64,000 nt of DNA. It comes from a virus. Positions 1 through 64,000 of this stretch are shown here, in pieces (the stretch's first letter is position 1; the number at the start of each line of letters is the position of its first letter). Location of the stretch: the IMG/VR virus record IMGVR_UViG_3300043395_003024, positions 32,001 through 96,000 of that record, one strand, 5' to 3'. Both the position numbers and the translations under genes were made by a program. The notes beneath the pieces were generated by a model. The model saw only the letters and a list, made by a program, of their open reading frames with translations, was not told the origin of the DNA and made no database searches.

Positions 1-1
1 T

Positions 2-4046
<4,045 letters not shown>

Positions 4047-4047
<1 letters not shown>

Positions 4048-4811
4048 TGCCTGCTATTACTTTTCCTTCATCTCCATACACGAATCAGATTTACACCGTC
4101 GGCTCTAAGAGTTGGCAGTGGGATGGCTCGGTTTGGGTTGCTTACTATAACGAAGGGTCGGACATTGTGTATGGCAGCGGCTCGGATGGCGACGCGACCC
4201 TAGACGGAACGACAACAGTTCTAGGAATGGCTCCATCGGCAAGTGTTTATTCAATGACGCGAGATATGTTCTTTAACGACTTAACAATAAATACAAGCTG
4301 CCGACTTGCTCCAAATGGTTATCGAGTTTTTGTTAAGGGAACTCTAAAGTTCGGTGGAACAAATGCGACCATAGGGTATACATCTGGTTATTCAACTTCT
4401 GGCTCGATAGCGCAAGGAGGAGCAGCTGCCACTGCTGTAACACATTCACTTGGTGGTTCCGCAACTGGATACACAGCCACTGCCCCAACTGACGCAATGG
4501 GGGGTTCGAACTATTTTAGAGTGGCTCATCAGGCTATTACTGGTTATTCAGTCACAGCATCTGGCGGACCGACATTTTTGCGTGGTGGCGCGGGTGGCTC
4601 TGGACAGGCTGGCGGAGGAGTTGTGATAGTCGCTGCTAGATATATTTCTGGACCTTCATCCGGAACTGCATACATAAAAGCTCCAGGTACTGCTCCAGCA
4701 GGGGGAGGAGTAATCATTGTAGTTTCTTCAGGCTCAGCCCTTCCAAGCGGAGTATCAACTGATGTCACTGGTCAAAATGCAGGAACATACATCTATATCA
4801 CGAGGGTATAG
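4047..4811 (+). CDS. Gly-rich fibre-associated (adhesin-like) virion protein
   Basis: Same N-terminal FPSSP..WQWDG module as the upstream gene; YGxGxDG and GGAGG/GGGVV motifs. Confidence 0.65.
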
Positions 4812-4813
4812 CC

Positions 4814-6565
4814 GTGGCGGTTAATAGGGTTGAATCAAGCATAGGTCGTTCCGGAAACGATGCAATATACGGAACCGGCGTTGACGGAAACGTAACCATT
4901 TCTTCTAATACGACGATTACGTCCGACATGTATTACAACAACCTAACGGTTAACTCCGGAGTATTTCTAAATACAAACGGCTACAGAGTGTTTGTAAAAA
5001 ACACATTGGCAAACAATGGATATATAGGAATTGGTTCGGTTAGCAGTGGGACAGTTGGCGAACCAGCAAGTGCTGTTTCTGACGGAACCTTAAAGGGACA
5101 TACATCTGGAGCAATTACATATCGAACAGGCGGTCAGGGTGGTGGGGGTACCAATCCTGGAATTACTGCTCTTCCGTCGTTCTTGTATAAAGACGTAAAC
5201 GCAATGTCTGGTGGAATGATGATGGACCCGGTTCTTGGGGTTCTTCCAATGTCTGGAGGTTCACGTGGCGCATCAGGCAGTGTCGGGGCGTCTGGCGCTA
5301 ACGTCGCAGGTTCTGCCGGAGCAACAGGCCTTTTAGGCGCAACTGGTTCTCCCGGGGCAACCGGTTCTCCAGGAGGCGCTGGTTCTGCTGGGGCAACTGG
5401 TGCGTATGCTCCGAATGCTACAACAGTTGGTGCTGCTGGGGGAAAGGGTAACCCCGGCGCAGTTGGTGTTTCTGGCGCTAGCGGAAGTCCTGGAGCAAGC
5501 GGAAATAAGGGCGCAAGTGGAAGTCCTGGAGCTACTGGTCTGGGAGGTGCTGGTGGTGCTGGCGGTATTGGTGGTATGGGTGGTGGTGTTGTATGCATCA
5601 TTGCCAAGTACATAACGGGTTCAGGAAAATTTGTTTCATTAGGAATGTCTGGGGCAACTGGTTCTGCTGGCAGTCCTGGGACTACTGGCTTAACGGGGGC
5701 AAGTGGAGCTAGTGGAAGCCCTGGTTTAGTTGGGGCTAGCGGGTTAGCGGGTGGAACGGGGGCTACGGGTACTCCGGCTCCAGGAATAACACACCCAAAC
5801 CCCGATACATCAGTAGCAAACCCTGATGCTCGCAACTATTCACACCATCATCACTACGACAATCACTCAGACCGACATGCCCACTCCGTTAGGGCGCACG
5901 TTGATGGAGGTAAAGGGCACCATTACTTGGGTCCCCACCATCATCATGCTGGCCACTATCATCACCCTCATAACGACGGGCCGCATGGAGGCGCTCACCA
6001 CTGGGATGGCCATTGGTGGCATGCGTACTTTCAGCTGAGCCACAGTTACCCATTCCCCCACTACCATCAAAAACCAAATGGCCATGGCGGCCATAGCCAT
6101 CCAAGCGGTGATGGGTACCACCACTCTGGGGTATATCACGGTTCGTTTGGTGGTCACGATGGACACGTTCATGCCCATTTTGGGCTGCCACACCATAGCC
6201 ATACGCACGCTCATCACCCAACTACAAGCCCCACATGGCACCACCACCACGTCGCCCCACATACACATACTAACCCGGCAAGCCATTATGCAGGCGGGGC
6301 AGGCGGAGCCGGAGGTGCTGGCGGAGCCGGAGGGGCAGGCGGAGCCGGAGGAGCTGGCGGTCTTGGCGGAGCTGGTGGGGCTGGCGGTACTGGGGCTACT
6401 GGGGCTACTGGGAAAAGGGGCGGAGCCGGCGGAGGAGGGTCAATTTTGATTCTCACCGACTCGATAGATGCTACGATTACATATGACACAAGGGCTGGAC
6501 TGACGGCTGACGCGGACAACTTTTCCGCATCATCTGGAAGTTCCTATGTCTTATTGAACGTTTAG
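4814..6565 (+). CDS. Gly-rich adhesin-like virion protein with a His-rich insert
   Basis: Paralogous to 4047..4811 (YGxGxDG, NGYRVFVK, GGGVV). Long GAGGAGG tracts flank about 50 His in about 167 aa. Confidence 0.7.
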   Translation: MAVNRVESSIGRSGNDAIYGTGVDGNVTISSNTTITSDMYYNNLTVNSGVFLNTNGYRVFVKNTLANNGYIGIGSVSSGTVGEPASAVSDGTLKGHTSGAITYRTGGQGGGGTNPGITALPSFLYKDVNAMSGGMMMDPVLGVLPMSGGSRGASGSVGASGANVAGSAGATGLLGATGSPGATGSPGGAGSAGATGAYAPNATTVGAAGGKGNPGAVGVSGASGSPGASGNKGASGSPGATGLGGAGGAGGIGGMGGGVVCIIAKYITGSGKFVSLGMSGATGSAGSPGTTGLTGASGASGSPGLVGASGLAGGTGATGTPAPGITHPNPDTSVANPDARNYSHHHHYDNHSDRHAHSVRAHVDGGKGHHYLGPHHHHAGHYHHPHNDGPHGGAHHWDGHWWHAYFQLSHSYPFPHYHQKPNGHGGHSHPSGDGYHHSGVYHGSFGGHDGHVHAHFGLPHHSHTHAHHPTTSPTWHHHHVAPHTHTNPASHYAGGAGGAGGAGGAGGAGGAGGAGGLGGAGGAGGTGATGATGKRGGAGGGGSILILTDSIDATITYDTRAGLTADADNFSASSGSSYVLLNV

Positions 6566-6573
6566 GAGAAAAA

Positions 6574-6807
6574 ATGGACTTAGGTCTGACAAATCAGCAA
6601 AAAGAGATGGCTCTTCGTAATTCTAAGTCTGGTATTACAACAGAGATTTACAACATCCTCATTCGCCTAGGCATAGACCCTGACACATTTTCATCGGTCG
6701 ATGAACTCCCAACGCAAACGGATGGGTCTTTTGCTGGTGAGTACAACAGGGTTAAGGGCCTTATTTCTGCACTAGAGCTTATTGAAAGCAAGTTAAATGA
6801 GCTTTAA
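6574..6807 (+). CDS. Hypothetical protein (77 aa)
   Basis: AGGAG RBS upstream; stop overlaps the next start. Confidence 0.7.
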   Translation: MDLGLTNQQKEMALRNSKSGITTEIYNILIRLGIDPDTFSSVDELPTQTDGSFAGEYNRVKGLISALELIESKLNEL

Positions 6808-7226
6808 TGAAACGTTTTGTATATGTTCCCCCATCATTAGCGAATGATGAGCTAGCGCTAAAAGAAGCAGAAAAACTAGCAAAAGATGCGCAGCTGTCAT
6901 TAAGAATAGGCTCTATTGGTGACGGAATAAATAAATATTCTATTAGCATCATTGCCATTCCAGAATTTTCTGCTACAAACCACGATGAAGTAGTCAAGTC
7001 TAATTTCATTTTTTCTGCGGATATAACTAATGAATTTGTCAGCATGGACAAAAGCATCCAAATGGAGACAATTTCTCCCACCGGACTTAAACAAAGTTTT
7101 TATCCAACAGTACTAGAAAGACATGTGGCTAAATTCAGGGTACGTTTTGCTGAGACTGGAAAATATGAATTTTCGGTATGCGATAAAGATACAAAGTTTT
7201 TAGTATCTTCTTTCGAGGTCATATGA
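6807..7226 (+). CDS. Hypothetical protein (139 aa)
   Basis: Translationally coupled ORF within the operon. Confidence 0.65.
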   Translation: MKRFVYVPPSLANDELALKEAEKLAKDAQLSLRIGSIGDGINKYSISIIAIPEFSATNHDEVVKSNFIFSADITNEFVSMDKSIQMETISPTGLKQSFYPTVLERHVAKFRVRFAETGKYEFSVCDKDTKFLVSSFEVI

Positions 7227-7804
7227 AGATTGAAAAACCAGCAACATGCATCACTGTTTATAGAGACGTTTTTGAACCAGACATGGCTCAAGCCTTTGTA
7301 GATATGCTCAATTCCGAAATAGAAAATGAATGGTCAGAGATGGGGTGGAACTCATCTGGAGTAGGCCAGGGTGTAGTTACTCAATACCGCACTTCCTTAT
7401 CGTGTTCTTTGGTGCCGCTTATGAAGCCCTACCCAGAGACCGACCTATCTAGATTTTTTAAACGCACTATTGGCGACCAGGTTGCTGATGTTGCAGAAGA
7501 TTATAGGAAAGAGTACCTGATAGGAAGTGCCGTATTTGAGCCATACCAGGTTTTAAAGTATCTTCCAGAGTCTGAATACCATAGTCATTATGACCATTTT
7601 AGAGATAATGCAAGAGTATTTAGCATGGTTGCCAACCTGGTTTCACCAGAATCCGGCGGAAGCTTGGAATTTCCTCTATTCGACGTAGAAGTTGAATGTG
7701 AAGCTGGTTCTGTAGTTATGTTTCCCAGCAATTTCCCATATCTACATACAGCGCATCCTGTGGTATCCGGAACTAAATATTCATTGGTGACGTGGTTTAG
7801 ATGA
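7223..7804 (+). CDS. 2OG-Fe(II) oxygenase, prolyl-4-hydroxylase-like
   Basis: YxxHYD (HxD), GGSLEF, FPSNFPYLH (distal His) and GTKYSLVTW motifs. Confidence 0.9.
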   Translation: MKIEKPATCITVYRDVFEPDMAQAFVDMLNSEIENEWSEMGWNSSGVGQGVVTQYRTSLSCSLVPLMKPYPETDLSRFFKRTIGDQVADVAEDYRKEYLIGSAVFEPYQVLKYLPESEYHSHYDHFRDNARVFSMVANLVSPESGGSLEFPLFDVEVECEAGSVVMFPSNFPYLHTAHPVVSGTKYSLVTWFR

Positions 7805-8061
7805 GCATATTTAGTTATTTTTCCGCCCGATTTTGGCCTTCTGGGAATATTAGAAACAAGAGACCATGGGACGGGAACTCGCTTAATGAAAAAGACCTTC
7901 AAGATTTAGCTGACGTCGATTATGACGAAATGGAGTGGGTTGCTAGAAAATATGACCTTACTCAGCATGCGGTGATTGACTCGGAAGGTGATAAGTTCAG
8001 GTGCATTTTTATGGCTACACCAATGCCATCATTCAATCAGGAAGAAGAAGACGATGATTAG
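7801..8061 (+). CDS. Hypothetical protein (86 aa, acidic tail)
   Basis: ATGA overlap with the oxygenase gene. Confidence 0.6.
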   Translation: MSIFSYFSARFWPSGNIRNKRPWDGNSLNEKDLQDLADVDYDEMEWVARKYDLTQHAVIDSEGDKFRCIFMATPMPSFNQEEEDDD

Positions 8062-8290
8062 CTATTCGCTAGAAGACCATATGCAGTATGTCGAAGCAAG
8101 GCTTATTCGCATATGCGGACTGGCCGGTGTATCAGACATGACTGTTACGGAAGATAATTACAAAGCCGTTAAAAAGGGGCTAAAAGATAATCTAAACAAA
8201 GCAGAATATAATCGCTCGTACGGCGAATTGCGGCATCTGTATTTTGCCAAGTTCTTAGCACCACAAATCGAGGCGGCCGACAATGCCTAA
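8054..8290 (+). CDS. Hypothetical protein (78 aa)
   Basis: In-frame ATG at 8054 overlaps the upstream stop and is preferred over the 7976 start. Confidence 0.6.
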   Translation: MISYSLEDHMQYVEARLIRICGLAGVSDMTVTEDNYKAVKKGLKDNLNKAEYNRSYGELRHLYFAKFLAPQIEAADNA

Positions 8291-8990
8291 TTTCACAATC
8301 GAAGAAATGTCTCGCATTGCACGCTCAATGCACAGCCGTCCAAGTGAAGACCTACAGCCAGTTCTTACTGATGAACAGTTAAAAGAACTATATATAAAAA
8401 TGCGTCAGGTTTATGATGCATCCGGAATCCCGCTAGAGCGCGTCATTTTTGTTGACGAGTTTCATTCTTTTATTCTCGGCTCCGACGAAAATGCAGAATT
8501 TAGAAGCATTGTTGCGGCTGCCGTTGACATCGTAGAGGCGCTCGTGCGAATGCGTAGACCGCAAAAAATGTTATTTGTTGGAGCGCTAGAGGGGCTTACA
8601 AGAACTGCACCATATGTCGAAGAGGTATCTGTCCTGAATACTGTGATTACGCAAAGCGTCGTTAAGTATTGTGATGTATCAAAGTTTGAAAATGTAACAA
8701 CTGTTAACTATTCAGAAATAGATTCATTATTTGGAACGCAGGACATGGCGGTCGTCTATTGCCAGTCGCTTGGGTTCAATGAACACCTGCTGGACTCTGT
8801 GATAGGGTCACTAAAAGAAGACGGTGTACTTGCTGTTTCAAATTCATCAGATTTAGGAAATTTGTATGAAAATGGTGATGAAACTGGAGCATATTTAGTC
8901 CATCAGCAAATACTTAATTCAGGATTATTCACTTCTTTCCATATTCCAACACAGGTAGCGTTCACAATTTATGTCAGACACGGTAACTAA
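8283..8990 (+). CDS. Putative class I SAM-methyltransferase-like protein (degenerate)
   Basis: RPQKMLFVGALEG (motif I-like), DMAVV, and SLKEDGVLAVSN (LKxGG-like). Similarity is weak. Confidence 0.45.
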   Translation: MPNFTIEEMSRIARSMHSRPSEDLQPVLTDEQLKELYIKMRQVYDASGIPLERVIFVDEFHSFILGSDENAEFRSIVAAAVDIVEALVRMRRPQKMLFVGALEGLTRTAPYVEEVSVLNTVITQSVVKYCDVSKFENVTTVNYSEIDSLFGTQDMAVVYCQSLGFNEHLLDSVIGSLKEDGVLAVSNSSDLGNLYENGDETGAYLVHQQILNSGLFTSFHIPTQVAFTIYVRHGN

Positions 8991-10521
8991 ACAGGACCTA
9001 ATTAACCTTAGAACTGGTGCACAAAGTGAAAAACCTGAATCGATAGCGATAGTCGGTTCCGGAACTGCTGGATTGATTGCGGCTCTTTTACTTAGGAGAG
9101 CTTTTCCGCTGTCTGACATAACAGTAATTTCTTCATCCAAGATAGGAATTATTGGCGTCGGTGAAGGTTCTACCGAGCATTGGCGCCAATTTATGGACAT
9201 ATGTGATATCCCTCTAGAAGAAATGATTGTTGCAACAGCAGCAACACATAAATACGGTATCCGCTATGAAAATTGGCATAACAAAAATTCCGATTATTTT
9301 CATAGCGTCGGCGCAATAGATGAAGTATTTGCGTTTGGACTCTATGGCGTGTACATGGGTCTTATTGAACAAGAAAGACTATTTACGCCGAATACGTCAA
9401 GCGTCGGAATAATAAAAGATAAAATACCAAGAAACGGTCTGCACAAAAGTACCAATCAATTTCATTTTGATACCTTCAAATTAAATGAATACTTCACTTC
9501 TTTAGCATTTAAGAGGAGTATTAAGTTTATTGACGCAGAGGTCAGTCAGGTCATCATAGATGCAGAAACTGGAAATATATCTTCTGTAAAAACTGATGCA
9601 GGTGATGAGGTATCTGCGTATTTTTGGTTTGATGCGTCTGGGTTTTCTCGTGTTTTAATGAACGAGGTTGGCAATACGGAGTGGGAATCTTTCAATAAGT
9701 ACCTGCTCAGCAATACGGCTATTCCTTTCCCTACCGAAAGCGACCCAAATGGGAGAATCCGGCCATACACAAGAGCACGCGCTGCTTCGTCTGGGTGGAT
9801 GTGGGAAATCCCTACGCAGGAACGTCGCGGTAACGGCTATGTCTTTTCTTCTGATTTTCTTTCGCCTGAGCAGGCGGTAGAAGAAGCAGAAAAGATGAGC
9901 GGATACAAGATAGACAATCCACGTGTTATCTCGTTTGATGCTGGGTATCTAAAAACCCCATGGGTAAAAAACTGCATGGCTATTGGTCTTGCCTCTTCTT
10001 TCGTTGAGCCGCTAGAGGCAACTAGCATTGGCTCCACTATTCAGCAGGTTAGGCAGGCGATACCATACATAGCCTCGTATGTACCAGGAAATCAGGCATC
10101 ACAGAAACACTTCAACAAGGGTTTCGGCAAAATAATGCGAAATATATTGACAATGATTCGTCTTCACTACTACACAGATAGGGCGGATACGCCATTTTGG
10201 CAGGCCATGTCGAATATGCCAATTAATGATGAACTTCAAGAGCTCATCGAACTTTGGTCAGAACGTCCACCATCAAGATATGACCTTGACAGCAATTCTG
10301 GTGAAATGTTTTTGGCCCCACACCTGGCCCATGTTGCCCAGGGCCAGGGAGTGATAAGTAAGGATGCCTGCACAAGGGCTATGAATATGATGGTCTTAAG
10401 AGACCAAATATTCTATGAAATCGATACCATGAGACAGAATAGGCATAATCATGAACTCGTCGACCACGGCCAGTCATTGAGGGAATTGTTGTCAACAGAT
10501 GAAGAATGGTTGTACAAGTGA
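8971..10521 (+). CDS. Flavin-dependent halogenase (tryptophan halogenase / PrnA family)
   Basis: GSGTAG FAD motif, GVGEGS, ATHK (catalytic Lys position), DASG, GWMWEIP (WxWxIP) and FVEPLEATSI. Confidence 0.93.
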   Translation: MSDTVTKQDLINLRTGAQSEKPESIAIVGSGTAGLIAALLLRRAFPLSDITVISSSKIGIIGVGEGSTEHWRQFMDICDIPLEEMIVATAATHKYGIRYENWHNKNSDYFHSVGAIDEVFAFGLYGVYMGLIEQERLFTPNTSSVGIIKDKIPRNGLHKSTNQFHFDTFKLNEYFTSLAFKRSIKFIDAEVSQVIIDAETGNISSVKTDAGDEVSAYFWFDASGFSRVLMNEVGNTEWESFNKYLLSNTAIPFPTESDPNGRIRPYTRARAASSGWMWEIPTQERRGNGYVFSSDFLSPEQAVEEAEKMSGYKIDNPRVISFDAGYLKTPWVKNCMAIGLASSFVEPLEATSIGSTIQQVRQAIPYIASYVPGNQASQKHFNKGFGKIMRNILTMIRLHYYTDRADTPFWQAMSNMPINDELQELIELWSERPPSRYDLDSNSGEMFLAPHLAHVAQGQGVISKDACTRAMNMMVLRDQIFYEIDTMRQNRHNHELVDHGQSLRELLSTDEEWLYK

Positions 10522-11303
10522 GTTATAAGCTTCCCCCTGTAAAGCCTGGGCAAATACGATTTACACCCATGGATAACAGATTGATGGAATTTCCGCCGTT
10601 TGTTAATAATGTGAGTACACAACCAAACTGGTTCAAGCGAATTGGAAAACAGCAGGGTTCTGTTCGTAGGTGTGCCGGGACAATTGACTATCTTGCTGCA
10701 GGCATAACACTTCCGCTTTGGACAAACTACAGGTTTAGGCCAGACTCTCATGGGGCGTGGGAGACAGGAGGGGACGACTTCAGCCCACAGGCGGGAATTA
10801 ATAATGTTCAGGGTTTTGCGTACGAGTCAACAGGCTCCTGTCCGGTTACTAATATTAGACAAATAGAAACTGGCCAGTACCCAAAATTGGTAAATCCGTG
10901 GAGATTTGAAACTGCCCCGGGTTGGTCGACCCTTCTTCTTCCACTGCACTGGGAGCCAAATGAAAATTACTCTGTCATACCAGCAATAATTAATACGGAT
11001 TATTACCATTTGGCAAATATTGTTTTAAATATTACTGGTAATTCAGCGTTCGGAATTAAGGTTGGAACGCCAATAGCTCAGCTAGTGCCATTTAAGAGAG
11101 ACTCTGATTTTTCTGAAATTATTTTTAATGACGAGTCGTACTTTAAGTATGTTGCTACCACCGGGTTTGGGATGGGCCATATTGCCCCCCACGATGGAAC
11201 CGCTGGCCCATATAGGCGCGAGCGTGTGAATATTGATAAAATATTAGGTGAATGCCCTGCTGGCGAAAGAAAAAACCGATGGAAAATACTCAAAAAAAAA
11301 TAA
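10506..11303 (+). CDS. DUF6065-like protein
   Basis: RRCAGxxDYLAAGITLP, NPWRFETAPGWS, PAIINTD and GTPIAQLVPFKR resemble phage DUF6065 proteins that accompany 2OG oxygenases. Confidence 0.65.
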   Translation: MVVQVSYKLPPVKPGQIRFTPMDNRLMEFPPFVNNVSTQPNWFKRIGKQQGSVRRCAGTIDYLAAGITLPLWTNYRFRPDSHGAWETGGDDFSPQAGINNVQGFAYESTGSCPVTNIRQIETGQYPKLVNPWRFETAPGWSTLLLPLHWEPNENYSVIPAIINTDYYHLANIVLNITGNSAFGIKVGTPIAQLVPFKRDSDFSEIIFNDESYFKYVATTGFGMGHIAPHDGTAGPYRRERVNIDKILGECPAGERKNRWKILKKK

Positions 11304-11373
11304 CAGAGTACAGCGATATTAAAAAAAATTCAAAAAAGAACGTCACGGGAAGCAAAAATAAAGGCGGTCTTCG

Positions 11374-11745
11374 ATGAGAATTCAGATATATGGCTGGCCG
11401 CTTGCGCCATTTGATAAGCCAGCTACAACGCAGGAAGAACTAATGTCAGCCCTCCGACAGATGAGGGATGTTCTTTTAAAGGAAAGCGACTGGACACAGT
11501 CTTCGGATTCCCCCCTTTCGGAAGAGATACGTAACGACTGGAGGATATGGAGGCAAAGCGTCCGTGATATTACGGATACTGTTGAAAATCCGTTGCCATA
11601 TGTTGTTGACCTTGGTGAGTTGCCAGGGCAGGGTGTTCCCAGCAGCTGGTCTAATTGGGATGTAGATGTTCTCGAGTCGACATGGACCACTACTACGGCG
11701 GAGCAAAAAGCCGCAAAACTGGAGGATTCAAATGGCGAGAACTAA
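11374..11745 (+). CDS. Tail fibre assembly chaperone (Phage_tail_APC-like)
   Basis: LRxxRDxLLKESDWTQxxDSP..WxxWRQxxRDIT signature. Confidence 0.85.
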   Translation: MRIQIYGWPLAPFDKPATTQEELMSALRQMRDVLLKESDWTQSSDSPLSEEIRNDWRIWRQSVRDITDTVENPLPYVVDLGELPGQGVPSSWSNWDVDVLESTWTTTTAEQKAAKLEDSNGEN

Positions 11746-12685
11746 ATTTTCAGTCAAAGATGGCATATCTGTATCGACAGATTCGGTTCCAGCTGGATTT
11801 GAGCTTATCCCGCCAGGCATAATGATGGCTTATGCTGGGTCAAGCGCCCCAGACGGCTGGCTTCTATGTGACGGAACTGCATACTCAAGAACAACTTATG
11901 CAAATCTATTTGCCGCAATATCGACTACATTCGGCAGCGGTGACGGGAGTACTACGTTCAATCTTCCCAACACAAAGGGGAGAACACTTGTTGGGGCCGG
12001 AACTGGGGATGGCGGTGGCTCATCTGCCTCCTCTGGCGTTATATCTGGTGGTTCAGCTTTAACGGCCAGGCCCCTTGGTTCATGGTATGGCAGAGAGTCT
12101 GTCACCTTAATAGCCAACAATCTTCCGGCTCATACACACGGACTAAATAGTCATACTCACGGAGCAAGTCATGACCATACGGGCTCAAGTGGTGGCCCAT
12201 CTGGTGGAAGCGACACAGCATCAGCCGGCATTGGTTCGCCTAGCCCCAGCGGAACGCAGTCAACATCAATAAACCATAACCATAGTGTTGATTTATATCA
12301 TTACGCGGCCGGCAACCATGAACATAGGTTATATTACGTAACGGATGGACAGTCGGGGACTAACAAAGCGAGAGTTTCAGCTTCAGGAACAACATTGTCA
12401 AACAGTGGCATAACAACATTTGAAGCCAGCCATACCCATACTTTTACAAATGGCACTTCAGGCGACTCAAACCCATACCATAATCATGACATGTATGACC
12501 ATCGGCATAGTTCAGACCACTATCATGGACTCGGAGCCCATACTCATACAGTAACAGTAAATTCAAAAGCACTTACAACAGATGGCCCTAGCACGTCAAA
12601 TACAACGGATGGTGGGTACTCGGCTAGCTCTGCTGTTGAAAATATGCAACCAATGCTCGCAGTAAATTACATCATCAAGTACTAA
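11732..12685 (+). CDS. Tail collar domain fibre protein
   Basis: PPGxxMAYAGSSAPDGWLLCDG..TTFNLP collar motif, repeated HxH motifs and a C-terminal NMQPMLAVNYIIKY. GGAGG RBS precedes ATG 11732. Confidence 0.9.
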   Translation: MARTKFSVKDGISVSTDSVPAGFELIPPGIMMAYAGSSAPDGWLLCDGTAYSRTTYANLFAAISTTFGSGDGSTTFNLPNTKGRTLVGAGTGDGGGSSASSGVISGGSALTARPLGSWYGRESVTLIANNLPAHTHGLNSHTHGASHDHTGSSGGPSGGSDTASAGIGSPSPSGTQSTSINHNHSVDLYHYAAGNHEHRLYYVTDGQSGTNKARVSASGTTLSNSGITTFEASHTHTFTNGTSGDSNPYHNHDMYDHRHSSDHYHGLGAHTHTVTVNSKALTTDGPSTSNTTDGGYSASSAVENMQPMLAVNYIIKY

Positions 12686-12694
12686 GATAGGCCG

Positions 12695-13762
12695 ATGCGC
12701 TTCCACGTTGTATCGCTACCGCATACAAACACAACAGAAGAATTTACTGCTTGTGCATATACCGAAAAAGTTCGTAAGTTCTGCATAATGATGAAAAACC
12801 TTGGGCATACAGTGTTTCTGTATGCTGGAGAGTTTAATGAGGCACCATGTGATGAGCATATTCAGTGCATCAGCGAGTTAGAGAGGGTGAACGCCGTAGG
12901 CTCAAACCACTACTCTGCGGCATCATTTGACTGGAATTTGCCTCACTGGGTGAGCTTCAATGGGAACGTAATTAATGCAATAAAAGAACGGCTCGAGCAT
13001 AAGGACTTTATTTGTCTTATTGCCGGCTACGCGTCGAAGCCAATTGCAGATGCATTTCCGAACGAAATCAGCGTGGAATTTGGTATCGGATACGGTGGCT
13101 CATTTGCTAATTACAAGGTTTTTGAGTCGTATGCCTGGATGCATTCCTGTTATGGCTCAAAGGTCACGGACCCACACGCCCTTGATGGGAAGTTTTACGA
13201 CACGGTTATCCCTAGCTATATAGACGTCAATGACTTCCCAGTTCGAGACACGCCTGATGACTATTACCTCTATATCGGAAGGCTTATTGAGCGCAAGGGG
13301 TACCAAATTGCTGTTGATGTGTGCAGGAGACTCGGCAAGCGCCTAATAGTTGCTGGAGCTGGAACGCCACCGGATTACGGCGAGTATGTAGGTGTGGTCG
13401 GGACAGAAGAACGCGGGCGGCTAATGGCTGGAGCAATCGCCACATTTGTACCGACAATTTATGTTGAGCCATTCGGGACGGTTGCAGTTGAGGCGATGGC
13501 ATGTGGCTCTCCGGTCATATCGACCGACTGGGGTGCGTTTACGGAGACGGTTATTGATGGCGTAACTGGATTTAGGTGTCACACTTTGAGGGAATTCATG
13601 GATGCAGCTATTGCCGCTCCATCTTTAGACAGAAAAGCCATAAGCCGTTATTCAAAGGAAAGATACGGCTTGGATACAGTTGGGCTGATGTACGACCGTT
13701 ATTTTAGAAGGCTCCAGACACTGTGGGGCGCTGGGTGGCATGAACTCGGCGAGCCTAGTTAA
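12695..13762 (+). CDS. Glycosyltransferase, GT4 / GT-B fold
   Basis: YIGRLIERKG, EPFGTVAVEAMACGSPVI and ETVIDGVTGF motifs. Confidence 0.92.
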   Translation: MRFHVVSLPHTNTTEEFTACAYTEKVRKFCIMMKNLGHTVFLYAGEFNEAPCDEHIQCISELERVNAVGSNHYSAASFDWNLPHWVSFNGNVINAIKERLEHKDFICLIAGYASKPIADAFPNEISVEFGIGYGGSFANYKVFESYAWMHSCYGSKVTDPHALDGKFYDTVIPSYIDVNDFPVRDTPDDYYLYIGRLIERKGYQIAVDVCRRLGKRLIVAGAGTPPDYGEYVGVVGTEERGRLMAGAIATFVPTIYVEPFGTVAVEAMACGSPVISTDWGAFTETVIDGVTGFRCHTLREFMDAAIAAPSLDRKAISRYSKERYGLDTVGLMYDRYFRRLQTLWGAGWHELGEPS

Positions 13763-13997
13763 TAGATACTGCTTGCCACTTGCCAATTGGGCATTCGGCG
13801 TGGGCTATTTTTGTTTTAAGATGCATAAAGCAACCGCACTTTATGCACTGTCTTGTTGAGGCTTTAAAAAACTGACACTCTGTACATATCGAGTATCTTG
13901 ATTCTTCGGTCGGTTTATCAACATATTCAGTCGATTTGCGGAAAAAGTCTAAAGGACTTGCCTTGCGGCTATTGTCTCCTCGCTGTTCTCTCATCAC
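13755..13997 (-). CDS. Small Cys-rich protein (DUF6171-like)
   Basis: RxxICxxC..CxxCGCFM..K..CPIGKW pattern. Confidence 0.75.
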   Translation of the reverse strand: MMREQRGDNSRKASPLDFFRKSTEYVDKPTEESRYSICTECQFFKASTRQCIKCGCFMHLKTKIAHAECPIGKWQAVSIN

Positions 13998-14011
13998 TGC
14001 TCCAGGCCTAA

Positions 14012-14305
14012 TTATATTGTTCCGATTTCCTCAAAATTAGATAAATCTGGAAGAATAAACTTTTCGCCATCCCATGGTGTTCCGTCTGGAACTGGAGCAT
14101 GCTTGACAAGAAGAACTCCACTATCAAAAAACGACGACAACAAAGCCCACCCTGGAATCATAAGTATCACATCACCATTTTCTGTTGTGCCATTTGCCCA
14201 AAGCGCACCAATCGATGCTCCATCCTTTACTGCCACAACACAAAAATCTATGCTTTCTAAACCCGGTCCCAAATCATTGTCTACGGTTATTCCCTTATAT
14301 GCCAT
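14012..14305 (-). CDS. Hypothetical protein (97 aa)
   Basis: AAGGA RBS; C-terminal WDGEKF as in small fibre-chaperone-like phage proteins. Confidence 0.6.
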   Translation of the reverse strand: MAYKGITVDNDLGPGLESIDFCVVAVKDGASIGALWANGTTENGDVILMIPGWALLSSFFDSGVLLVKHAPVPDGTPWDGEKFILPDLSNFEEIGTI

Positions 14306-14316
14306 TGATTGTTCCT

Positions 14317-16044
14317 TTAAATCTGTTCCGTGTATCTGTGAGTGTAGTAGATACGCAAATAAACATCAATCTGTTCGTTAGCTGCCCATGTCCCAGTTAT
14401 GCTTCCCCCGCCTATAACAGAAAACCTATAGAACCCTGCTTTGTCATATGCGCCATCCGTAAAGTCCCATGCCCTGCTCCTGGTTGTTCCGCCAGTAGGC
14501 CATGAACTTCCACTATTAAGAGATAGTAGAGTAGCAGAATCGTGACCAGCACCAGTTGTGCTATTCGACGCAGATATGCCAACGCTTGGGTTTCTGTTAG
14601 ATGTAACCGTATATGAAGTCGAAAGTGAGATGTATGCATATACTGTCGAACTGTATATGGCGTCATCATTTCCTGTAGTCCAGTTGAAGTATGTTCTAGC
14701 CATGCTGCCGCCAGTCACCTTCTTCGTATCCGTGTCATAGCTTGTGTTGTATGTTCTATAACCAGAAGTCACCCATCCAGATGTTGTAAATGACGTGCTT
14801 GAAGATACGCCATGTCCTTCTGTATTGTAAGTTGTTACCGTTGCTGTGACGTACATTCCCGGAGATATGCTTGCTGCGCCAAAAAGGGAGTTATATGTAT
14901 CAACACGCTGAACTTGATTTGCAGCGCTTGAATAAAACGGCCCAAAGGATTGGCCGACAATAAAGTCACTGTCTGTAGTGAAGTATATTTCCGTTCTGTC
15001 GTAGTTTTCACAAGCAGTTGGGCTAAATGTAATATTTACAGGCCTCTTACCATATGTTGCAGAGTTTCCATCTGTTGGGTAGCCGGAAACGCCGGCAATC
15101 GATACCGATGGTGCCGCAAACGTGGGAGTGCGTGCTGTTGATTTAGCGGAATATCCACCATAGTCACGAGCATTTTTTGCCCTAACTCTCCCAACATATG
15201 ATGTTCCGTTGGCCAATGTCCATGTATAGCTAGTGGATGTCGTTGTTTGTGCCCCAACCCAGTTAGCACCATCGTCTATTGAGTATTCAACTTGATATTC
15301 CGTAATGGCACTACCGCCATTTCCAGGGGCGCTCCAGCTAATTGTAAATCGCCTATCTCCAGACGACGACGATGGCGTACCTACTGCGTCTGGGACAGTA
15401 TATGGAGTTACTGGGGATGAATTGTCTGAAACCTGACCAGCACCAGCGGCAGTTTCGGCATATACGCGGAATACATATGACGTTCCATTTGATAGGCTTC
15501 CGACAGTTTCGCTCAGGTCATTTCCCGAGTCAATTGGTGATGACCAACTAGCTCCGCTATTACTTGAATACTGAACCCAATACTTACTAATTGACCTACC
15601 GCCGTTTGATGTTGGCGCACTATATGTTACTGTTACGTTCTGTGAAGACCCGCTGACAACACCTGTTATTGTCGGTTTCCCAGCAATTGTGTAAGGATTC
15701 GTATTGGTTGATAATGGGTCTGATGATGCTCCGCTGCCAAGAGCATTAACTGCACGAAGCTTTACGTAGTACTGCTGTCCGTTGGTTAGTCCGCCTATCG
15801 TCACAGGGGAGGCGGTATCAACAGGTGAAAGAGCGGTCCATGAACCGTATGATGAGCCACCATCGGTTGACAGCGCATACTCATAGTTGGATATGTTGAG
15901 TCCGCCATTAAAAGCAGGCGCAGTGAAAGAAATCGTTAGCTGTTGATTTCCCTCAATGGAGGAGAGGTTGGTTGGGGCAGTCGGAACAGAGCCTCCGCCA
16001 AAAAATCCTCTTGATGCTGTTGCTCTACCGCCAATATAAGGCAC
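14317..16044 (-). CDS. Fibronectin type III repeat virion protein
   Basis: Three clear FN3 repeats (PxAPT..GG..I..Y..LxNGxxYxxRVRA). Confidence 0.85.
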   Translation of the reverse strand: MPYIGGRATASRGFFGGGSVPTAPTNLSSIEGNQQLTISFTAPAFNGGLNISNYEYALSTDGGSSYGSWTALSPVDTASPVTIGGLTNGQQYYVKLRAVNALGSGASSDPLSTNTNPYTIAGKPTITGVVSGSSQNVTVTYSAPTSNGGRSISKYWVQYSSNSGASWSSPIDSGNDLSETVGSLSNGTSYVFRVYAETAAGAGQVSDNSSPVTPYTVPDAVGTPSSSSGDRRFTISWSAPGNGGSAITEYQVEYSIDDGANWVGAQTTTSTSYTWTLANGTSYVGRVRAKNARDYGGYSAKSTARTPTFAAPSVSIAGVSGYPTDGNSATYGKRPVNITFSPTACENYDRTEIYFTTDSDFIVGQSFGPFYSSAANQVQRVDTYNSLFGAASISPGMYVTATVTTYNTEGHGVSSSTSFTTSGWVTSGYRTYNTSYDTDTKKVTGGSMARTYFNWTTGNDDAIYSSTVYAYISLSTSYTVTSNRNPSVGISASNSTTGAGHDSATLLSLNSGSSWPTGGTTRSRAWDFTDGAYDKAGFYRFSVIGGGSITGTWAANEQIDVYLRIYYTHRYTEQI

Positions 16045-16053
16045 TTTAGTTTC

Positions 16054-17340
16054 CTATGCAAACTTTGACTGGCTAGCGAGGACAATATATGTTGGGGTTG
16101 CCGCTGTTTTGATAATTGTTACCGTGTACGAGTCAACTGCGCCACCGCCGCTTCCGTCCGGGAAGCTGACGCCACCAAACCACTTAACTCCAGTTTGTGT
16201 CACACCATCAACAGCTATTGATGTCGGCCTACATGTTGTTGACCCAGAAGTGATTAGAACAACACCAGTAACAGATTGCCCAACAGATGTCATCGCATTA
16301 AATGAATTAGCTGTACCATCACCAGTGAAATTAAGAGAACACGATGCACTACTTGATGTCTCAAAGAAATGGATTCCCGATGTTAGGACGTCTATATTTT
16401 CAGTCCCTGAAGCGGCTCCCTGGAAGTGTACTTTTTCAATAATTTCTGCAAAATAAGAAGTTCCGGTAACTGACAGGTTATTTCCAACGCCAACATTTGA
16501 CGTAACAGATATTGATGAATCCAGTTTTGCAGAAGTAACGGCGCCTGCATTGATTTTTGCAGTAGTTACACCAAGGTCCTTTATTCTCAACGTATCAGAA
16601 TCTATTTCAATAGTAGAACTATCAACATTGACCGACAGTGCAGAGCCACCTCCGCCGGCAAGTCCATTTCCAGCGACTGCAGTGCTCAATTTCGCGCTTG
16701 TTATTCCGGAATCTTTTACACGAAGGGAGTCTGAATTTATCTCTATTGTTGAGTCGTCAACGTTGACAGATAGTGCGCTTCCGGCTCCACCAGCAAGACC
16801 GTTTCCGGCTACTGCTGCTGCTATTTTTGCACTAGTTATTCCAGAGTCCTTGACGCGCAGTGAATCCGAATTTATTTCGATTGTTGAGTTGTCAACATTT
16901 ACGGAGAGAGCCGAGCCATTTCCGCCAGCAAGACCATTACCAGCAACAGATGTAGTCAGTTTTGCTTCAGTAACTGTGTTATCGGCAACGTCGGAAGCAA
17001 CAATAGTGCCTGGAGCTATTTTGTCGGATGTTACCGAGTTATTTGCCAGTTTCGCTTCAGTGATAGAGCCGTCTGCAACTGTAAATTGCGACGCCGACTG
17101 CCATGAAGTGCCGTTGTAATACTGAACTTCATTAATGTCGTCTAGATAACAGAATCGCCCTTCTGACAGTTCCGGCTTGCCATCTCCGCCCTGCGATACA
17201 GGTATCCCGTCCCCGAATGCCAAGTCCCTAGCGGCCGCATCAGCAAAGCGGGAAATAACCTGGTCCATAAGATAACTATTGACATCAGCTGCATATGCGA
17301 TTTCACCAGAAAGGAATAACCTTACTCCTGAGCCAGCCAT
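16054..17340 (-). CDS. Baseplate-anchored fibre / minor tail protein with internal repeats
   Basis: N-terminal FxxGEIxxAADVNSYLM anchor, ITxAKI repeats and three approximately 43-aa tandem repeats. Confidence 0.7.
   Translation of the reverse strand: MAGSGVRLFLSGEIAYAADVNSYLMDQVISRFADAAARDLAFGDGIPVSQGGDGKPELSEGRFCYLDDINEVQYYNGTSWQSASQFTVADGSITEAKLANNSVTSDKIAPGTIVASDVADNTVTEAKLTTSVAGNGLAGGNGSALSVNVDNSTIEINSDSLRVKDSGITSAKIAAAVAGNGLAGGAGSALSVNVDDSTIEINSDSLRVKDSGITSAKLSTAVAGNGLAGGGGSALSVNVDSSTIEIDSDTLRIKDLGVTTAKINAGAVTSAKLDSSISVTSNVGVGNNLSVTGTSYFAEIIEKVHFQGAASGTENIDVLTSGIHFFETSSSASCSLNFTGDGTANSFNAMTSVGQSVTGVVLITSGSTTCRPTSIAVDGVTQTGVKWFGGVSFPDGSGGGAVDSYTVTIIKTAATPTYIVLASQSKFA
16550..16950 (-). 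repeat. Three approximately 129-bp coding tandem repeats
   Basis: VAGNGLAGGxGSALSVNVDxSTIEIxSDxLRxKDxGxTxAK occurs three times. Confidence 0.85.
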
Positions 17341-17378
17341 ACTATTCTCCTGAATCCTTAATTAATGATTTTACCATT

Positions 17379-18587
17379 TCAGCCGAACCTCATCGAGTCG
17401 AGAACTCCAAGAGTTGGGTCGTCAAACGAGAAGAAGAACTCGTCAACAGTTTCGTGGACAACCTTATATCCCATTGGTTTGGCCCAATTGACGGATTGGA
17501 GAACAACGTGGCTCTCTTCTCCGGCATCTGCATCTGGCGTTTCATTTGTGAGTGTCTGAACTTTTATTGTGAACAAGTCGTCTAGATATCTGGGCGTAAC
17601 CGCTACAGATAGGGTCGTTGGTTCGCCATCTTTTGTATAAATAAGAACTTGCCTAGCCGCCTCGACCATTGCTCTACGCGTTCCTGCAGCTCTTCCATAA
17701 AATGAGTAGCGAAGTTGCCATTCAATAAAGTCTCTCCTCGCAGATTCGTTTTGAAAAAATACAGACCCATCTGCATATTCAATATTCTGCTTCAGTGCAG
17801 TGCCAGTGAACTGGGACAGCCACGGAGTATATGGTCCGCGTACGGAGCGTGGTGATACCAATGAACTCTGTGCCCAATTAAACATTGAGTCATATGGGCT
17901 ATCAAGCTGCGCTTGCTCTACCCCATACATAAGGTCGTGCTCTATTGCTGTTTCACCAGCAGCAGATGTAAGTATGTCTATTAGGCGAAAGTATGGATAC
18001 GTCGGTGCTTCTTGGGCTGAATCAATTTCAAAATAAAAATCGGGCAAGAAATTTCTCATTCTGCCAACAAACGGATTTTCATAAAATGCAAAATCGTGAA
18101 TGAGGTGCGGTAGTGTTACATGAATTGTCGCGGCATTGTGATTTTCTATAGTAATGCGAATTGTTGCCGTATGCAGCTGTCCATCATTTGGTACTACGAC
18201 AGTGTTGGTATGAACAGCATTGTATAGCCCGCTTGTTAGCGTCTCCTGCACAGCAGTATTATTGTCGTCTTCATCAATAAATAGAAGACCGGATACTGAC
18301 ATTGGAGACAATGCTTTTAGCTTTATATTCGCTGACAATATTCTGTCATTATCTGCAATGTTAAGTGGAATAGCTGCAAGTTCTAGGACAATTGGGGCTA
18401 GTGACGAAGGTGAAAGTTCAAGTACATAGCGCGTGTCTACTACGAATTCACGCCCAATAATGGCAACTGTCGCATTTGTGGCAGTCCAGTTGTGTGGTAC
18501 TTCATTTATCGCGATAATTGCATTATTTTGGGTGGAGACGCGCATCAACGCATCGGCGTTAGATAACAAGTTTCTAGTTCTGGCCAT
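17379..18587 (-). CDS. Baseplate wedge protein (P2 gpI-like C-terminal half)
   Basis: Follows baseplate J; PWLSQFTG, AGTRRAM and AKPMG motifs. Confidence 0.65.
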   Translation of the reverse strand: MARTRNLLSNADALMRVSTQNNAIIAINEVPHNWTATNATVAIIGREFVVDTRYVLELSPSSLAPIVLELAAIPLNIADNDRILSANIKLKALSPMSVSGLLFIDEDDNNTAVQETLTSGLYNAVHTNTVVVPNDGQLHTATIRITIENHNAATIHVTLPHLIHDFAFYENPFVGRMRNFLPDFYFEIDSAQEAPTYPYFRLIDILTSAAGETAIEHDLMYGVEQAQLDSPYDSMFNWAQSSLVSPRSVRGPYTPWLSQFTGTALKQNIEYADGSVFFQNESARRDFIEWQLRYSFYGRAAGTRRAMVEAARQVLIYTKDGEPTTLSVAVTPRYLDDLFTIKVQTLTNETPDADAGEESHVVLQSVNWAKPMGYKVVHETVDEFFFSFDDPTLGVLDSMRFG

Positions 18588-18589
18588 AT

Positions 18590-20053
18590 TTATCCACCAA
18601 CATCAATCGATGTATAGGTTATGTCTAGGTCATCTAGAGACAGAACGGGGAGTGACCCCTTGTACCTAAACAGAATGTCATTGTCGTGCTTTGGCAGCCA
18701 TCCAGAACCTGTTGGAGTGAGTGTTAGTGACTCAACGTATACAACTCCTGGAAGTGAGCTGATTAGTGCAATTATTTGACTTTGCCTAATGCGGTCCAAT
18801 GACAGCGGGAAATTAGCTGGGCTAATAAAGTCTACAAGAGCATCTTCTATAGCTTCTATCAGGGATGATTGTTCGTATTGCTGATTAAGCTTTATTGCTC
18901 CTGATATTTCTAACGTAACTAGCTCTGGGTCAATGATGTCAAACGTAAGCCCGGCATTGGATTTAGAACGCACATCTGTAATGATGTCAAGTTTTTCTAT
19001 AGAGCTAAGCTCTGTGTTATTGCCATAAGCAACAACAGTTACGTATCCCTGAACGTCCTGTCCCGCATATGCGGAGCCCGTAACTACGGTACTGGCAGAG
19101 TTTCCGGCAACTTTTACAAAACTAAAAGTAGTATCTCCGGTTGCTGTAACTGTATGTTCGCCATTGAATGTTGCACTGACTGACGCATTAAAAATATCAA
19201 GCTCAACAACATCGCCAACTACAAATAAATGTGGGGCTTCGGTCTCAATAGTCGCAAGATTGCTATTTAGAAATGTTTTTATTACGCCAGATGAACGATT
19301 TACAGTTATGTCTCCTCCACCGCTATCGCCATTTGTAAGGTCAAATGTTTTTGCCCTTGTTATTACGCCTGGGTAATTTGTCAACAAATAAGCATCAACC
19401 TGCGCAGGACGGACGAGCGCGGAGGTGAGTGAACGTAGATATGTTGTGGCCTTTGATAGATAATCCTCGTCTGAGTCTTCGTTTATGCCATTGGCAAAAT
19501 TAGCAGGAGTTGCGATAACTGCAGAAACAATGTCTGTTCCAGATGACACTACAGACAACTCAATCCCTGGGGTGAGGGGCGGCATAACTCCTGCAGCTGT
19601 TGCTACAACTGTTGCGATTTCTGATGGGTATTCGGTCTCGCCCGGCGCGGTCGGTGGTATTACCAGTGCTGATGTTGTCTGAAAACCATATTGCTGAACC
19701 TCATCTTCAAATAGGGTGTCGTAAACAAATACGGTTCCAGCAGGAATTGTGGCTCCGTCATAAGAGCCAACGGTTATTTCAACATCTACTTCTGCCGGGA
19801 TAGCATCCTGCCTTTGATACCCGAGTATTTGCACAATGCCAGCCATAAGTCTGTCTGGCAAACGATTAATCGCGTTGATGTTTAGGGCGCTTATATATGC
19901 AGCAGCCTGAAATATGGCATCCTCTGGGGTCCCAACACGAAGATTGAAGTCCGGCAATGAAATGCGTGCTAGTTCAATTGAGTCTCTATATATATCCCCT
20001 GGCTCTTTATCAAAAATTGATAAGTCCACATATTCTGAAAAATCTGCTGGCAT
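18590..20053 (-). CDS. Baseplate J-like protein
   Basis: TIPAGT, NGINEDSDEDY and LPGVVYV motifs, plus gene position. Confidence 0.85.
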   Translation of the reverse strand: MPADFSEYVDLSIFDKEPGDIYRDSIELARISLPDFNLRVGTPEDAIFQAAAYISALNINAINRLPDRLMAGIVQILGYQRQDAIPAEVDVEITVGSYDGATIPAGTVFVYDTLFEDEVQQYGFQTTSALVIPPTAPGETEYPSEIATVVATAAGVMPPLTPGIELSVVSSGTDIVSAVIATPANFANGINEDSDEDYLSKATTYLRSLTSALVRPAQVDAYLLTNYPGVITRAKTFDLTNGDSGGGDITVNRSSGVIKTFLNSNLATIETEAPHLFVVGDVVELDIFNASVSATFNGEHTVTATGDTTFSFVKVAGNSASTVVTGSAYAGQDVQGYVTVVAYGNNTELSSIEKLDIITDVRSKSNAGLTFDIIDPELVTLEISGAIKLNQQYEQSSLIEAIEDALVDFISPANFPLSLDRIRQSQIIALISSLPGVVYVESLTLTPTGSGWLPKHDNDILFRYKGSLPVLSLDDLDITYTSIDVGG

Positions 20054-20066
20054 GGCTATTTGACCT

Positions 20067-20369
20067 TTAGCTTGTTATCTCAAACGAAACATTTACTTTT
20101 GACGAACCAGAAACAATATCCTTGCTCAAGATGTCTATTTTAGTTATTGTGACTTCTGGAACAAATTGCGACGCATTGAGCACGAACATGCTTTTATCAA
20201 TAACGCTGAACGATGGGTCGTATGAGCCAAACTGGGGACTCATTGGGTGCGTAGTCGGCTCAGTTAGCATGCAGATTGACAAAAGCTGCGCATAATAATC
20301 CGTTGTGTTTTCCTCGAGCTTCTGCAGCCCACTGGAGTCAAATCTGACGGGGAACTTCATCATTTGCAT
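20067..20369 (-). CDS. Baseplate wedge / sheath initiator (gp25/W-like)
   Basis: KFP..TEPTTHPMSPQFG pattern, size and position before J. Confidence 0.65.
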   Translation of the reverse strand: MQMMKFPVRFDSSGLQKLEENTTDYYAQLLSICMLTEPTTHPMSPQFGSYDPSFSVIDKSMFVLNASQFVPEVTITKIDILSKDIVSGSSKVNVSFEITS

Positions 20370-20371
20370 AA

Positions 20372-20731
20372 CTATGCTCCCTCGAGTTCCTCTACGCGCT
20401 GAATTAAATTAGTCACCAAATTAAATAGAGTGTCATATTCCACTAATGTTGGGTATATGTTTGCTCTAATTCGTGAAGAGCCAAAAACAATAAGCTCAGT
20501 AAAGAATTCATCCGCAAAAGAGCACTTCACTGAATCCCCAACAGAGTAGTGAGAATTTGGAGTTGTATTTAGGGGGATAATCCCATCAAATGTTGACCCA
20601 AGTTCCAAAATATGAACAGAAATGGCTCCACGCTCGTCGACAGACTTGACCGTACCCGTGTAGAACCGCCCTGGTTTCAGGGGGTGAGATGACGCCTTGT
20701 CTGCGCTAATTATATCTGGACGCATATTCAT
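20372..20731 (-). CDS. Short baseplate spike-like OB-fold protein
   Basis: YTGTVKSVD..VGDSVKC OB-fold pattern, between hub and gp25-like genes. Confidence 0.55.
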   Translation of the reverse strand: MNMRPDIISADKASSHPLKPGRFYTGTVKSVDERGAISVHILELGSTFDGIIPLNTTPNSHYSVGDSVKCSFADEFFTELIVFGSSRIRANIYPTLVEYDTLFNLVTNLIQRVEELEGA

Positions 20732-20767
20732 ACCTTACTATTTTAAATGAATTCGTGTGCCGACATG

Positions 20768-22495
20768 TCACCAGTTGCTATCTGTAGAGCCGGGGGTGTT
20801 GACAAGTGATGAAAAGGAAAACCCAGGAAATCTTTTTCTCATAATCAAGTTTTGTTGAAAACTAAGCAAAAAGGCATAATCGCGTGCGTTAAGCCTTGCT
20901 TCATTGATGGTTCCTCCGGCTATCACCCCAAGATGCTTAGCTGTGCCTGAATATCCACCGCCTTCGTTATACCGCGAAAGCACTTCATCTTCTGTTCTGG
21001 TAACTGCCACGCCATCTTTTGTATAAATAGTTGGCAGAATAACTGCCCTATATTCTGAGCCAGCCGCAACAACGTGGATAACTGGATTTGACCACAGCGT
21101 CATATATCCAGTCACCGAGCTACCGGATTTGTTCAATACAGGCACAATTGGTCGCTCCCAGAGGTCTATATTGCCGGTCAGAATAATTGTATTTCGCTGA
21201 TTTGTACTTGCCGGTATTCGGCCAACTTGCGCAGCATATGTTCGCGAAATGTTTGCATACTCCATCAGTGGGTATCTATACCTGTTGTCTGTGTCCGGCA
21301 GGTTTTCGCCAGTTATTCTCTTATCCGTCGATGGGCTTGAAATCGGTATACCTTTTTCTATTTGGGCAACCTGTGCGGTTGTCCTGATTGGCTGACCTAT
21401 AACTGCTGTTTGTTGGTATGTCTGCCCTATTGGAAGGAGCTTGATTTCCTCTTTTTCCTCATCTCTTGTTAAAGTTCTGAAGCTAATCGTGACTGGTTCT
21501 GGAACCATTTCTTTATAGGAAACTGCATCGACGATGTAGTACCCAGACATGTTTGGTACACGTCCAACGTATGCGGTCATCCCTGGTCTCACTTGAACGC
21601 CATTGAATCTCTCAACCAAACAGCTGCCTTCTGCTGCATACGGGTCGTTTGCCGATTTAGTTATTGTTGGACGCTCAACAAGTCGAAAATAACCGGGCGT
21701 TCCTACATACCCATCCCCGCTATTTGGCCATTGCAGTGGTATAAAGCGACGCGCAAGACGTTTAATTTTCTTCTTTTTTGTCTTCGGGTCGGCAACTTTC
21801 TTATTTATATACCGTATGTCTGTTCCCCATTTATGCATCAAAAATTTTTCAGATGCAAATATGAGTACTCCGTCTACTTCGAATAGTAAAAATTTTGCGT
21901 CATCTGCAAGTCTTTGCATTACAACCCATAGGTCTTCTTTTTGTTTAGAACCGCTCGATTTAGTAATTTTTTTAGCCTTGGATGTCTCTTCGCAATAGAA
22001 TTCTAATCCATATTTTTTCGCTGCATTTTTTATAAATTGAGTGCCATTGCCCTTTACCTCTCCAGGCTTCTTGTCGCGTTTCATTTGCTGAATTGCTTTT
22101 GTATAACACTTAACTGAATAGATTGCGCTGCCGCCTGGACCCTGCGAAACACTTACGTTGGCTATTTCAAACAGAAGTCTGATTGGGCGAACTTCTCCGG
22201 AGTAGGAGTTAACTCTGCCAAGCGTTTGAGTCTCATAAATCACATCTCGGCCGAGAATAAAATAATTATTTTGAGACATCTTTAAGTCAATATCAATAAC
22301 ATCGAATGACAACTCTGAAGCTAGAGATATCGAGTAACTAATATCTACAGATGTCACATTTGCTGATATGTCTGCCTGAAGATTATCTGGCAGTGATGCG
22401 ATGATTATTTTTCTTTCGAACGGCCCGCGAAAATTTGTTAAGTTTCTGCTGTCTTTATATGTATCGACAGTTTCTGGCAAAAAAACCCTAGACAT
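20768..22495 (-). CDS. Baseplate hub protein (gpD/gp44-like)
   Basis: Position; EDLWVVMQRLA, FEVDGVLIF and RPGMT..GYYIVDAV motifs. Confidence 0.65.
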   Translation of the reverse strand: MSRVFLPETVDTYKDSRNLTNFRGPFERKIIIASLPDNLQADISANVTSVDISYSISLASELSFDVIDIDLKMSQNNYFILGRDVIYETQTLGRVNSYSGEVRPIRLLFEIANVSVSQGPGGSAIYSVKCYTKAIQQMKRDKKPGEVKGNGTQFIKNAAKKYGLEFYCEETSKAKKITKSSGSKQKEDLWVVMQRLADDAKFLLFEVDGVLIFASEKFLMHKWGTDIRYINKKVADPKTKKKKIKRLARRFIPLQWPNSGDGYVGTPGYFRLVERPTITKSANDPYAAEGSCLVERFNGVQVRPGMTAYVGRVPNMSGYYIVDAVSYKEMVPEPVTISFRTLTRDEEKEEIKLLPIGQTYQQTAVIGQPIRTTAQVAQIEKGIPISSPSTDKRITGENLPDTDNRYRYPLMEYANISRTYAAQVGRIPASTNQRNTIILTGNIDLWERPIVPVLNKSGSSVTGYMTLWSNPVIHVVAAGSEYRAVILPTIYTKDGVAVTRTEDEVLSRYNEGGGYSGTAKHLGVIAGGTINEARLNARDYAFLLSFQQNLIMRKRFPGFSFSSLVNTPGSTDSNW

Positions 22496-22518
22496 ATATA
22501 TCTACGCTTTCAGCCATA

Positions 22519-24024
22519 TCAACCCTGCGCGTTTTCGTGGAAACACGCAGAGTTCGGAATGTGCCCTAAATTATTTGGAGCGGAATCTGTTGCATAATTT
22601 ATGCACGGTGTTGGGTCGCCGCCTGGTGTTGGCGTGGTCGGAACTTTTGGAACTTTTCTTAGCTTGGGCATGAATATTACTTGGTCTTTCGTTAGCCGAA
22701 CTTCCTGAATTGTCATGCTTACAGTTGCTCTACTTATCCTTCCAACCTCAACATTTGACCCCTGTGGCGTTCTCTGAACAGAGTTTATTGACATTTCAAC
22801 AATGGCCCATTCCCTGTAGTTTGCTTCAAGTGGCGTAAAAATTGCTGCCTCGTCAAACAGTGAGTCAAAGTTCGTAAACACAACAAGTTCTGGCCTATTG
22901 GCCATTCTCTGAAGTTGATGTAGCCGCGATTCGCAGTCCTCATACAGGCTTGAAATATTTTGCGTATAGCTTTCGACGACAAATTCAAATGATATTTTCA
23001 TCAGCTTGTTGTTTCGGTAATCAACTAGAGGAAAATTATTAACTCTATCGACCTCAGTCCATGTAATACCTATATTGGTATATTGAATATTGTTTGGCCT
23101 TAGGTTAAATATGTACGTATCAAGTACTACTTTTTGTGATGAAGTAGCTGACGCCGTCCTCTGTATCATTTTTGGTAGATTGTCAGGAGCGGATGTTGAT
23201 GTCCCTATTTGCGCTGACCCCTGCGAGTTGACGGTAAATGACCCAACCGCTCCCTGGGTGGTGCCAGTCCTAACCTGTGCTGTCTGCGTTGCCCGCCCAG
23301 CTGTTGCTCCACCAATAGCCATTGAACGCTCATCTAGAGAAGCAACAAGTGCTGATGCCGCGGATGATGAGGAACCCTGGGATATAAGCTCTTTAATCTG
23401 CGCAAAAGAAAAGTTATCTAAATTCATATCTTTTGCATCCCCAATAAACCTGTCCCAGCGAGACTGTGTAGGCTCATCGAAGTCCGGAAGTTCGGTGATT
23501 GCGTCAATGTTTGCCAAAACAAAGAACTTCTTCAGGAGTGGGTGATACCAGTGCTGAACCCATGTGTCTGACGTATCAGTAAATTTGCGCCACTTACGTA
23601 TCGTAGATGACTTGTACGGATTCTCGGAAAGCGGCAATCCCGACAGTCCCCAGTCAAATGTGAACCTGGTTGCTACATATATTGTATTGGCGTACACAAT
23701 TTTTTGATTAATTGGGTAATCATCGTATTTTGTAGTTCTCGGATTTGAATACGGTATTTGCGGAGCGCGTTTCGCCTGGTCATCTGACCACCCATATTCA
23801 TCGCCAGCTTCATATTCAATATAGTTTGCTTCGTTCGTAGCTACGTCTAAAAATGGCAACCAGTACATCTCATTAGATATGAGTGTGTAGTGTTCAGGAA
23901 ACTGTGGTGATGCTACGTCTGATGTCTGCTTATATCGCTGTTTTATTGGATAGCCTTTACGTAGACTTGCATTATCAGACTGCGTGTACCCAACGGTTAC
24001 GTAAAGAAGGTTTCCGTATGCCAT
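22519..24024 (-). CDS. Tail tube initiator-like protein
   Basis: Directly after the tape measure gene; C-terminal tube-like domain (PNNIQY..WTEVDR..ISRATVSMTIQE). Confidence 0.55.
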   Translation of the reverse strand: MAYGNLLYVTVGYTQSDNASLRKGYPIKQRYKQTSDVASPQFPEHYTLISNEMYWLPFLDVATNEANYIEYEAGDEYGWSDDQAKRAPQIPYSNPRTTKYDDYPINQKIVYANTIYVATRFTFDWGLSGLPLSENPYKSSTIRKWRKFTDTSDTWVQHWYHPLLKKFFVLANIDAITELPDFDEPTQSRWDRFIGDAKDMNLDNFSFAQIKELISQGSSSSAASALVASLDERSMAIGGATAGRATQTAQVRTGTTQGAVGSFTVNSQGSAQIGTSTSAPDNLPKMIQRTASATSSQKVVLDTYIFNLRPNNIQYTNIGITWTEVDRVNNFPLVDYRNNKLMKISFEFVVESYTQNISSLYEDCESRLHQLQRMANRPELVVFTNFDSLFDEAAIFTPLEANYREWAIVEMSINSVQRTPQGSNVEVGRISRATVSMTIQEVRLTKDQVIFMPKLRKVPKVPTTPTPGGDPTPCINYATDSAPNNLGHIPNSACFHENAQG

Positions 24025-27000
24025 TAGCGGCGCTCCTTATTAGAGCGTTCCTTGGCTTCAATTTTTGCAATAACCATATTGGCGATAGCTTCTGGCGATT
24101 GATTAGTTCCGTTTATTTCAAATGAATAGTAGTTTGTTGTGTTTCCGCCTCCCGAAGAAACTGCAGAAACTGGACGCATGCTTGTCGTGTCTCCGATTCC
24201 AGGCCCTGGTACAACATGAAGGTGGCGATTTGCCATACTTCCGTGGAACTCGGCAAATCCGCCATTTGCATGCACAAGCTTTGCGTATTGACCAAGATTC
24301 TGTCCGATTAGGTCGTATGCAGCACCGGTGGCATGGTCTGAACTTGGAGAGCCAAGTGCATAATTTCTGAGGCTTGACGTTATTGTCCTCTTTCCGGTTA
24401 GCTGCCCATTCATTGCAGCATGGCGGGCCATTGTTTGAGACAGTTTGCTTGTAGATGTATCGCCGATGCGCCCTGCTCGTGATGTAGATGTATCTCCACT
24501 ATCTGGAGGTTTTAATTCACCAGTCTGAGAGTTGTACTTGAGCCCCTTTGTCCACCAGTCAGGACCGGCAGCTGGACCAGTAAATGCATCCTTAACTGCT
24601 TTATTGAAATTATCTAGTGCTGTTGCGATATCGCCAGTTGCATTGACAAGCTTATTTAGCTCTGTTTTGTCTTGTTGACCTACTGTAAGCCCCTGGAAAG
24701 CCGGATTGAGGGCAGCAAGTGCGGCAGCTGGGTCTTCTGAGTTAAGTGCTTCTTCAAGTGGGCTTAGTCTAAATCCTGCAGCATTTGCTCCAGCAGCAGG
24801 CCTTTGGCCATAGGCGGACAATTGCTTCAGGAATTTATCCTTATCTTCGGGACTCATTGATGCAATCGCGCCCTCAAGTCTCTTTGTATCAACAGTCATA
24901 CCCCTGTCGGCAAGAATTCCGCGAATTTGAGTTCCAGCTTCTGCTGCGACTCCTGTATTTATTTGCTGTTGTGCTTGCTGAAATAGGGGATTATTTAAGA
25001 AGAACTGTGACATGCCTTCAAATTCTTGGTTTTTACCAAATATTCCCTTATCTGCACCTTGTCCAAACATTTCATTGAATGCACCAAATGCTTTAAATGC
25101 ATCACCACCAGATGCAGCCAATATTTGCGAGAAAACCTGCTCCATACCGGCATTAACAGCACCCATTTTCGTGGCTTCGGAGCCTTTGCCGCGAAGAACA
25201 TCTCCAACTTGGCGCATATTTTGATTTAGGGCCTGCTGTGCTTCCTTCTGCTCTCTATCCTTCTTAAAAGGATTTGCACCAGCGAGGAATATATCAGTTA
25301 TTGCAGCATTTAGTTGGTCTTTATTTTTCTTAAGATTTTTTGTAAACTTTCCTAATAGTGTATCGTAATCGAGTGTTGCATCATAAAGATTTACGCCCAT
25401 AGTTTGGGCAAGTAATTCAAGTTCTGCAGTACTTTTGCCAGTTGCTCTAGATAGTGCATCAAGTCTTTTTGCGTTTACAGCATCTATTTTTGCATAGTCG
25501 TCTCTGAGGCCGCCTTCTTTAAAAATTTCATCTATCGTAGTCCCACCGGCGGCACGCATCGCCTTTTTTTGGTCAGCAGTAAGACCCTTAGCGCTCTGTG
25601 TTCTAAAATAGGCGTCGAGTGTTTGTTGCTTGCGATTATGATAATCGTACTTTACTGAACCATCTGTTTGTTTTTCGCCGACCACTCCTGCAGCCTCTAG
25701 TGATGAAATTATGTCAAGTCGTGCTTGTTGTGCTTTTTCTGACATGGTTTTACCCATTGTCAAAAATGATGCAGTAGCTCCGACTAGTGATTCACCACGT
25801 TCCTGTCTTTGTTTATTCATCTGCATATTTCCAATAGCAGAGCTTGTGGCTGTTTGATAAAGGCTAGTGAACTGCTCTCTTACGGCAGCACGCGCCTGCT
25901 TCATATTTTCTTTTCCTTTATTTATGGCGCCCATAATTCCACCAAAAACAAGACCAATAGCCGCACCAGCAATCGCTGCCTGTGGTCCGAACATCGCACC
26001 AAGTGAAGCACCGCCCGCGGCACCGGAAAGCGCACCCTTCATCGCGCCCTTTGCCTTCATCGCGCCACCAATGCCAGCAACGGCAAGTCCTGCACGTGGG
26101 TCAAATTGGGATACTGTTGCGCCTAGCGCCATTGCTCCACGCATCTCTTCTGGCGCATACTGGCTCATGAGGCCAAGACCCATGCTTGTGCCCATACGGC
26201 CCGTCATACTGCCAGCAAATTTTTGGTTGTAGGCTTGTCCAAATTTTGACTGGCTTCTCGTAACCCTATTCATTCCACGCTTATAGTCAAGCTTTGCAGC
26301 CATAGTTCGCAAGCGTCCAACTTTTTCACCACCTGGAGGGGCAATTATCTGGTCACGCCTAGCCCGAAGTTGTGCTTCTTGACCAGCTATGTCATAGAAC
26401 TCGCCTTTTTCCCTGTCAAAACCCGCAGAATTAAAATATGCCATGGCGCCTTTGTACCCACCGGCTGCTCGCTTCATGCCATATTTAACCTCCTGGAGCC
26501 CGCGTGAACCTGCGAGTTTTACACGCCTCGCATCATTGGCGATTCCCTGCCCGATGCCGACTGGGCGCGGCTCATTTTTGTACTGAGATACGGCACCCTT
26601 TGTGCGCAAAACTTTTTGGATTATCTGTTCTCTATCTGTTTTCGGAGTTAAACCCGTAATCCCTCTACCTGTCGCTATCGAGTGAAGCTCATCCATGGAG
26701 CGTCCACGCAGTGACTGTTCCGCCCTAAATCTTGCGCTCTTAAGGAGGTTGTAGTTTGGATTTGGTACGGTTGTTCCACCCGGCCCTCTCATTGTTGGGT
26801 TTGCATATGGGTCGGCTGGCTGACCAAATAGTGCATACCCAAGACCGCGCCCAGTCATCTTAAAATCTCTATAGTTGTCTCGTCTACGCGTATCTATGTC
26901 ACTGTATTTGACATTAAGACGGCTGCCAATTTTTACGCTTTTGCCAAATCGCGCATAATTATCTCTACTTATGTCTTTTATGTTTGAGTAAAGTGGCCTG

Positions 27001-28838
27001 CTTGGGTATACACCCATTGGCATGGTCATGCCTGGCGCTGCGTAGCTTCCGCTACCCCCGCCGTAAGCGCTTCCGTATGTTCCACGTCCACCAGATGACA
27101 AAGCTGTTGTGCCGTACCTGGCCGGGAGCGGAACTGGTCCGGGCCCACCAGCAAGCGTTGTACCATTGCGTGTCATTGGTCCGCCAGGCATGCCAACACT
27201 GACATTTGTTGCAGTGACTTGCATGTTTTGGGTAGTCATGCCAGCTTTCGGCATTAATTTACCCTTGACGCCAGCCATTCCCCTTCCAAGAACGCTGAAT
27301 CCGAGGATGGGTGCGAGAGCGCTAGCAAAACCCTTACCTGCACCAGCAGTGAATATGCCAGCAATCATATCAAACACCATTGTTAAGCCAGAAACAAGGT
27401 CATTGATAAATGGCAACATGTCCATGAACATCTTCTTTGTCTTCATGAAGAAATTAGACAGTGAATCAATTAATTTGCCGATTCTGTTTCCAAATTCAAC
27501 AACAGTGTCTTTATTCTCAACAAGAAGGTCCTTAAATAGATAAAGGTTGTCTGAACCACGCTTAAGTGCTTCCCACACTGGTTCAAAAGCTTTATATAGA
27601 ACTTTTGCGCCCTCTATGAGCGGGCGAAGTCTGTCCAAGAGCAGGTCCCACCCACGCCTAAACCGTGAAAACCAGTCACCCATTTTGTCGAATAACCCAA
27701 TAGCTCCTGGAAGATAATTTCTAATCATCTTCACAAGCCAGTTCGATGCTTTTTCTATGGCACTAGAAAAATTGTTTATAACGCCCTGTGTTCCGAAGCT
27801 GTACATGACTGCTCCGAGAATGCGCTGCATGTCGCGTCTAATAACATTGAAAACCTTGTCAAAAGCAACCTTGAGTGGTTCCAGGAACTGGTCACCAAAA
27901 TCAGCAAACTCACCCTTAACCCTGGTCATGTAGCCCTTGAGTTGACTTATTAGGGTGTTATTTACTGCGTCAAACTGGCCAGTGACGCCGCCCTTTTTAG
28001 CCAACTCACCAGACATAAGTAGGCTCTCAAATTGCTTCTTTGTCTTTACATTTGCCTTTTTAAGCGCCTGCTCCATTTCTGGACCAAGCTTTTTAGCCTC
28101 TGTAATGACGTCGGATATGCCCTTCTTCTTGTCTGAAAGCGCAGCTATAACTATTGATACCTGCTCTAAGCCCTTGGCTGGGTCTTGACCAGCAGAACCA
28201 AAATCCATAAGAGCTTTCAGAGCACCCTGGCTTTGATTTATTTGAGCTACGTTCATTGATTTTGACATATTTCCATATGCCTTATTCAGTGCCTCAACGC
28301 CAAGTGTTGCTAGGGCTGCATCACTTTGTAGGTTGCGCATACCCATGCGCGTCTGATTCATTGCTGAACCAAAAGCCGGTGCACCCTTTCCCCTGTACGC
28401 AAAAATCGCAGCTTGTTGCTCTCTTATTGCAGCGCTCGCAGACGCCAGGGCAACAGCCGCACCCGCAGCGCCGGCGGCTAACATATGCATAGCACTTCGG
28501 TATGTTTTTACCAAGAAGTTTCCTGCTGCAAACAGTGCGTGGATAGCAATCATCGAGGCACCGAGCGCTGCCATTTCTATGATTACGCCCTTAATTGCCA
28601 TTCCAAGGAACTTGGTAAGGCTCTTTCCGGCCATTTTTGCGCCGGCATCTATGAAGTCAAAGCTGCGTTTCCAGCCCTTTGTAACGCTTTCAAGATTTCT
28701 CTGCCCTAAAGCGGTGCCTCTTCCGCTTGAAAGTTTGTTGAGACGTTTTTGCAGGACGCCTAACTCGGCAATAGCACGACGTATTTCGCCAGTCTTAGCG
28801 TCAAATTTAATTTTTACTTTGACTACTTCGTCTGCCAT
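24024..28838 (-). CDS. Tape measure protein with C-terminal M15-like Zn peptidase
   Basis: 1604 aa, Ala/Gly-rich helical protein with hydrophobic segments, downstream of the chaperone. Contains SDHATGAAYD and HLHV. Confidence 0.9.
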   Translation of the reverse strand: MADEVVKVKIKFDAKTGEIRRAIAELGVLQKRLNKLSSGRGTALGQRNLESVTKGWKRSFDFIDAGAKMAGKSLTKFLGMAIKGVIIEMAALGASMIAIHALFAAGNFLVKTYRSAMHMLAAGAAGAAVALASASAAIREQQAAIFAYRGKGAPAFGSAMNQTRMGMRNLQSDAALATLGVEALNKAYGNMSKSMNVAQINQSQGALKALMDFGSAGQDPAKGLEQVSIVIAALSDKKKGISDVITEAKKLGPEMEQALKKANVKTKKQFESLLMSGELAKKGGVTGQFDAVNNTLISQLKGYMTRVKGEFADFGDQFLEPLKVAFDKVFNVIRRDMQRILGAVMYSFGTQGVINNFSSAIEKASNWLVKMIRNYLPGAIGLFDKMGDWFSRFRRGWDLLLDRLRPLIEGAKVLYKAFEPVWEALKRGSDNLYLFKDLLVENKDTVVEFGNRIGKLIDSLSNFFMKTKKMFMDMLPFINDLVSGLTMVFDMIAGIFTAGAGKGFASALAPILGFSVLGRGMAGVKGKLMPKAGMTTQNMQVTATNVSVGMPGGPMTRNGTTLAGGPGPVPLPARYGTTALSSGGRGTYGSAYGGGSGSYAAPGMTMPMGVYPSRPLYSNIKDISRDNYARFGKSVKIGSRLNVKYSDIDTRRRDNYRDFKMTGRGLGYALFGQPADPYANPTMRGPGGTTVPNPNYNLLKSARFRAEQSLRGRSMDELHSIATGRGITGLTPKTDREQIIQKVLRTKGAVSQYKNEPRPVGIGQGIANDARRVKLAGSRGLQEVKYGMKRAAGGYKGAMAYFNSAGFDREKGEFYDIAGQEAQLRARRDQIIAPPGGEKVGRLRTMAAKLDYKRGMNRVTRSQSKFGQAYNQKFAGSMTGRMGTSMGLGLMSQYAPEEMRGAMALGATVSQFDPRAGLAVAGIGGAMKAKGAMKGALSGAAGGASLGAMFGPQAAIAGAAIGLVFGGIMGAINKGKENMKQARAAVREQFTSLYQTATSSAIGNMQMNKQRQERGESLVGATASFLTMGKTMSEKAQQARLDIISSLEAAGVVGEKQTDGSVKYDYHNRKQQTLDAYFRTQSAKGLTADQKKAMRAAGGTTIDEIFKEGGLRDDYAKIDAVNAKRLDALSRATGKSTAELELLAQTMGVNLYDATLDYDTLLGKFTKNLKKNKDQLNAAITDIFLAGANPFKKDREQKEAQQALNQNMRQVGDVLRGKGSEATKMGAVNAGMEQVFSQILAASGGDAFKAFGAFNEMFGQGADKGIFGKNQEFEGMSQFFLNNPLFQQAQQQINTGVAAEAGTQIRGILADRGMTVDTKRLEGAIASMSPEDKDKFLKQLSAYGQRPAAGANAAGFRLSPLEEALNSEDPAAALAALNPAFQGLTVGQQDKTELNKLVNATGDIATALDNFNKAVKDAFTGPAAGPDWWTKGLKYNSQTGELKPPDSGDTSTSRAGRIGDTSTSKLSQTMARHAAMNGQLTGKRTITSSLRNYALGSPSSDHATGAAYDLIGQNLGQYAKLVHANGGFAEFHGSMANRHLHVVPGPGIGDTTSMRPVSAVSSGGGNTTNYYSFEINGTNQSPEAIANMVIAKIEAKERSNKERR

Positions 28839-28892
28839 GCCTACTCCGAGTGATTTTTAAGTCACGTGAGTGTAAGGCGGCCGAGCTATGGG

Positions 28893-29093
28893 TTATGGGC
28901 CCTGAGTCTTCGACTTTCGCTCTTGCTCTTCGCGGTCGTTACTTATAACTTTAGCACAGGCAAGAAGTAGTAACCAGTCAGTTTCGTCTACATCCAAAAT
29001 CTCTAATGGACTGACATGAAAAAGGTCGCTAAGTCTTGCTGCGGATATAACCGTGGAATCTTCGACTAGTTCGTCGAAGACTCCTTCGTAGGG
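28893..29093 (-). CDS. -1 frameshift extension of the tail assembly chaperone (gpGT-like)
   Basis: Open -1 frame with no ATG (PYEGVFDELVEDSTVISAARLSDLFHVSPLEILD...) fills the gap to the tape measure gene. A 12-bp hairpin follows the GGACCCU site. Confidence 0.75.
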   Translation of the reverse strand, partial: PYEGVFDELVEDSTVISAARLSDLFHVSPLEILDVDETDWLLLLACAKVISNDREEQERKSKTQGP

Positions 29094-29617
29094 TCCACCG
29101 CTGCAACCGTATCCGAATATCCAGCAGCGTCAAGAATTGCGAGAGCTGCAGACTCAACATGTGGGTCAACGCCAAATAAAGCACGAACAGCGTCCGGAAC
29201 AGGTCTTGTCGTCTCTGTCATCTCAAGAATTGACGGGTGAGCAAAGTTGAGGTTGTTGCCATCCTCGTCAAAGATTTCCTCGTCATCCATGCAGATTCCG
29301 ACAGTCGTATGGCCAATTACGAGACAGGCAAACTTTGTGGGGTCGAGACCATTTCTAGAATCTTCGCCAGCATTCTTTCGCCAGTTTTTCATCTGCGACT
29401 GGGTGATATTGGGGCTGATGATGATACTTACGCCTGGACGCTCAGGAACCTCGATATGGACTACTGGGCGCTCAACCTTTTTGCTCACAACAGAACGCAG
29501 TCTGTCGAGCTGGGTCTCTTCCTTGGGACGCGTAGCTGATTGGTCGCGCTTGGCGGCAGTTTTGCCTGCTTTTGCATCGTCCGAGTCTTCGTTTACGTAA
29601 AGTGCATTTTCGCTCAT
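29066..29617 (-). CDS. Tail assembly chaperone (gpG-like)
   Basis: Located between tube and tape measure genes; ends in VDPT. Confidence 0.8.
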   Translation of the reverse strand: MSENALYVNEDSDDAKAGKTAAKRDQSATRPKEETQLDRLRSVVSKKVERPVVHIEVPERPGVSIIISPNITQSQMKNWRKNAGEDSRNGLDPTKFACLVIGHTTVGICMDDEEIFDEDGNNLNFAHPSILEMTETTRPVPDAVRALFGVDPHVESAALAILDAAGYSDTVAAVDPTKESSTN

Positions 29618-29624
29618 GGAGCAG

Positions 29625-29660
29625 AAACTAGCACAATGTGACTAGCCAAAATTGCAACTA
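29625..29660 (-). promoter_or_regulatory. Putative phage late promoter TAGTTGCA-N22-TAGTTT
   Basis: Same architecture as three other intergenic sites; the -10 lies 7 nt before the ATG (leaderless-like). Confidence 0.5.
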
Positions 29661-29666
29661 GTTGTT

Positions 29667-30164
29667 TTATGCGTTGTCGACGTCAGAAATCGCAAAAGTT
29701 AGTGCAAATGTTGCCGGAGCACCAGAGGACGAGTCGCCTTCTGGCTCGGTCATGCCAACCAGAAGCGCATTCGTATAGATTCTGTCGTTCGTTGGGTCCT
29801 TGATGTCACAGTCGTAAACAGATACCGTGATGTTGTAGTAGGCCGTACCGACATACTTGCGAAGGTCCTTGAGCTTCTTGCCTATGCCAGCAGCCGTGTC
29901 GGCACCATTCATATCGTCATCGTAATGCGCTGTCAAGGTGATGTCACCAATTTCTGACGGAGCACAGAGGACGGTTGGGCGAGACTTGCCACCCTCGTAA
30001 ATCTTCTCCACAGAAGCAGTGATTTCGCCACCGGAAACTTGAGCAAAGCGGAACGTGTTCCATTTTGGCAGGTTCACCTGCACATTTGTCTGCTGCTTGG
30101 CGTTGTTAGTAAAAGAACTTGGAACAATTGTCGCAAGTACTTGTCTCTGCGCTACTTTTGCCAT
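29667..30164 (-). CDS. Tail tube protein
   Basis: Follows the sheath gene; FAQVSGGE, GDITLT and EGDSSS motifs; 165 aa. Confidence 0.85.
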   Translation of the reverse strand: MAKVAQRQVLATIVPSSFTNNAKQQTNVQVNLPKWNTFRFAQVSGGEITASVEKIYEGGKSRPTVLCAPSEIGDITLTAHYDDDMNGADTAAGIGKKLKDLRKYVGTAYYNITVSVYDCDIKDPTNDRIYTNALLVGMTEPEGDSSSGAPATFALTFAISDVDNA

Positions 30165-30180
30165 TGGTTACTTCCTCCGA

Positions 30181-31635
30181 TTAAACCACTGTTGAAGTGA
30201 GGTTTGACTTGACAATGTCGATTTCGATTCTGTCTCCGACGCTGCTGACGCGGACGCCAACCTTCGCCTTAACCAGACCGTCAGCAAGCTGCGAGGTTGG
30301 GTTGAGCGATGCATCGCACTTGACCACGTAGCCATTGTCTAGCTGACGACCATTTGTATCGAATGCCGGGTAAAGGGCACCGATATTGCGCATCACTGAC
30401 AGAATTGACACCAGTCTTGACTCGATATCGGAGAAGATTGTGTTTCTGCCATCGATTGAGCTGAACACAACGTCCTCGATTGAGCGGTAGCACTCTGTCA
30501 CGATTGAGTTAACAACATCCTGCTGTGTAATGTAGCGGAAATTGTCTGTATCAGATGATAGTGAACGAGCACCGTACACGCGAATTGAATTTTGGATAAT
30601 TCTAATTGCATTTACGAAGTTAGTATCCAGGTCATCACCGACTGTCTTGTTGATATCCGCCTTGAGGCCAGTCACAAACTTGGCCGAAGAAAGCAGACCG
30701 GCTGCTGGAAGGTGCGGTCCAGTTTGGTTATGAGCTACTGAACGCTTAGCTGCAACATACCCAACCGGCGGCACCATGCGTGATACGCCGGGTACTGATG
30801 TTGGAATCTGAACCCATGGGTAGTACAGGGCGGCGTGCTCTGCATTATTCTCGGACTGAAGCGTTAGCGCCTTGGCTTTGACCGTTGCCGTTGAATCGTT
30901 CTCGTCAGCGAACAACAGTGCAACTCTGCTGTAGTTGTTGCAGTGGGCGATAAGTGCAATACCCATAGCATCACTTGAATCCTCTGGGCAAACGACAGCA
31001 CCAGAGCCAAGTGCATCATTAAACAGCTCAAGCTGGTCAGCATAAACCTCATAGTCAACAGATGCGTACTGGTCATTTCCAGAGCTTAGCGAGGTAGCGC
31101 CAAGCACGTCTGGAATTAGGTCAGCGTCAACAACGGCGGCAGAGATGTAACGAGCAGCCGTAGCGCTGAGGTTAATTCGTCCAACGGCCTGAGAGGCGGT
31201 GGAAACATTTCCGGTTGAATACTTCAGCTCTCCAGCGTAGTAGACATCAATCTTGAATGTTGAACCAGTAGGATGCGTAACCGCAACATCGACGTCACCA
31301 CTCCATGCACCAGCACCATTTGCCGTGATGGTGATGACATCGTCTCCGCCATCCTGCAGCGTGAGCGTTCCGACTGTTGCAGATGCGCCGACGGCACGAG
31401 CTACATATGCACGTGTTCCACCCTCTTCGAAGAACGTCTCCAGAGTTGGGTGCATGTACGAGTACGAAAGGTACCCACCAAAAATGTCTTCAAAGTCTGA
31501 AAGACTCTCGATAAGCACTGGCTCATCTGATGGACCGCGCTCCGTGAGGCCGACAATGAATAGCTGCGAAGACTCGCGAACTGTTGCCGTCGAAGGGCCG
31601 GTTCTAACTGAAGTTGAAATGACTACGCCAGGCAT
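30181..31635 (-). CDS. Contractile tail sheath protein
   Basis: MPGV start, GxTERGP, FFEEGG, YYPW, PPVGYVAA and YGARSL motifs. Confidence 0.95.
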   Translation of the reverse strand: MPGVVISTSVRTGPSTATVRESSQLFIVGLTERGPSDEPVLIESLSDFEDIFGGYLSYSYMHPTLETFFEEGGTRAYVARAVGASATVGTLTLQDGGDDVITITANGAGAWSGDVDVAVTHPTGSTFKIDVYYAGELKYSTGNVSTASQAVGRINLSATAARYISAAVVDADLIPDVLGATSLSSGNDQYASVDYEVYADQLELFNDALGSGAVVCPEDSSDAMGIALIAHCNNYSRVALLFADENDSTATVKAKALTLQSENNAEHAALYYPWVQIPTSVPGVSRMVPPVGYVAAKRSVAHNQTGPHLPAAGLLSSAKFVTGLKADINKTVGDDLDTNFVNAIRIIQNSIRVYGARSLSSDTDNFRYITQQDVVNSIVTECYRSIEDVVFSSIDGRNTIFSDIESRLVSILSVMRNIGALYPAFDTNGRQLDNGYVVKCDASLNPTSQLADGLVKAKVGVRVSSVGDRIEIDIVKSNLTSTVV

Positions 31636-31678
31636 AGGACCTCACTGTTTCGAATAGGGAATCCCGTTTGTATGGTCA

Positions 31679-31714
31679 ATTGTACAGATGGGATTCTATT
31701 ATTTTGTGCAACTA
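31679..31714 (-). promoter_or_regulatory. Putative phage late promoter TAGTTGCA-N22-TACAAT
   Basis: Upstream of the sheath gene; shares the motif and spacing. Confidence 0.55.
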
Positions 31715-31740
31715 TGAATTGAACTTTTAAAAGAGGAAAC

Positions 31741-32349
31741 TTAATCATTTAGTGATGGCATTTCCTCGTTCGGACCAGCAGTTCGTGTTTCGATTTCTAT
31801 TTCAGAGACAATTCCGAGCGGCTCCCTAGTGACTACTTCATCTAGTTCAAGCGTGTAGGCGATATAGGCGCCGGCCATCATTCTGTCGCCTTTTAGTAAA
31901 GTGATGTCGGAGTATTCTTCCCTGATGGTATTTTCTGCGATAACAGCCCTAAATGAAGTTCTTGCGTCATAGGCCTTTAAGCATGGGTAGTCGAGAAGAG
32001 CGCTACGCACTACAGTTGTCAATCTATCTCGCATTAATGTGGCTGCTTCGTTGCCCTCGTCTCTCACCCATATATAGGTGCGCATGCTGTAGTTGACGCG
32101 ATATAGGGGGTCTGCGCTGTCATAGCCAATACGCTCCAGTCCATTCATGGAAAGGGCTACTGTAATTATTGACGGCCATTCGTCTATCGCTAATGGCTCG
32201 TGCGCTATGTACTGCGCTGGGTCCGGTAGGTCAGTGCTATCCAGATTCCAGCCATTTCTATATCTAATAATTCTTATCGGTATGTCACGCGCAAGATAAT
32301 CGTTTACGTATTTTTTGGCAGCGTGAGAGCCGTTCATTAGGGGTGTCAC
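31741..32349 (-). CDS. Tail completion / terminator protein
   Basis: Position between neck and sheath genes; WPSII motif. Confidence 0.6.
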   Translation of the reverse strand: MTPLMNGSHAAKKYVNDYLARDIPIRIIRYRNGWNLDSTDLPDPAQYIAHEPLAIDEWPSIITVALSMNGLERIGYDSADPLYRVNYSMRTYIWVRDEGNEAATLMRDRLTTVVRSALLDYPCLKAYDARTSFRAVIAENTIREEYSDITLLKGDRMMAGAYIAYTLELDEVVTREPLGIVSEIEIETRTAGPNEEMPSLND

Positions 32350-32846
32350 GTTATTTTGCTCCCCTCAACGACATATTGGATTGTCTTTTTTTCAATATCT
32401 CTATCAAAATCCCTCGGAACAAAAACAATTTTTCTTGCCGGCATATCCTGTGTGCCGAATTGATGGAATTTGGCAATAGGGTTGTCTACGACGAATTCTG
32501 CAGACATATCTGTCATCACGTTTTTTGGACTCGAGCCGATACTTGCAACGCTCCTGAATAGACCGCCAGTTACGACAAGAGGTGGCGCTCCCGGGATATG
32601 CATGAATTTCCAAGCTGCATACTCTTCATCAAGCGGAGGCCACGCACCCTTGAGCATTGCTTTTGCCGACATCGCGCCCATTGTTGTGAAGTTTTTTGTA
32701 TAGGCACGTTCAAGGTGATTTTTTGCCCAGTGCAATACAGGCCCAAAATCTTGTGCCCTATCGCGCATATTTCTTAAGCGGTCTACGGCATCTTTCCCCC
32801 GCCAATCAACGTCTTTTATATAGACATAAACCTCTTTTGACGCCAT
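32346..32846 (-). CDS. Neck / virion morphogenesis protein
   Basis: WPPL, LVVTGGLFRS and AKFHQFGTQDMPARK motifs. Confidence 0.8.
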   Translation of the reverse strand: MASKEVYVYIKDVDWRGKDAVDRLRNMRDRAQDFGPVLHWAKNHLERAYTKNFTTMGAMSAKAMLKGAWPPLDEEYAAWKFMHIPGAPPLVVTGGLFRSVASIGSSPKNVMTDMSAEFVVDNPIAKFHQFGTQDMPARKIVFVPRDFDRDIEKKTIQYVVEGSKIT

Positions 32847-32849
32847 GCT

Positions 32850-33494
32850 TTATGCCTGAATTCTTCTATATTTACGCAGCGATGCAAGCTCGGAATCAAG
32901 GAAGCCAGTCACAAGTGGGCCAGTGTTTCTTGTGTTCAAATCTTTTACGGCAACCACATCGTCGTGCATATTTTGCATCTCACGTGAAGCGGCACGAAGA
33001 ATCATCAGCTTTAATGCCGGTATCGAAGTACCGTCTAGACCTGCCGTATAAGTGACCGTGATTAGGTCGTCTGAGTACCCGTAGTAGTAGTCAATACCGT
33101 ACTTGCGAGGGATATAGTCCGTTTCTTCAACAAGTATTTTTTCAGCTCCAAATAAAGGTTTTACTTTAACCTCTATGATGGAGACAATCGGTGTATTGCG
33201 AAAGTAGATTGATGGCGGTGGGGTTGCCCATGTTGTCATATCGTTCCGCGGGCTAGTCGTAAATGACGAGTTATATGTGTTGTCATTTGCTGTGAGGAAT
33301 GTCCCCATGGGGACTCCTGTGTGTGTCGAGTCAAGTCGATGTTCTTCCTCGAACTCTGCAACTTCTATTGGCCGACGGAGGAATGCCTCAAGTTCGCTCT
33401 GCAGGCCAGCTAGAATCATTTCTGCAGCATCCTCTTGACGGGCAGATAGCCTGATGTCCATATATGTCTTGATGTCGTTGACTGAGACAATCAT
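32850..33494 (-). CDS. Head-tail connector (adaptor) protein
   Basis: VSVNDIKTYM start and ITVTYTAG motif; AGGAG RBS precedes ATG 33494. Confidence 0.8.
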   Translation of the reverse strand: MIVSVNDIKTYMDIRLSARQEDAAEMILAGLQSELEAFLRRPIEVAEFEEEHRLDSTHTGVPMGTFLTANDNTYNSSFTTSPRNDMTTWATPPPSIYFRNTPIVSIIEVKVKPLFGAEKILVEETDYIPRKYGIDYYYGYSDDLITVTYTAGLDGTSIPALKLMILRAASREMQNMHDDVVAVKDLNTRNTGPLVTGFLDSELASLRKYRRIQA

Positions 33495-33578
33495 GGCCAC
33501 TCCTGTTATAAAGCGATTTTGCAAATAAATGCAGTATCAAATTCTAACACCAAGTATATGCGTAGGGGTATAGGGAGA

Positions 33579-33607
33579 TTGACTGAAGCATGTCATGGGT
33601 ATAAATT
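33579..33607 (+). promoter_or_regulatory. Host sigma70/SigA-type promoter, likely leaderless
   Basis: TTGACT-N17-TAAATT, ending 6 nt before ATG 33614; no SD sequence. Confidence 0.55.
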
Positions 33608-33613
33608 GTCCAT

Positions 33614-33916
33614 ATGACGGCCGAGCAACTATTTATGCCAACTATTGAATTCTCGGAAGGGGAGAGAGTTGCGGCAAATACCGACATCCTCGAAAGAGTG
33701 GCTCGGATACTTTTCGTAATATTCATGGACGACGACAACCCCATGAGCGAAGATGAAGTCGATGAACTCGCCGAAGACGTATTCGGGATGGCGTCAGTTC
33801 TCATGGCCGTTGCCGGAATGAATATTGTTGGAAGAAACTCAGAGGGCGACTATGTTGCCAGATTCAAGCCATATAAATCGCTGGAACACTTCTCAAAAGA
33901 AAAAGGCATCAAATGA
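33614..33916 (+). CDS. Acidic hypothetical protein (paralogue of next gene)
   Basis: Shares NIxGxxxxGxxxAxxxPYxS with 33913..34317. Confidence 0.75.
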   Translation: MTAEQLFMPTIEFSEGERVAANTDILERVARILFVIFMDDDNPMSEDEVDELAEDVFGMASVLMAVAGMNIVGRNSEGDYVARFKPYKSLEHFSKEKGIK

Positions 33917-34317
33917 CAGTCACAAATCCTGTGGACAATATAGCTGTACAGCGTTTTGCCAACGAAGCGGATAAACGCGCAGCAAATGCAAGAGTCCTAA
34001 AAAACGTTCTAGAAGTCATGTTTTTTTGGCTAGAGGAGGACCAGGAAAATCTTGACGACGATGACCAAGTAGAAATTTTTACTGACTTCTTATGGTCTAT
34101 TGCCGTTTCTGCCCTGTCTTCGACAAATATAAACATTATCGGCAAAGACGAGAATGGTCGCCTAATTGCGACAATTGAGCCGTATGAGTCGGTCAAGGAT
34201 TTCCTAATCAAGGAAGACATAGGCGAAGACGACCATGTCTTTTATGAGGATTTCCTAGAGAGTGTTGGGCTCGACTCTGGCTTTGGGCGTCACGACGACA
34301 AGTTCATGAGGTCGTAG
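33913..34317 (+). CDS. Acidic hypothetical protein
   Basis: ATGA-coupled to the previous paralogue. Confidence 0.75.
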   Translation: MTVTNPVDNIAVQRFANEADKRAANARVLKNVLEVMFFWLEEDQENLDDDDQVEIFTDFLWSIAVSALSSTNINIIGKDENGRLIATIEPYESVKDFLIKEDIGEDDHVFYEDFLESVGLDSGFGRHDDKFMRS

Positions 34318-34336
34318 TTAAATAGGGTTAACCCTA

Positions 34337-35059
34337 TTACTTCTTTCTGCCGCCGCCAGTCTTCCCCTTGCCCTTACTGCCGGCGCCCTTAACATTCTTG
34401 GCCCGTTCTCTCTGCCGTTGCGCGTTGCGAATCGCTGACTTCGGCAAAGGCGGACGTATTGGTAGGCCCGGCTTTCTGGTTGTTGTTGCGCCACGCGGCC
34501 GGTTGACAATGTCGCTGGACCCAGTTCTTGCCTTGGCAATGTTGAGCTTGTCGACTTGGGCCAACAGATTGTCTGGCTTGGTAGAACGTGGTGCAATCTT
34601 GGTTTTACCAAAACTTGCGCCGTTTCTATTCATGCGGCGCTGAACCTTAGCCTCTAGCTCGCGGAACTTCTTCGGCCTCGTGCGTCCGACGTACCATGTA
34701 CCCTCTGGGGTCTTCGAGCTTCCAGCCTTGCGTCCGCCCGGCACGCCACGGTCGACGAACTCCTGGGTAACAGATTTCTTCATCTGCCCACCAGTTCTCC
34801 AGTCTTTGGCTATTGCGCTTCTCGGCTTTGAGCCGCCATACCTAGCCATCTCTGCCAGGTCACCAAGCTTGCCTTTCTCAAATCTATCGCCGCCAACACC
34901 AAAAATATCTTTTGCTATCTGCTTGTATGAGGTATATCTGGCTGTATCACGCTTGCTGAGTTTCAGGCCCTTACGCATGCGGGCTTGGGCGTCTTTAACA
35001 AAGTCAACAATTTCAGCAGCATCGTCTGAAATGTCTGGGCCGTAGCGTACTCCGGGCAT
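34337..35059 (-). CDS. Highly basic Lys/Arg-rich protein
   Basis: GAGGAG RBS; strongly K/R/G-biased composition. Confidence 0.7.
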   Translation of the reverse strand: MPGVRYGPDISDDAAEIVDFVKDAQARMRKGLKLSKRDTARYTSYKQIAKDIFGVGGDRFEKGKLGDLAEMARYGGSKPRSAIAKDWRTGGQMKKSVTQEFVDRGVPGGRKAGSSKTPEGTWYVGRTRPKKFRELEAKVQRRMNRNGASFGKTKIAPRSTKPDNLLAQVDKLNIAKARTGSSDIVNRPRGATTTRKPGLPIRPPLPKSAIRNAQRQRERAKNVKGAGSKGKGKTGGGRKK

Positions 35060-35106
35060 AGTGCTCCTCTAGTCTGTTCAACAAATATACCAGAAAACAC
35101 TTTTAT

Positions 35107-35664
35107 TTATCTGTCAGGATTTGGCGGTCTTTCGATAGAAAATGATTCCTGCTCAACTGAGCCAGGTGGAGCCTCGATTGGAATCCATGCGCGGGCGTAA
35201 ATATGTTCTTTTAGTTTTCTTGTTTTTAGTAGTGAGCCATCGAGCATTATTGATAGCTCTTCTGCTCGCATGCAAAGCATGTCCTCAAAGTCCGATACAC
35301 CGTATTTGCCTGAACGCTTTACAGCTCGCACTATTTCAGACGTCTTTTTGGCTAAAACCTGGGAATGACCTCTATTTAGCCTGAGGTGCAGAAGCATTGC
35401 GTCGATTTTATCTAAATCATGGAATATGACAGGAATCTTGCCAGAGCTCTTTTTTAGTATTTGCGGAATATTCGTCGCTAGAAGAAACCGCTCAGAGCCG
35501 TCAATAATTTCCCCCGTAGCCAGCCTTACGTGAATCGGTTGAATAAAACCAAACTGAGATAGTGATGCTGATATGACAAGCATCTCTGGACGAAGCGTAT
35601 ATGTTGCTCTCCATTCTGGGACCGAAAGAACCGATGGGTCAACGTATTCAATATTAATACTCAT
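35107..35664 (-). CDS. ParB/Srx-like protein (IbrB-like)
   Basis: SLSQFGFIQPI, IIDGSER and LNRG motifs; coupled to the PAPS reductase gene. Confidence 0.8.
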   Translation of the reverse strand: MSINIEYVDPSVLSVPEWRATYTLRPEMLVISASLSQFGFIQPIHVRLATGEIIDGSERFLLATNIPQILKKSSGKIPVIFHDLDKIDAMLLHLRLNRGHSQVLAKKTSEIVRAVKRSGKYGVSDFEDMLCMRAEELSIMLDGSLLKTRKLKEHIYARAWIPIEAPPGSVEQESFSIERPPNPDR

Positions 35665-36793
35665 AAATGTCTGCTCTTTCCATTTCGACGGCCCTTATTG
35701 CGTGAGCCTTAGTCTTTGGCCCAACTGGCGTCGGCGAGTTAACGTCTATGTCGTTGAGCATCAGGTTTCTGATTAGCCAGCTAACTGGGTAACCATGAGG
35801 GTCAGTCAGGTGTTTCTTTCTGAATTTTGAAACATATGCTCTTGCTTCTGTTTTTCTTCTATCGCCGATTAGGTACTCGTCGATAAAACTTGATGCACCG
35901 TCAAACCCAAGACGCGCATAGCTTTCTATTAGCTGCTCGGAGTCAAACTCTGGCCAAAGCCTGCGCTGCGCATCGATGTATGGAAAGCACTCAAAAAGCC
36001 TGTCATAGAATTCTGGCTCAGTCGCTATAACGTCACCGATTCTTCGAATTGCGGTTGCGTGGAGGGGTATGCCAACGCGCGTATTGCTTCCAGTCATTGC
36101 GGCCAGGTCATAATACTCGCAGTACTCAGCACCATGTTCTTCAATGATGAACTTGAAAACATCATTCGTGTTCCAGTCATAAATGACTTTTGCGAACTTG
36201 AGTGGTATTCCTTTTTTTAGCTTGTATGGCGTATTGATATAGTTTTCATGCAGCTTTTGAACAATTGACCTATACCTGACCATTGATTCACTTGCGCGTA
36301 CTCCTGTAAGAAAAGCAACATTTCCTCTTTTGCCCTGCATTGTGTAGTAGTCGGTTTGCTCTGGCAGCGAAACGCTGTGACTGAGACCAAAATGTTTTCC
36401 GCTTATTGCCCAGGGCGGCATTTGACGGACCCATCTATCCTGGTCGAAGCGCTCCTGGCTCCACAGCAGTGTTGTGATTCTGTAACCGAGCACCCATATT
36501 TCGGCAGGATACGGAAGGCAGTACCATTCCATGTCGACCCAATCATAATTCCGTACTCTTTCGACGTAGTCTGCAACGACAGGGCTAACCATTTCTTCGT
36601 CACGGAAAATAACCTTCACAGGGCCAAGACCGCGCTCTTCATGCACTTCTTTTGCAAGCAGCAAGACAGCGGTGGAGTCCTTGCCGCCAGAAAACTGGAC
36701 ACAGACAGTGTCAAATGTGTCGTAAACGTGTCTGATTCTTTGTCGAGCAGCGTCTACGCAACTCATGTCTAGGAAAAGCCTCTGACGTGTCAT
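35654..36793 (-). CDS. PAPS-reductase-family PP-loop protein (IbrA-like)
   Basis: FSGGKDS, FRDEE, TGVRASESMVR and IYDWNTNDV motifs. Confidence 0.88.
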   Translation of the reverse strand: MTRQRLFLDMSCVDAARQRIRHVYDTFDTVCVQFSGGKDSTAVLLLAKEVHEERGLGPVKVIFRDEEMVSPVVADYVERVRNYDWVDMEWYCLPYPAEIWVLGYRITTLLWSQERFDQDRWVRQMPPWAISGKHFGLSHSVSLPEQTDYYTMQGKRGNVAFLTGVRASESMVRYRSIVQKLHENYINTPYKLKKGIPLKFAKVIYDWNTNDVFKFIIEEHGAEYCEYYDLAAMTGSNTRVGIPLHATAIRRIGDVIATEPEFYDRLFECFPYIDAQRRLWPEFDSEQLIESYARLGFDGASSFIDEYLIGDRRKTEARAYVSKFRKKHLTDPHGYPVSWLIRNLMLNDIDVNSPTPVGPKTKAHAIRAVEMERADIYEY

Positions 36794-36794
36794 G

Positions 36795-36995
36795 TCAGTA
36801 TTTTGCGATTTGGTTCAGGCGTAGATTTTCGGCTCTAAGTTCATTGTTTATGCTTAGGGCCTGTTCAGCTATTGACTTCCAGTGGTCGCATTCAGCAATG
36901 CGTTTTGTGAGTACTTCGAGCACTTCGGCGCATTCTGTTTTTGAAATACGACCTCTACCCAGGAGGTAGATGCATTTTTGCTCAATTTGGTCCAT
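36795..36995 (-). CDS. Hypothetical protein (66 aa)
   Basis: Fills the operon gap exactly. Confidence 0.6.
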   Translation of the reverse strand: MDQIEQKCIYLLGRGRISKTECAEVLEVLTKRIAECDHWKSIAEQALSINNELRAENLRLNQIAKY

Positions 36996-36996
36996 T

Positions 36997-37869
36997 TTAA
37001 ATCTCGATGTGTTGGTCTATGAAATCGATTAATTTTTCCGCTGTTGTGTTTCCGACAACTGCTGGGTCAGAGCGAAGCCACTTAATGAATTCGTACCACC
37101 GAGCTTGTTGCGCAGTATTGTCAAACACTAGCGTGTATTGGACTACGGCCTGTGGAGCGGAACCAGGAGCAACCGTTGTTGAGCCTCGAACGACTGCGTC
37201 GTTTTGGTCAATCCCCGGTCTGATATCTATGCGCTGCTTGCCGTCGTCCGTCTGCGTAACGGAAACAGCATTTCTGTCTAGCGCCGGCCTGGCGTGGGAT
37301 GGTTCTTCATGCTCATCCTCCTCGTAATCTTCGTACCTATCCAGTTTTGTGCTTCCGGACGTAAACCCATTCCCGGACGTATCGGAAATAACTGGAGGGA
37401 TAAATCCAGCCCCAGGCTCAATAATCCTGTTGTCCTGGCGAATGACCTTTTGCTCTATCTCCGCAGTAGAAAACTCATCCCACCCCAGGCCCGTCATTAG
37501 TTCTGGGTAGACATCTGCAAGCTCCAGAATGACTTCGTTTAGAAGCTCCGGCTCAGTGTATCCAAGTTCCATTGTTCGGTTGTCCGCAATGGCAAACGCA
37601 ATAGCCCGCTCGCCGTCAACCTCGTATGGAACGGCTGCTATTTTGTCCCACCCAAGCTGCTTGGCTGCCTGTAGCTGGTGATTTCCGGCGATTACGGTTG
37701 CCGTGCCATCATCGTTTGGGCGTATAACGATTGGCTTGACCTGCCCAAACTCTTTGTATGACGACATAATCGCCGCAACATCGCCGCGCCGCGGGTTATT
37801 GTCGAGGGGGATAAGGTCGTCTATGTCGACAGCCAGGGAAATGAGCGATTCATGTATTCCGTGCGCCAT
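36997..37869 (-). CDS. ParB N-terminal domain protein
   Basis: NNPRRGD, SYKEFGQVKPIV, IAGNH and IADNRT motifs. Confidence 0.88.
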   Translation of the reverse strand: MAHGIHESLISLAVDIDDLIPLDNNPRRGDVAAIMSSYKEFGQVKPIVIRPNDDGTATVIAGNHQLQAAKQLGWDKIAAVPYEVDGERAIAFAIADNRTMELGYTEPELLNEVILELADVYPELMTGLGWDEFSTAEIEQKVIRQDNRIIEPGAGFIPPVISDTSGNGFTSGSTKLDRYEDYEEDEHEEPSHARPALDRNAVSVTQTDDGKQRIDIRPGIDQNDAVVRGSTTVAPGSAPQAVVQYTLVFDNTAQQARWYEFIKWLRSDPAVVGNTTAEKLIDFIDQHIEI

Positions 37870-37873
37870 TGTG

Positions 37874-38215
37874 TTATACCTGCGTTCTTACGTTTGCGTT
37901 AAGGGTTCTTATTGCATCCATGGAGGAGCGAACAGAGAGAAGTTTTTCCCTTTTTGCTTTGACCAAGGCCTCGGCACATTTGTACTCAAATAGCTCTTGG
38001 TCCAGCTTGTAGTCAGCCCAAGCCTCGCGTTCCTTAATTGAACCCTTGGCAGAAAGGTACTCACGGGCCCAATTAGCCTTGTATAGGGCCTCTTTTTTGG
38101 CCATGTCCATCGATAGCGACTCGAACTGCTCTGTTTCGTTTTCAAGACTGTCCATCAGTCTTAGAAGTTCTTGCTCAATATCTACCTGACTGATAGGTGT
38201 CGTTCTCATTCTCAT
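37874..38215 (-). CDS. Coiled-coil hypothetical protein
   Basis: Helical heptad pattern; coupled to the RuvC-like gene. Confidence 0.65.
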   Translation of the reverse strand: MRMRTTPISQVDIEQELLRLMDSLENETEQFESLSMDMAKKEALYKANWAREYLSAKGSIKEREAWADYKLDQELFEYKCAEALVKAKREKLLSVRSSMDAIRTLNANVRTQV

Positions 38216-38742
38216 ATTCCCTCTTCAATTAAGTCGTTTATCGGCGACCAGTCTACTTTTGTCAAGCCGTCGAGCTGTTCTTTTGTCCAGAATATTGTTG
38301 ACTTTTTGGTGTATGTAAGAACCATTTGCTCCAGCACCCAGGCATCGCATTCATCGTCTGCGCCGGCACCGAGAAACGTGAGACCAGTCTTTGCCGATAT
38401 TGCCGATATGACTTCGGCCTTCCCGGCATTCCCCTTCCCGGTTGCGAACTTCGCCCTACAGGTGGGCGGAACGTCGACAAACGGGATTCCTGACTCCCAA
38501 AGCCTCATGCGGACAGCTCCGCCAAGTTCACCAATACTGTGCGCCTGGCTATTGCGTGAGGCAAATGAATACCCTTCGATAATAACGGCGTCTATATTAT
38601 GTTTGATAATTAAATCAATAATCTCATTAGAGACTATTGACAATCTTTCTGGGCCTTTTGTTTTTGTTGAGATTATTCCGGTTTCGCCGTTTATGCAGTA
38701 TCCGGTAGACGTGAGTGAAAGGTCAAGCCCCAGAAAGTGCAT
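38212..38742 (-). CDS. ruvC: RuvC-like Holliday junction resolvase
   Basis: LGLDLSLTSTG, IEGYSF, ATGKGNAGK and DDECDA acidic motifs. Confidence 0.88.
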   Translation of the reverse strand: MHFLGLDLSLTSTGYCINGETGIISTKTKGPERLSIVSNEIIDLIIKHNIDAVIIEGYSFASRNSQAHSIGELGGAVRMRLWESGIPFVDVPPTCRAKFATGKGNAGKAEVISAISAKTGLTFLGAGADDECDAWVLEQMVLTYTKKSTIFWTKEQLDGLTKVDWSPINDLIEEGI

Positions 38743-38857
38743 AATCGCTGACTATAGCAAATACAAAGGCGGGCAGTTGCTCAACTAGAACATCCACCCG
38801 CCGATGTACCTATACCATCCCCAGGTAGCGATTACTGAGAATGATTAAATAATACAC

Positions 38858-39214
38858 TCACTCCCAGGAATGCTTGGCCAGTCCTAGAGAAAAAGCCAAT
38901 TCTGGCTCATTTCCTATCCGCGTATGGCATTGACGGCATACGGATACAAGGTTTTCCCTGTCAAGAATTGAACCACCCTGCGAACGTCTAATTAGCTCGT
39001 GAATGTCAACGCTATTTCTATGGATGAACGTTGATAGCCCATCATGTTTTGCGAACAGCGGACAAGCAAAACAAAGCGGAAACTCGGCCAACATTTCAGC
39101 GACAATCTTGCGACGCTCAACATAGACCTTCTCTGTTTTTTTACTGCGTTTTGCTATTGGTTTAGCCTGACGCTTCAGTGGCGTCCGCTTCATCGGTTTC
39201 TTACGCTCCATCAA
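38858..39214 (-). CDS. HNH endonuclease
   Basis: CxxC..DIHE..RSQGG..ENLVSVCRQCH pattern. Confidence 0.85.
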   Translation of the reverse strand: MMERKKPMKRTPLKRQAKPIAKRSKKTEKVYVERRKIVAEMLAEFPLCFACPLFAKHDGLSTFIHRNSVDIHELIRRSQGGSILDRENLVSVCRQCHTRIGNEPELAFSLGLAKHSWE

Positions 39215-39228
39215 AGCGCAAGACTACA

Positions 39229-39744
39229 TCAAAGATTGTCGTTGTTAATGAGGTCGAACGTCCATTTTCCGTCAAGACAGTCCCAAAGTGAACGGTCGAT
39301 TGCCGTATCCTCAAGGTCAAACTCTCGGAGCATATTGCGGTGTGTGATAATAGCCCTGCGGTAGAAGTCGACTTCTTTCCAGCCATCGCTTTGCGTGGCC
39401 TCGCCGGTTTCAATCATCACGCAGACTTCGTCAAGCTTTCTATCAACATGGTACTTAAATCTCTTGATTTTGCTTGCCTTGTCGTCGTAATAGCGGCGAG
39501 TTTCGTTCGTAAGTTTGTTCCCCTTGGAACCGAGAGAGGAGTATCGCCTTTGGTCTGACTCGTTGTCTGCCTCGATTGATTCAATCTGACGCTGCAGATT
39601 CTCGGAAAGAGCAACAAGTGCTCGCTTCCATCTATCCCAGTTTTCTGGACGACGGAGTTCTTCACGCTCAATAGGTGTTACCTTGTTTTTGACCTCTTCG
39701 GCAACCATTCTGGCGAAGGTGTCATCATTCCATTTTGCGCTCAT
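39229..39744 (-). CDS. Hypothetical protein
   Basis: ATG 39744 preceded by AGGA; helical protein. Confidence 0.7.
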   Translation of the reverse strand: MSAKWNDDTFARMVAEEVKNKVTPIEREELRRPENWDRWKRALVALSENLQRQIESIEADNESDQRRYSSLGSKGNKLTNETRRYYDDKASKIKRFKYHVDRKLDEVCVMIETGEATQSDGWKEVDFYRRAIITHRNMLREFDLEDTAIDRSLWDCLDGKWTFDLINNDNL

Positions 39745-39754
39745 AAAAGATTTC

Positions 39755-40537
39755 CTATCGCTGCCACGCTGGGCAAATCGACTTGAATCCACACCAGTTA
39801 CAGAGGATTGTTTTGTTTGGCTCAAAATACCCTTCCTTGCATCTCTTTTCGATTCCCTGTCTTACTTCGGCGATAACTGACGCGACTTTATTGACATCAT
39901 CTGCCGTAATTTCTTTCGCAAACCTCACTCCATCTTTCAGATAGAGAAGTTCCACTTCAAGTTTTTCTGCATCAATTCCAGCGCTTTTTAGCAACTGAGT
40001 GTAAATGATTAATTGGAAAAACTTGTCATCGATGTAGTTTTTTTTCGGAGTTTTGCCGGTCTTATAGTCAGAAACTTTTGCCGTATTTCCAGAAAAATGA
40101 AGTCTATCTATAAATCCATGCAGTTTAATCCCGGAAATCTCGCCCTCCACATGCTCTTCTATGGCATAGGGCTCAACTTCCATTGGCTCCTCAAGAGCCC
40201 ATAGATTTTCAACACACCACCACGCAGTCCATCTGAAAAGCTTTAACTCTTTTTCAGAACGAATGAGCGTTGTTACTTGTTCTTCCCACTTTGACGCCCA
40301 TAAATCACGGGCCAGAATTCTCGCCGTGTCCTGCGTTCTCTGTTCTGCCGGAAGCGCATACATCGTTTCGAGTATTTCATGAACAAAGTTTCCCAACATT
40401 GTTGCCTCTGTTGGCGAATCCATGAGTCCATCTATCTTGCTGAACTTGAACTTCAGCGGGCATTGCTGAAACGTGGAGATGGAAGACGGTGAAAGTCTGT
40501 CTGGGGCTACAAGGAGCGCTGGCTCATCAGTTGCCAT
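39755..40537 (-). CDS. RecB/AddB-like PD-(D/E)xK exonuclease with Fe-S cysteines
   Basis: LSPSS..CP, GFIDR, DYKTGK, QLxxY and CxxCxxxxxC motifs. Confidence 0.9.
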   Translation of the reverse strand: MATDEPALLVAPDRLSPSSISTFQQCPLKFKFSKIDGLMDSPTEATMLGNFVHEILETMYALPAEQRTQDTARILARDLWASKWEEQVTTLIRSEKELKLFRWTAWWCVENLWALEEPMEVEPYAIEEHVEGEISGIKLHGFIDRLHFSGNTAKVSDYKTGKTPKKNYIDDKFFQLIIYTQLLKSAGIDAEKLEVELLYLKDGVRFAKEITADDVNKVASVIAEVRQGIEKRCKEGYFEPNKTILCNWCGFKSICPAWQR

Positions 40538-41204
40538 CTGTTTCCTCTACTAGCGTTGCGCCGAAAGATAGACGCATTGCTTCGACAACAAGCGCGTCGA
40601 TGTCGTCTTCGGTTGCAGTAGTCAGTGTCGGCTTGGGCTTGCCGCCAGAGTGCTTTTCCCAGAAGCTATTCAGTGAATCCTTTTGCTCCTGTGACAGCGT
40701 CTTGGTGATTGAAACGAAATTGGACCACTTCTCTCCGAGGGGGGAGACTGGCTGTTCCTGTGGGGCTGAGTAGATGGCATCTTCGGCGTCCAACGCATCT
40801 GCTGAACGGGCCAGGTAGAGGCCAACTCCGAGCTGCTGGGCGGCTTTCTTGAGTGCGTCCGAAACTGCGCCCTTGAAATCATTGCCGAGGTCAACTGGCT
40901 TGTTGTCCTTTTTCTGTCGCTTAACCGTCTGGCCGCCGAATCCGTCCTTGACAACCTTGTTTCCGTTGATGGTTGCAGTCAGAGACACGTGAGCGATTAT
41001 TTCGTCAGTGTCAACGTGGTCACGGTACACGGACTGAATCTTGAAAGACCAGCTGTCAACGCCTAGAACCTTGTTGAGCCTATTGATTACTTCGCTGATT
41101 GGTAGATAGACGAGCGAGACACCGCTCTTTACGAGCGTCTTTTCCATTTCTTCGGGAAACGGCTCCGCGAGCAGTCGAGCGATTTCGTTGCTATTTGTTG
41201 TCAT
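40527..41204 (-). CDS. Rad52/Sak-family single-strand annealing protein
   Basis: VINRLNKVLG..W and KGAVSDALKKAAQQLGVGLYL motifs. Confidence 0.88.
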   Translation of the reverse strand: MTTNSNEIARLLAEPFPEEMEKTLVKSGVSLVYLPISEVINRLNKVLGVDSWSFKIQSVYRDHVDTDEIIAHVSLTATINGNKVVKDGFGGQTVKRQKKDNKPVDLGNDFKGAVSDALKKAAQQLGVGLYLARSADALDAEDAIYSAPQEQPVSPLGEKWSNFVSITKTLSQEQKDSLNSFWEKHSGGKPKPTLTTATEDDIDALVVEAMRLSFGATLVEETDGN

Positions 41205-41215
41205 TTTCTTTCTTT

Positions 41216-41710
41216 CTATGACTTTGGTTTGCGGACAATGATGCTGGTCTTGAGGTCGCCAACTTCGCTGAAGTTATCTGCGTTCAGACCAATTTTGTTC
41301 AGTTCTTTGATTCTCCAGTACGAAGGAGCGCAGTATGTAAGCATCTCCTCTGCTATCTCTTTTGGAGACTTTGTGATTTCTCCGGTGTCCATGTCAATTG
41401 ACATCTTCACGAGGCGGTCGGCAACGGCAGAACCGAGGTCAGCATGCTTCCAACCCTTTCTGTCGTAAGAAGACTTCTTTTCAATTGTTGTTCCATCTGG
41501 GAGAAGAAGCGTCTCGGTAGGTCCCATTATCTCGGAAAGTGCTCCAGCAAATGAGTCATAGACGATGGAGACATCTCTCTTCAGAAAGTTCAGTTCAGCG
41601 AGAGCGACACCAGCTTCTTCTGCTGTGGGGTTGTCTCTCAGAAAAGACGCAACGACATTATCCAAATCAATGATTGCGGAACGGAGTTCTTGGATTTTAT
41701 CCAAGCTCAT
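41216..41710 (-). CDS. Hypothetical protein
   Basis: GAGG RBS; within the operon. Confidence 0.7.
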   Translation of the reverse strand: MSLDKIQELRSAIIDLDNVVASFLRDNPTAEEAGVALAELNFLKRDVSIVYDSFAGALSEIMGPTETLLLPDGTTIEKKSSYDRKGWKHADLGSAVADRLVKMSIDMDTGEITKSPKEIAEEMLTYCAPSYWRIKELNKIGLNADNFSEVGDLKTSIIVRKPKS

Positions 41711-41746
41711 TATTAGTACCTCGTATGTGTCTAGTTTGGTGATGGT

Positions 41747-43060
41747 CTAGAAGATTATAGAAGCCCTCTTGCGCTGCGGCAACCCTAGCCCAGTCAAAAA
41801 GGTAAAAGCCCCAACAGCGGAGTCAACCTGGTCATCATGGTTTGCTGCTTCAGGAAATGAAGAAAATTCATCGAGCCAGTCGGTGAGCCACGCAGAGCGG
41901 ACTAACCGAACATTTCCATTAGCGGCTGCGGCAGCGAATGGCCTAGCCCTGGTCACCTTATCTCCGGTCGGCCTCATGGCGCCAAAGTCATAGCCCGGAA
42001 CTACGTATCTGGCATATTGGTCAACAAGTGCCTTGCCGGAAGAACCAGGTTCCTGCTCCATCCTTATTGAAACTCCGTACCCATCGTCTTCCGCGGTCTC
42101 GGCAATCAACTGTTCGACCTTTTCACCCCTAACGCGGGCTTTCTTTACGTCCAAGATGTATGCGATTCCGCCGTCAAATAGCATCAAGGTACCCACCGTC
42201 CAGTCTGGGTCTGGATTCCCGGCATGTGGTTCCGTGGCGGCAAGGTCCCAAAACCTGACAACCCTGGCAGAATTAGTGATTAGGGGTATCTCGTCTGGGT
42301 CAATAATTATGAAAGATTCCCGCTGGAAAAGGCTTCCCAGGGTGGTCGACCACCAGTCGCCCTCCTCTAGCCGCCTTCTTTCCACGGGGTCCAGGGCGGA
42401 TAGGGCCTGACGGTAGGAATCAGCGTCAATTCCGGGGTTATCCTTGAGTGTGGATGGGACAAAAACCCTTCCGGCTTCCTTGCCTTCTACAATAAACCTC
42501 TGCCGGACCCAGTTGGGGGCGGGGTTTGACGCGGCCCTCATTCTGAGCGGAACCTGGGCAATCGGGCCGCTGGCTGGACGACGGAGTCGGGAGAACAGGT
42601 ATCTGTAGTCAGATTCACGTATTTCGGTGACCTCATCCATGCCTATGAACTGGAATTCAGAGCCCTTATAGCGTAAATAGTCATTAACATTATTTAGATA
42701 TCCAAAAGAAATGCGCGCTCCAGAGGGGAAGGTCGCCACGAATGTGTTGTTATTCCAGTGAACATCGTCGTAGTTGCTCATCCATGACTTAAAGCGGTCC
42801 ATTAGAGCGCCGGGCAGCGATAGGTCAGCAAATGTGCGGCGGAAAAGAATTGCCGAGTAGTTAGGTACATCTACATACTGGAGAGCCGCCATGAGAAGAG
42901 CAGAAGATTTACCCCCACCGGCCGCTCCCCCGAAAAGGCCCTCCAGGGAGTTGGTTCTCAGGAATACTTTTTGGTTTATCGATGGCTCTTCGGGGCAGTA
43001 TGGCGGCATTTTAGGGCTGAGATACTCCAGTACTTCTTCCCAATTTGCTTTTCCAGCCAT
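41747..43060 (-). CDS. terL: Terminase large subunit
   Basis: GGAAGGGKS Walker A, IGMDE Walker B, ASNP, WDLAA and HDDQVD nuclease motifs. Confidence 0.95.
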   Translation of the reverse strand: MAGKANWEEVLEYLSPKMPPYCPEEPSINQKVFLRTNSLEGLFGGAAGGGKSSALLMAALQYVDVPNYSAILFRRTFADLSLPGALMDRFKSWMSNYDDVHWNNNTFVATFPSGARISFGYLNNVNDYLRYKGSEFQFIGMDEVTEIRESDYRYLFSRLRRPASGPIAQVPLRMRAASNPAPNWVRQRFIVEGKEAGRVFVPSTLKDNPGIDADSYRQALSALDPVERRRLEEGDWWSTTLGSLFQRESFIIIDPDEIPLITNSARVVRFWDLAATEPHAGNPDPDWTVGTLMLFDGGIAYILDVKKARVRGEKVEQLIAETAEDDGYGVSIRMEQEPGSSGKALVDQYARYVVPGYDFGAMRPTGDKVTRARPFAAAAANGNVRLVRSAWLTDWLDEFSSFPEAANHDDQVDSAVGAFTFLTGLGLPQRKRASIIF

Positions 43061-43129
43061 AAAATTATAAGAACCAATCAACAAGACTCTTTGTGCATCA
43101 GAGCCAACTTATGCGCTACTGTATCGTAC

Positions 43130-43396
43130 ATGCCCCCAGCGCAAGTAGAATTAAAAAACACACGGCGAAAAATCAAAAAGGCACTGAAGGCCGCCTCATC
43201 TCGAATTGTATTGACAGCGAGAATCTTTCGCAGATGGGTCCAAAGCAAGGCTAATCGCGGAACTTTCGCAAATATATTAATGCTTTGCTTTATAATATTT
43301 TGTAGTATTGGAGCAGGAATGATATTTTTCCCTGCCGGTTGGGTGGTCGCTGGTGTCTGTTGCGGAATTTTCGGTTTCTTGTTGGGTGCTGAGTAG
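43130..43396 (+). CDS. Small membrane protein preceding the portal
   Basis: Basic N-terminus and two hydrophobic segments; TACTGT lies 7 nt before the ATG. Confidence 0.6.
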   Translation: MPPAQVELKNTRRKIKKALKAASSRIVLTARIFRRWVQSKANRGTFANILMLCFIIFCSIGAGMIFFPAGWVVAGVCCGIFGFLLGAE

Positions 43397-43403
43397 ATAG
43401 CGC

Positions 43404-45503
43404 ATGGGTTGGAACTCGCCTCAGAATAAAGACATAAATTCCCAGTCCCGCAAGGACATTGGGTATGGAGCACCAATCTCCGTCAACCCCTCGCTGGCTG
43501 GCAAGGCATATCGCGACTCATGGGATATTGAGCGCGCCTACCGAGAGGGAATGTCAAAAATCACCTGGGTTAATAGGTGTATCGACGCTATAGCCGGCAA
43601 CCAGGCTAGATTGCCGATAATTCTCAGAAAAGATAATTCTAACCAGGGTGAGATTGTTCGTGGCAGAGAAGCAAACCGCTCTCCGCTTCTTGAATTGCTA
43701 AACACAAAGGCCAATGTTGGAGAAAACTCGTTCATTTTCCGTTATCGACTTTCCGCACAACTTCTCTTGGGAACACGCGGAGCGTTCATTGAAAAGATTT
43801 ATGGCCGAGACGGTCGAATTATTGGGCTAAATCTTTTGCCGCCACAATCAACTGCCCCAATCCCGGACCCAAAAACATTTGTATCTGGATATGAAGTGCA
43901 GATGCCTTACGGGGAAAAAAAATTTCTAAAGCCTGAAGACGTTGTTTGGGTAAGACGCCCGCATCCGCTTGACCCATATCTGTCCCTGACTCCGCTAGAA
44001 GCCGCAGGAGTGGCTATTGAGATTGAAAATCTTGCCAAATTGTATAACAGAAACTATCTGCTCAATGACGGCCGGCCTGGCGGATTGCTTGTCGTTAGAG
44101 GCGCTATTGACGAAGACGACAAAGAAGAACTGAGAAGCAGATTCCGTGGAAATCTCGCAAAAGCGGGCCATACAACAGTTATAGCCGCAGATGACGGGGT
44201 CGACTTCGTTGACACTTCCGCTAATCCACGCGATGCTGCTTACATTCAGATGCGCCAGATAACAAAAGAAGAAATACTTTCTTCGTTTGGCGTCCCTGAA
44301 TCGGTAATCGGCAATGCTGCCGGAAGAACATTCAGTAATGCAGCAGAAGAGATTCGTGTTTTCTGGATGGAGACGATGCTCCCCCATTTGGAACCATTGG
44401 CACGCGCGCTTGACGAGCTCGACGAAAAGTATTATTTAGACTTTGATACATCGGAAGTCCCCATCCTCATGCTCTATAAGCAGGAGCGAGATAAGTATCT
44501 GCTCCAGGAGTTTCAGTCTGGCCTGATTAGTGCCAACGAATATAGAATCGGTTCTTCGCGTAAAGAGGTAGAAGCCGACCTAGCCGATTCATTGCTTCAG
44601 AACCCAAACCTCATCCCAATTGCAAACACGAAAAAGAAAATGGAAGAGGGGCAAACGCAGATTCCCGGGGCACCAGGTATGCCGGGCATGCCGGGTATGC
44701 CAGGTATGCCGCCAGGTGCGCCACCAGGAATGCCACCGGGGGCACTACATCCGGTTGGGCCAGCTGGAGAACCAGTACCGCTTGACGTCAACACAATGGG
44801 CGGTGCGCTCGCAGAGTCAGCGCAAGAAGGACAGCTTGCTCAAACCACAGTTCCGCCAGAGGCCATGGGGGGGGTGCCGCAGACAGCCATGCCGCCAATG
44901 CCGACAACGGCAGCTTCTGCTCCCGAATCGGAAATTGAAACAAAGTCAAATGACTTAGAAAAAGAAGAGCTTGACCGTACAGAGCAGTCAATTGAAAGAT
45001 GGTCAAACATTTTGGCGCGCGGCATGGAAAGACTGATAGAGCGCCAGCAGCGCGTTGTACTTGAAAAAGCAAGCGGCGCAAGGGCAAAGAAAGCGCTTAT
45101 GCACGGAACGCTTGACATCGAGTCCGTTTTGTCAATAGATACATGGAACAAGCAATTTGAAGACGACATCAAGCCCGTTATCTCCTCAATTATCAACGAT
45201 TCTTTCGAATCCCGAGTCAACGCAGCCTCGGAAAAAGGCTTAAGAATCAAGGCAATGCCGGCGAAAGACGTCAGGGCCATGGTTGATGCCCACGTTTCAA
45301 GGATTAAGAAGATTAACGAATCTCATTTCAACGAAATCAACGCGATGATGCTGAAGTCGTTCGAATATGCAGACGAAGACAAGAGGTTCTCTTTCTTCCG
45401 CGACAGCCTTGTCGAGATGTTTACAGACTTTTTTGCTCATCAGCAAGAATCAATCGCGGAACGCGAAGCTCGGTCCGCGTGGGGATTTGGGCAGACCGTT
45501 TAG
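43404..45503 (+). CDS. HK97-family portal protein with Pro/Met-rich linker and C-terminal extension
   Basis: WVNRCIDAIA, LLLGTRGAF, NDGRPGG, FGVPESVIG and NEYR motifs. Confidence 0.93.
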   Translation: MGWNSPQNKDINSQSRKDIGYGAPISVNPSLAGKAYRDSWDIERAYREGMSKITWVNRCIDAIAGNQARLPIILRKDNSNQGEIVRGREANRSPLLELLNTKANVGENSFIFRYRLSAQLLLGTRGAFIEKIYGRDGRIIGLNLLPPQSTAPIPDPKTFVSGYEVQMPYGEKKFLKPEDVVWVRRPHPLDPYLSLTPLEAAGVAIEIENLAKLYNRNYLLNDGRPGGLLVVRGAIDEDDKEELRSRFRGNLAKAGHTTVIAADDGVDFVDTSANPRDAAYIQMRQITKEEILSSFGVPESVIGNAAGRTFSNAAEEIRVFWMETMLPHLEPLARALDELDEKYYLDFDTSEVPILMLYKQERDKYLLQEFQSGLISANEYRIGSSRKEVEADLADSLLQNPNLIPIANTKKKMEEGQTQIPGAPGMPGMPGMPGMPPGAPPGMPPGALHPVGPAGEPVPLDVNTMGGALAESAQEGQLAQTTVPPEAMGGVPQTAMPPMPTTAASAPESEIETKSNDLEKEELDRTEQSIERWSNILARGMERLIERQQRVVLEKASGARAKKALMHGTLDIESVLSIDTWNKQFEDDIKPVISSIINDSFESRVNAASEKGLRIKAMPAKDVRAMVDAHVSRIKKINESHFNEINAMMLKSFEYADEDKRFSFFRDSLVEMFTDFFAHQQESIAEREARSAWGFGQTV

Positions 45504-45566
45504 TTGATGTTTCAGTAAACTATCGTGTTTCTAACAATAGTTTCTTTAAACAAAAACTTTAAGTAA

Positions 45567-45602
45567 TAGTTACATCGAGCAGACTTCCCAATCGCTTATT
45601 AT
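45567..45602 (+). promoter_or_regulatory. Putative phage late promoter TAGTTACA-N22-TATTAT
   Basis: Shared motif upstream of the protease-polyprotein gene. Confidence 0.5.
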
Positions 45603-45634
45603 CTTCAATAGACACGACTTGAAGGGTCTATTGC

Positions 45635-48600
45635 ATGCCATCTGAACTGTTCGAATATAAGTCAAGTTCGCTTGGCAACTCCCTCTCATCCAAGGGTGGA
45701 AACATCAACCTGGACGAGGCTCAGGGCATAGTTGAGTGTTTCGTGGCCGGTATTGGGAATAAGGATTCGGTCGGTGACATCGTCGCAAGCGGCGCATTCA
45801 CAAAGAGCCTTCAGCGCCGTAAGCCACGCGTTGTTTGGGGCCACAGCTGGAATGACCCGATTGGCAAAGTTCTAGAGATTTACGAAGTTCCTAACACAGA
45901 CAACCGCCTACCGCTCAAGATGAAGATGGCTGGGATTGGCGGTCTTTTCGCTCGCGTCCAGTTCAACCTGAATTCAGAAAAGGGCCGCGAAGCCTTTGCG
46001 ATGGTTGCCTTCTTCGGCGAGGAACAGGAATGGTCAATTGGCTACAAGACGCTGCGAGCCCAGTTTGACCAGAAGTCTCAAGCAAATGTCATCTACGAAC
46101 TAGAGCTTTATGAGGTTTCGCCAGTTCTCCACGGAGCAAACCAGCTAACCGGAACAATTTCGGTTAAGTCGGACGAGCTCGCAGACAGAATGTCTGCAGT
46201 AATGGAAGATAGCGGAAGTGCTATCGATAAGGCCGAAATTGAGAAGCAATTGGCCGCGATTCTCGGTGAAAAAGTATCACTCATGGACGTAAACGATGAC
46301 GAGGTTACGTTCGCTCGCAGAATGCCCAACGGCGAAGTTGGCCGCTACAAGTGCGGCTTTAGTGGCAGCCGTGGTCGGTATATGTTCGGCGCCCCAGAAC
46401 CGATTGTTGTTATGCCAATGCGTAGGCCAATCGCGCCAGCGGCAAATATGCCGATGGCTGGACCTAGCATGCCTGCCAACGAGCCACAAAGAGTCATCCG
46501 ACCATCGCAGATGCCCTCAATGCCTGTGGCGATAAAGCCAGGCGAGAATGGCAATCGCATGGTTCCGCTCCCGCCAGTGGAGTACGAAGATGGTGGCAAA
46601 GACAGGGAAGAGCCAGAGTTCGACCCCAATAACCTAGACAGGGAAGAGGCCGACCTCAGGGATGCCCTTTTAAAAATTGTGAAGCGTCACGGTCGTTTTA
46701 ATGAGGATTCAACTGGTGTTTACGCGGCATACAGCTCGCCCGAGGAGAACGAAGTTGCCTCAATCGGAGTTAAGTGCGCAAACTGTGTTTTTTACCAAGG
46801 TGGAAATTCCTGCAAGATAATCGCAATGGATGTAGAGCCAGAAGGCAAGTGCAGATTTGCGGTTATCCCGAAGGGTGTCGTTAAGGGAAGCACGGCAGAT
46901 ACCAAGAATTATGAGCTCGATGAGGAGTTCGCGGAAGAGGACTACCTTGCCGAGCTTGAAGTTAAGTACCCAGGGGAACTAGCTGTTGCAGCTGTTCGTG
47001 GAGCAATAGGAAGACGCCGCAAGAAGCGTCGTAAGTTTAAACTTCTTGGCGAGTTTGGTTCAAAACAGGACGATTTTGATTTTGACGACAAGCCATACCT
47101 GTTGCCAGTTGTTCCGCAGTTTGCATTCCAGGTAAAACAGGCGCTTGACCCAATATTTGATTACCACAATGTTGACTCTTTTGTCGATGTAAACGGAATT
47201 GTCATCACATCTGGCGTTAGCTTTGAGTTGATTGAGGCAATTGACACAGCTGTCGAAAATCTAAAAAAAAAATCTCTAACTGAAAACGACATAGAGTGGA
47301 AGGCGGCTAGTTACCGCCTCGGTCGTGCTATCGGAAGTCGCCTAATTGACCGTCCAAACATCGGCGGTGGACGTACGCGTGGAAGATTCTTCACTTCAAT
47401 AGGCGCTGAAGACTTCGACCCATTTACAGCCCGTGATGCGAATCTAAACGGAATCGTTGGTGAAGGTTTGTTCCTTCGTGGTATAGCGCTAGCAACACCG
47501 GACCCCACCCCAGACGGCCCTGGCTCCATAAGGAACCCAAAGCCATCACCACGTCAGCTTTCAAAGCCGGAATCGGAAACAGTAGCCCGTATTGAGAATG
47601 CTGCCGGAAAGCTTTCATCGGGGAAAATAGAGCTAGACCTTCCACGATTTGATGACCCGGATATCGATTCGGCAGAAAAGTTTGGTGCAGCAGAGTCGCG
47701 GCGCGATGAACTTCAGGGCGTACTTGATGGTGCTACCGACCCAGAACAAATAAAGAAGCTAGAAAGAGCAATTTCAGAACTCGACAAGTACATGAACCGC
47801 GTCGAGAAGTTGGCCGAAAGCGAGATGGCTCAGTCTGAGAAGCCAAAGAAGAAGCCTGCAGCTGGAAAGGTAATAAAGGCCGGTCAGAAACTTTCTAGCG
47901 GATATGCAAAATACCTAGATAAGCCGAAATCAAAGCGTTCAATCGATGAGATAAACAAGTTTGATGGCCCGATTAGCGCTGCCTTGTCGTCTGGGAAATT
48001 GCCAGATAAAGCAGAGATTCCAGAAGATTCGCCGATACTGTCGGAAATGTATAAGCGGATGGCTGATGAAATAATCGCTGTTCTACAAGACCTGATTGAT
48101 AACCCCGAAAAGGCAAAACAATGGAAGATGCCGTGGCGAAATCCTGAAATTTTTGCCAGAAACCCAACGCGTAATCGTGTTTACCAGGGCATGAACCAGC
48201 TTGCACTTCTTCTGACTGCACAAAGTCGTGGATATACAACAAATAGATGGGCCGGAAAGACGCAGTGGCAGAAACTTGGTGGAAAACTAAAGCCAGGAGC
48301 TAGCGCACGCGGCGTTTCAATCCTCGTGCCGCGTGAGGGACGAATTCTAATGAACGCAGATGGCCAGCCGGTTGAGACTGGCCGCTACTACGTTGTTCAG
48401 ACTGTTTACAACGTCGATGATGTTGCTGGTCTGCCAAAGAAGTTCTACGAGGTTGAGGATAGCGCCATCAACCAGGAAGAGCGCCTACAGGACTTGGAAA
48501 ACGTAATTCAGGAAATAGGTCCTAAGTTTGTAGAGTCTAAAGGTCAGCAGGCTTTTTATCGCCCCATGACCGACAGCATCCACATGCCGGCGTTTGACCA

Positions 48601-51600
48601 GTTTGAAAATGCACTCGCATTTTATTCAACAGCAATGCACGAGACAATTCACTGGACTTCGCACCCAACGCGACTAAATAGAACTCTTGGCAAAGAGTTT
48701 GGTGATGAACAATATGCTTTCGAGGAGCTTATTGCCGAAATAGGTTCAGCATTTGCTCTTGGCTCAATGGGTCTCGAGCCAACAGTCCGCGAAGACCATC
48801 TTCTGTATCTAAATAGCTGGCTAAAGAAGCTCAAGTCAGACCCACTTGCGATACATAGGGCAATAGTCCAGGCACAGCAAGCAAATGACTATCTTCTTAA
48901 CCGTTCGGCGACAATGCGAAGACTTGCTGGCATACCTGACGATGAGCGTAAGGGCAAGGACGATATATGGTTCGAAGTTCCTATGCTCGCCGGCTATGAG
49001 GATATTGAGCCAATAAAGCCAACAACAACAATAACTGGCCCACTAGAGGACCTGCTTGACTCAGAAGCATGGGATGAATTTGTCCCAGATTCACCAAATC
49101 TGAGTATCGCGGAGCGCGAACTTCGTTCATACGACGTAGCGCCAAATGCGCCGTCAAAGAACAAGGCAGGAGTTGTTATTACTCCGTCCGGAGCGCTTGC
49201 AAGCGGTAAAAAGGCTGGGAAAATCAAGGGTACAAAGCCTGGCGTTCCAGAAATCGACAGAATTGCTGAAGATGTATCGCTAAAGCTTGCATTTGGTCTG
49301 GCTAATGAGCCCACAAATGAGCAGCGCGACATTATGGCTGTTGCTCTATCGCTTATCCACGGCAATAATCCTGCAATTTTAAGTGTTCTTGCTGGTGCTG
49401 GAACTGGAAAAACGACAACGCTTAAAAGCATCGCGTGGGCTCTTCAGAGAGAATTCGACCTATGGCCGGAAGGTGACCCAAGAAGGGCGGAACAGCTTGC
49501 TTACCTATCGGATAGATATGGAATTGATTTCAGCAAGATAAAACCAGAGAAGATTGCTGATGCAGTAACTGAGTTAGCAAAGAATAATAAAACCGGAAAT
49601 CTTTACTATACGGTTTTCAACACAAAAAACCAACTAGAAGCCGAAACAGAATTCCCACGAAATACGGGTATTGCTACTACGGACAAGCTCTGGCAGTGGT
49701 CGCTCCGTCTTGGTCAGGGTGACAAAAAGTATGGACCGGGCATGCGCAGAAAAATGGGCATGCTAAACAAGAGCCGAGAGAGCAAAAAGTCCATGCGTAG
49801 AAATCCGGCATGGAAGAGCGAAGAAGAGACGCCAGGCGTCGAAAAAATGATTGGAAAAAATTTCGTCAGAGAAAAATTTGACGGAACAACCGAAACGTTT
49901 GTTGGTGAGGACCCTGGTTTTGAGGCTCTTGGCTGGACAATGCTTCAAAAAGGTGACGACTTTGCTGAGCATCTTGGCCTAGAGAAATGGCCAGATGTTG
50001 TAAAAAGAAAGAAAATGAAGCCAGACGTGGATGCTTCCGGCAGGCCTATTCGTGATGAAAAAGGAAAAGTAAAGAAGTCAGAAGTAGAAGTAGAGGGTTT
50101 TGAACTTCCAAACGGAACGTTCCTTGAACTTTCCGAAATGGGCGACCTTCTATCTAACGCCCTTAAGCGCTGGGGTCTGTCCAAAGAAGAAAAAGTTACA
50201 GCACAACACTTCATGCCTCCAAAACAGAGACTTGAAGACATGGATACGCCGCGTGGAAAGGACAATCAACCCACAGGCGTTGACAGCATTCTCACCGAAG
50301 AGCAAATTCCTAAAAAATGGATTGAGGCGGTCCAGTCAATCGTGGACGAGATTGCAGATGGCGACTCTAACCTGCTACCAACAATGGAACTTGTGTCTAA
50401 ATTCTGGATGATGACAGACCCTGACCTGAGAACAGACCCAGGTTTAATTACGCACTCTTCAGCTCAAACAAGAGTAAAAGTATCCGTTCCATCATCGCTA
50501 CGCGAAGGCGATACATACGTTTATGACGGCGAAGAGTGGGTTGTTACAGGATTAACCAAAAAGGCTGGGAAAACATCAAGTGCTACCTTACGTAAAAAGA
50601 TGGCATCAAAGGAAAATCCCCTCGGTGCATTCTTGCTAGACGAGGTGCAAGACTCAAACGAGGTTCTCGAAACAGTTCTAGATAGGAATAGGGATAAGCT
50701 CCCTATTATTCTTGTCGGAGACGATAGACAGGCTGTCTATGCATTCCGCGATGCAAAGAATATTCTGGCGTCACTTGATTCAGAGTACTCACAGGACATT
50801 ACAGAGTCGTTTAGATATGGCGAAACTGTAGGTCATGCCGCAAACCTGGTTCTTGGAGCACAAAATGTTCATCTGCGTAGACAGGGTGTTAAGCAACAGC
50901 CGTGGAAGCACGTTAAGGGCCAGGCGCAAACTGTTATCAATAGGCAGTTTGACCCACTATTGCCAGAAAAAGATAGGCTCGGCAATAATCCGGTCGATGA
51001 AATAGATGATGCAACACGCCAGATATTGATAGCCGATATAGAGAAAAAATATTCTACTCCAGAGAAGAAGCTTGACCTGCTGTCACTAGATAGACCAGCA
51101 CAGGACAAGGCCTTAAAGGAGCTTAGGGATACGCTTTATGGACCAAAAGCTGGTCAAATAGTAGATAGATATGCAGAGGCCGATAAGGGCAATCTGCCAA
51201 CGATGATTCTCTGTAGAACAAACGGTGAAATAATCAACGAAGCTCTAAAGTTTATAAATATAGTCATAAATAGTAAGGCTGTTGAGCGTGATGAACGAGG
51301 CATGCCAAAACTACCTGAAGTAATTATTCCAGCTAGCAAGTGGGAGCAGCTTCTTACATTTACTAAGCACCTTGACTTCATAATGCGTTCACCTGCAAAG
51401 CAGCAAGAATACATAGCAAGATTTGGTAAGCCAGAGATGTCATCATGGCTCGGACCGATTTGGACACAGGGCACCTTGCAGAAAGCTCTCAATCAGTCAA
51501 AGTATCAACAGGCGCGCAGCGCATACAAACTGATAATGCAGCCGCCAAAGAGCGACCCAACTGCTCCGCCACTTGGCACTCGCGGCATGCTTGAACTTTT

Positions 51601-54466
51601 GCAGGGAACGATAGTTAGAAGCGTTCATGAAAAGGGCAAAGCTAAAGGCAAAGAAAAAATTGAGATAATCCCAGCTGTTTTGTTACCAGAGCGCAAAACG
51701 ATGGAGCTTGATAACTGGGCGGTTGGCATCGACCAGGTAAGAGAAATAGCCGGTAGGCAAAAGTCAGCATGGAAGTCTTCGCCAACCCAGAGAGAAAAAC
51801 TATTTATTATCCCGAATGTCGATGACACCTACAAGCAGGCTGTATATGCCGCACTTGACATAGAAGGTGGGGACGATAAGAGACCAGGAAAGCCAACTGG
51901 AAGAATAATAATAACTGGAGACGGAGTCGATACAGGTCGCCCAATCGATATGCCAGATGGGTCGCAGAGGCCCAATACTCCGACTGGTGGTCGCGGTTCG
52001 AACAACGGTAGATACCGTAGAGACCTCGAGAAAGCAATAATTAAACTTGGCCTGCAGGACAAAGTAAAGCCAATGGCTGAAGCCGAACGCGGTTTTAGAA
52101 AAGAAGGCGAAGCTCAGCGCAGGCTTTATGACGGTTTCGTCATTGAAGGCGCAACGATAGAGGAAAGCACTGAGATTCTAGGACAATTAGCACAAGCGCT
52201 TCGAGATTCCGCAAAGACCGCAGGTGGAGATGTTGAAATTACAACAATGCAGCTTTCGAAGGGTCGCGAATCTAGATTCGTTGCAGTTGCGGAGGACCTC
52301 AGCGACCCAATTTCAAATATCCCGGAAAAACTGGCGCAGGGTGAAGCTGGCGTCAGCTATATGGAAGAAGGCAACCTAGTTCACGTTGCATTCTCGCGTG
52401 CAAAAGAACAGCTCGACCCGGGCACTGCCGGATTTGTTTACTGGCTACATGACCAGCGCACAAAAGCGGTGCGAGAAGCCATAACGCAGGCTGTAAAAGA
52501 TGGACATATTCCGCCAGAGCTCGATAAGGGCGCATTTAGCGACGATGGCGGCATTGAGTTGCCGGAATGGTACAAAAAGCTCAACTCTATGTCTCTAGAG
52601 GAGCTAAAGGATGGATTCCCGGCTCGTCCAACAGACAAAAAAGAAGACGAAGACATAACTGTCCCATCACCTGTTGATGGTGGAGAACCCGATGATTTTG
52701 AACCAATCGTTACGGAAATTGACGAAGATGATTACGAAATGGGGGATACTGACGTCCCGAGTGACGAAGGTGAAAAACTACCAACATTCGATGATGATGA
52801 AGAAATTATGGACGATGGCGAACTTCCGGAAGTCCCAGGCATGCGCCTATCCAGTGGCGCGACTCCTGGTGCGGATAGGCGCATAGCTCGCAGAAATAGG
52901 CGCATAGCAAAGAGCAATTTGTACTCAAATAGCATGAGTGCACAGCAGCTTGCTGGAATAAGAATTAGCGGCGACCCAAATTCAAGCAAAAATAGACAAG
53001 CATTAGAGTTCGCAATGCAAGCATGGGACGGTGTACGTCGTCGTGGCATAGCTATTGACGTTGACGACGATACGCTTTCGGTAGCAGAGCGTCAGTCTAG
53101 GACGCGCGGTGCCATGCAGAGTGTCGGTGCGGCCATGAGGGGGCGCAAGGATAGGGTCCGCATTGGTAAGGTTAGTGATAATGGAAGAAATGAAAATCCA
53201 TCGGCGGAAACATGGATGCTTTCTGTTGACAAGCTTGCTGACACAATAAGGATTCCAACAGAATTTACGTCAAGAGAAAACTCCGAGGGTGGCTCGACAA
53301 TCCGCTGGACCCAGTCGCGCCCTGCAACGAGGGAAGAAATTGGTAAATTGCTTGGCCTTAGCCCTGCCGACGCAGAAAAGCTAAAGGACCCAGATGCAGG
53401 CATAAACCATGACGCAGTACGTCTTCTCATTGCGGAACTAGGCAAACAGGAAGACCTTCCAGCATGGAGATACTTTGCTCCTGTTAGCGCCGATGAGGCA
53501 AGGCGCATAACCCCTTCACCCGAAGGCGATATTGCGGAAAATATCCCTCAGGTAGATTTGGCTGCAGAAAATGCTGGCCGTGCAAACATGCGAGATAGGT
53601 TTATTATCGAAACCTTCGGCAAAGACGCATATCCGCACTGGTTTGACGTCGAGGAAAACCAGTCGATGACGCCAGATGAGTACGTCCAGCTTGGAGAGAT
53701 AAGTGAAACGTCTAAATTCCGTGCCTCTGGTCGCTTCTACCCAGATAGCGCAATCAAGGGCGACTCGGAAGCAGAAGTTGACCTTTACGGCGAATCACTT
53801 GACGCGCTTGTACCAGCAGAGGGTGCAGTAGATGCAACAGGCGATGTGCTGAGAAACGACAAGACTTCAATAGAAGATTTCGACCTTGACTCTCTGATTG
53901 ATTATCTAGGAATAGACAAAAAAGAGTGGAAGAAGGGCCTGCAGGAAAGACTTTCTGCAGCTTTTGGCACTGATTCGGTCGGAATCAACGATGAATGGAG
54001 AAGAAAAGGCATCCCAACAGCGACGGTTGCCCACATGATTAGAACGGGCGTTCTGCCAGATGCAGGGTCGGTATGGAAAGAGGCAGATGCCGGGCAAAAA
54101 TTCGACGACGAGATGAAGAGGCCAAAGTATGCGGTCTACGAGGCTTTGACTGAATTTATTGACAAGAGCTTCCCTAATTCCAGACTCAATAACAGAGAAA
54201 ACAGAAACAAGATAATTGGCGCCACGGACATGGGGTACACCCTGACCAACGCGGCCAAGAATCGCGGTTCTGTCTGGAGCCCTGGGAAAGGGAACGAGCC
54301 ACGGTTCTCTCGCGGAGAAATGCAATCAATGGTTGACAGGTTCAATGAAATATTTGGAACTAACCACACACTTGATGACATCTTCAGCGACGAGCAACTG
54401 AGAACGGCCAAGGAAAGAGTCGAGTCCGGGAATACCCTTTCGGGCAAGAAAAAGCCAAAGGCTTAA
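45635..54466 (+). CDS. Giant polyvalent head protein: HK97 prohead protease + HiPIP-like Cys domain + ArdC-N + zincin + UvrD-like SF1 helicase + unknown C-terminus
   Basis: Protease: DSVGD..GAF..WGH..PIG..WSIGY..LYEVSPV..GAN. ArdC: WKMPW..YQGMN..VYNVDDV. Zincin: HETIHW..EELIAE. Helicase: AGAGTGKTT, DEVQD, VGDDRQAVYAFR, SFRYG, CRTN, SKGRE, VAFSRAK. Confidence 0.9.
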   Translation: MPSELFEYKSSSLGNSLSSKGGNINLDEAQGIVECFVAGIGNKDSVGDIVASGAFTKSLQRRKPRVVWGHSWNDPIGKVLEIYEVPNTDNRLPLKMKMAGIGGLFARVQFNLNSEKGREAFAMVAFFGEEQEWSIGYKTLRAQFDQKSQANVIYELELYEVSPVLHGANQLTGTISVKSDELADRMSAVMEDSGSAIDKAEIEKQLAAILGEKVSLMDVNDDEVTFARRMPNGEVGRYKCGFSGSRGRYMFGAPEPIVVMPMRRPIAPAANMPMAGPSMPANEPQRVIRPSQMPSMPVAIKPGENGNRMVPLPPVEYEDGGKDREEPEFDPNNLDREEADLRDALLKIVKRHGRFNEDSTGVYAAYSSPEENEVASIGVKCANCVFYQGGNSCKIIAMDVEPEGKCRFAVIPKGVVKGSTADTKNYELDEEFAEEDYLAELEVKYPGELAVAAVRGAIGRRRKKRRKFKLLGEFGSKQDDFDFDDKPYLLPVVPQFAFQVKQALDPIFDYHNVDSFVDVNGIVITSGVSFELIEAIDTAVENLKKKSLTENDIEWKAASYRLGRAIGSRLIDRPNIGGGRTRGRFFTSIGAEDFDPFTARDANLNGIVGEGLFLRGIALATPDPTPDGPGSIRNPKPSPRQLSKPESETVARIENAAGKLSSGKIELDLPRFDDPDIDSAEKFGAAESRRDELQGVLDGATDPEQIKKLERAISELDKYMNRVEKLAESEMAQSEKPKKKPAAGKVIKAGQKLSSGYAKYLDKPKSKRSIDEINKFDGPISAALSSGKLPDKAEIPEDSPILSEMYKRMADEIIAVLQDLIDNPEKAKQWKMPWRNPEIFARNPTRNRVYQGMNQLALLLTAQSRGYTTNRWAGKTQWQKLGGKLKPGASARGVSILVPREGRILMNADGQPVETGRYYVVQTVYNVDDVAGLPKKFYEVEDSAINQEERLQDLENVIQEIGPKFVESKGQQAFYRPMTDSIHMPAFDQFENALAFYSTAMHETIHWTSHPTRLNRTLGKEFGDEQYAFEELIAEIGSAFALGSMGLEPTVREDHLLYLNSWLKKLKSDPLAIHRAIVQAQQANDYLLNRSATMRRLAGIPDDERKGKDDIWFEVPMLAGYEDIEPIKPTTTITGPLEDLLDSEAWDEFVPDSPNLSIAERELRSYDVAPNAPSKNKAGVVITPSGALASGKKAGKIKGTKPGVPEIDRIAEDVSLKLAFGLANEPTNEQRDIMAVALSLIHGNNPAILSVLAGAGTGKTTTLKSIAWALQREFDLWPEGDPRRAEQLAYLSDRYGIDFSKIKPEKIADAVTELAKNNKTGNLYYTVFNTKNQLEAETEFPRNTGIATTDKLWQWSLRLGQGDKKYGPGMRRKMGMLNKSRESKKSMRRNPAWKSEEETPGVEKMIGKNFVREKFDGTTETFVGEDPGFEALGWTMLQKGDDFAEHLGLEKWPDVVKRKKMKPDVDASGRPIRDEKGKVKKSEVEVEGFELPNGTFLELSEMGDLLSNALKRWGLSKEEKVTAQHFMPPKQRLEDMDTPRGKDNQPTGVDSILTEEQIPKKWIEAVQSIVDEIADGDSNLLPTMELVSKFWMMTDPDLRTDPGLITHSSAQTRVKVSVPSSLREGDTYVYDGEEWVVTGLTKKAGKTSSATLRKKMASKENPLGAFLLDEVQDSNEVLETVLDRNRDKLPIILVGDDRQAVYAFRDAKNILASLDSEYSQDITESFRYGETVGHAANLVLGAQNVHLRRQGVKQQPWKHVKGQAQTVINRQFDPLLPEKDRLGNNPVDEIDDATRQILIADIEKKYSTPEKKLDLLSLDRPAQDKALKELRDTLYGPKAGQIVDRYAEADKGNLPTMILCRTNGEIINEALKFINIVINSKAVERDERGMPKLPEVIIPASKWEQLLTFTKHLDFIMRSPAKQQEYIARFGKPEMSSWLGPIWTQGTLQKALNQSKYQQARSAYKLIMQPPKSDPTAPPLGTRGMLELLQGTIVRSVHEKGKAKGKEKIEIIPAVLLPERKTMELDNWAVGIDQVREIAGRQKSAWKSSPTQREKLFIIPNVDDTYKQAVYAALDIEGGDDKRPGKPTGRIIITGDGVDTGRPIDMPDGSQRPNTPTGGRGSNNGRYRRDLEKAIIKLGLQDKVKPMAEAERGFRKEGEAQRRLYDGFVIEGATIEESTEILGQLAQALRDSAKTAGGDVEITTMQLSKGRESRFVAVAEDLSDPISNIPEKLAQGEAGVSYMEEGNLVHVAFSRAKEQLDPGTAGFVYWLHDQRTKAVREAITQAVKDGHIPPELDKGAFSDDGGIELPEWYKKLNSMSLEELKDGFPARPTDKKEDEDITVPSPVDGGEPDDFEPIVTEIDEDDYEMGDTDVPSDEGEKLPTFDDDEEIMDDGELPEVPGMRLSSGATPGADRRIARRNRRIAKSNLYSNSMSAQQLAGIRISGDPNSSKNRQALEFAMQAWDGVRRRGIAIDVDDDTLSVAERQSRTRGAMQSVGAAMRGRKDRVRIGKVSDNGRNENPSAETWMLSVDKLADTIRIPTEFTSRENSEGGSTIRWTQSRPATREEIGKLLGLSPADAEKLKDPDAGINHDAVRLLIAELGKQEDLPAWRYFAPVSADEARRITPSPEGDIAENIPQVDLAAENAGRANMRDRFIIETFGKDAYPHWFDVEENQSMTPDEYVQLGEISETSKFRASGRFYPDSAIKGDSEAEVDLYGESLDALVPAEGAVDATGDVLRNDKTSIEDFDLDSLIDYLGIDKKEWKKGLQERLSAAFGTDSVGINDEWRRKGIPTATVAHMIRTGVLPDAGSVWKEADAGQKFDDEMKRPKYAVYEALTEFIDKSFPNSRLNNRENRNKIIGATDMGYTLTNAAKNRGSVWSPGKGNEPRFSRGEMQSMVDRFNEIFGTNHTLDDIFSDEQLRTAKERVESGNTLSGKKKPKA

Positions 54467-54493
54467 ACTTAATAAAACGGGCAGAAGTAATAG

Positions 54494-54529
54494 ATGTTGC
54501 TAATTCACGCTCCTATAGCGTGATAGGTT
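54494..54529 (+). promoter_or_regulatory. Putative phage late promoter ATGTTGCT-N22-TAGGTT
   Basis: Variant of the shared motif with an extended -10 TG; a TATAAT is adjacent. Confidence 0.45.
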
Positions 54530-54594
54530 ATAATTTAAAGACAATTAATGGTTAATGGTCCATCCGGTCATTTCCCTGCACTCACGGGAGTTGT

Positions 54595-56196
54595 ATGAAG
54601 TACGACGAGAAAGCTACTGTAAGCATTGACGGCGACGGCAATGTCTTGAAGTGCGCAAAGGGCGCAGCCGCAGCGGATTGTGGTTTCGTCAAAGGTGCAG
54701 AGCTATGCGCTAAGTGCGGTGCAATGCCTGTAGAGATGAAAATGGTTCCAGCGTCTGATGAGCAGGTAGTGGAAGAGGAAGTTGATGCAGAGGATGCGAT
54801 GAATCCAACTGCGGCGACTAAGACAAAGAAGAAAATGGATGGGAAAAAGCCCGGCCACGCAATGCTCGACATGGCGGACGAGGACGAAGAGCCGGAGATG
54901 ACAGAGGAAGAGCTTGCAGCTGTAATGCCGTCAAAGAAGGGCGAAGCCGTCACCATGGGCGAAGACGAAGCCGAAGAGATGATGGATGAAGATGAAATAG
55001 ACGAAGAGGACATCCCGGAAGACGAAGAGGACATGGAGTCCGACGAAGAGAAAATGATGGACTCCAACAGTGGAAATAGCGCTCGCATGCAGCGTATGGG
55101 TCGTCGCAGGAAGGGCGCAATGGCCGCCATGGAGGATGAAGAGGAAACTGAGGACGAAGAGGAAGCCGCTACTGAAGCAGAGATGGGCGGAGTCGAAGAG
55201 GAAGACGAAGAGGAAGAAGACGAGGAGTACGCAGAAATGGGTACAAAGTCTTTTTCACCACAAGACTCCGAATGGGAGCAAATTCGCCGCTCAAGAATCA
55301 AGTCAATGGGTCTCAAAACGTCTGACGTTGGCGCAGCTGGATATGTTTGTGCCATTGAGCGCAAGGCCTACGGCGGTTCTTCGCCTGTTTGCGACGACTG
55401 CCCAGGCGGCTGTGTCGCAGAGAAGGGCATGCCAGGAATTCTTCATGTTGAGGGTCTTGCAGAAAAGATGTTTGATGGCGTTGTTGTAGATTCCGGCTAT
55501 TCATCGGATGCAGACATGTTCGTTGTCGATGTTCAGGTCAAAGACGGCTCAATCAATGAGGTTTTCGTCGATGGCACCTCAGCTGAAATACTTGGATTCC
55601 ATAAGCTAGATTCATCCAGTTTCGAACAAAAATCTGATTTCGGTGATTTCCAGCTAATTGATTTCACGGAGGCTGCTGAAATTGCAGTTAAGTCAATTGA
55701 CGGCACGGTAGTGGCTGTTGAGCCAGATGTCTTCGAGGGATTTGATGCGTATGCCGTAGAAATCGAAGGTTTTGACGGCAAGTCGTACGACGTCTTTGTT
55801 GCACTTGATGGCGAGCTGCTTGGTTACGACAAGTACGAAGCAGATGAGGTTGAGGAAATTGAGGCTGAAGCTGCCGAAATCGCTCTTAAGCGCGCGTTCT
55901 CGCAGGAGCGCAGATTTGACTTAGCCAAGAGCGGCGAGGCAATGCCAGACGGCTCATATCCAATCGTGTCGGAGACCGACCTCCGCAATGCCATTCAGGC
56001 TTATGGTCGTGCCAAGGATAAAGAAGCCACAAAGAAGCACATCATGAAGCGTGCTCGGGCGTTGAAGCTGGAGAGCCTGATTCCTGGGAACTGGATTGCT
56101 GGTGGAGAAGAGAAGGCCGGCGACGTTAGCGATGCCGAATTCATGGCCTCACTTGTCGAGTTCCAGCTTCTCGAAGACACACTAGACGACAACTGA
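54595..56196 (+). CDS. Acidic head-associated (scaffold-like) protein with Cys clusters and PepSY-like repeats
   Basis: Two Cys4 clusters, a long Glu/Asp tract, EAAEIAVKSIDG..YAVEI (PepSY-like) and a C-terminal AMPDGSYPI..NAIQAYGRA..HIMKRARAL domain typical of phage head proteins. Confidence 0.7.
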   Translation: MKYDEKATVSIDGDGNVLKCAKGAAAADCGFVKGAELCAKCGAMPVEMKMVPASDEQVVEEEVDAEDAMNPTAATKTKKKMDGKKPGHAMLDMADEDEEPEMTEEELAAVMPSKKGEAVTMGEDEAEEMMDEDEIDEEDIPEDEEDMESDEEKMMDSNSGNSARMQRMGRRRKGAMAAMEDEEETEDEEEAATEAEMGGVEEEDEEEEDEEYAEMGTKSFSPQDSEWEQIRRSRIKSMGLKTSDVGAAGYVCAIERKAYGGSSPVCDDCPGGCVAEKGMPGILHVEGLAEKMFDGVVVDSGYSSDADMFVVDVQVKDGSINEVFVDGTSAEILGFHKLDSSSFEQKSDFGDFQLIDFTEAAEIAVKSIDGTVVAVEPDVFEGFDAYAVEIEGFDGKSYDVFVALDGELLGYDKYEADEVEEIEAEAAEIALKRAFSQERRFDLAKSGEAMPDGSYPIVSETDLRNAIQAYGRAKDKEATKKHIMKRARALKLESLIPGNWIAGGEEKAGDVSDAEFMASLVEFQLLEDTLDDN

Positions 56197-56210
56197 GAAG
56201 GGGACGCCAA

Positions 56211-59200
56211 ATGGCGAAGACCCCACAAACGCGGGAAAGAGTAATAGTTTCGGCACGACTAATTGTGCCAACCTCATGCTGCGGTGGCTTTAATGAAAAG
56301 GCAGTCCGATTCAGGACGTCTATCAATTCTTCGGTTTCTAGCGGTCGGCTACAAGCGGAGATGGCTACAAAAGCGATAACTAGTGGATTTGGAATACGTG
56401 TTAAGGCGTACGTTGACACGGACAATAAGAAACGCGAGTTCACTGGCGATTCTCGTCCGGGTGTTGAATCTAACGAATACGGCTACAGGTGGGAAAAGTC
56501 GGCTACATGGGAACCCGGCTCGAGGCTCGTAATAAGTCCATCATTCAAATCAAGAGAAGGAATGGGCACAGAGCCAAACGTTGGCTGGATTAAGCCAGAC
56601 AAGAATGCTCCGAAGAATTTTGCAGAAACGCTTGAGCGAATCCGCTCAAAGCCGACAATAAAACTGAGCAAGTACAAAGTAAATCCCAAAACCGACGAGG
56701 TAATCCCCGATTCCGAACAGGTAATTGACCCATTTGGCATCACTGCAGGCCTAAGCTACGAAGAAAAACAAAAAGCTATTCAAAAATATAAGGGAAACCT
56801 TATAGAGAAGAAAATGCTTCCTGGTCGCAGTCTTGAATCTCGTGTACCAGGCGGCTCGCTACTGTCGCGTGCCGCTGCGGTATTTGGCATTCTTCGTGAC
56901 GAGAACAACAAGTTCAGGTGCCCGCCGGGAACTCCAGCCGCAAACCAGTTTACGGATGCGACAGGTTCCAACTGTTTTGGTTTCAGCCCATCCAGGTTTG
57001 CTCGTTTTGCGGCAAGACAGGCTGCAAAACTTACAGCAGAAGGCGAATATCAGGGTCTTCGTAATAACGCGAGGTCATTCTTCAACTTCCTGTATAACGA
57101 CCAATACAGCGCAGAAGCGCGTGGCGTAGCAGACCCAGCACTTCTTGGGAGAAGCGTTTACTGGGACTCAATCAGCGGGGACAGATTCAAACCGCCATCA
57201 TGGCGCGAGATTGAAGTGCCAGGAAATCTGCGGATGTTCAAGAATGGTGCTGTTCGCGGGCAGGACGATATTGCGCGACAAAAAGCATCAGTGGCCAGAA
57301 TTGTTGAGTCTCTCGGGATAGACCCAGCAGACCCAGACGCATCACTTAAGGCCGCTCAGGCTTTAAGAAAAATGTGGGAGGACACTGGCGGCGCTGCCGG
57401 ATGGGACCTTGAGATACTTAATGTTTCAGGTGATGGCGCGGCTTTACTTGATGATTTTGAAATAAAACAGTTCATGGAAGCTCGCCTTCAGTCTGTTCCC
57501 GGATGGGGAGCGTTGTCTAAAGAAGAACGGGACAGACTGCTCCTTTCAGATATTGGCAGATACAAAGAAACACAAAAAGCAATGTTCGACACGTTGCTTG
57601 ACCTATTTTCAAAAGACCCAGCTGGCATGCGCAGCATAGGCCGTATCGAATACAACTTTTTTTCAGATGACGAAGCCGGAACATCACTATACAGAGATGC
57701 ACCAAAACTAGTTCAAGCACTGAACCCGGATGGGACCCCACGACTAGACAGAGATGGCAATCCAGTTATGCGTAAAGTGCCTGGGGAAATGCGCACTGCA
57801 ATTCACATCAATATGGCTGAAATTCTTTCCAATCAGGAATCGATGCTCCCAGACATGCGTCCAGACCAGCGCCTGGCAATATCTGCCGTTGGCGCAAGAA
57901 GTGAAGCGGAGGGGCGTCTTGCTGTCGCTGACTTCCTGATTAATGCCGACTATGCATCTAGGGGAATGGCCGGCTTGCTGGATGGCGTCTATTCATTCTC
58001 TAGCCACATCATGCTCCACGAATCAGCACACCATAAACAAGCGCAACTATTTCAAGAGAAAATAATGTCTGAAATAGCAGACAAGGGATTCATTACTGTC
58101 CCCGTCATTAGGGACGGAGTCAAAATAGGCGAACGCAACGTCGATTCAATTTATAAATTGAGCGGAGATGACCTCATGGCAATCATGACGGATACCGCCG
58201 ACTCAATAAATCTTGATTCACTTAATGATGCTATGGAGAGAATCAAGGCAATCGCCCCACTCGCCGGCTCGTATCCACGAGATACATACATAGAGGGTTC
58301 AGAGGTATGGGCGCTTGAGGCCTCAGCCGAGTTATGGGCATTGCGCGAGCGCGGAATCATCTATGGCGAAGATATTGATGCAGCACTTGAGTGGATGGAC
58401 AGCGCAAGCTTTGCAGCCGCAGCCCGCGAAAGAGCCTCTGCCGACGATGATTCAGCAATGGATTCCATGGACGACGTGTTCCGTATCCCTACGCCAACCA
58501 CGGTTCCAGACGATATGCCGGATGATGTCATTGAGGAGACGCTCGCTGATAGAGACGAGAGACTCGCTTCTGAGTTGCGCGAGGAAATAAAGCGATTTAA
58601 GACGGTATTTGGCGAGCTTCCAGAAGAAGAAATGTTCGATGAAGCTGCAATTATTGCTTCACAAAGAGATAATGCAAAACGCAGGCTAGATGCAGTAAGA
58701 GATTTTGAAATCGACCCGACCCTTCCTGACGACGAGAGAATTTCACTTGAATCCATGAAGGCAGAGGCAATAAAAGATTGCCAACGGGCCCTGGATTATC
58801 ACACTAAAAAATACGACGAAGCATCAAAGATATGGAGAAAAAAATATGGCGTAGGTGCCAGCGGAGAAAAGAAGCGTTTCGAAGACAGTGTCCGAGAGGT
58901 TAGGGAGCGAGAGGGTCTTCTAGATGTCGGGGAGATGGAAGAAATAGCAAGACTTGCGGACCTTGACGACCTGCGCGAGAGCGTAAAGGGAATGCCTGAG
59001 AAAAAGGTTATACGGAAGCTCGCCGACGATGAGGTTCGTCTTTCAACGATGGACCCAGCATCTCCAGAGGCAAGAGACCTCGCAGAGCGTATTGACGTCA
59101 TAAAAGACCAACATGCGAAAAATCTAAAAGAGGCTGGCGATACCAGAAGCATCACAGCTGTTAAGAGAGATATCGACAAGAAGGTAAAGGACACAATCAG

Positions 59201-62200
59201 CCCTCCGCCGAAGCCAAGCAAAAAATTTAAGAGTGCAAAAGAAGCATCTGACCATGGCGCGCGCGAGCGCAGACGGGTAAAAGCCACTCCAGAACAGAAA
59301 AAGGCCATGAAAGAGCTAGGCGATGTAGCCGAATCTGACGTTGGCATGCTCCTTGACCCGGCGACACAGACGCGGGCCGGACGCGCAATGAACAAGAGAA
59401 ATGCAAGACTAAAGAGGCTAGGCCTAGAGGTTGACCCAATGTCTTCTGATGAAGCGGACACTGTTCAGCAAGTCGAAAAACTTTTGATACCAACAATGGA
59501 GGCGATTGATGGAACATCTGTTGCCGACCCGTTTGAAATGGAAGCAATTATTGATTTCGAGGCAGGCGTCTTAAAGGGCAAACTAGATGGAAAAGAAGTT
59601 GATGTTGACAAGTTTGTTTCTGGTCGTGTCATAACTAGTAGAACAAAAAAGACAGACATGCCAGAACGCGGCCGGCGAGATGCAAAAACAGGCCGCACTT
59701 CTAGGCGCGTTGTTGTCCAGGTGAGAGAAGGCGACCGTGGATTATTCCCAGCAACAGGCGGAGAGGGCGAACAGAAGTTCGTTGCCCCGCCAGGACGATT
59801 GAGAATTATCGGCAGGGACTCCGACGGTACAATCAGGGCAGAAATTTCTTATCAAAAAGATGCTGTTGAAGTTGTCGATGGCATGGCGGATAGCTTGTCA
59901 AAGAATAAAACTGATGCAATATGGGCTCAGAGCCATGCCAAAAAAATACAGGCAGTTGCAGACAAATATGTTTCAAAGAGACGGGCATCTGGGAAAACGT
60001 TCCCAGGCTCGCGAAGCGACTATGACGACGTAGCTGCAAAATCAACATCTGACGTGCTTGATGACGTCATAGACGCCGGTGGCTCATTTGGAGAAGGCAT
60101 TGATGACCTGCCACCAGATGGGCCGTCAGGACGTTCAGGTTCACTGTCATCTGGCGCCGTAAATGGGAAAAGAAGTGCCCTTGGCGTGCCTGCGACACGA
60201 CAGCAACGGACTCAATCACGCGAATCGAGAATGTCTTCCGTTACGAGAAATATTAAAACCGCACTTGGCGGTGGACGTGGCGACGGCAGTATTTCTCGGG
60301 GAGATATTCACCCAGAAGTTGCTGACCTGATAGCCGGACTCCCCGAAGAGGTTCTCATTTCAAGGGCACAGGCAACCGCATACAGAATGCATGAAGGTTT
60401 TGATAGAAGAGTCAGAGTGCGCGCGACTGACGCTGACATAGAAAGACTTTCATCAGGCCGCGGAATACGCTCTCCGTTCTCGTCCCCATCAGATGAAACT
60501 GCAAGGGCATCGAGAAGGGCTGAACGCCTAGCCGGTATGCCGCCAGAACAGCGTTCTGCAAGACTTTCTTCTGGTAGGACAATTGATTCAAGCGAAAACC
60601 TAGCCGAACGCAGGCGTCAGGAAAAAGACGTTGCCAAACGCGCCCTGTCCGTCTTTGACGACGTTATCAATAGTGGGCAAAACGTAAACGACATGTCTGA
60701 TGACGAGATATCAAAGAGATTTGGTGGGTCGGTTAAGCGGTCTGCAAGAAAGTCAATCAGCGAAAAAGACTCGAACCTTTATGAGGTTGACGATGTTTCT
60801 ACTGCCGTAGCGCTCATGATGCTTGGACACCACGTTGAGGTAAGAGACCAAGATATTCGCCTTACGGAGCAGGCACAAAAAGTCTTTGAAAAAGAGGTTA
60901 AATCAGTAGCTAAAAAGCATATTAAAGAAAACCATCCGCGCTGGAGAGCATTTCAAGAGGAATATGCACTCAAAAACCCAGGACTAGATATCGACAACCC
61001 GGATGTTAGAAAAGCAATGGAAAGCGAGTACGTAGGCAACTATCAGGCTGACCTATGTTCGCTTTATAACCCTGCGAACAACTTAATGTGCTCTGGCCAC
61101 ATAGGTATCGACAGAGAAAAAATGCCACAGACAAATGGTCGCTCATCTGGTCAAAATACAAAGGCAATAATGGCCCTTAAAGCTGGCGTGGCTGCAGGAA
61201 AATGGGAGCCATCAAAGGACGGAATAACGAGAAATAGGGAACTTGAAATTGAGTTTGCCGAAGAGCTAGACGCAAAAATAGCAAAAATCAATAGGAAGAG
61301 GTCACAAGAAATACCACCTAAGGATGCTGTTTCTGATGATGAAATTCCAGGAATTCTTTATGAAATAATTGCAGACAAGCACTCGCTGCGCAATGAGCTA
61401 AGTGGCAAAACGCAGCGCGAACATATGGAAGACTCATTTAGTTTGCTTTCAGATAAAGCAAAGCAGTGGCTATATGAAAATACTGACTGGAACGATACAG
61501 AGGTTAACCTAGAAACGCCATTCATAAATTGGCTCAATGGCGTAATAGATGTTGAGGACCCACAGAATGGTGCGGCAGTTCGATTGAGAAAAGTTGACCC
61601 TAGCGAATATGCACCGTCACAGCAACAACTTGTAGCATCAAAAGTTGACTCAACCGCACAAACAATTCAGGAAACTGCGATAAAAATCGCAGAGCAGATA
61701 AGGGCTGCATCGCCAGGAATATCAGATGAAGAATTTAGAGTAAAGTATTTAGAAGAAATGGGTAAAGAATGGTTCATGCAGCCAATCCTTACAACACGAG
61801 ATAAGTACATCTTAGATGGTCACCATAGGTGGGCAGGGATAGTTGTCGGCAATAGGTCTCTGCCGCCTGAGCTTCAAATACCACTTTCTGCTAATGAGGT
61901 TCAAACAGATATCATCGAGGGACTTACGCTTGGAAAAGTATTCCAGGATGCGTTTGGGATTAAGGAAGCGCGTCTTGGTGCAGAGCTTCGCTGGGATGGA
62001 AAACAAGAAAACATACCTCAGATATCTCCAGATGAATTTGATGCAATATCTACAGACTTAACTGCAAATGCACCAAGGCTAATCGATGAGAAATATAATC
62101 AGGGAGACTATATCCAGCTCGGGTCAGTAGGACTCCGTAATAATCCAGACTATGCACAAGCAGTTGAGTTCAGACAAAGACTTGCACGTACGCGCGGGCA

Positions 62201-63686
62201 AAGCGATATAGCCGCGGCGCGCGAAAGACAACTTGATGAGGCGATAAGAGCGGCAGATATAGAACGTTCCGGCCGCTTATCAAGTGGCAAGAAAGGTTCG
62301 CCTGGTAGACAGAGCGTTGGACGTTTAGCAAAAATGCGCAAATCTAAGGCTGATAAGCGCAAAATTGAGCGCGAGCGTGAGCTACGTAATCTGTATGGCG
62401 AAGATGTTGGAGATATAACACGTTATTTCAGTGGAATGCTGTCTCGCGACGATGCTGACCTAATGATTTACAATGATTTTGTTGAGGGCGGCGAAAAAAT
62501 TGAAAGAGTGGCCCGCAGATATGAGATATCAACTGATGAAGTAAATAGTGCTATCGAGCGATTTAAAAATCTTGATGCAGAAACACAACAGGAACTACGG
62601 GATAGGGCAATAACACGAAATGGCCCATTACCAACAGAAACATCAGGAAGATTATCGTCTGGGAAAACACTCAACAGGTCGTCTGAACAGTATGCACGTG
62701 AATACTATTCTCGAATAGGTCTTCCAGAATCCGTAAGCAACGACTCTCTGCCAGTAAGCGGATATCTAGTTCACAAGTCGCATCTTGATGCCAAGAGACA
62801 GCAAATAATGAATTCAAAGAATGGCAACCTAAGGCCGGATGCTGTTTACGAGATAGGGGACGAAGACGTTGTTGGCGATGGACTGACAGCATTTGGCGAC
62901 ATAGAAATTGTTCTTAGACCATCAGTATCCGAGAGAACTGCTTATGGTCGCGGCAATTCAATATCGTCTGCTCATCGACCTGTCAAGCTAAACTCCCGCA
63001 ACAGAGAAGACGTTGCTGATGCTATATTGAACCCAGACGGCATCAACGGAGATAAGCAGGCGCAGGAAGCGTTCCTGCACATGCTTTCGTCGTCAATAAA
63101 TAACGATTTCTCAAACGTAAACGCGTCAAGAGGCTCGAAAGGAACAATGCCAAGTTCCTTTGACAAGAATCTTCCAGATGGTTCATCAAGAGAGCCGTTT
63201 GAAGCGCAGATACTTGGTGGATTTGACATAAATGAAGTCGAACAAGTCAATATCCCATTCAAGAGGCTTCAGTCTGCTGGCGAAAAAGAAAATATTAGCG
63301 ATGCGGTCAACGAGCGGTCAATAGCAGAGAAACTGAGGTCTGCTGGGTTCTCTCCAGAAGAGATTCAATATTTTTACTCAATCGGCGGTGGCAAAAATAT
63401 CAACACGCAAAGCATGGCAATGCTGCGACAGTACAGAGCATCTCAAAAAATAAAAACAGACATGGCCAGCAAGGGTCTTAATAATGTCAAGTTTGCCCAT
63501 CCAACCGGTTTCAACATAGAAGACCCGCGGTCGCACTCCAAGGCAGCAAGGGGAGGAGAGTCGGTCGAGTCCGTCCTGATTAGGGCTATTGGGGATGAAA
63601 TAGTCGAAGCTGCGAAAGACATGATGAAAGAAATGAAAAACAGCCGTAAGCCGCAAATAACGTCAACTTCTGGTGGAATGCTATGA
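56211..63686 (+). CDS. Giant polyvalent protein: zincin + degenerate ART-like + ParB/Srx + HTH + DUF3626-like domains
   Basis: RCPPGTPAANQF; HESAH..EASAE; DKFVSG..EQKFVAPPG; PSQ..ILDGHHRWA; IERVARRYEIS; PVSGY..FGDIEIVLR..GNS..EAQILGG. Confidence 0.8.
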   Translation: MAKTPQTRERVIVSARLIVPTSCCGGFNEKAVRFRTSINSSVSSGRLQAEMATKAITSGFGIRVKAYVDTDNKKREFTGDSRPGVESNEYGYRWEKSATWEPGSRLVISPSFKSREGMGTEPNVGWIKPDKNAPKNFAETLERIRSKPTIKLSKYKVNPKTDEVIPDSEQVIDPFGITAGLSYEEKQKAIQKYKGNLIEKKMLPGRSLESRVPGGSLLSRAAAVFGILRDENNKFRCPPGTPAANQFTDATGSNCFGFSPSRFARFAARQAAKLTAEGEYQGLRNNARSFFNFLYNDQYSAEARGVADPALLGRSVYWDSISGDRFKPPSWREIEVPGNLRMFKNGAVRGQDDIARQKASVARIVESLGIDPADPDASLKAAQALRKMWEDTGGAAGWDLEILNVSGDGAALLDDFEIKQFMEARLQSVPGWGALSKEERDRLLLSDIGRYKETQKAMFDTLLDLFSKDPAGMRSIGRIEYNFFSDDEAGTSLYRDAPKLVQALNPDGTPRLDRDGNPVMRKVPGEMRTAIHINMAEILSNQESMLPDMRPDQRLAISAVGARSEAEGRLAVADFLINADYASRGMAGLLDGVYSFSSHIMLHESAHHKQAQLFQEKIMSEIADKGFITVPVIRDGVKIGERNVDSIYKLSGDDLMAIMTDTADSINLDSLNDAMERIKAIAPLAGSYPRDTYIEGSEVWALEASAELWALRERGIIYGEDIDAALEWMDSASFAAAARERASADDDSAMDSMDDVFRIPTPTTVPDDMPDDVIEETLADRDERLASELREEIKRFKTVFGELPEEEMFDEAAIIASQRDNAKRRLDAVRDFEIDPTLPDDERISLESMKAEAIKDCQRALDYHTKKYDEASKIWRKKYGVGASGEKKRFEDSVREVREREGLLDVGEMEEIARLADLDDLRESVKGMPEKKVIRKLADDEVRLSTMDPASPEARDLAERIDVIKDQHAKNLKEAGDTRSITAVKRDIDKKVKDTISPPPKPSKKFKSAKEASDHGARERRRVKATPEQKKAMKELGDVAESDVGMLLDPATQTRAGRAMNKRNARLKRLGLEVDPMSSDEADTVQQVEKLLIPTMEAIDGTSVADPFEMEAIIDFEAGVLKGKLDGKEVDVDKFVSGRVITSRTKKTDMPERGRRDAKTGRTSRRVVVQVREGDRGLFPATGGEGEQKFVAPPGRLRIIGRDSDGTIRAEISYQKDAVEVVDGMADSLSKNKTDAIWAQSHAKKIQAVADKYVSKRRASGKTFPGSRSDYDDVAAKSTSDVLDDVIDAGGSFGEGIDDLPPDGPSGRSGSLSSGAVNGKRSALGVPATRQQRTQSRESRMSSVTRNIKTALGGGRGDGSISRGDIHPEVADLIAGLPEEVLISRAQATAYRMHEGFDRRVRVRATDADIERLSSGRGIRSPFSSPSDETARASRRAERLAGMPPEQRSARLSSGRTIDSSENLAERRRQEKDVAKRALSVFDDVINSGQNVNDMSDDEISKRFGGSVKRSARKSISEKDSNLYEVDDVSTAVALMMLGHHVEVRDQDIRLTEQAQKVFEKEVKSVAKKHIKENHPRWRAFQEEYALKNPGLDIDNPDVRKAMESEYVGNYQADLCSLYNPANNLMCSGHIGIDREKMPQTNGRSSGQNTKAIMALKAGVAAGKWEPSKDGITRNRELEIEFAEELDAKIAKINRKRSQEIPPKDAVSDDEIPGILYEIIADKHSLRNELSGKTQREHMEDSFSLLSDKAKQWLYENTDWNDTEVNLETPFINWLNGVIDVEDPQNGAAVRLRKVDPSEYAPSQQQLVASKVDSTAQTIQETAIKIAEQIRAASPGISDEEFRVKYLEEMGKEWFMQPILTTRDKYILDGHHRWAGIVVGNRSLPPELQIPLSANEVQTDIIEGLTLGKVFQDAFGIKEARLGAELRWDGKQENIPQISPDEFDAISTDLTANAPRLIDEKYNQGDYIQLGSVGLRNNPDYAQAVEFRQRLARTRGQSDIAAARERQLDEAIRAADIERSGRLSSGKKGSPGRQSVGRLAKMRKSKADKRKIERERELRNLYGEDVGDITRYFSGMLSRDDADLMIYNDFVEGGEKIERVARRYEISTDEVNSAIERFKNLDAETQQELRDRAITRNGPLPTETSGRLSSGKTLNRSSEQYAREYYSRIGLPESVSNDSLPVSGYLVHKSHLDAKRQQIMNSKNGNLRPDAVYEIGDEDVVGDGLTAFGDIEIVLRPSVSERTAYGRGNSISSAHRPVKLNSRNREDVADAILNPDGINGDKQAQEAFLHMLSSSINNDFSNVNASRGSKGTMPSSFDKNLPDGSSREPFEAQILGGFDINEVEQVNIPFKRLQSAGEKENISDAVNERSIAEKLRSAGFSPEEIQYFYSIGGGKNINTQSMAMLRQYRASQKIKTDMASKGLNNVKFAHPTGFNIEDPRSHSKAARGGESVESVLIRAIGDEIVEAAKDMMKEMKNSRKPQITSTSGGML

Positions 63687-64000
63687 AGTCAATACTCGTA
63701 GGTCTCCTCAATGACAGCAGGGTCTACTACAACGCTGAGGCAAAGCCCGGGGAAAAAGACGCAATAATAGAAAAACCAGATGGGACTACTATCAAGGGGT
63801 ACATAATGAGCATTTCAACAACTGCTCGTGACTTCAGGAAGCTTCGTTCAACGCCATTTCAGAGATTTCTATGGGACGCGCCCAAGGACCCGACGTCTGG
63901 AGCGTGGTATGAAACTTTTATTGAAAAAACACGCCCAATAAAAGACTCAATGCTTGACAAGATGCCAGCCAAAAAGTCTGTTGGCAAAAACAAGAAAAAG
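63683..64000 (+). CDS. Hypothetical protein (3' truncated)
   Basis: ATGA overlap with the previous gene; frame is open to the window end (MKSILVGLLNDSRVYY...). Confidence 0.7.
   Translation, partial: MKSILVGLLNDSRVYYNAEAKPGEKDAIIEKPDGTTIKGYIMSISTTARDFRKLRSTPFQRFLWDAPKDPTSGAWYETFIEKTRPIKDSMLDKMPAKKSVGKNKKK

Follow-up and report, generated by a model that had tools for sequence, protein, structure and literature searches.

A clade-specific joint peptide in the giant cargo proteins and tape measure protein of a lake myovirus is a candidate cleavage signal

The DNA analysed here is a stretch of 64,000 nucleotides (hereafter the window) from the 145 kb genome of an uncultured lake myovirus. Its host probably belongs to the Actinobacteria, and the presence of two WhiB genes in the genome is suggestive of such hosts. 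The window carries a portal gene followed by the genes for two giant proteins, P0001 and P0002 (Table 1). The capsid gene is likewise located downstream of the portal gene, and TerL is encoded at positions 41747-43084 on the minus strand. The position of the gene for the smaller protein P0003 is kept in all clades of the phage family (it is the same in L225-L228), and a family search with this protein gave no match. A third giant protein is encoded outside the window, at genome positions 111737-120583, which is 16 kb beyond the window edge. Pfam recognises an ADP-ribosyltransferase domain (ADPrib_exo_Tox, aa 493-739) and an RNase_T domain (aa 784-971) in this protein, and both are bracketed by copies of the motif examined below. 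Among cultured phages, a megablast search with P0001 returned no match, and tblastn aligned its protease domain only, with identities of at most 44%.

Table 1. Genes, domains and motif sites in the window. Positions are those of the window, and residue numbers (aa) are those of the protein named.
Feature	Position	Strand	Remarks
Tape measure protein, 1604 aa	24024..28838	-	two motif copies; gene past the sheath, tube and chaperone genes
Tape measure LSSG, aa 580-583	27090..27101	-	Gly-rich variable stretch
Tape measure LSSG, aa 36-39	28722..28733	-	conserved; FSSG clade: FASG; GFAS clade: GLAS(R)
Portal protein	43404..45503	+	Pfam Phage_portal, E 3e-51; no motif
P0001, 2943 aa	45635..54466	+	S78 protease module, leader, and cargo modules with LSSG/LASG joints; ORF, Pfam
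P0001 Peptidase_S78 (HK97-type prohead protease), aa 32-175	45728..46159	+	Pfam, 45 bits (cut-off 21)
A10 homopolymer	47263..47272	+	where the P0001 protease module (aa 1-546) meets the cargo half
P0001 leader (31 aa), aa 554-584	47294..47386	+	also near the N-terminus of the third giant protein
P0001 LSSG, aa 660	47612..47623	+	kept in 26/30 homologues; pLDDT <50
P0001 LSSG, aa 753	47891..47902	+	borders a segment modelled as disordered
P0001 LSSG, aa 784	47984..47995	+	20 aa ahead of ArdC-N; SSG invariant; coil in the model
P0001 ArdC unit: ArdC-N, aa 804-895, and MPTase-PolyVal zincin, aa 953-1076	48044..48862	+	Pfam
P0001 LASG, aa 1188	49196..49207	+	LSSG in most relatives; pLDDT <50
P0001 SF1 (UvrD-type) helicase module start, aa 1223-1709	49301..50761	+	Pfam UvrD-helicase, AAA_19
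P0001 LSSG, aa 2405	52847..52858	+	precedes the 540-aa C-terminal module
P0003, 533 aa	54595..56196	+	very acidic; between both giant genes; motif-free
P0002, 2491 aa	56211..63686	+	motif-free 1311-aa N-module, then five LSSG joining modules
P0002 HESAH (HExxH), aa 603-607	58017..58031	+	in the N-module; zincin-like; candidate protease
P0002 LSSG, aa 1312	60144..60155	+	invariant in 10 relatives, flanks gapped
P0002 LSSG, aa 1413	60447..60458	+	LASG or LSST in relatives; flanks conserved
P0002 LSSG, aa 1452	60564..60575	+	invariant in 10 relatives
P0002 LSSG, aa 2023	62277..62288	+	left border of the HTH insert
P0002 Mor-like HTH, aa 2079-2127	62445..62591	+	Pfam Mor, E 1.4e-3, below cut-off
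P0002 LSSG, aa 2148	62652..62663	+	closes the HTH insert; followed by the C-terminal module, for which DUF3626 is a lead only

A preliminary description of this locus, made from the sequence alone, had assigned a series of domains to the two giant proteins. Pfam recovers the S78 protease, ArdC-N, the MPTase zincin and the UvrD-type helicase, whereas the HTH falls below threshold and the ParB and DUF3626 labels in P0002 are language-model leads only. Neither ParB nor DUF3626 has a Pfam match in P0002. When P0002 segments, the C-terminus of P0001 and the N-module were excised and searched separately, Pfam again yielded no usable hit to ParB or DUF3626 and none for the zincin of P0002. The two parts of the ArdC unit are assigned with E-values of 1.3e-16 (ArdC-N, PF08401) and 2.6e-40 (MPTase-PolyVal, PF18818), and the zincin HExxH is at aa 1002. 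In this phage and in its relatives, the unit is flanked by sites 784 and 1188. The helicase module extends towards site 2405 and has fuller Pfam matches in the relative L075. Past that site, no family could be named for the C-terminal module of P0001. The leader shares 65% identity with aa 24-57 of the third giant protein and is conserved in relatives. The HTH module is found in this phage only, being absent from 9 of 9 aligned relatives, and has SGRLSSGK on either side.

The nine LSSG copies and the single LASG previously reported in P0001 and P0002 are all located exactly where they had been placed. Their ten codon strings are distinct, with both TCN and AGY serine codons in use, and a repeat at the DNA level was rejected because each copy has different codons. 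The earlier estimate of well under one copy by chance is also borne out, with four LSSG in P0001 against 0.072 expected (Poisson 1e-6) and five in P0002 against 0.09 (5e-8). In 5000 shuffles, the observed count was never reached for either protein. The three giant proteins together contain 18 LSSG, whereas none of the 11 alternative orderings of L, S, S and G is found more than once. A genome-wide count, which had been suggested as a check, yields 23 copies versus 1.6 expected, including nine in the third giant protein and two in the tape measure protein, and two complete relatives are likewise enriched (21 versus 1.95 and 12 versus 1.59). The enrichment and the differing codons bear out the view that selection acts on the peptide. 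The proposed context, R/K-LSSG-K/R, is roughly right; 192 distinct sites give [R>S>K]-LSSG-[K/A/R]. A copy in a primase-helicase was rejected as a real site on the grounds that it is unconserved and lies within a folded block; chance copies thus look different from those at the joints. Single copies are also present in the sheath protein and in an 803-aa protein. A literature search for LSSG together with phage found no relevant paper.

Alignments and structure models agree with the proposal that the motif resides in linkers. Motif columns are conserved at 0.8-1.0 and the flanks at 0.35-0.46, and at 19 of 19 sites the hydrophobic content of the flanks is below the median (Wilcoxon p 1.3e-4). 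The sites are therefore conserved in homologues as islands amid variable, hydrophobic-poor linkers. The AlphaFold check that had been called for puts sites 660 and 1188 of P0001 within stretches of pLDDT <50, site 753 at the border of one such stretch and site 784 in coil (Table 1). Site 1413 of P0002 is the least linker-like, given its conserved flanks.

The same sites coincide with module boundaries. Pfam domains are bracketed by sites in P0001, in the third giant protein and in relatives, and longer proteins carry more sites (Spearman 0.74). The expectation that the motif would stay at the joints when domain content changes also holds, since relatives insert or swap modules there. Specifically, 53% of the alignment columns inserted by relatives are within 20 aa of the five P0001 sites, a region comprising 7% of the sequence, and none of 5000 random site sets gave clustering as high. 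As in a polyprotein, a single conserved consensus marks the boundaries of functional modules.

Contrary to the preliminary description, which placed the motif in two giant head proteins, copies also occur in the third giant protein and in a tail component, the tape measure protein. Furthermore, each clade of the phage family has its own joint peptide (LSSG, FSSG, GLAS, GMRS or GFAS). The core common to the family is (G)-Φ-x-S, in which the serine is the residue that is invariant across clades, and in the lineage of this phage it takes the form [R/K/S]-L-S-S-G-[K/R/A]. One clade carries F[S/A]SG at seven giant-protein sites as well as at both tape measure sites and has no LSSG at all, and another has S-LSSG-[A/E/S] at 16 of 20 sites in three proteins. 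More distant clades carry GLAS, GLRS, GMRS or GFAS, with up to 21 copies per protein. The tape measure protein follows these changes: at aa 580-583, relatives have either LSSG or LASG, the FSSG clade has FASG and the GFAS clade GLASG, and in a GFAS-type phage the counterparts of the two sites are EGLASR and GGLASG.

Neither the capsid nor the portal protein contains Φ-S-S-G. The capsid protein has near-matches (QLSS-R at aa 95-98, SLTSG at aa 133-137 and VYSG at aa 144-147), which do not track the clade switches. The capsid proteins of the FSSG and GFAS clades lack a clade-matched motif, and in a GFAS-type phage G-Φ-A-S is absent from both capsid and portal. The fold of the capsid protein is of the HK97 type, with an extension at the N-terminus, and alignment to HK97 puts the equivalent of K103/S104 near aa 153. 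We considered whether the motif is a capsid maturation site and rejected this idea; near-motifs are found nearby, and none is conserved in the manner of the joint peptide. In a single case, to which we give no weight, that of Gordonia phage Gray, the S78 domain is 42% identical to that of the present phage and the capsid carries FSSG near the position equivalent to K103/S104.

The giant proteins and the unlinked tape measure protein switch peptide jointly, leaving capsid and portal unaffected, and this pattern points to one lineage-specific reader per clade, most plausibly a protease, with the reservation that related phages are being compared and shared descent confounds the comparison. The explanation we favour, to which we assign a probability of about 0.6, is that one endopeptidase encoded by the phage recognises the motif and cuts at it. 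LSSG would then be this lineage's version of a joint peptide that punctuates three polyvalent cargo giants and the tape measure protein. The giant proteins would be packaged and injected, and the endopeptidase would free their modules, including ArdC, the helicase, the ADP-ribosyltransferase, the exonuclease, the ParB-like and HTH modules and others. The targets would be the proteins expected to exit the virion with the DNA, namely the cargo and the tape measure, and capsid and portal would be spared. From comparative evidence, we infer the cutting itself, together with its enzyme, place and timing. The polyprotein idea of the preliminary description is thus partly supported: selection on the peptide, linker position, conservation, module exchange and a single reader all agree with it, whereas its restriction to two proteins does not hold.

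Two proteases emerge from the sequences as possible universal readers, and we rate them as about equal. The preliminary description had named the fused HK97-type protease or a zincin, and the fused S78 domain is indeed intact; the second candidate, the HExxH module in the N-terminal part of P0002, had escaped it. Each giant protein of this phage has an HExxH motif.

The S78 domain (50.9 bits in a profile search of the genome) is the only one of its kind in the genome, in which no ClpP and no S49 were found. Its residues H70 and S134 align with H65 and S114 of HK97 gp4 and are both invariant in 25 homologues. H65 and S114 are the catalytic His and Ser of gp4, and both counterparts are present in P0001. 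No other part of P0001 is nearly as conserved (0.93 for the domain versus about 0.5), and between clades with different peptides the S78 sequence is 74-99% identical. Two columns alone differ by motif class, at aa 141 and aa 154, the former lying seven residues past the catalytic Ser and being occupied by R, D or Q. For the N-terminal module that contains the domain (aa 1-546), AlphaFold gave a poor model with a mean pLDDT of 52.

One form of the favoured explanation, possible in our judgement though at less than even odds, is that the prohead takes up the giant proteins and the fused S78 protease cleaves them inside it, in the manner of T4 or phiKZ-like phages. This enzyme is the sole recognised head protease in the genome, its catalytic residues are intact, and it forms one chain with the cargo, in cis, encoded between the portal and capsid genes. 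Its high conservation would be expected of an enzyme locked to many sites, and the residue at aa 141 varies with motif class. The conserved A10 run could, in addition, tune the ratio of protease module to fusion protein. S78 belongs to the same assemblin-like fold class as the prohead proteases of the T4 and phiKZ type. Proteases of the same clan use short Φ-x-small or Φ-x-E motifs, which fit the core Φ-x-S (PMC10052503, PMC12991175). However, S78 barely changes between clades that have different peptides. In addition, the motif is present and co-varies in the tape measure protein, a tail protein that is assembled outside the head, but it neither occurs nor co-varies in capsid and portal. The motif-free shell differs from that of T4 and phiKZ and argues against simple prohead cutting by an HK97-type protease.

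In another form of the favoured explanation, which we rate about as likely, the chains travel uncut and a zinc metallopeptidase within the cargo cuts them after ejection or in the cytoplasm of the producer cell. The N-module of P0002, with its HExxH, and the MPTase-type domains are the candidates for this role. The set of targets matches the proteins expected to be ejected, with the shell spared. The N-module of P0002 is present in all four motif classes examined and has no joint peptide in its 1311 aa. Six sequences from the four classes share an invariant HE..H..Q pattern and, downstream of it, a likewise invariant E..AEL block, and the active-site helix differs by clade (HESAH, HEFGH, HEVSH or HETTH). 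Processing of polyvalent proteins was also proposed by Iyer et al. (PMC5512222). On the other hand, the P0002 module has no Pfam family and belongs to no described one, and its peptidase role is a prediction from the six sequences compared. The MPTase of P0001 is absent in the GMRS and GLAS clades and thus cannot be the universal reader.

An alternative to cutting, which we consider unlikely, is that the peptide is read and left uncut, either as a docking site, used in packaging, in threading or by a host factor, or as a sequon for serine modification in linkers. A concerted change within a lineage requires only some trans-acting reader, and Ser is the one residue that does not vary. The R-x-x-S context found in this lineage also resembles the sites of basophilic kinases. 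However, the genome has no Hanks-type kinase, other clades do not retain the R at position -1, and there is no obvious reason why docking or modification would call for one site per module boundary or for sites on both sides of inserts.

We regard it as very unlikely that a protease of the actinobacterial host cuts the motif, with clade peptides that follow host differences. The two WhiB genes are consistent with such hosts, but close relatives mix the L and F forms and we know of no host enzyme with such a specificity. In support of this idea, a study of T5 cites a part played by the host in tail protein cleavage (10.1101/2022.09.20.507954). Finally, although the sites are in flexible, low-complexity-like linkers, a passive linker or hinge, a chance or composition effect, or a DNA repeat, in each case with no reader, can hardly account for 18 LSSG versus 0-1 for permuted orders, strict conservation within variable flanks, different codons in every copy and concerted switching among clades.

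The A10 run is the longest homopolymer in the genome and is followed directly by stops in both shifted frames. A run of A9-A11 is retained in 59 of 59 homologous loci, and Lys codons elsewhere are AAA (48%) or AAG (52%). As at dnaX-like slippage sites, conservation of the run at the nucleotide level is combined with stops in the shifted frames. In one lineage, the sequence is A_AAA_AAG and the cargo is in the -1 frame, such that fusion there needs a -1 shift.

Polyproteins of RNA viruses and retroviruses (Gag/Gag-Pol) combine an embedded protease, a virus-specific junction consensus and a slippery run upstream of the enzymatic half. The phage proteins resemble these in carrying many functions in one chain with a junction consensus, and the slippery run could set a ratio of short to long products. 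The consensus is, moreover, lineage-specific and switches at all sites of a genome, an observation confounded by shared descent. They differ from Gag/Gag-Pol in that they belong to a dsDNA phage and the chain is putative virion cargo rather than a replication polyprotein. A full parallel, in which the A10 run sets the ratio of a short protease-scaffold product to a protease-cargo fusion, the three cargo polyproteins and the tape measure protein are delivered as long threads, and a co-delivered protease cuts them at the lineage's own junction code in the newly infected cell to release swappable anti-defence and takeover enzymes, is rather doubtful. If it were true, the junction code would be a general grammar for predicting injected effectors in uncultured phages.

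Other precedents come from phages. Polyvalent proteins, for which head packaging and possible autoproteolysis have been proposed, likewise unite unrelated conflict domains, among them ArdC-N, the MPTase zincin, helicase, ADP-ribosyltransferase and ParB-like domains, in one giant chain encoded near portal and terminase genes (PMC5512222). The present proteins have several unrelated enzyme domains, the hallmarks MPTase-PolyVal and ArdC-N, and a portal, TerL and capsid context. They differ from the polyvalent proteins described in that work, for which no joint peptide was named, in having a lineage-specific peptide that marks each module boundary and extends to the tape measure protein and, in P0001, a prohead protease at the N-terminus (PMC5512222). 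The T4 gp21, SPN3US gp245 and phiKZ gp175 (AXE) systems are similar in that one protease with a short consensus acts on many packaged or ejected proteins. AXE is the sequence after which the prohead protease of SPN3US cleaves head and ejection proteins (PMC10052503), and T4 gp21 cuts after I/LxE and is able to act on cytoplasmic proteins (PMC12991175). However, in T4, phiKZ and SPN3US the motif is also found in capsid and portal, and cleavage mostly removes N-terminal propeptides. Here the shell is motif-free, the sites are between modules and a tail protein is included. The T5 tape measure protein (pb2) is cut between modules, which separates a metallopeptidase domain (10.1101/2022.09.20.507954). 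As with pb2, the tape measure protein gpH of lambda is processed between modules, and for neither is a motif known that is shared with head cargo.

Whether polyvalent proteins are processed, and in what way, has been a question since their first description, and a junction peptide provides a directly testable handle on it. If the favoured explanation is true, it would supply a sequence rule for splitting giant uncharacterised phage ORFs into functional units and would help to list the proteins that phages inject. The clade peptides and their matching proteases could also be used as orthogonal pairs of cut site and protease. The motif marks points of module exchange, and is thereby relevant to the evolution of anti-defence arsenals in abundant freshwater actinophages.

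All coordinates that the preliminary description gave for LSSG proved exact, no two copies share a codon string, as it also stated, and the context within the window is R/K-LSSG-K/R. The tetrapeptide is enriched in both proteins for which it had been proposed. P0001 (giant 1), a 2943-aa protein with an S78 protease module followed by cargo modules, holds four copies versus 0.07 expected, and P0002 (giant 2), a 2491-aa protein in which modules joined by LSSG follow a 1311-aa N-terminal module, holds five versus 0.09 expected. None of 5000 shuffles gave counts as high as those observed in either protein. However, the motif is not limited to these two, because it is also present in a third giant protein and, in two copies, in the tape measure protein. 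The three giant proteins together carry LSSG 18 times, and none of the eleven alternative orders of L, S, S and G is seen more than once. The remaining proteome has three copies versus 1.3 expected. A copy in the primase-helicase was rejected as a joint site because it lies inside a folded block and is not conserved, and is thus a chance copy. Homologous giant proteins of two complete relatives likewise concentrate the motif (21 copies versus 1.95 expected and 12 versus 1.59). Homogenisation of the DNA is ruled out as the origin of the shared motif, since the codons differ at each copy. The most frequent tetrapeptides of the proteome are GATG and GPTG, collagen-like repeats in the tail-fibre genes (window about 1-13000).

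The sites behave as linkers at module boundaries. Across 30 aligned full-length homologues of P0001, the five P0001 sites are conserved at 0.8-1.0 and their flanks at 0.35-0.46; the LASG variant of P0001 is LSSG in most relatives. At all 19 sites in the three giant proteins, the flanks contain fewer bulky hydrophobic residues than the median (p 1.3e-4). In an AlphaFold model of P0001 aa 640-1250, pLDDT is below 50 in the segments that contain sites 660 and 1188; site 753 borders a segment of this kind, and site 784 is in coil immediately ahead of ArdC-N. As had been described, Pfam domains are bracketed as units, with ArdC-N and MPTase between P0001 sites 784 and 1188 and the helicase between sites 1188 and 2405. 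In the third giant protein, sites 489 and 723 enclose an ADP-ribosyltransferase and sites 740 and 1030 an RNase_T exonuclease, and domains of larger relatives are bracketed in the same way.

The motif also stays at boundaries when modules are shuffled, a check that the preliminary description had called for. Specifically, 53% of the columns inserted in relatives fall no more than 20 residues away from one of the five P0001 sites, a region covering 7% of the sequence, which was matched by none of 5000 random site sets, and longer proteins have more sites. The Mor-like HTH module of P0002 is found only in this phage and has SGRLSSGK on each side. In relatives lacking it, one or two motifs persist in the joined linker; some relatives instead carry a tandem duplicate of a ParB-like block. 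Where a relative is missing two modules of the third giant protein, the motif still stands immediately ahead of the exonuclease.

The strongest new evidence, which points to one reader per lineage, is that the joint peptide is clade-specific. Searching with a profile of the N-terminal module yielded 5259 relatives, and the best 150 of these include protease-giant fusions as long as 5358 aa. Among these fusions, a recurrent peptide is private to each clade (LSSG or FSSG, GLAS, GLRS, GMRS, or GFAS, the last in 17-21 copies), and the common core is (G)-Φ-x-S. In the clade of record G001, the peptide is F[S/A]SG at seven sites spread over the two giant proteins and at the two sites of the tape measure protein, and LSSG is absent. 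In the clade of record G006, the context is S-LSSG-[A/E/S] at 16 of 20 sites over three proteins. One GFAS-type phage carries G[F/L]AS 20 times in giant 1 and twice in giant 2. In its tape measure protein, the places homologous to the two tape measure sites of the window carry EGLASR (aa 48) and GGLASG (aa 630), and neither the capsid nor the portal protein of this phage has the joint peptide. Protease sites in viral polyproteins are short, lineage-private peptides that occur at every joint and change in concert in unlinked genes. Because the joint peptide is private to a lineage, stands at all joints and changes in concert, we read it as a probable cutting signal, with a probability of roughly 0.6.

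The obvious candidate for its reader is the S78 domain fused to P0001, the sole recognised head protease in the genome. No other part of P0001 is as well conserved as this domain, its His70 and Ser134 agree with HK97 gp4, and one column seven residues past the catalytic Ser is R, D or Q depending on the motif class. Related enzymes of its clan recognise short motifs of the form Φ-x-small or Φ-x-E (PMC10052503, PMC12991175). However, S78 is 74-99% identical between clades with different peptides, and the tape measure protein carries the motif yet is a tail protein. Moreover, the capsid protein, the canonical S78 substrate, has near-matches only. The protein has a long N-terminal extension, and its three near-matches (QLSSRE aa 94-99, SLTSG aa 133-137, VYSG aa 144-147) surround the HK97-equivalent cut place, but none of the three tracks the clade-specific peptide. 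HK97 gp5 (locus L206:4028-4500) has KLASG at aa 63-67 of its delta domain and a mature N-terminus starting SLGS, a likeness that may be coincidence.

A second universal candidate reader is the large conserved N-module of P0002 (aa 1-1311), which has no joint peptides. Six sequences representing four motif classes all keep an HExxH motif (aa 603) and, downstream of it, an invariant E..AEL block; residues within the HExxH helix vary by clade. The module matched no known family and may be a new metallopeptidase. The giant-1 MPTase was rejected as the common reader because the GMRS and GLAS clades lack it. The C-terminus of the tape measure protein resembles a LAS-type zinc peptidase (S-x-H-x-x-G-x-A-x-D ... 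H-x-H), with no match in Pfam.

Positions of features of the phage (window numbering unless marked)
Feature	Position	Strand	Remark
Tape measure protein	24024-28838	minus	1604 aa
Its peptidase-like C-terminus	24024-24400	minus	
Tail sheath	30181-31635	minus	
Baseplate J	in window		
Large terminase	41747-43084	minus	
Portal	43404-45503		
P0001	45635-54466	plus	
A10 run	47263-47272		exactly at joint of protease module (aa 1-546) and cargo half of P0001
Arg-rich leader	47294-47386 (P0001); L002:1806-1907 (third giant protein)		31 aa; ..LGRxxGSRxIDRPxIGxG..; internal to P0001, directly past A-run
Acidic protein	54595-56196		533 aa
P0002	56211-63686	plus	
P0002 N-module	56211-60143		
Mor-like HTH module	62289-62651		
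HK97-fold capsid gene	L001:5343-6698; genome 100343-101701		4.7 kb past window end
Third giant protein	genome 111737-120583		2948 aa; nine LSSG copies
WhiB-family genes	genome 108590-108808 and 16670-16861		two genes

The A10 run is the longest homopolymer in the genome. All 59 homologous loci retain the A-run, even though AAA and AAG codons are equally common elsewhere, and both shifted frames at A10 meet immediate stops. In one related lineage (two contigs) the run is A_AAA_AAG and the cargo is in the -1 frame, such that a -1 shift is needed for fusion. These features suggest a candidate programmed slippage site that would give a short and a long product. The Arg-rich leader recurs at the N-terminal end of the third giant protein; relatives conserve it, and it may serve as a common loading signal. 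Between the two giant genes lies an extremely acidic protein with Cys clusters, and every clade examined has a 467-651-aa protein in this slot.

The phage is a myovirus, and its source record, of which the window covers bases 32001-96000, spans 145,204 bp (91% complete by CheckV). The two WhiB genes, a family also present in one GFAS-type relative, suggest an actinobacterial host. The search of cultured phages gave no close relative, and IMG/VR holds hundreds of related contigs, mainly from lakes. The nearest cultured S78 relative is Gordonia phage Gray (MK279853.1, 11838-36341; locus L207). Between its portal and protease genes, an RNA ligase, a VIP2-like ADP-ribosyltransferase and a 971-aa HTH protein are each encoded by a gene of their own, which amounts to the arrangement in the window without the fusions. 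The Gray capsid protein has FSSG about 33 aa upstream of the conserved RVRNLFP.

The giant proteins fit the polyvalent class described by Iyer et al., who proposed autoproteolysis of such proteins and did not name a junction peptide (PMC5512222). Our literature search found no paper on the joint motif. The giant proteins would work most like protease-processed viral polyproteins and the cargo processing of the T4 or phiKZ type, but they lack one defining feature of the T4/phiKZ type, a motif that the capsid protein shares. The earlier proposal of polyproteins loaded into the prohead and cut at LSSG by the HK97 protease or a zincin is upheld in part: it holds for boundary linkers and conservation and fails in its restriction to two proteins. 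The apparent target set comprises the giant proteins and the tape measure protein and excludes shell proteins; these targets are the proteins expected to exit the virion, consistent with cutting that takes place outside the closed prohead. The giant proteins and the tape measure protein would then be cut at the joint peptide either in the producer's cytoplasm or after ejection.

Follow-up and report, generated by a model that had tools for sequence, protein, structure and literature searches.

Polyvalent proteins have been described in phages and conjugative elements as giant chains of unrelated activities that are predicted to be packaged and delivered together with DNA (Iyer, Burroughs, Anand, de Souza and Aravind 2017; PMC5512222). 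It was from such proteins that the Pfam family MPTase-PolyVal was defined, and assemblin-like peptidases were reported in them as rare and "always at the C termini" (PMC5512222). In 2017 these proteins were predicted to form injected counter-defence arsenals, their entry into capsids and their disassembly having so far been matters of inference. Proteins carried in phage heads are also found in T4, where the internal proteins and Alt bear a capsid-targeting sequence that is cut by gp21, and in SPN3US and phiKZ, where ejection proteins are cut by gp245 and gp175, respectively, at the motif A-x-E in SPN3US (PMC7411985, PMC10052503). In T4 and SPN3US, propeptides target proteins into proheads, and the prohead proteases cut them at short motifs (PMC10052503, PMC7411985). 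Precedents for the synthesis of two products from one gene by recoding include retroviral Gag/Gag-Pol, lambda G/GT and dnaX tau/gamma (reviewed in PMC5009743).

The locus considered here lies in a window of 64,000 nucleotides, the whole stretch of DNA that was analysed, which corresponds to positions 32,001 to 96,000 of IMG/VR record IMGVR_UViG_3300043395_003024, the 145-kb genome record of an uncultured tailed phage (myovirus). Its central feature is a giant ORF, designated G1, which directly follows the portal gene, with the large terminase gene on the opposite strand. The neighbourhood is as follows.

41747–43084, minus strand: large terminase (TerL), a context gene
43404–45503, plus strand: portal protein, immediately upstream of G1
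45635–54466, plus strand: G1, protease-cargo polyprotein ORF, supported by the ORF itself, Pfam, PHROGs and full-length homologues
54595–56196, plus strand: 533-aa acidic protein with conserved synteny
56211–63686, plus strand: G2, another giant ORF of 2491 aa, whose C-terminal half contains five LSSG sites

The capsid gene is located 14 kb downstream of G1, and only giant and small unknown ORFs occur in between. This gene order is kept across three motif clades of relatives, and the placement in the head operon between the portal and capsid genes is conserved in every clade; G1 is proposed to be a late head-operon gene encoding a precursor polyprotein. The reading preferred here, with a probability of roughly 0.6, is that slippage would release a free protease from this gene, and that the full-length product would be a packaged cargo precursor, cut at LSSG-type sites, whose proteins would leave the head with the DNA.

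An earlier sequence-only reading of this locus had claimed that protease, ArdC, metallopeptidase and helicase domains share one ORF, and this was borne out, since G1 is a single uninterrupted frame of 2943 aa with zero internal stops, for a predicted intact product of 324 kDa. When Pfam profiles were run on the segments, all the domains it had named were recovered (S78 prohead protease, ArdC-N, MPTase-PolyVal zincin and UvrD-like SF1 helicase), with concordant results from PHROGs searches, and the motif positions it had cited proved correct (HETIHW at 48638–48655, Walker A GAGTGKT at 49394–49414 and motif VI at 52385–52408). Full-length G1 homologues show 54–80% identity, more than 100 independent protein clusters carry a protease-cargo fusion, and 459 IMG/VR stretches encode the G1 N-terminal module. 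Such wide recurrence indicates that the fusion is due neither to chance nor to an assembly chimera, the alternative that had been named as its possible refutation, and the fusion is thereby confirmed as real at the sequence level. A common architecture was observed in 166 large relatives, in which variable cargo, including sigma-factor region 4, pentapeptide-repeat and extra helicase modules, follows a near-invariant protease whose position is N-terminal in G1 and in all relatives. The genomes of the relatives measure 130–170 kb, and the lineage comprises at least 459 IMG/VR contigs. A megablast search with the G1 ORF against 50,697 phage records returned zero matches, and in a tblastn search with the whole G1 protein, cultured phages were matched by the ArdC segment only, at about 35% identity. 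Database labels for such proteins read only "HK97 family phage prohead protease" or "antirestriction protein ArdC".

The N-terminal part of G1, up to the joint with the cargo and the segment just beyond it, is organised as follows.

45635–47269, plus strand: predicted short isoform, residues 1–545, with the protease and its C-terminal region, placed by the ends of unfused homologues
45728–46159, plus strand: Peptidase_S78 domain, residues 32–175 (PF04586, 45 bits, cut-off 21)
47263–47272, plus strand: A10 run, candidate slippage site, covering the last base of Leu542 and Lys543–545, conserved in homologues
47277–47283, plus strand: stops of both alternative frames past the run (TAA 47277–47279, TGA 47281–47283)
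47294–47386, plus strand: leader, residues 554–584, core RLGRAIGSRLIDRP, with IEWK|A before it, identified by its match to G3

According to its profile match, the N-terminal domain is a Peptidase S78 and the only prohead protease of this phage, with a predicted role in cleavage of capsid and other head proteins: in a genome-wide search it scored 50.9 bits and was the sole S78 match in the 145-kb record. The conserved His70 (45830–45850) and Ser134 (46028–46045) are shared by all 108 homologues compared and line up with their counterparts in the phage Gray protease; from established knowledge of the family, they are presumably the catalytic residues. In the same 108 homologues, about 108 positions are at least 97% conserved. 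The predicted model of the domain (pLDDT of about 75) gave as best Foldseek matches herpesvirus proteases/assemblins (1o6e, E 0.05, probability 0.84) and T4 gp21 (5jbl), all of them weak but consistent, and a PDB sequence search with residues 1–660 returned zero matches. The C-terminal region of the protease contains a Cys4 motif (46775–46852). The unfused proteases of two relatives, G003 and G004, stop at the position homologous to residue 545, and stand-alone proteins of 534–548 aa are encoded on other contigs. The statement of the sequence-only reading that prohead proteases normally measure about 200 aa does not apply to this family, where unfused relatives of the G1 protease span 455–830 aa.

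Downstream of the protease, modules are separated by the motif (R/K)-LSSG-(K/R/A), and the cargo is arranged as follows.

47612–47623, plus strand: LSSG site 1, residue 660
47891–47902, plus strand: LSSG site 2, residue 753
47984–47995, plus strand: LSSG site 3, residue 784, marking the N-terminal edge of the ArdC cassette
47996–49195, plus strand: ArdC cassette, about 45 kDa (Pfam, PHROGs and 6SNA/6I89 match)
48044–48319, plus strand: ArdC-N, ssDNA-binding domain, residues 804–895 (PF08401, 61 bits)
48491–48862, plus strand: MPTase-PolyVal, residues 953–1076 (PF18818, 138 bits)
48638–48655 and 48722–48739, plus strand: zincin motifs HETIHW and EELIAE
49196–49207, plus strand: LASG site, residue 1188, a true LSSG in many close homologues
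49208–52846, plus strand: SF1 helicase cassette of UvrD-like type, about 136 kDa, carrying large insertions (profiles and motifs)
52847–52858, plus strand: LSSG site 4, residue 2405
52859–54463, plus strand: C-terminal cassette, about 59 kDa (predicted fold, mean pLDDT 76)

Altogether, 18 LSSG copies were counted in the three giant ORFs against about 0.25 expected, with four in G1, five in G2 and nine in G3, where 0.07–0.09 would be expected in each, and the codons vary among the copies. Homologues contain up to 18 copies of the motif, and relatives either conserve LSSG or, as entire clades, substitute it by GLAS or GFAS, the polyproteins within one genome sharing that genome's variant. Additionally, 30% of homology-block ends fall within 15 aa of a site, versus 10.7% for random sites. 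The sites at residues 784 and 1188 flank one full-length ArdC, and the presence of LSSG-type sites around each module suggests that G1 is a precursor rather than a single working enzyme, with cleavage predicted at these positions.

Residues 785–1188 are collinear with plasmid ArdC (6SNA/6I89, E 4e-40, chain residues 8–294 of 305) and represent a complete ArdC, for which a role in protecting incoming DNA against type I restriction is predicted. In the helicase cassette, a UvrD-helicase/AAA_19 match lies at residues 1653–1709 (PF00580 37.9 bits, cut-off 23; PF13245 29.6 bits) and a P-loop region at residues 1223–1273, and motifs I, II, III, V and VI were found (GAGTGKT, DEVQD, GDDRQAVYAFRDA, QLSKGRE and VAFSRAKE). 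No profile match to the C-terminal UvrD domain was reported in G1, PF13361 and PF13538 being recorded for relatives, and the sole match of this cassette in a PDB sequence search was a weak one to FBH1 (E 0.003). The C-terminal cassette had no Pfam match and nothing convincing in Foldseek, VIA-wide and Atlas structure searches, its last 100 residues matching small HTH proteins only, at a Z of about 4, which is below the meaningful level.

A leader of about 30 aa that lies between the protease and the cargo recurs at the N-terminus of G3, a giant ORF devoid of the protease: the G1 leader and G3 residues 24–57 are 65% identical over 34 aa, and at least 26 homologues keep it. The sequence-only reading had taken the protease as a packaging handle that would make the cargo available at injection, and carriage of the cargo in the head agrees with the head-operon position and with the polyvalent class; targeting, however, may depend on the leader, which is common to G1 and the protease-less G3, and not on the protease itself. 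A complex prediction of capsid residues 1–140 with G1 residues 420–640 scored 0.06 against a mark of 0.32 and neither supports nor opposes docking. In the capsid protein itself, the delta-domain boundary reads LSSRE-IK-SIG, and LSSR/LTSR is conserved in capsid proteins of the LSSG clade, so that a link of this boundary peptide to the polyprotein motif is suggestive. When the capsid boundary was compared with the polyprotein motif for covariation, divergent clades (SISGRM, GITGAM) showed no one-to-one match. Five residues past LSSR/LTSR lies a K|SIG site, which resembles the HK97 maturation site, K|SLG. Hydrophobic-E-x-K sites are conserved in the protease module and the portal protein, and the broader hydrophobic-(E/S)-x-K pattern is conserved at four places of the protease module, although its count is not enriched (3 versus 1.4 expected). 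Therefore, S78 may cut after Lys, and another enzyme may cut LSSG.

At the protease-cargo joint, 79 of 80 homologous loci carry a run of A9–A11 at one and the same codon, including loci with identity as low as 48% and covering about 38 different flanking contexts. The flanks of the run vary, alternative-frame stops lie 0–6 codons away in all homologous loci, and the frame is preserved for A9, A10 and A11 alike by compensating flanks. The preferred Lys codon is AAG, and other KKK tripeptides are not all-A. Four loci (L141, L156, L165 and L169) have a cargo that is not in frame with the protease across the run; contigs exist whose out-of-frame cargo has no start codon of its own, and an A13 variant shifts the cargo frame. 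On these sequence patterns, the A10 run is probably a programmed slippage site, giving a free protease of 545 aa in addition to the full polyprotein. No conserved RNA structure was detected by RNAalifold downstream of the run (0 pairs on 25 contexts). Since a downstream stimulatory structure is required in classical –1 frameshifting but not in polymerase slippage, a plain A9–A13 run without such a structure suggests the latter. The GLAS and GFAS clades are devoid of the run, indicating that slippage is not essential to the design. In a further relative, L170 (53% identity), the joint reads GGGAAAG and the cargo continues in the –1 frame, but the phase of this heptamer is not canonical and no claim is made for it. 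Searches of the literature yielded nothing specific on protease-led polyproteins or on prohead protease genes with a slippage site.

Two alternative explanations concern the run. The single ORF could be an artefact in which a homopolymer miscall merged a protease gene with a cargo gene, as some contigs do carry two ORFs split at the A-run; this is extremely improbable, however, considering that the frame is intact in 76 of 79 loci, which derive from many samples and assemblers, that three different run lengths all keep this state, and that the cargo half opens with the conserved leader and without a start codon of its own. Alternatively, only the full-length protein would be made, and the run would be kept for Lys-Lys-Lys, for a translational pause or as a mutational on/off switch. 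The lack of conserved RNA structure and the clades that manage without the run are in line with this possibility, as are the few out-of-frame contigs, which could be population variants or result from homopolymer length errors in metagenome assemblies. Nevertheless, conservation at the nucleotide level runs contrary to the Lys codon preference, every lineage has stops in both alternative frames no more than six codons away, flanks compensate for changes in run length, unfused relatives end exactly at the position of the run, and the cargo of the A13 variant lies in another frame without its own start, which makes a run kept for reasons other than recoding unlikely.

The enzyme that would cut the precursor and its presumed location in the virion are also subject to other interpretations. 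The cargo could be packaged with the LSSG-type sites being cut not by S78 but by a zincin, either the ArdC-type MPTase or the conserved HExxH region of G2 or HEYGH region of G3, at a stage before packaging, inside the capsid or following injection, in line with the proposal of Iyer et al. 2017 on polyvalent proteins, whose MPTase was predicted to perform autoprocessing (PMC5512222). Exactly one HExxH is present in each of G1, G2 and G3, G2-like proteins of three other genomes retain it at residues 500–603, the G3 region shows a sub-threshold Peptidase_Mx match (E 0.02), and the candidate S78 sites, after Lys, are unlike LSSG. Among five related genomes tested, however, S78 occurs once in each, whereas MPTase-PolyVal is missing in three whose polyproteins keep repeated motifs, two of these genomes being 100% complete; the polyproteins richest in GLAS, with 15 and 9 such sites, contain no HExxH in cis; searches with the HExxH region of G2 gave neither a peptidase family nor a PDB match; and the plasmid ArdC zincin belongs to a stand-alone protein. 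Additionally, three mutually unrecognisable zincins with one specificity are less parsimonious than one common protease, so that cutting by a zincin appears fairly unlikely, although it is the main rival to cutting by S78. It is very unlikely, in turn, that the cargo stays outside the virion as late cytoplasmic proteins for replication, recombination or superinfection exclusion, with the fusion serving co-expression. In favour of this explanation, packaging is itself a prediction, but the portal-to-capsid position in the head operon is conserved in every clade, the phage has separate replication genes in the early region of its genome, and in the only system that has been characterised, that of plasmid ArdC, the protein works on DNA as it enters, a stage at which a late product could act only if virion-borne.

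Under the preferred reading of a slippage-derived protease and a packaged, LSSG-cut precursor, the first 545 residues would consist of the S78 protease and its own C-terminal region, which form the whole protein in unfused relatives. The RNA polymerase or the ribosome would slip part of the time at the A10 run and a stop two or three codons further on would yield the free protease, whereas in-frame reading would continue through the short leader to the complete ArdC, the UvrD-like helicase and the 59-kDa module. The long form would then be built into the prohead and cut there at the LSSG-type sites by a single protease acting in trans, for which the S78 domain is the likeliest candidate, and the freed cargo would exit with the DNA at infection, protecting and unwinding it. 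A further generalisation, that these phages follow a Gag/Gag-Pol-like strategy in which the ratio set by slippage at the A-run, swappable cassettes, a single protease and a co-evolving lineage code (LSSG/GLAS/GFAS) act together, is put forward tentatively, its chances being judged slightly short of even. If true, it would represent a bacteriophage counterpart of retroviral Gag-Pol logic and a modular platform by which counter-defence and take-over enzymes are delivered along with the DNA, and it would explain the swapping of delivered effectors as cassettes. The lineage offers handles in this respect, namely a motif from which every cut can be predicted, a slippage site implying two isoforms and a leader found with or without the protease, and the motif and leader could serve to load chosen proteins into phage capsids.

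Compared with known systems, G1 is, by its disparate domains and packaging gene context, a polyvalent protein with predicted delivery: as in that class, a giant chain with unrelated activities (ArdC-N, MPTase, helicase) is encoded beside the portal and terminase genes. Unlike the regularity reported for polyvalent proteins, G1 has its protease at the N-terminus, where it doubles as the prohead protease of the phage itself, and no repeated inter-module motif, slippage site or shared leader was described for those proteins, whose processing was assigned to the MPTase (PMC5512222). The class is already known, whereas its protease-led, LSSG-punctuated form with an A-run appears to be new. Plasmid ArdC (R388; 6SNA, 6I89) is matched over its full length with HExxH and the downstream Glu kept, but it is a stand-alone protein transferred by conjugation, while in G1 it is a cassette bounded by LSSG and LASG. 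HK97 gp4 and the protease of Gordonia phage Gray, which measures 455 aa, belong to the same S78 family, and Gray and this phage are 42% identical in the protease domain and 47% in the capsid protein; in HK97 and Gray, however, a short protease gene directly precedes the capsid gene, whereas G1 has an additional 2400 aa and is separated from it by 14 kb. Duda, Oh and Hendrix reportedly observed in 2013 that the C-terminal part of gp4 directs encapsidation and can bring foreign proteins into the capsid. With T4, SPN3US and phiKZ, G1 would share ejected head cargo and N-terminal propeptides and may share an assemblin-fold protease, and, as in the T4/phiKZ type of processing, a short repeated motif occurs in head-operon proteins, where cutting is predicted. 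In those phages each cargo has a separate gene and one propeptide and the motif is x-x-E, whereas in G1 several cargos are strung in one frame with the protease and many LSSG-like sites occur per chain. Finally, as in Gag/Gag-Pol, lambda G/GT and dnaX, two products with a common N-terminus would be made in a ratio set by slippage, those of G1 being predicted from sequence, and, as in Gag-Pol, the assembly-competent part would bring enzymes into the particle; as a difference from these systems, the default reading here mostly gives the long form and slippage the short one, with a few contigs reversed.

The giant ORF G1 (window 45635-54466, + strand) was found to be one uninterrupted frame of 2943 codons. 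The sequence-only reading had placed an HK97-type prohead protease, ArdC-N, a zincin and a UvrD-like helicase in this single ORF, and Pfam, the check it had named, recovered all four, with consistent PHROGs calls. Its motif positions were also correct, with HETIHW at 48638-48655, Walker A at 49394-49414 and helicase motif VI at 52385-52408. The Pfam domains are arranged as follows.

G1 residues 32-175, + strand, Peptidase_S78
G1 residues 804-895, + strand, ArdcN
G1 residues 953-1076, + strand, MPTase-PolyVal
G1 residues 1653-1709, + strand, UvrD-helicase/AAA_19, with the P-loop near 1250

Residues 785-1188 are collinear with plasmid ArdC of known structure (6SNA/6I89; E 4e-40), the match covering chain residues 8-294 of 305; HExxH and, further downstream, EELIAE are retained in this alignment. 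In the helicase, motifs I, II, III, V and VI are recognisable together with large insertions. In a model of residues 1-545 (mean pLDDT 61), the protease domain is accompanied by a compact alpha/beta domain at 199-255, long Pro/Met-rich stretches that are disordered, and a C-terminal part of helical and alpha/beta character; the best PDB matches of this model, weak but consistent, were herpesvirus assemblins and T4 gp21. The C-terminal cassette was modelled with a fold at pLDDT 76, for which fold comparison gave no convincing relative. A Cys4 motif (CANC...C...C) is also encoded in G1, at 46775-46852 (+).

The source contig spans 145,204 bp, is estimated to be 91% complete and contributes its bases 32001-96000 to the window; G1 carries its only S78 domain. 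Upstream sheath, tube and tail chaperone genes show that the phage is a myovirus, and the genes flanking G1 were annotated as follows.

41747-43084, - strand (opposite to G1), large terminase
43404-45503, + strand, portal, directly before G1
54595-56196, + strand, 533-aa acidic protein, very Asp/Glu-rich, with Cys-x-x-Cys motifs

The major capsid protein gene (452 aa, phrog_10, with a coiled-coil delta-like N-terminus) lies 14 kb downstream of G1, in stretch L003 (L003:5343-6701, genome 100343-101701). The interval between the two holds the acidic protein, six unannotated ORFs and a second giant ORF, G2 (2491 aa). In every clade the gene after the protease encodes this acidic protein, even in genomes with an unfused protease; it may serve as a scaffold or as an internal protein that balances charge in the head. 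Small Cys-rich motifs like the one in G1 are seen again in the head operon, as DUF3721 repeats with 'WMPC' in a 221-aa protein (L003:4516-5181) and in a Cys-rich 151-aa protein (L003:8009-8464). Upstream of the terminase, a PAPS-reductase-like gene adjoins a ParB-like gene (35654-37869, -) and a PD-(D/E)XK nuclease adjoins a Rad52-type annealing protein (39755-41204, -), the synteny of both pairs being kept in three other contigs.

Among 5.8 billion proteins searched, 166 large relatives of G1 were found. Full-length identity is 54-80% for 15 of them, which come from separate contigs (up to 160 kb long) and share its four Pfam families, and gene order around the homologue is identical in three divergent contigs. 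The assembly chimera that could have overturned the fusion is excluded by this wide conservation. In remoter relatives, the N-terminal 300-680 residues remain ~50-60% identical and the cargo differs, in some cases gaining sigma-70 region 4, HTH, pentapeptide-repeat or extra helicase domains. Within IMG/VR, the N-terminal module occurs in 459 stretches and the capsid protein in 316.

The joint between protease and cargo carries an A10 run at 47263-47272, followed by alternative-frame stops at 47277-47279 and 47281-47283. A run of A9-A11 occupies the equivalent codon (525-562) in 79 of 80 homologous IMG/VR loci (A10 in 63, A9 in 10, A11 in 6), the exception being a contig that ends before this position. 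Its flanks form ~38 distinct contexts, with protein identity down to 48%, and in all of them both other frames meet a stop within 0-6 codons. When 25 contexts were aligned as nucleotides, the run was the sole invariant block, and no conserved RNA structure was detected 3' of it. G1 prefers AAG for lysine (131 vs 87), its only all-A KKK is at the run, and among 60 distinct homologous ORFs there is practically no other. In three A9 contigs and one A13 contig the cargo lies in another frame and begins, without a start codon, with the leader, a conserved ~30-aa peptide just after the run. Gene callers report stand-alone 534-548-aa proteases and cargo-only giants on the same contigs, and in two complete genomes with an unfused protease (802 and 831 aa) the protein ends at the homologue of G1 residue 545. 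The simplest reading of these sequence patterns is a programmed slippage site, at which RNA polymerase slippage is more likely than a stimulated ribosomal frameshift, and which would produce the protease in two forms, free and fused to the cargo. The clades that use GLAS or GFAS as intermodule motif lack the run. In a relative at 53% identity (L170:4100-4400), a 548-aa protease ORF stops and the cargo continues directly in the -1 frame; this joint lacks the A-run and contains GGGAAAG out of canonical phase, which may represent a different recoding solution or an error. Another head-gene homopolymer, G8 at 44867-44874 (+), lies in a Pro-Gly-Met repeat linker (PGMPGMPGM...) of the portal gene.

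The modules are separated by the tetrapeptide LSSG, with 4 copies in G1, 5 in G2 and 9 in a third giant ORF, G3, against 0.07-0.09 expected from shuffles of each; outside these ORFs enrichment is mild (5 vs 1.4 expected). Together with one LASG, the G1 sites are as follows.

G1 residues 660, 753, 784, 1188 and 2405, + strand, LSSG/LASG sites

These positions divide G1 into a protease-plus-leader part, two short peptides, an ArdC-sized unit (~45 kDa), the helicase (~136 kDa) and a C-terminal module of 59 kDa. Over 717 distinct flanks, the motif sits in the context (R/K/S/G)-LSSG-(R/K/A/G), with acidic residues on its upstream side and basic ones on its downstream side. Codon usage varies between copies, so selection acts on the peptide. 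Site positions are aligned in close homologues, distant ones bear up to 18, and LSSG-less subgroups have 8-16 copies of GLAS(R/S/T) or GFAS(R/S). Among divergent homologues, 30% of homology-block ends fall within 15 residues of a site, compared with 10.7% for random sites (maximum 11.8% in 200 redraws), which indicates that the sites mark cassette boundaries.

Regarding the enzyme that cuts LSSG-type sites, the S78 protease is favoured, with a probability of about 50-55%. Its domain is near-invariant (~108 positions at least 97% conserved in 108 homologues, His70 and Ser134 among them) and each of the five related genomes examined has one copy and no more. Whichever motif variant a genome uses is always common to its different polyproteins, which suggests a single trans-acting enzyme. 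Cleavage by a zincin is rather unlikely: each giant ORF does hold one HExxH, which G2-like proteins keep at a conserved place, but MPTase-PolyVal is missing from three of the five genomes, two of them 100% complete, and HExxH is absent from polyproteins that bear 15 and 9 GLAS sites. A smaller chance still is left for another enzyme, or for no cutting at all. Besides the HExxH of the giant ORFs, the S78 assignment is weakened by the capsid boundary peptide, Q-L-(S/T)-S-(R/H)-E-I-K-S-I-G (here LSSRE-IK-SIG), which is conserved in LSSG-clade phages without clean covariation with the polyprotein motif. It is also weakened by conserved hydrophobic-(E/S)-x-K sites with S, A or Y as the next residue, which occur within the protease module, ahead of the leader and in the portal (arrows mark the possible cut).

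45650-45664, + strand, FEYK↓S
46157-46171, + strand, ISVK↓S
46955-46969, + strand, LEVK↓Y
47291-47305, + strand, IEWK↓A
44933-44947, + strand, IETK↓S, portal

PEKK↓A likewise precedes the leader in G3, and the motif is not enriched by count. Given these sites and the capsid protein's K↓SIG, which resembles the HK97 maturation site, the S78 protease may cut after Lys, and autoprocessing at the Lys sites is possible.

G3 (2948 aa, genome 111737-120583, L004:737-9583 in a further stretch past the window's end) appears to be a second, protease-less cargo polyprotein, with nine LSSG and one FSSG, an RNase_T exonuclease domain (residues 784-971) and a HEYGH with a Peptidase_Mx match below threshold. 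Its residues 24-57 match the G1 leader (residues 554-584) at 65% identity (E 1e-4), and at least 26 homologues carry the leader core peptide ~10-25 residues past the run. The G3 copy is part of an N-terminal segment of 126 residues that closes at the first LSSG, a layout resembling the propeptides that target T4 and SPN3US cargo to the capsid (PMC7411985, PMC10052503); by this analogy, the leader, instead of the protease itself, may be the targeting signal. G2 (56211-63686, +) matched no family except for a weak Mor-like stretch, has no LSSG in residues 1-1311 and five in its C-terminal half, and its single HExxH (HESAH, residue 603) is kept at residues 500-588 in G2-like proteins of three other genomes. 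A 1604-aa ORF at the tape-measure position (24024-28838, -) has LSSG at residues 36 and 580, the first with the complete K-LSSG-R context; an encounter with a prohead protease is not expected for a tail protein.

Nucleotide and translated searches of phage records found no protease-cargo fusion in cultured phages. The closest cultured head genes belong to Gordonia phages, including Gray, and to Brevibacterium phage Cantare, where, unlike in G1, the protease has 455 aa and lies directly upstream of the capsid gene. Public databases hold only automatic names for these proteins, and the literature searched describes neither a polyprotein led by a protease nor slippage in the gene of a prohead protease. 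It is established that ejected head proteins of T4 and SPN3US are cut by the prohead protease at short motifs (PMC7411985, PMC10052503). G1 belongs to the known class of polyvalent proteins (PMC5512222), in which assemblin-like peptidases are described as rare and always C-terminal and processing is credited to MPTases, with no mention of an intermodule motif or recoding site. Since the class is known and the protease-led design and slippage are undescribed in the literature found, G1 is best regarded as a variant within the polyvalent-protein class.
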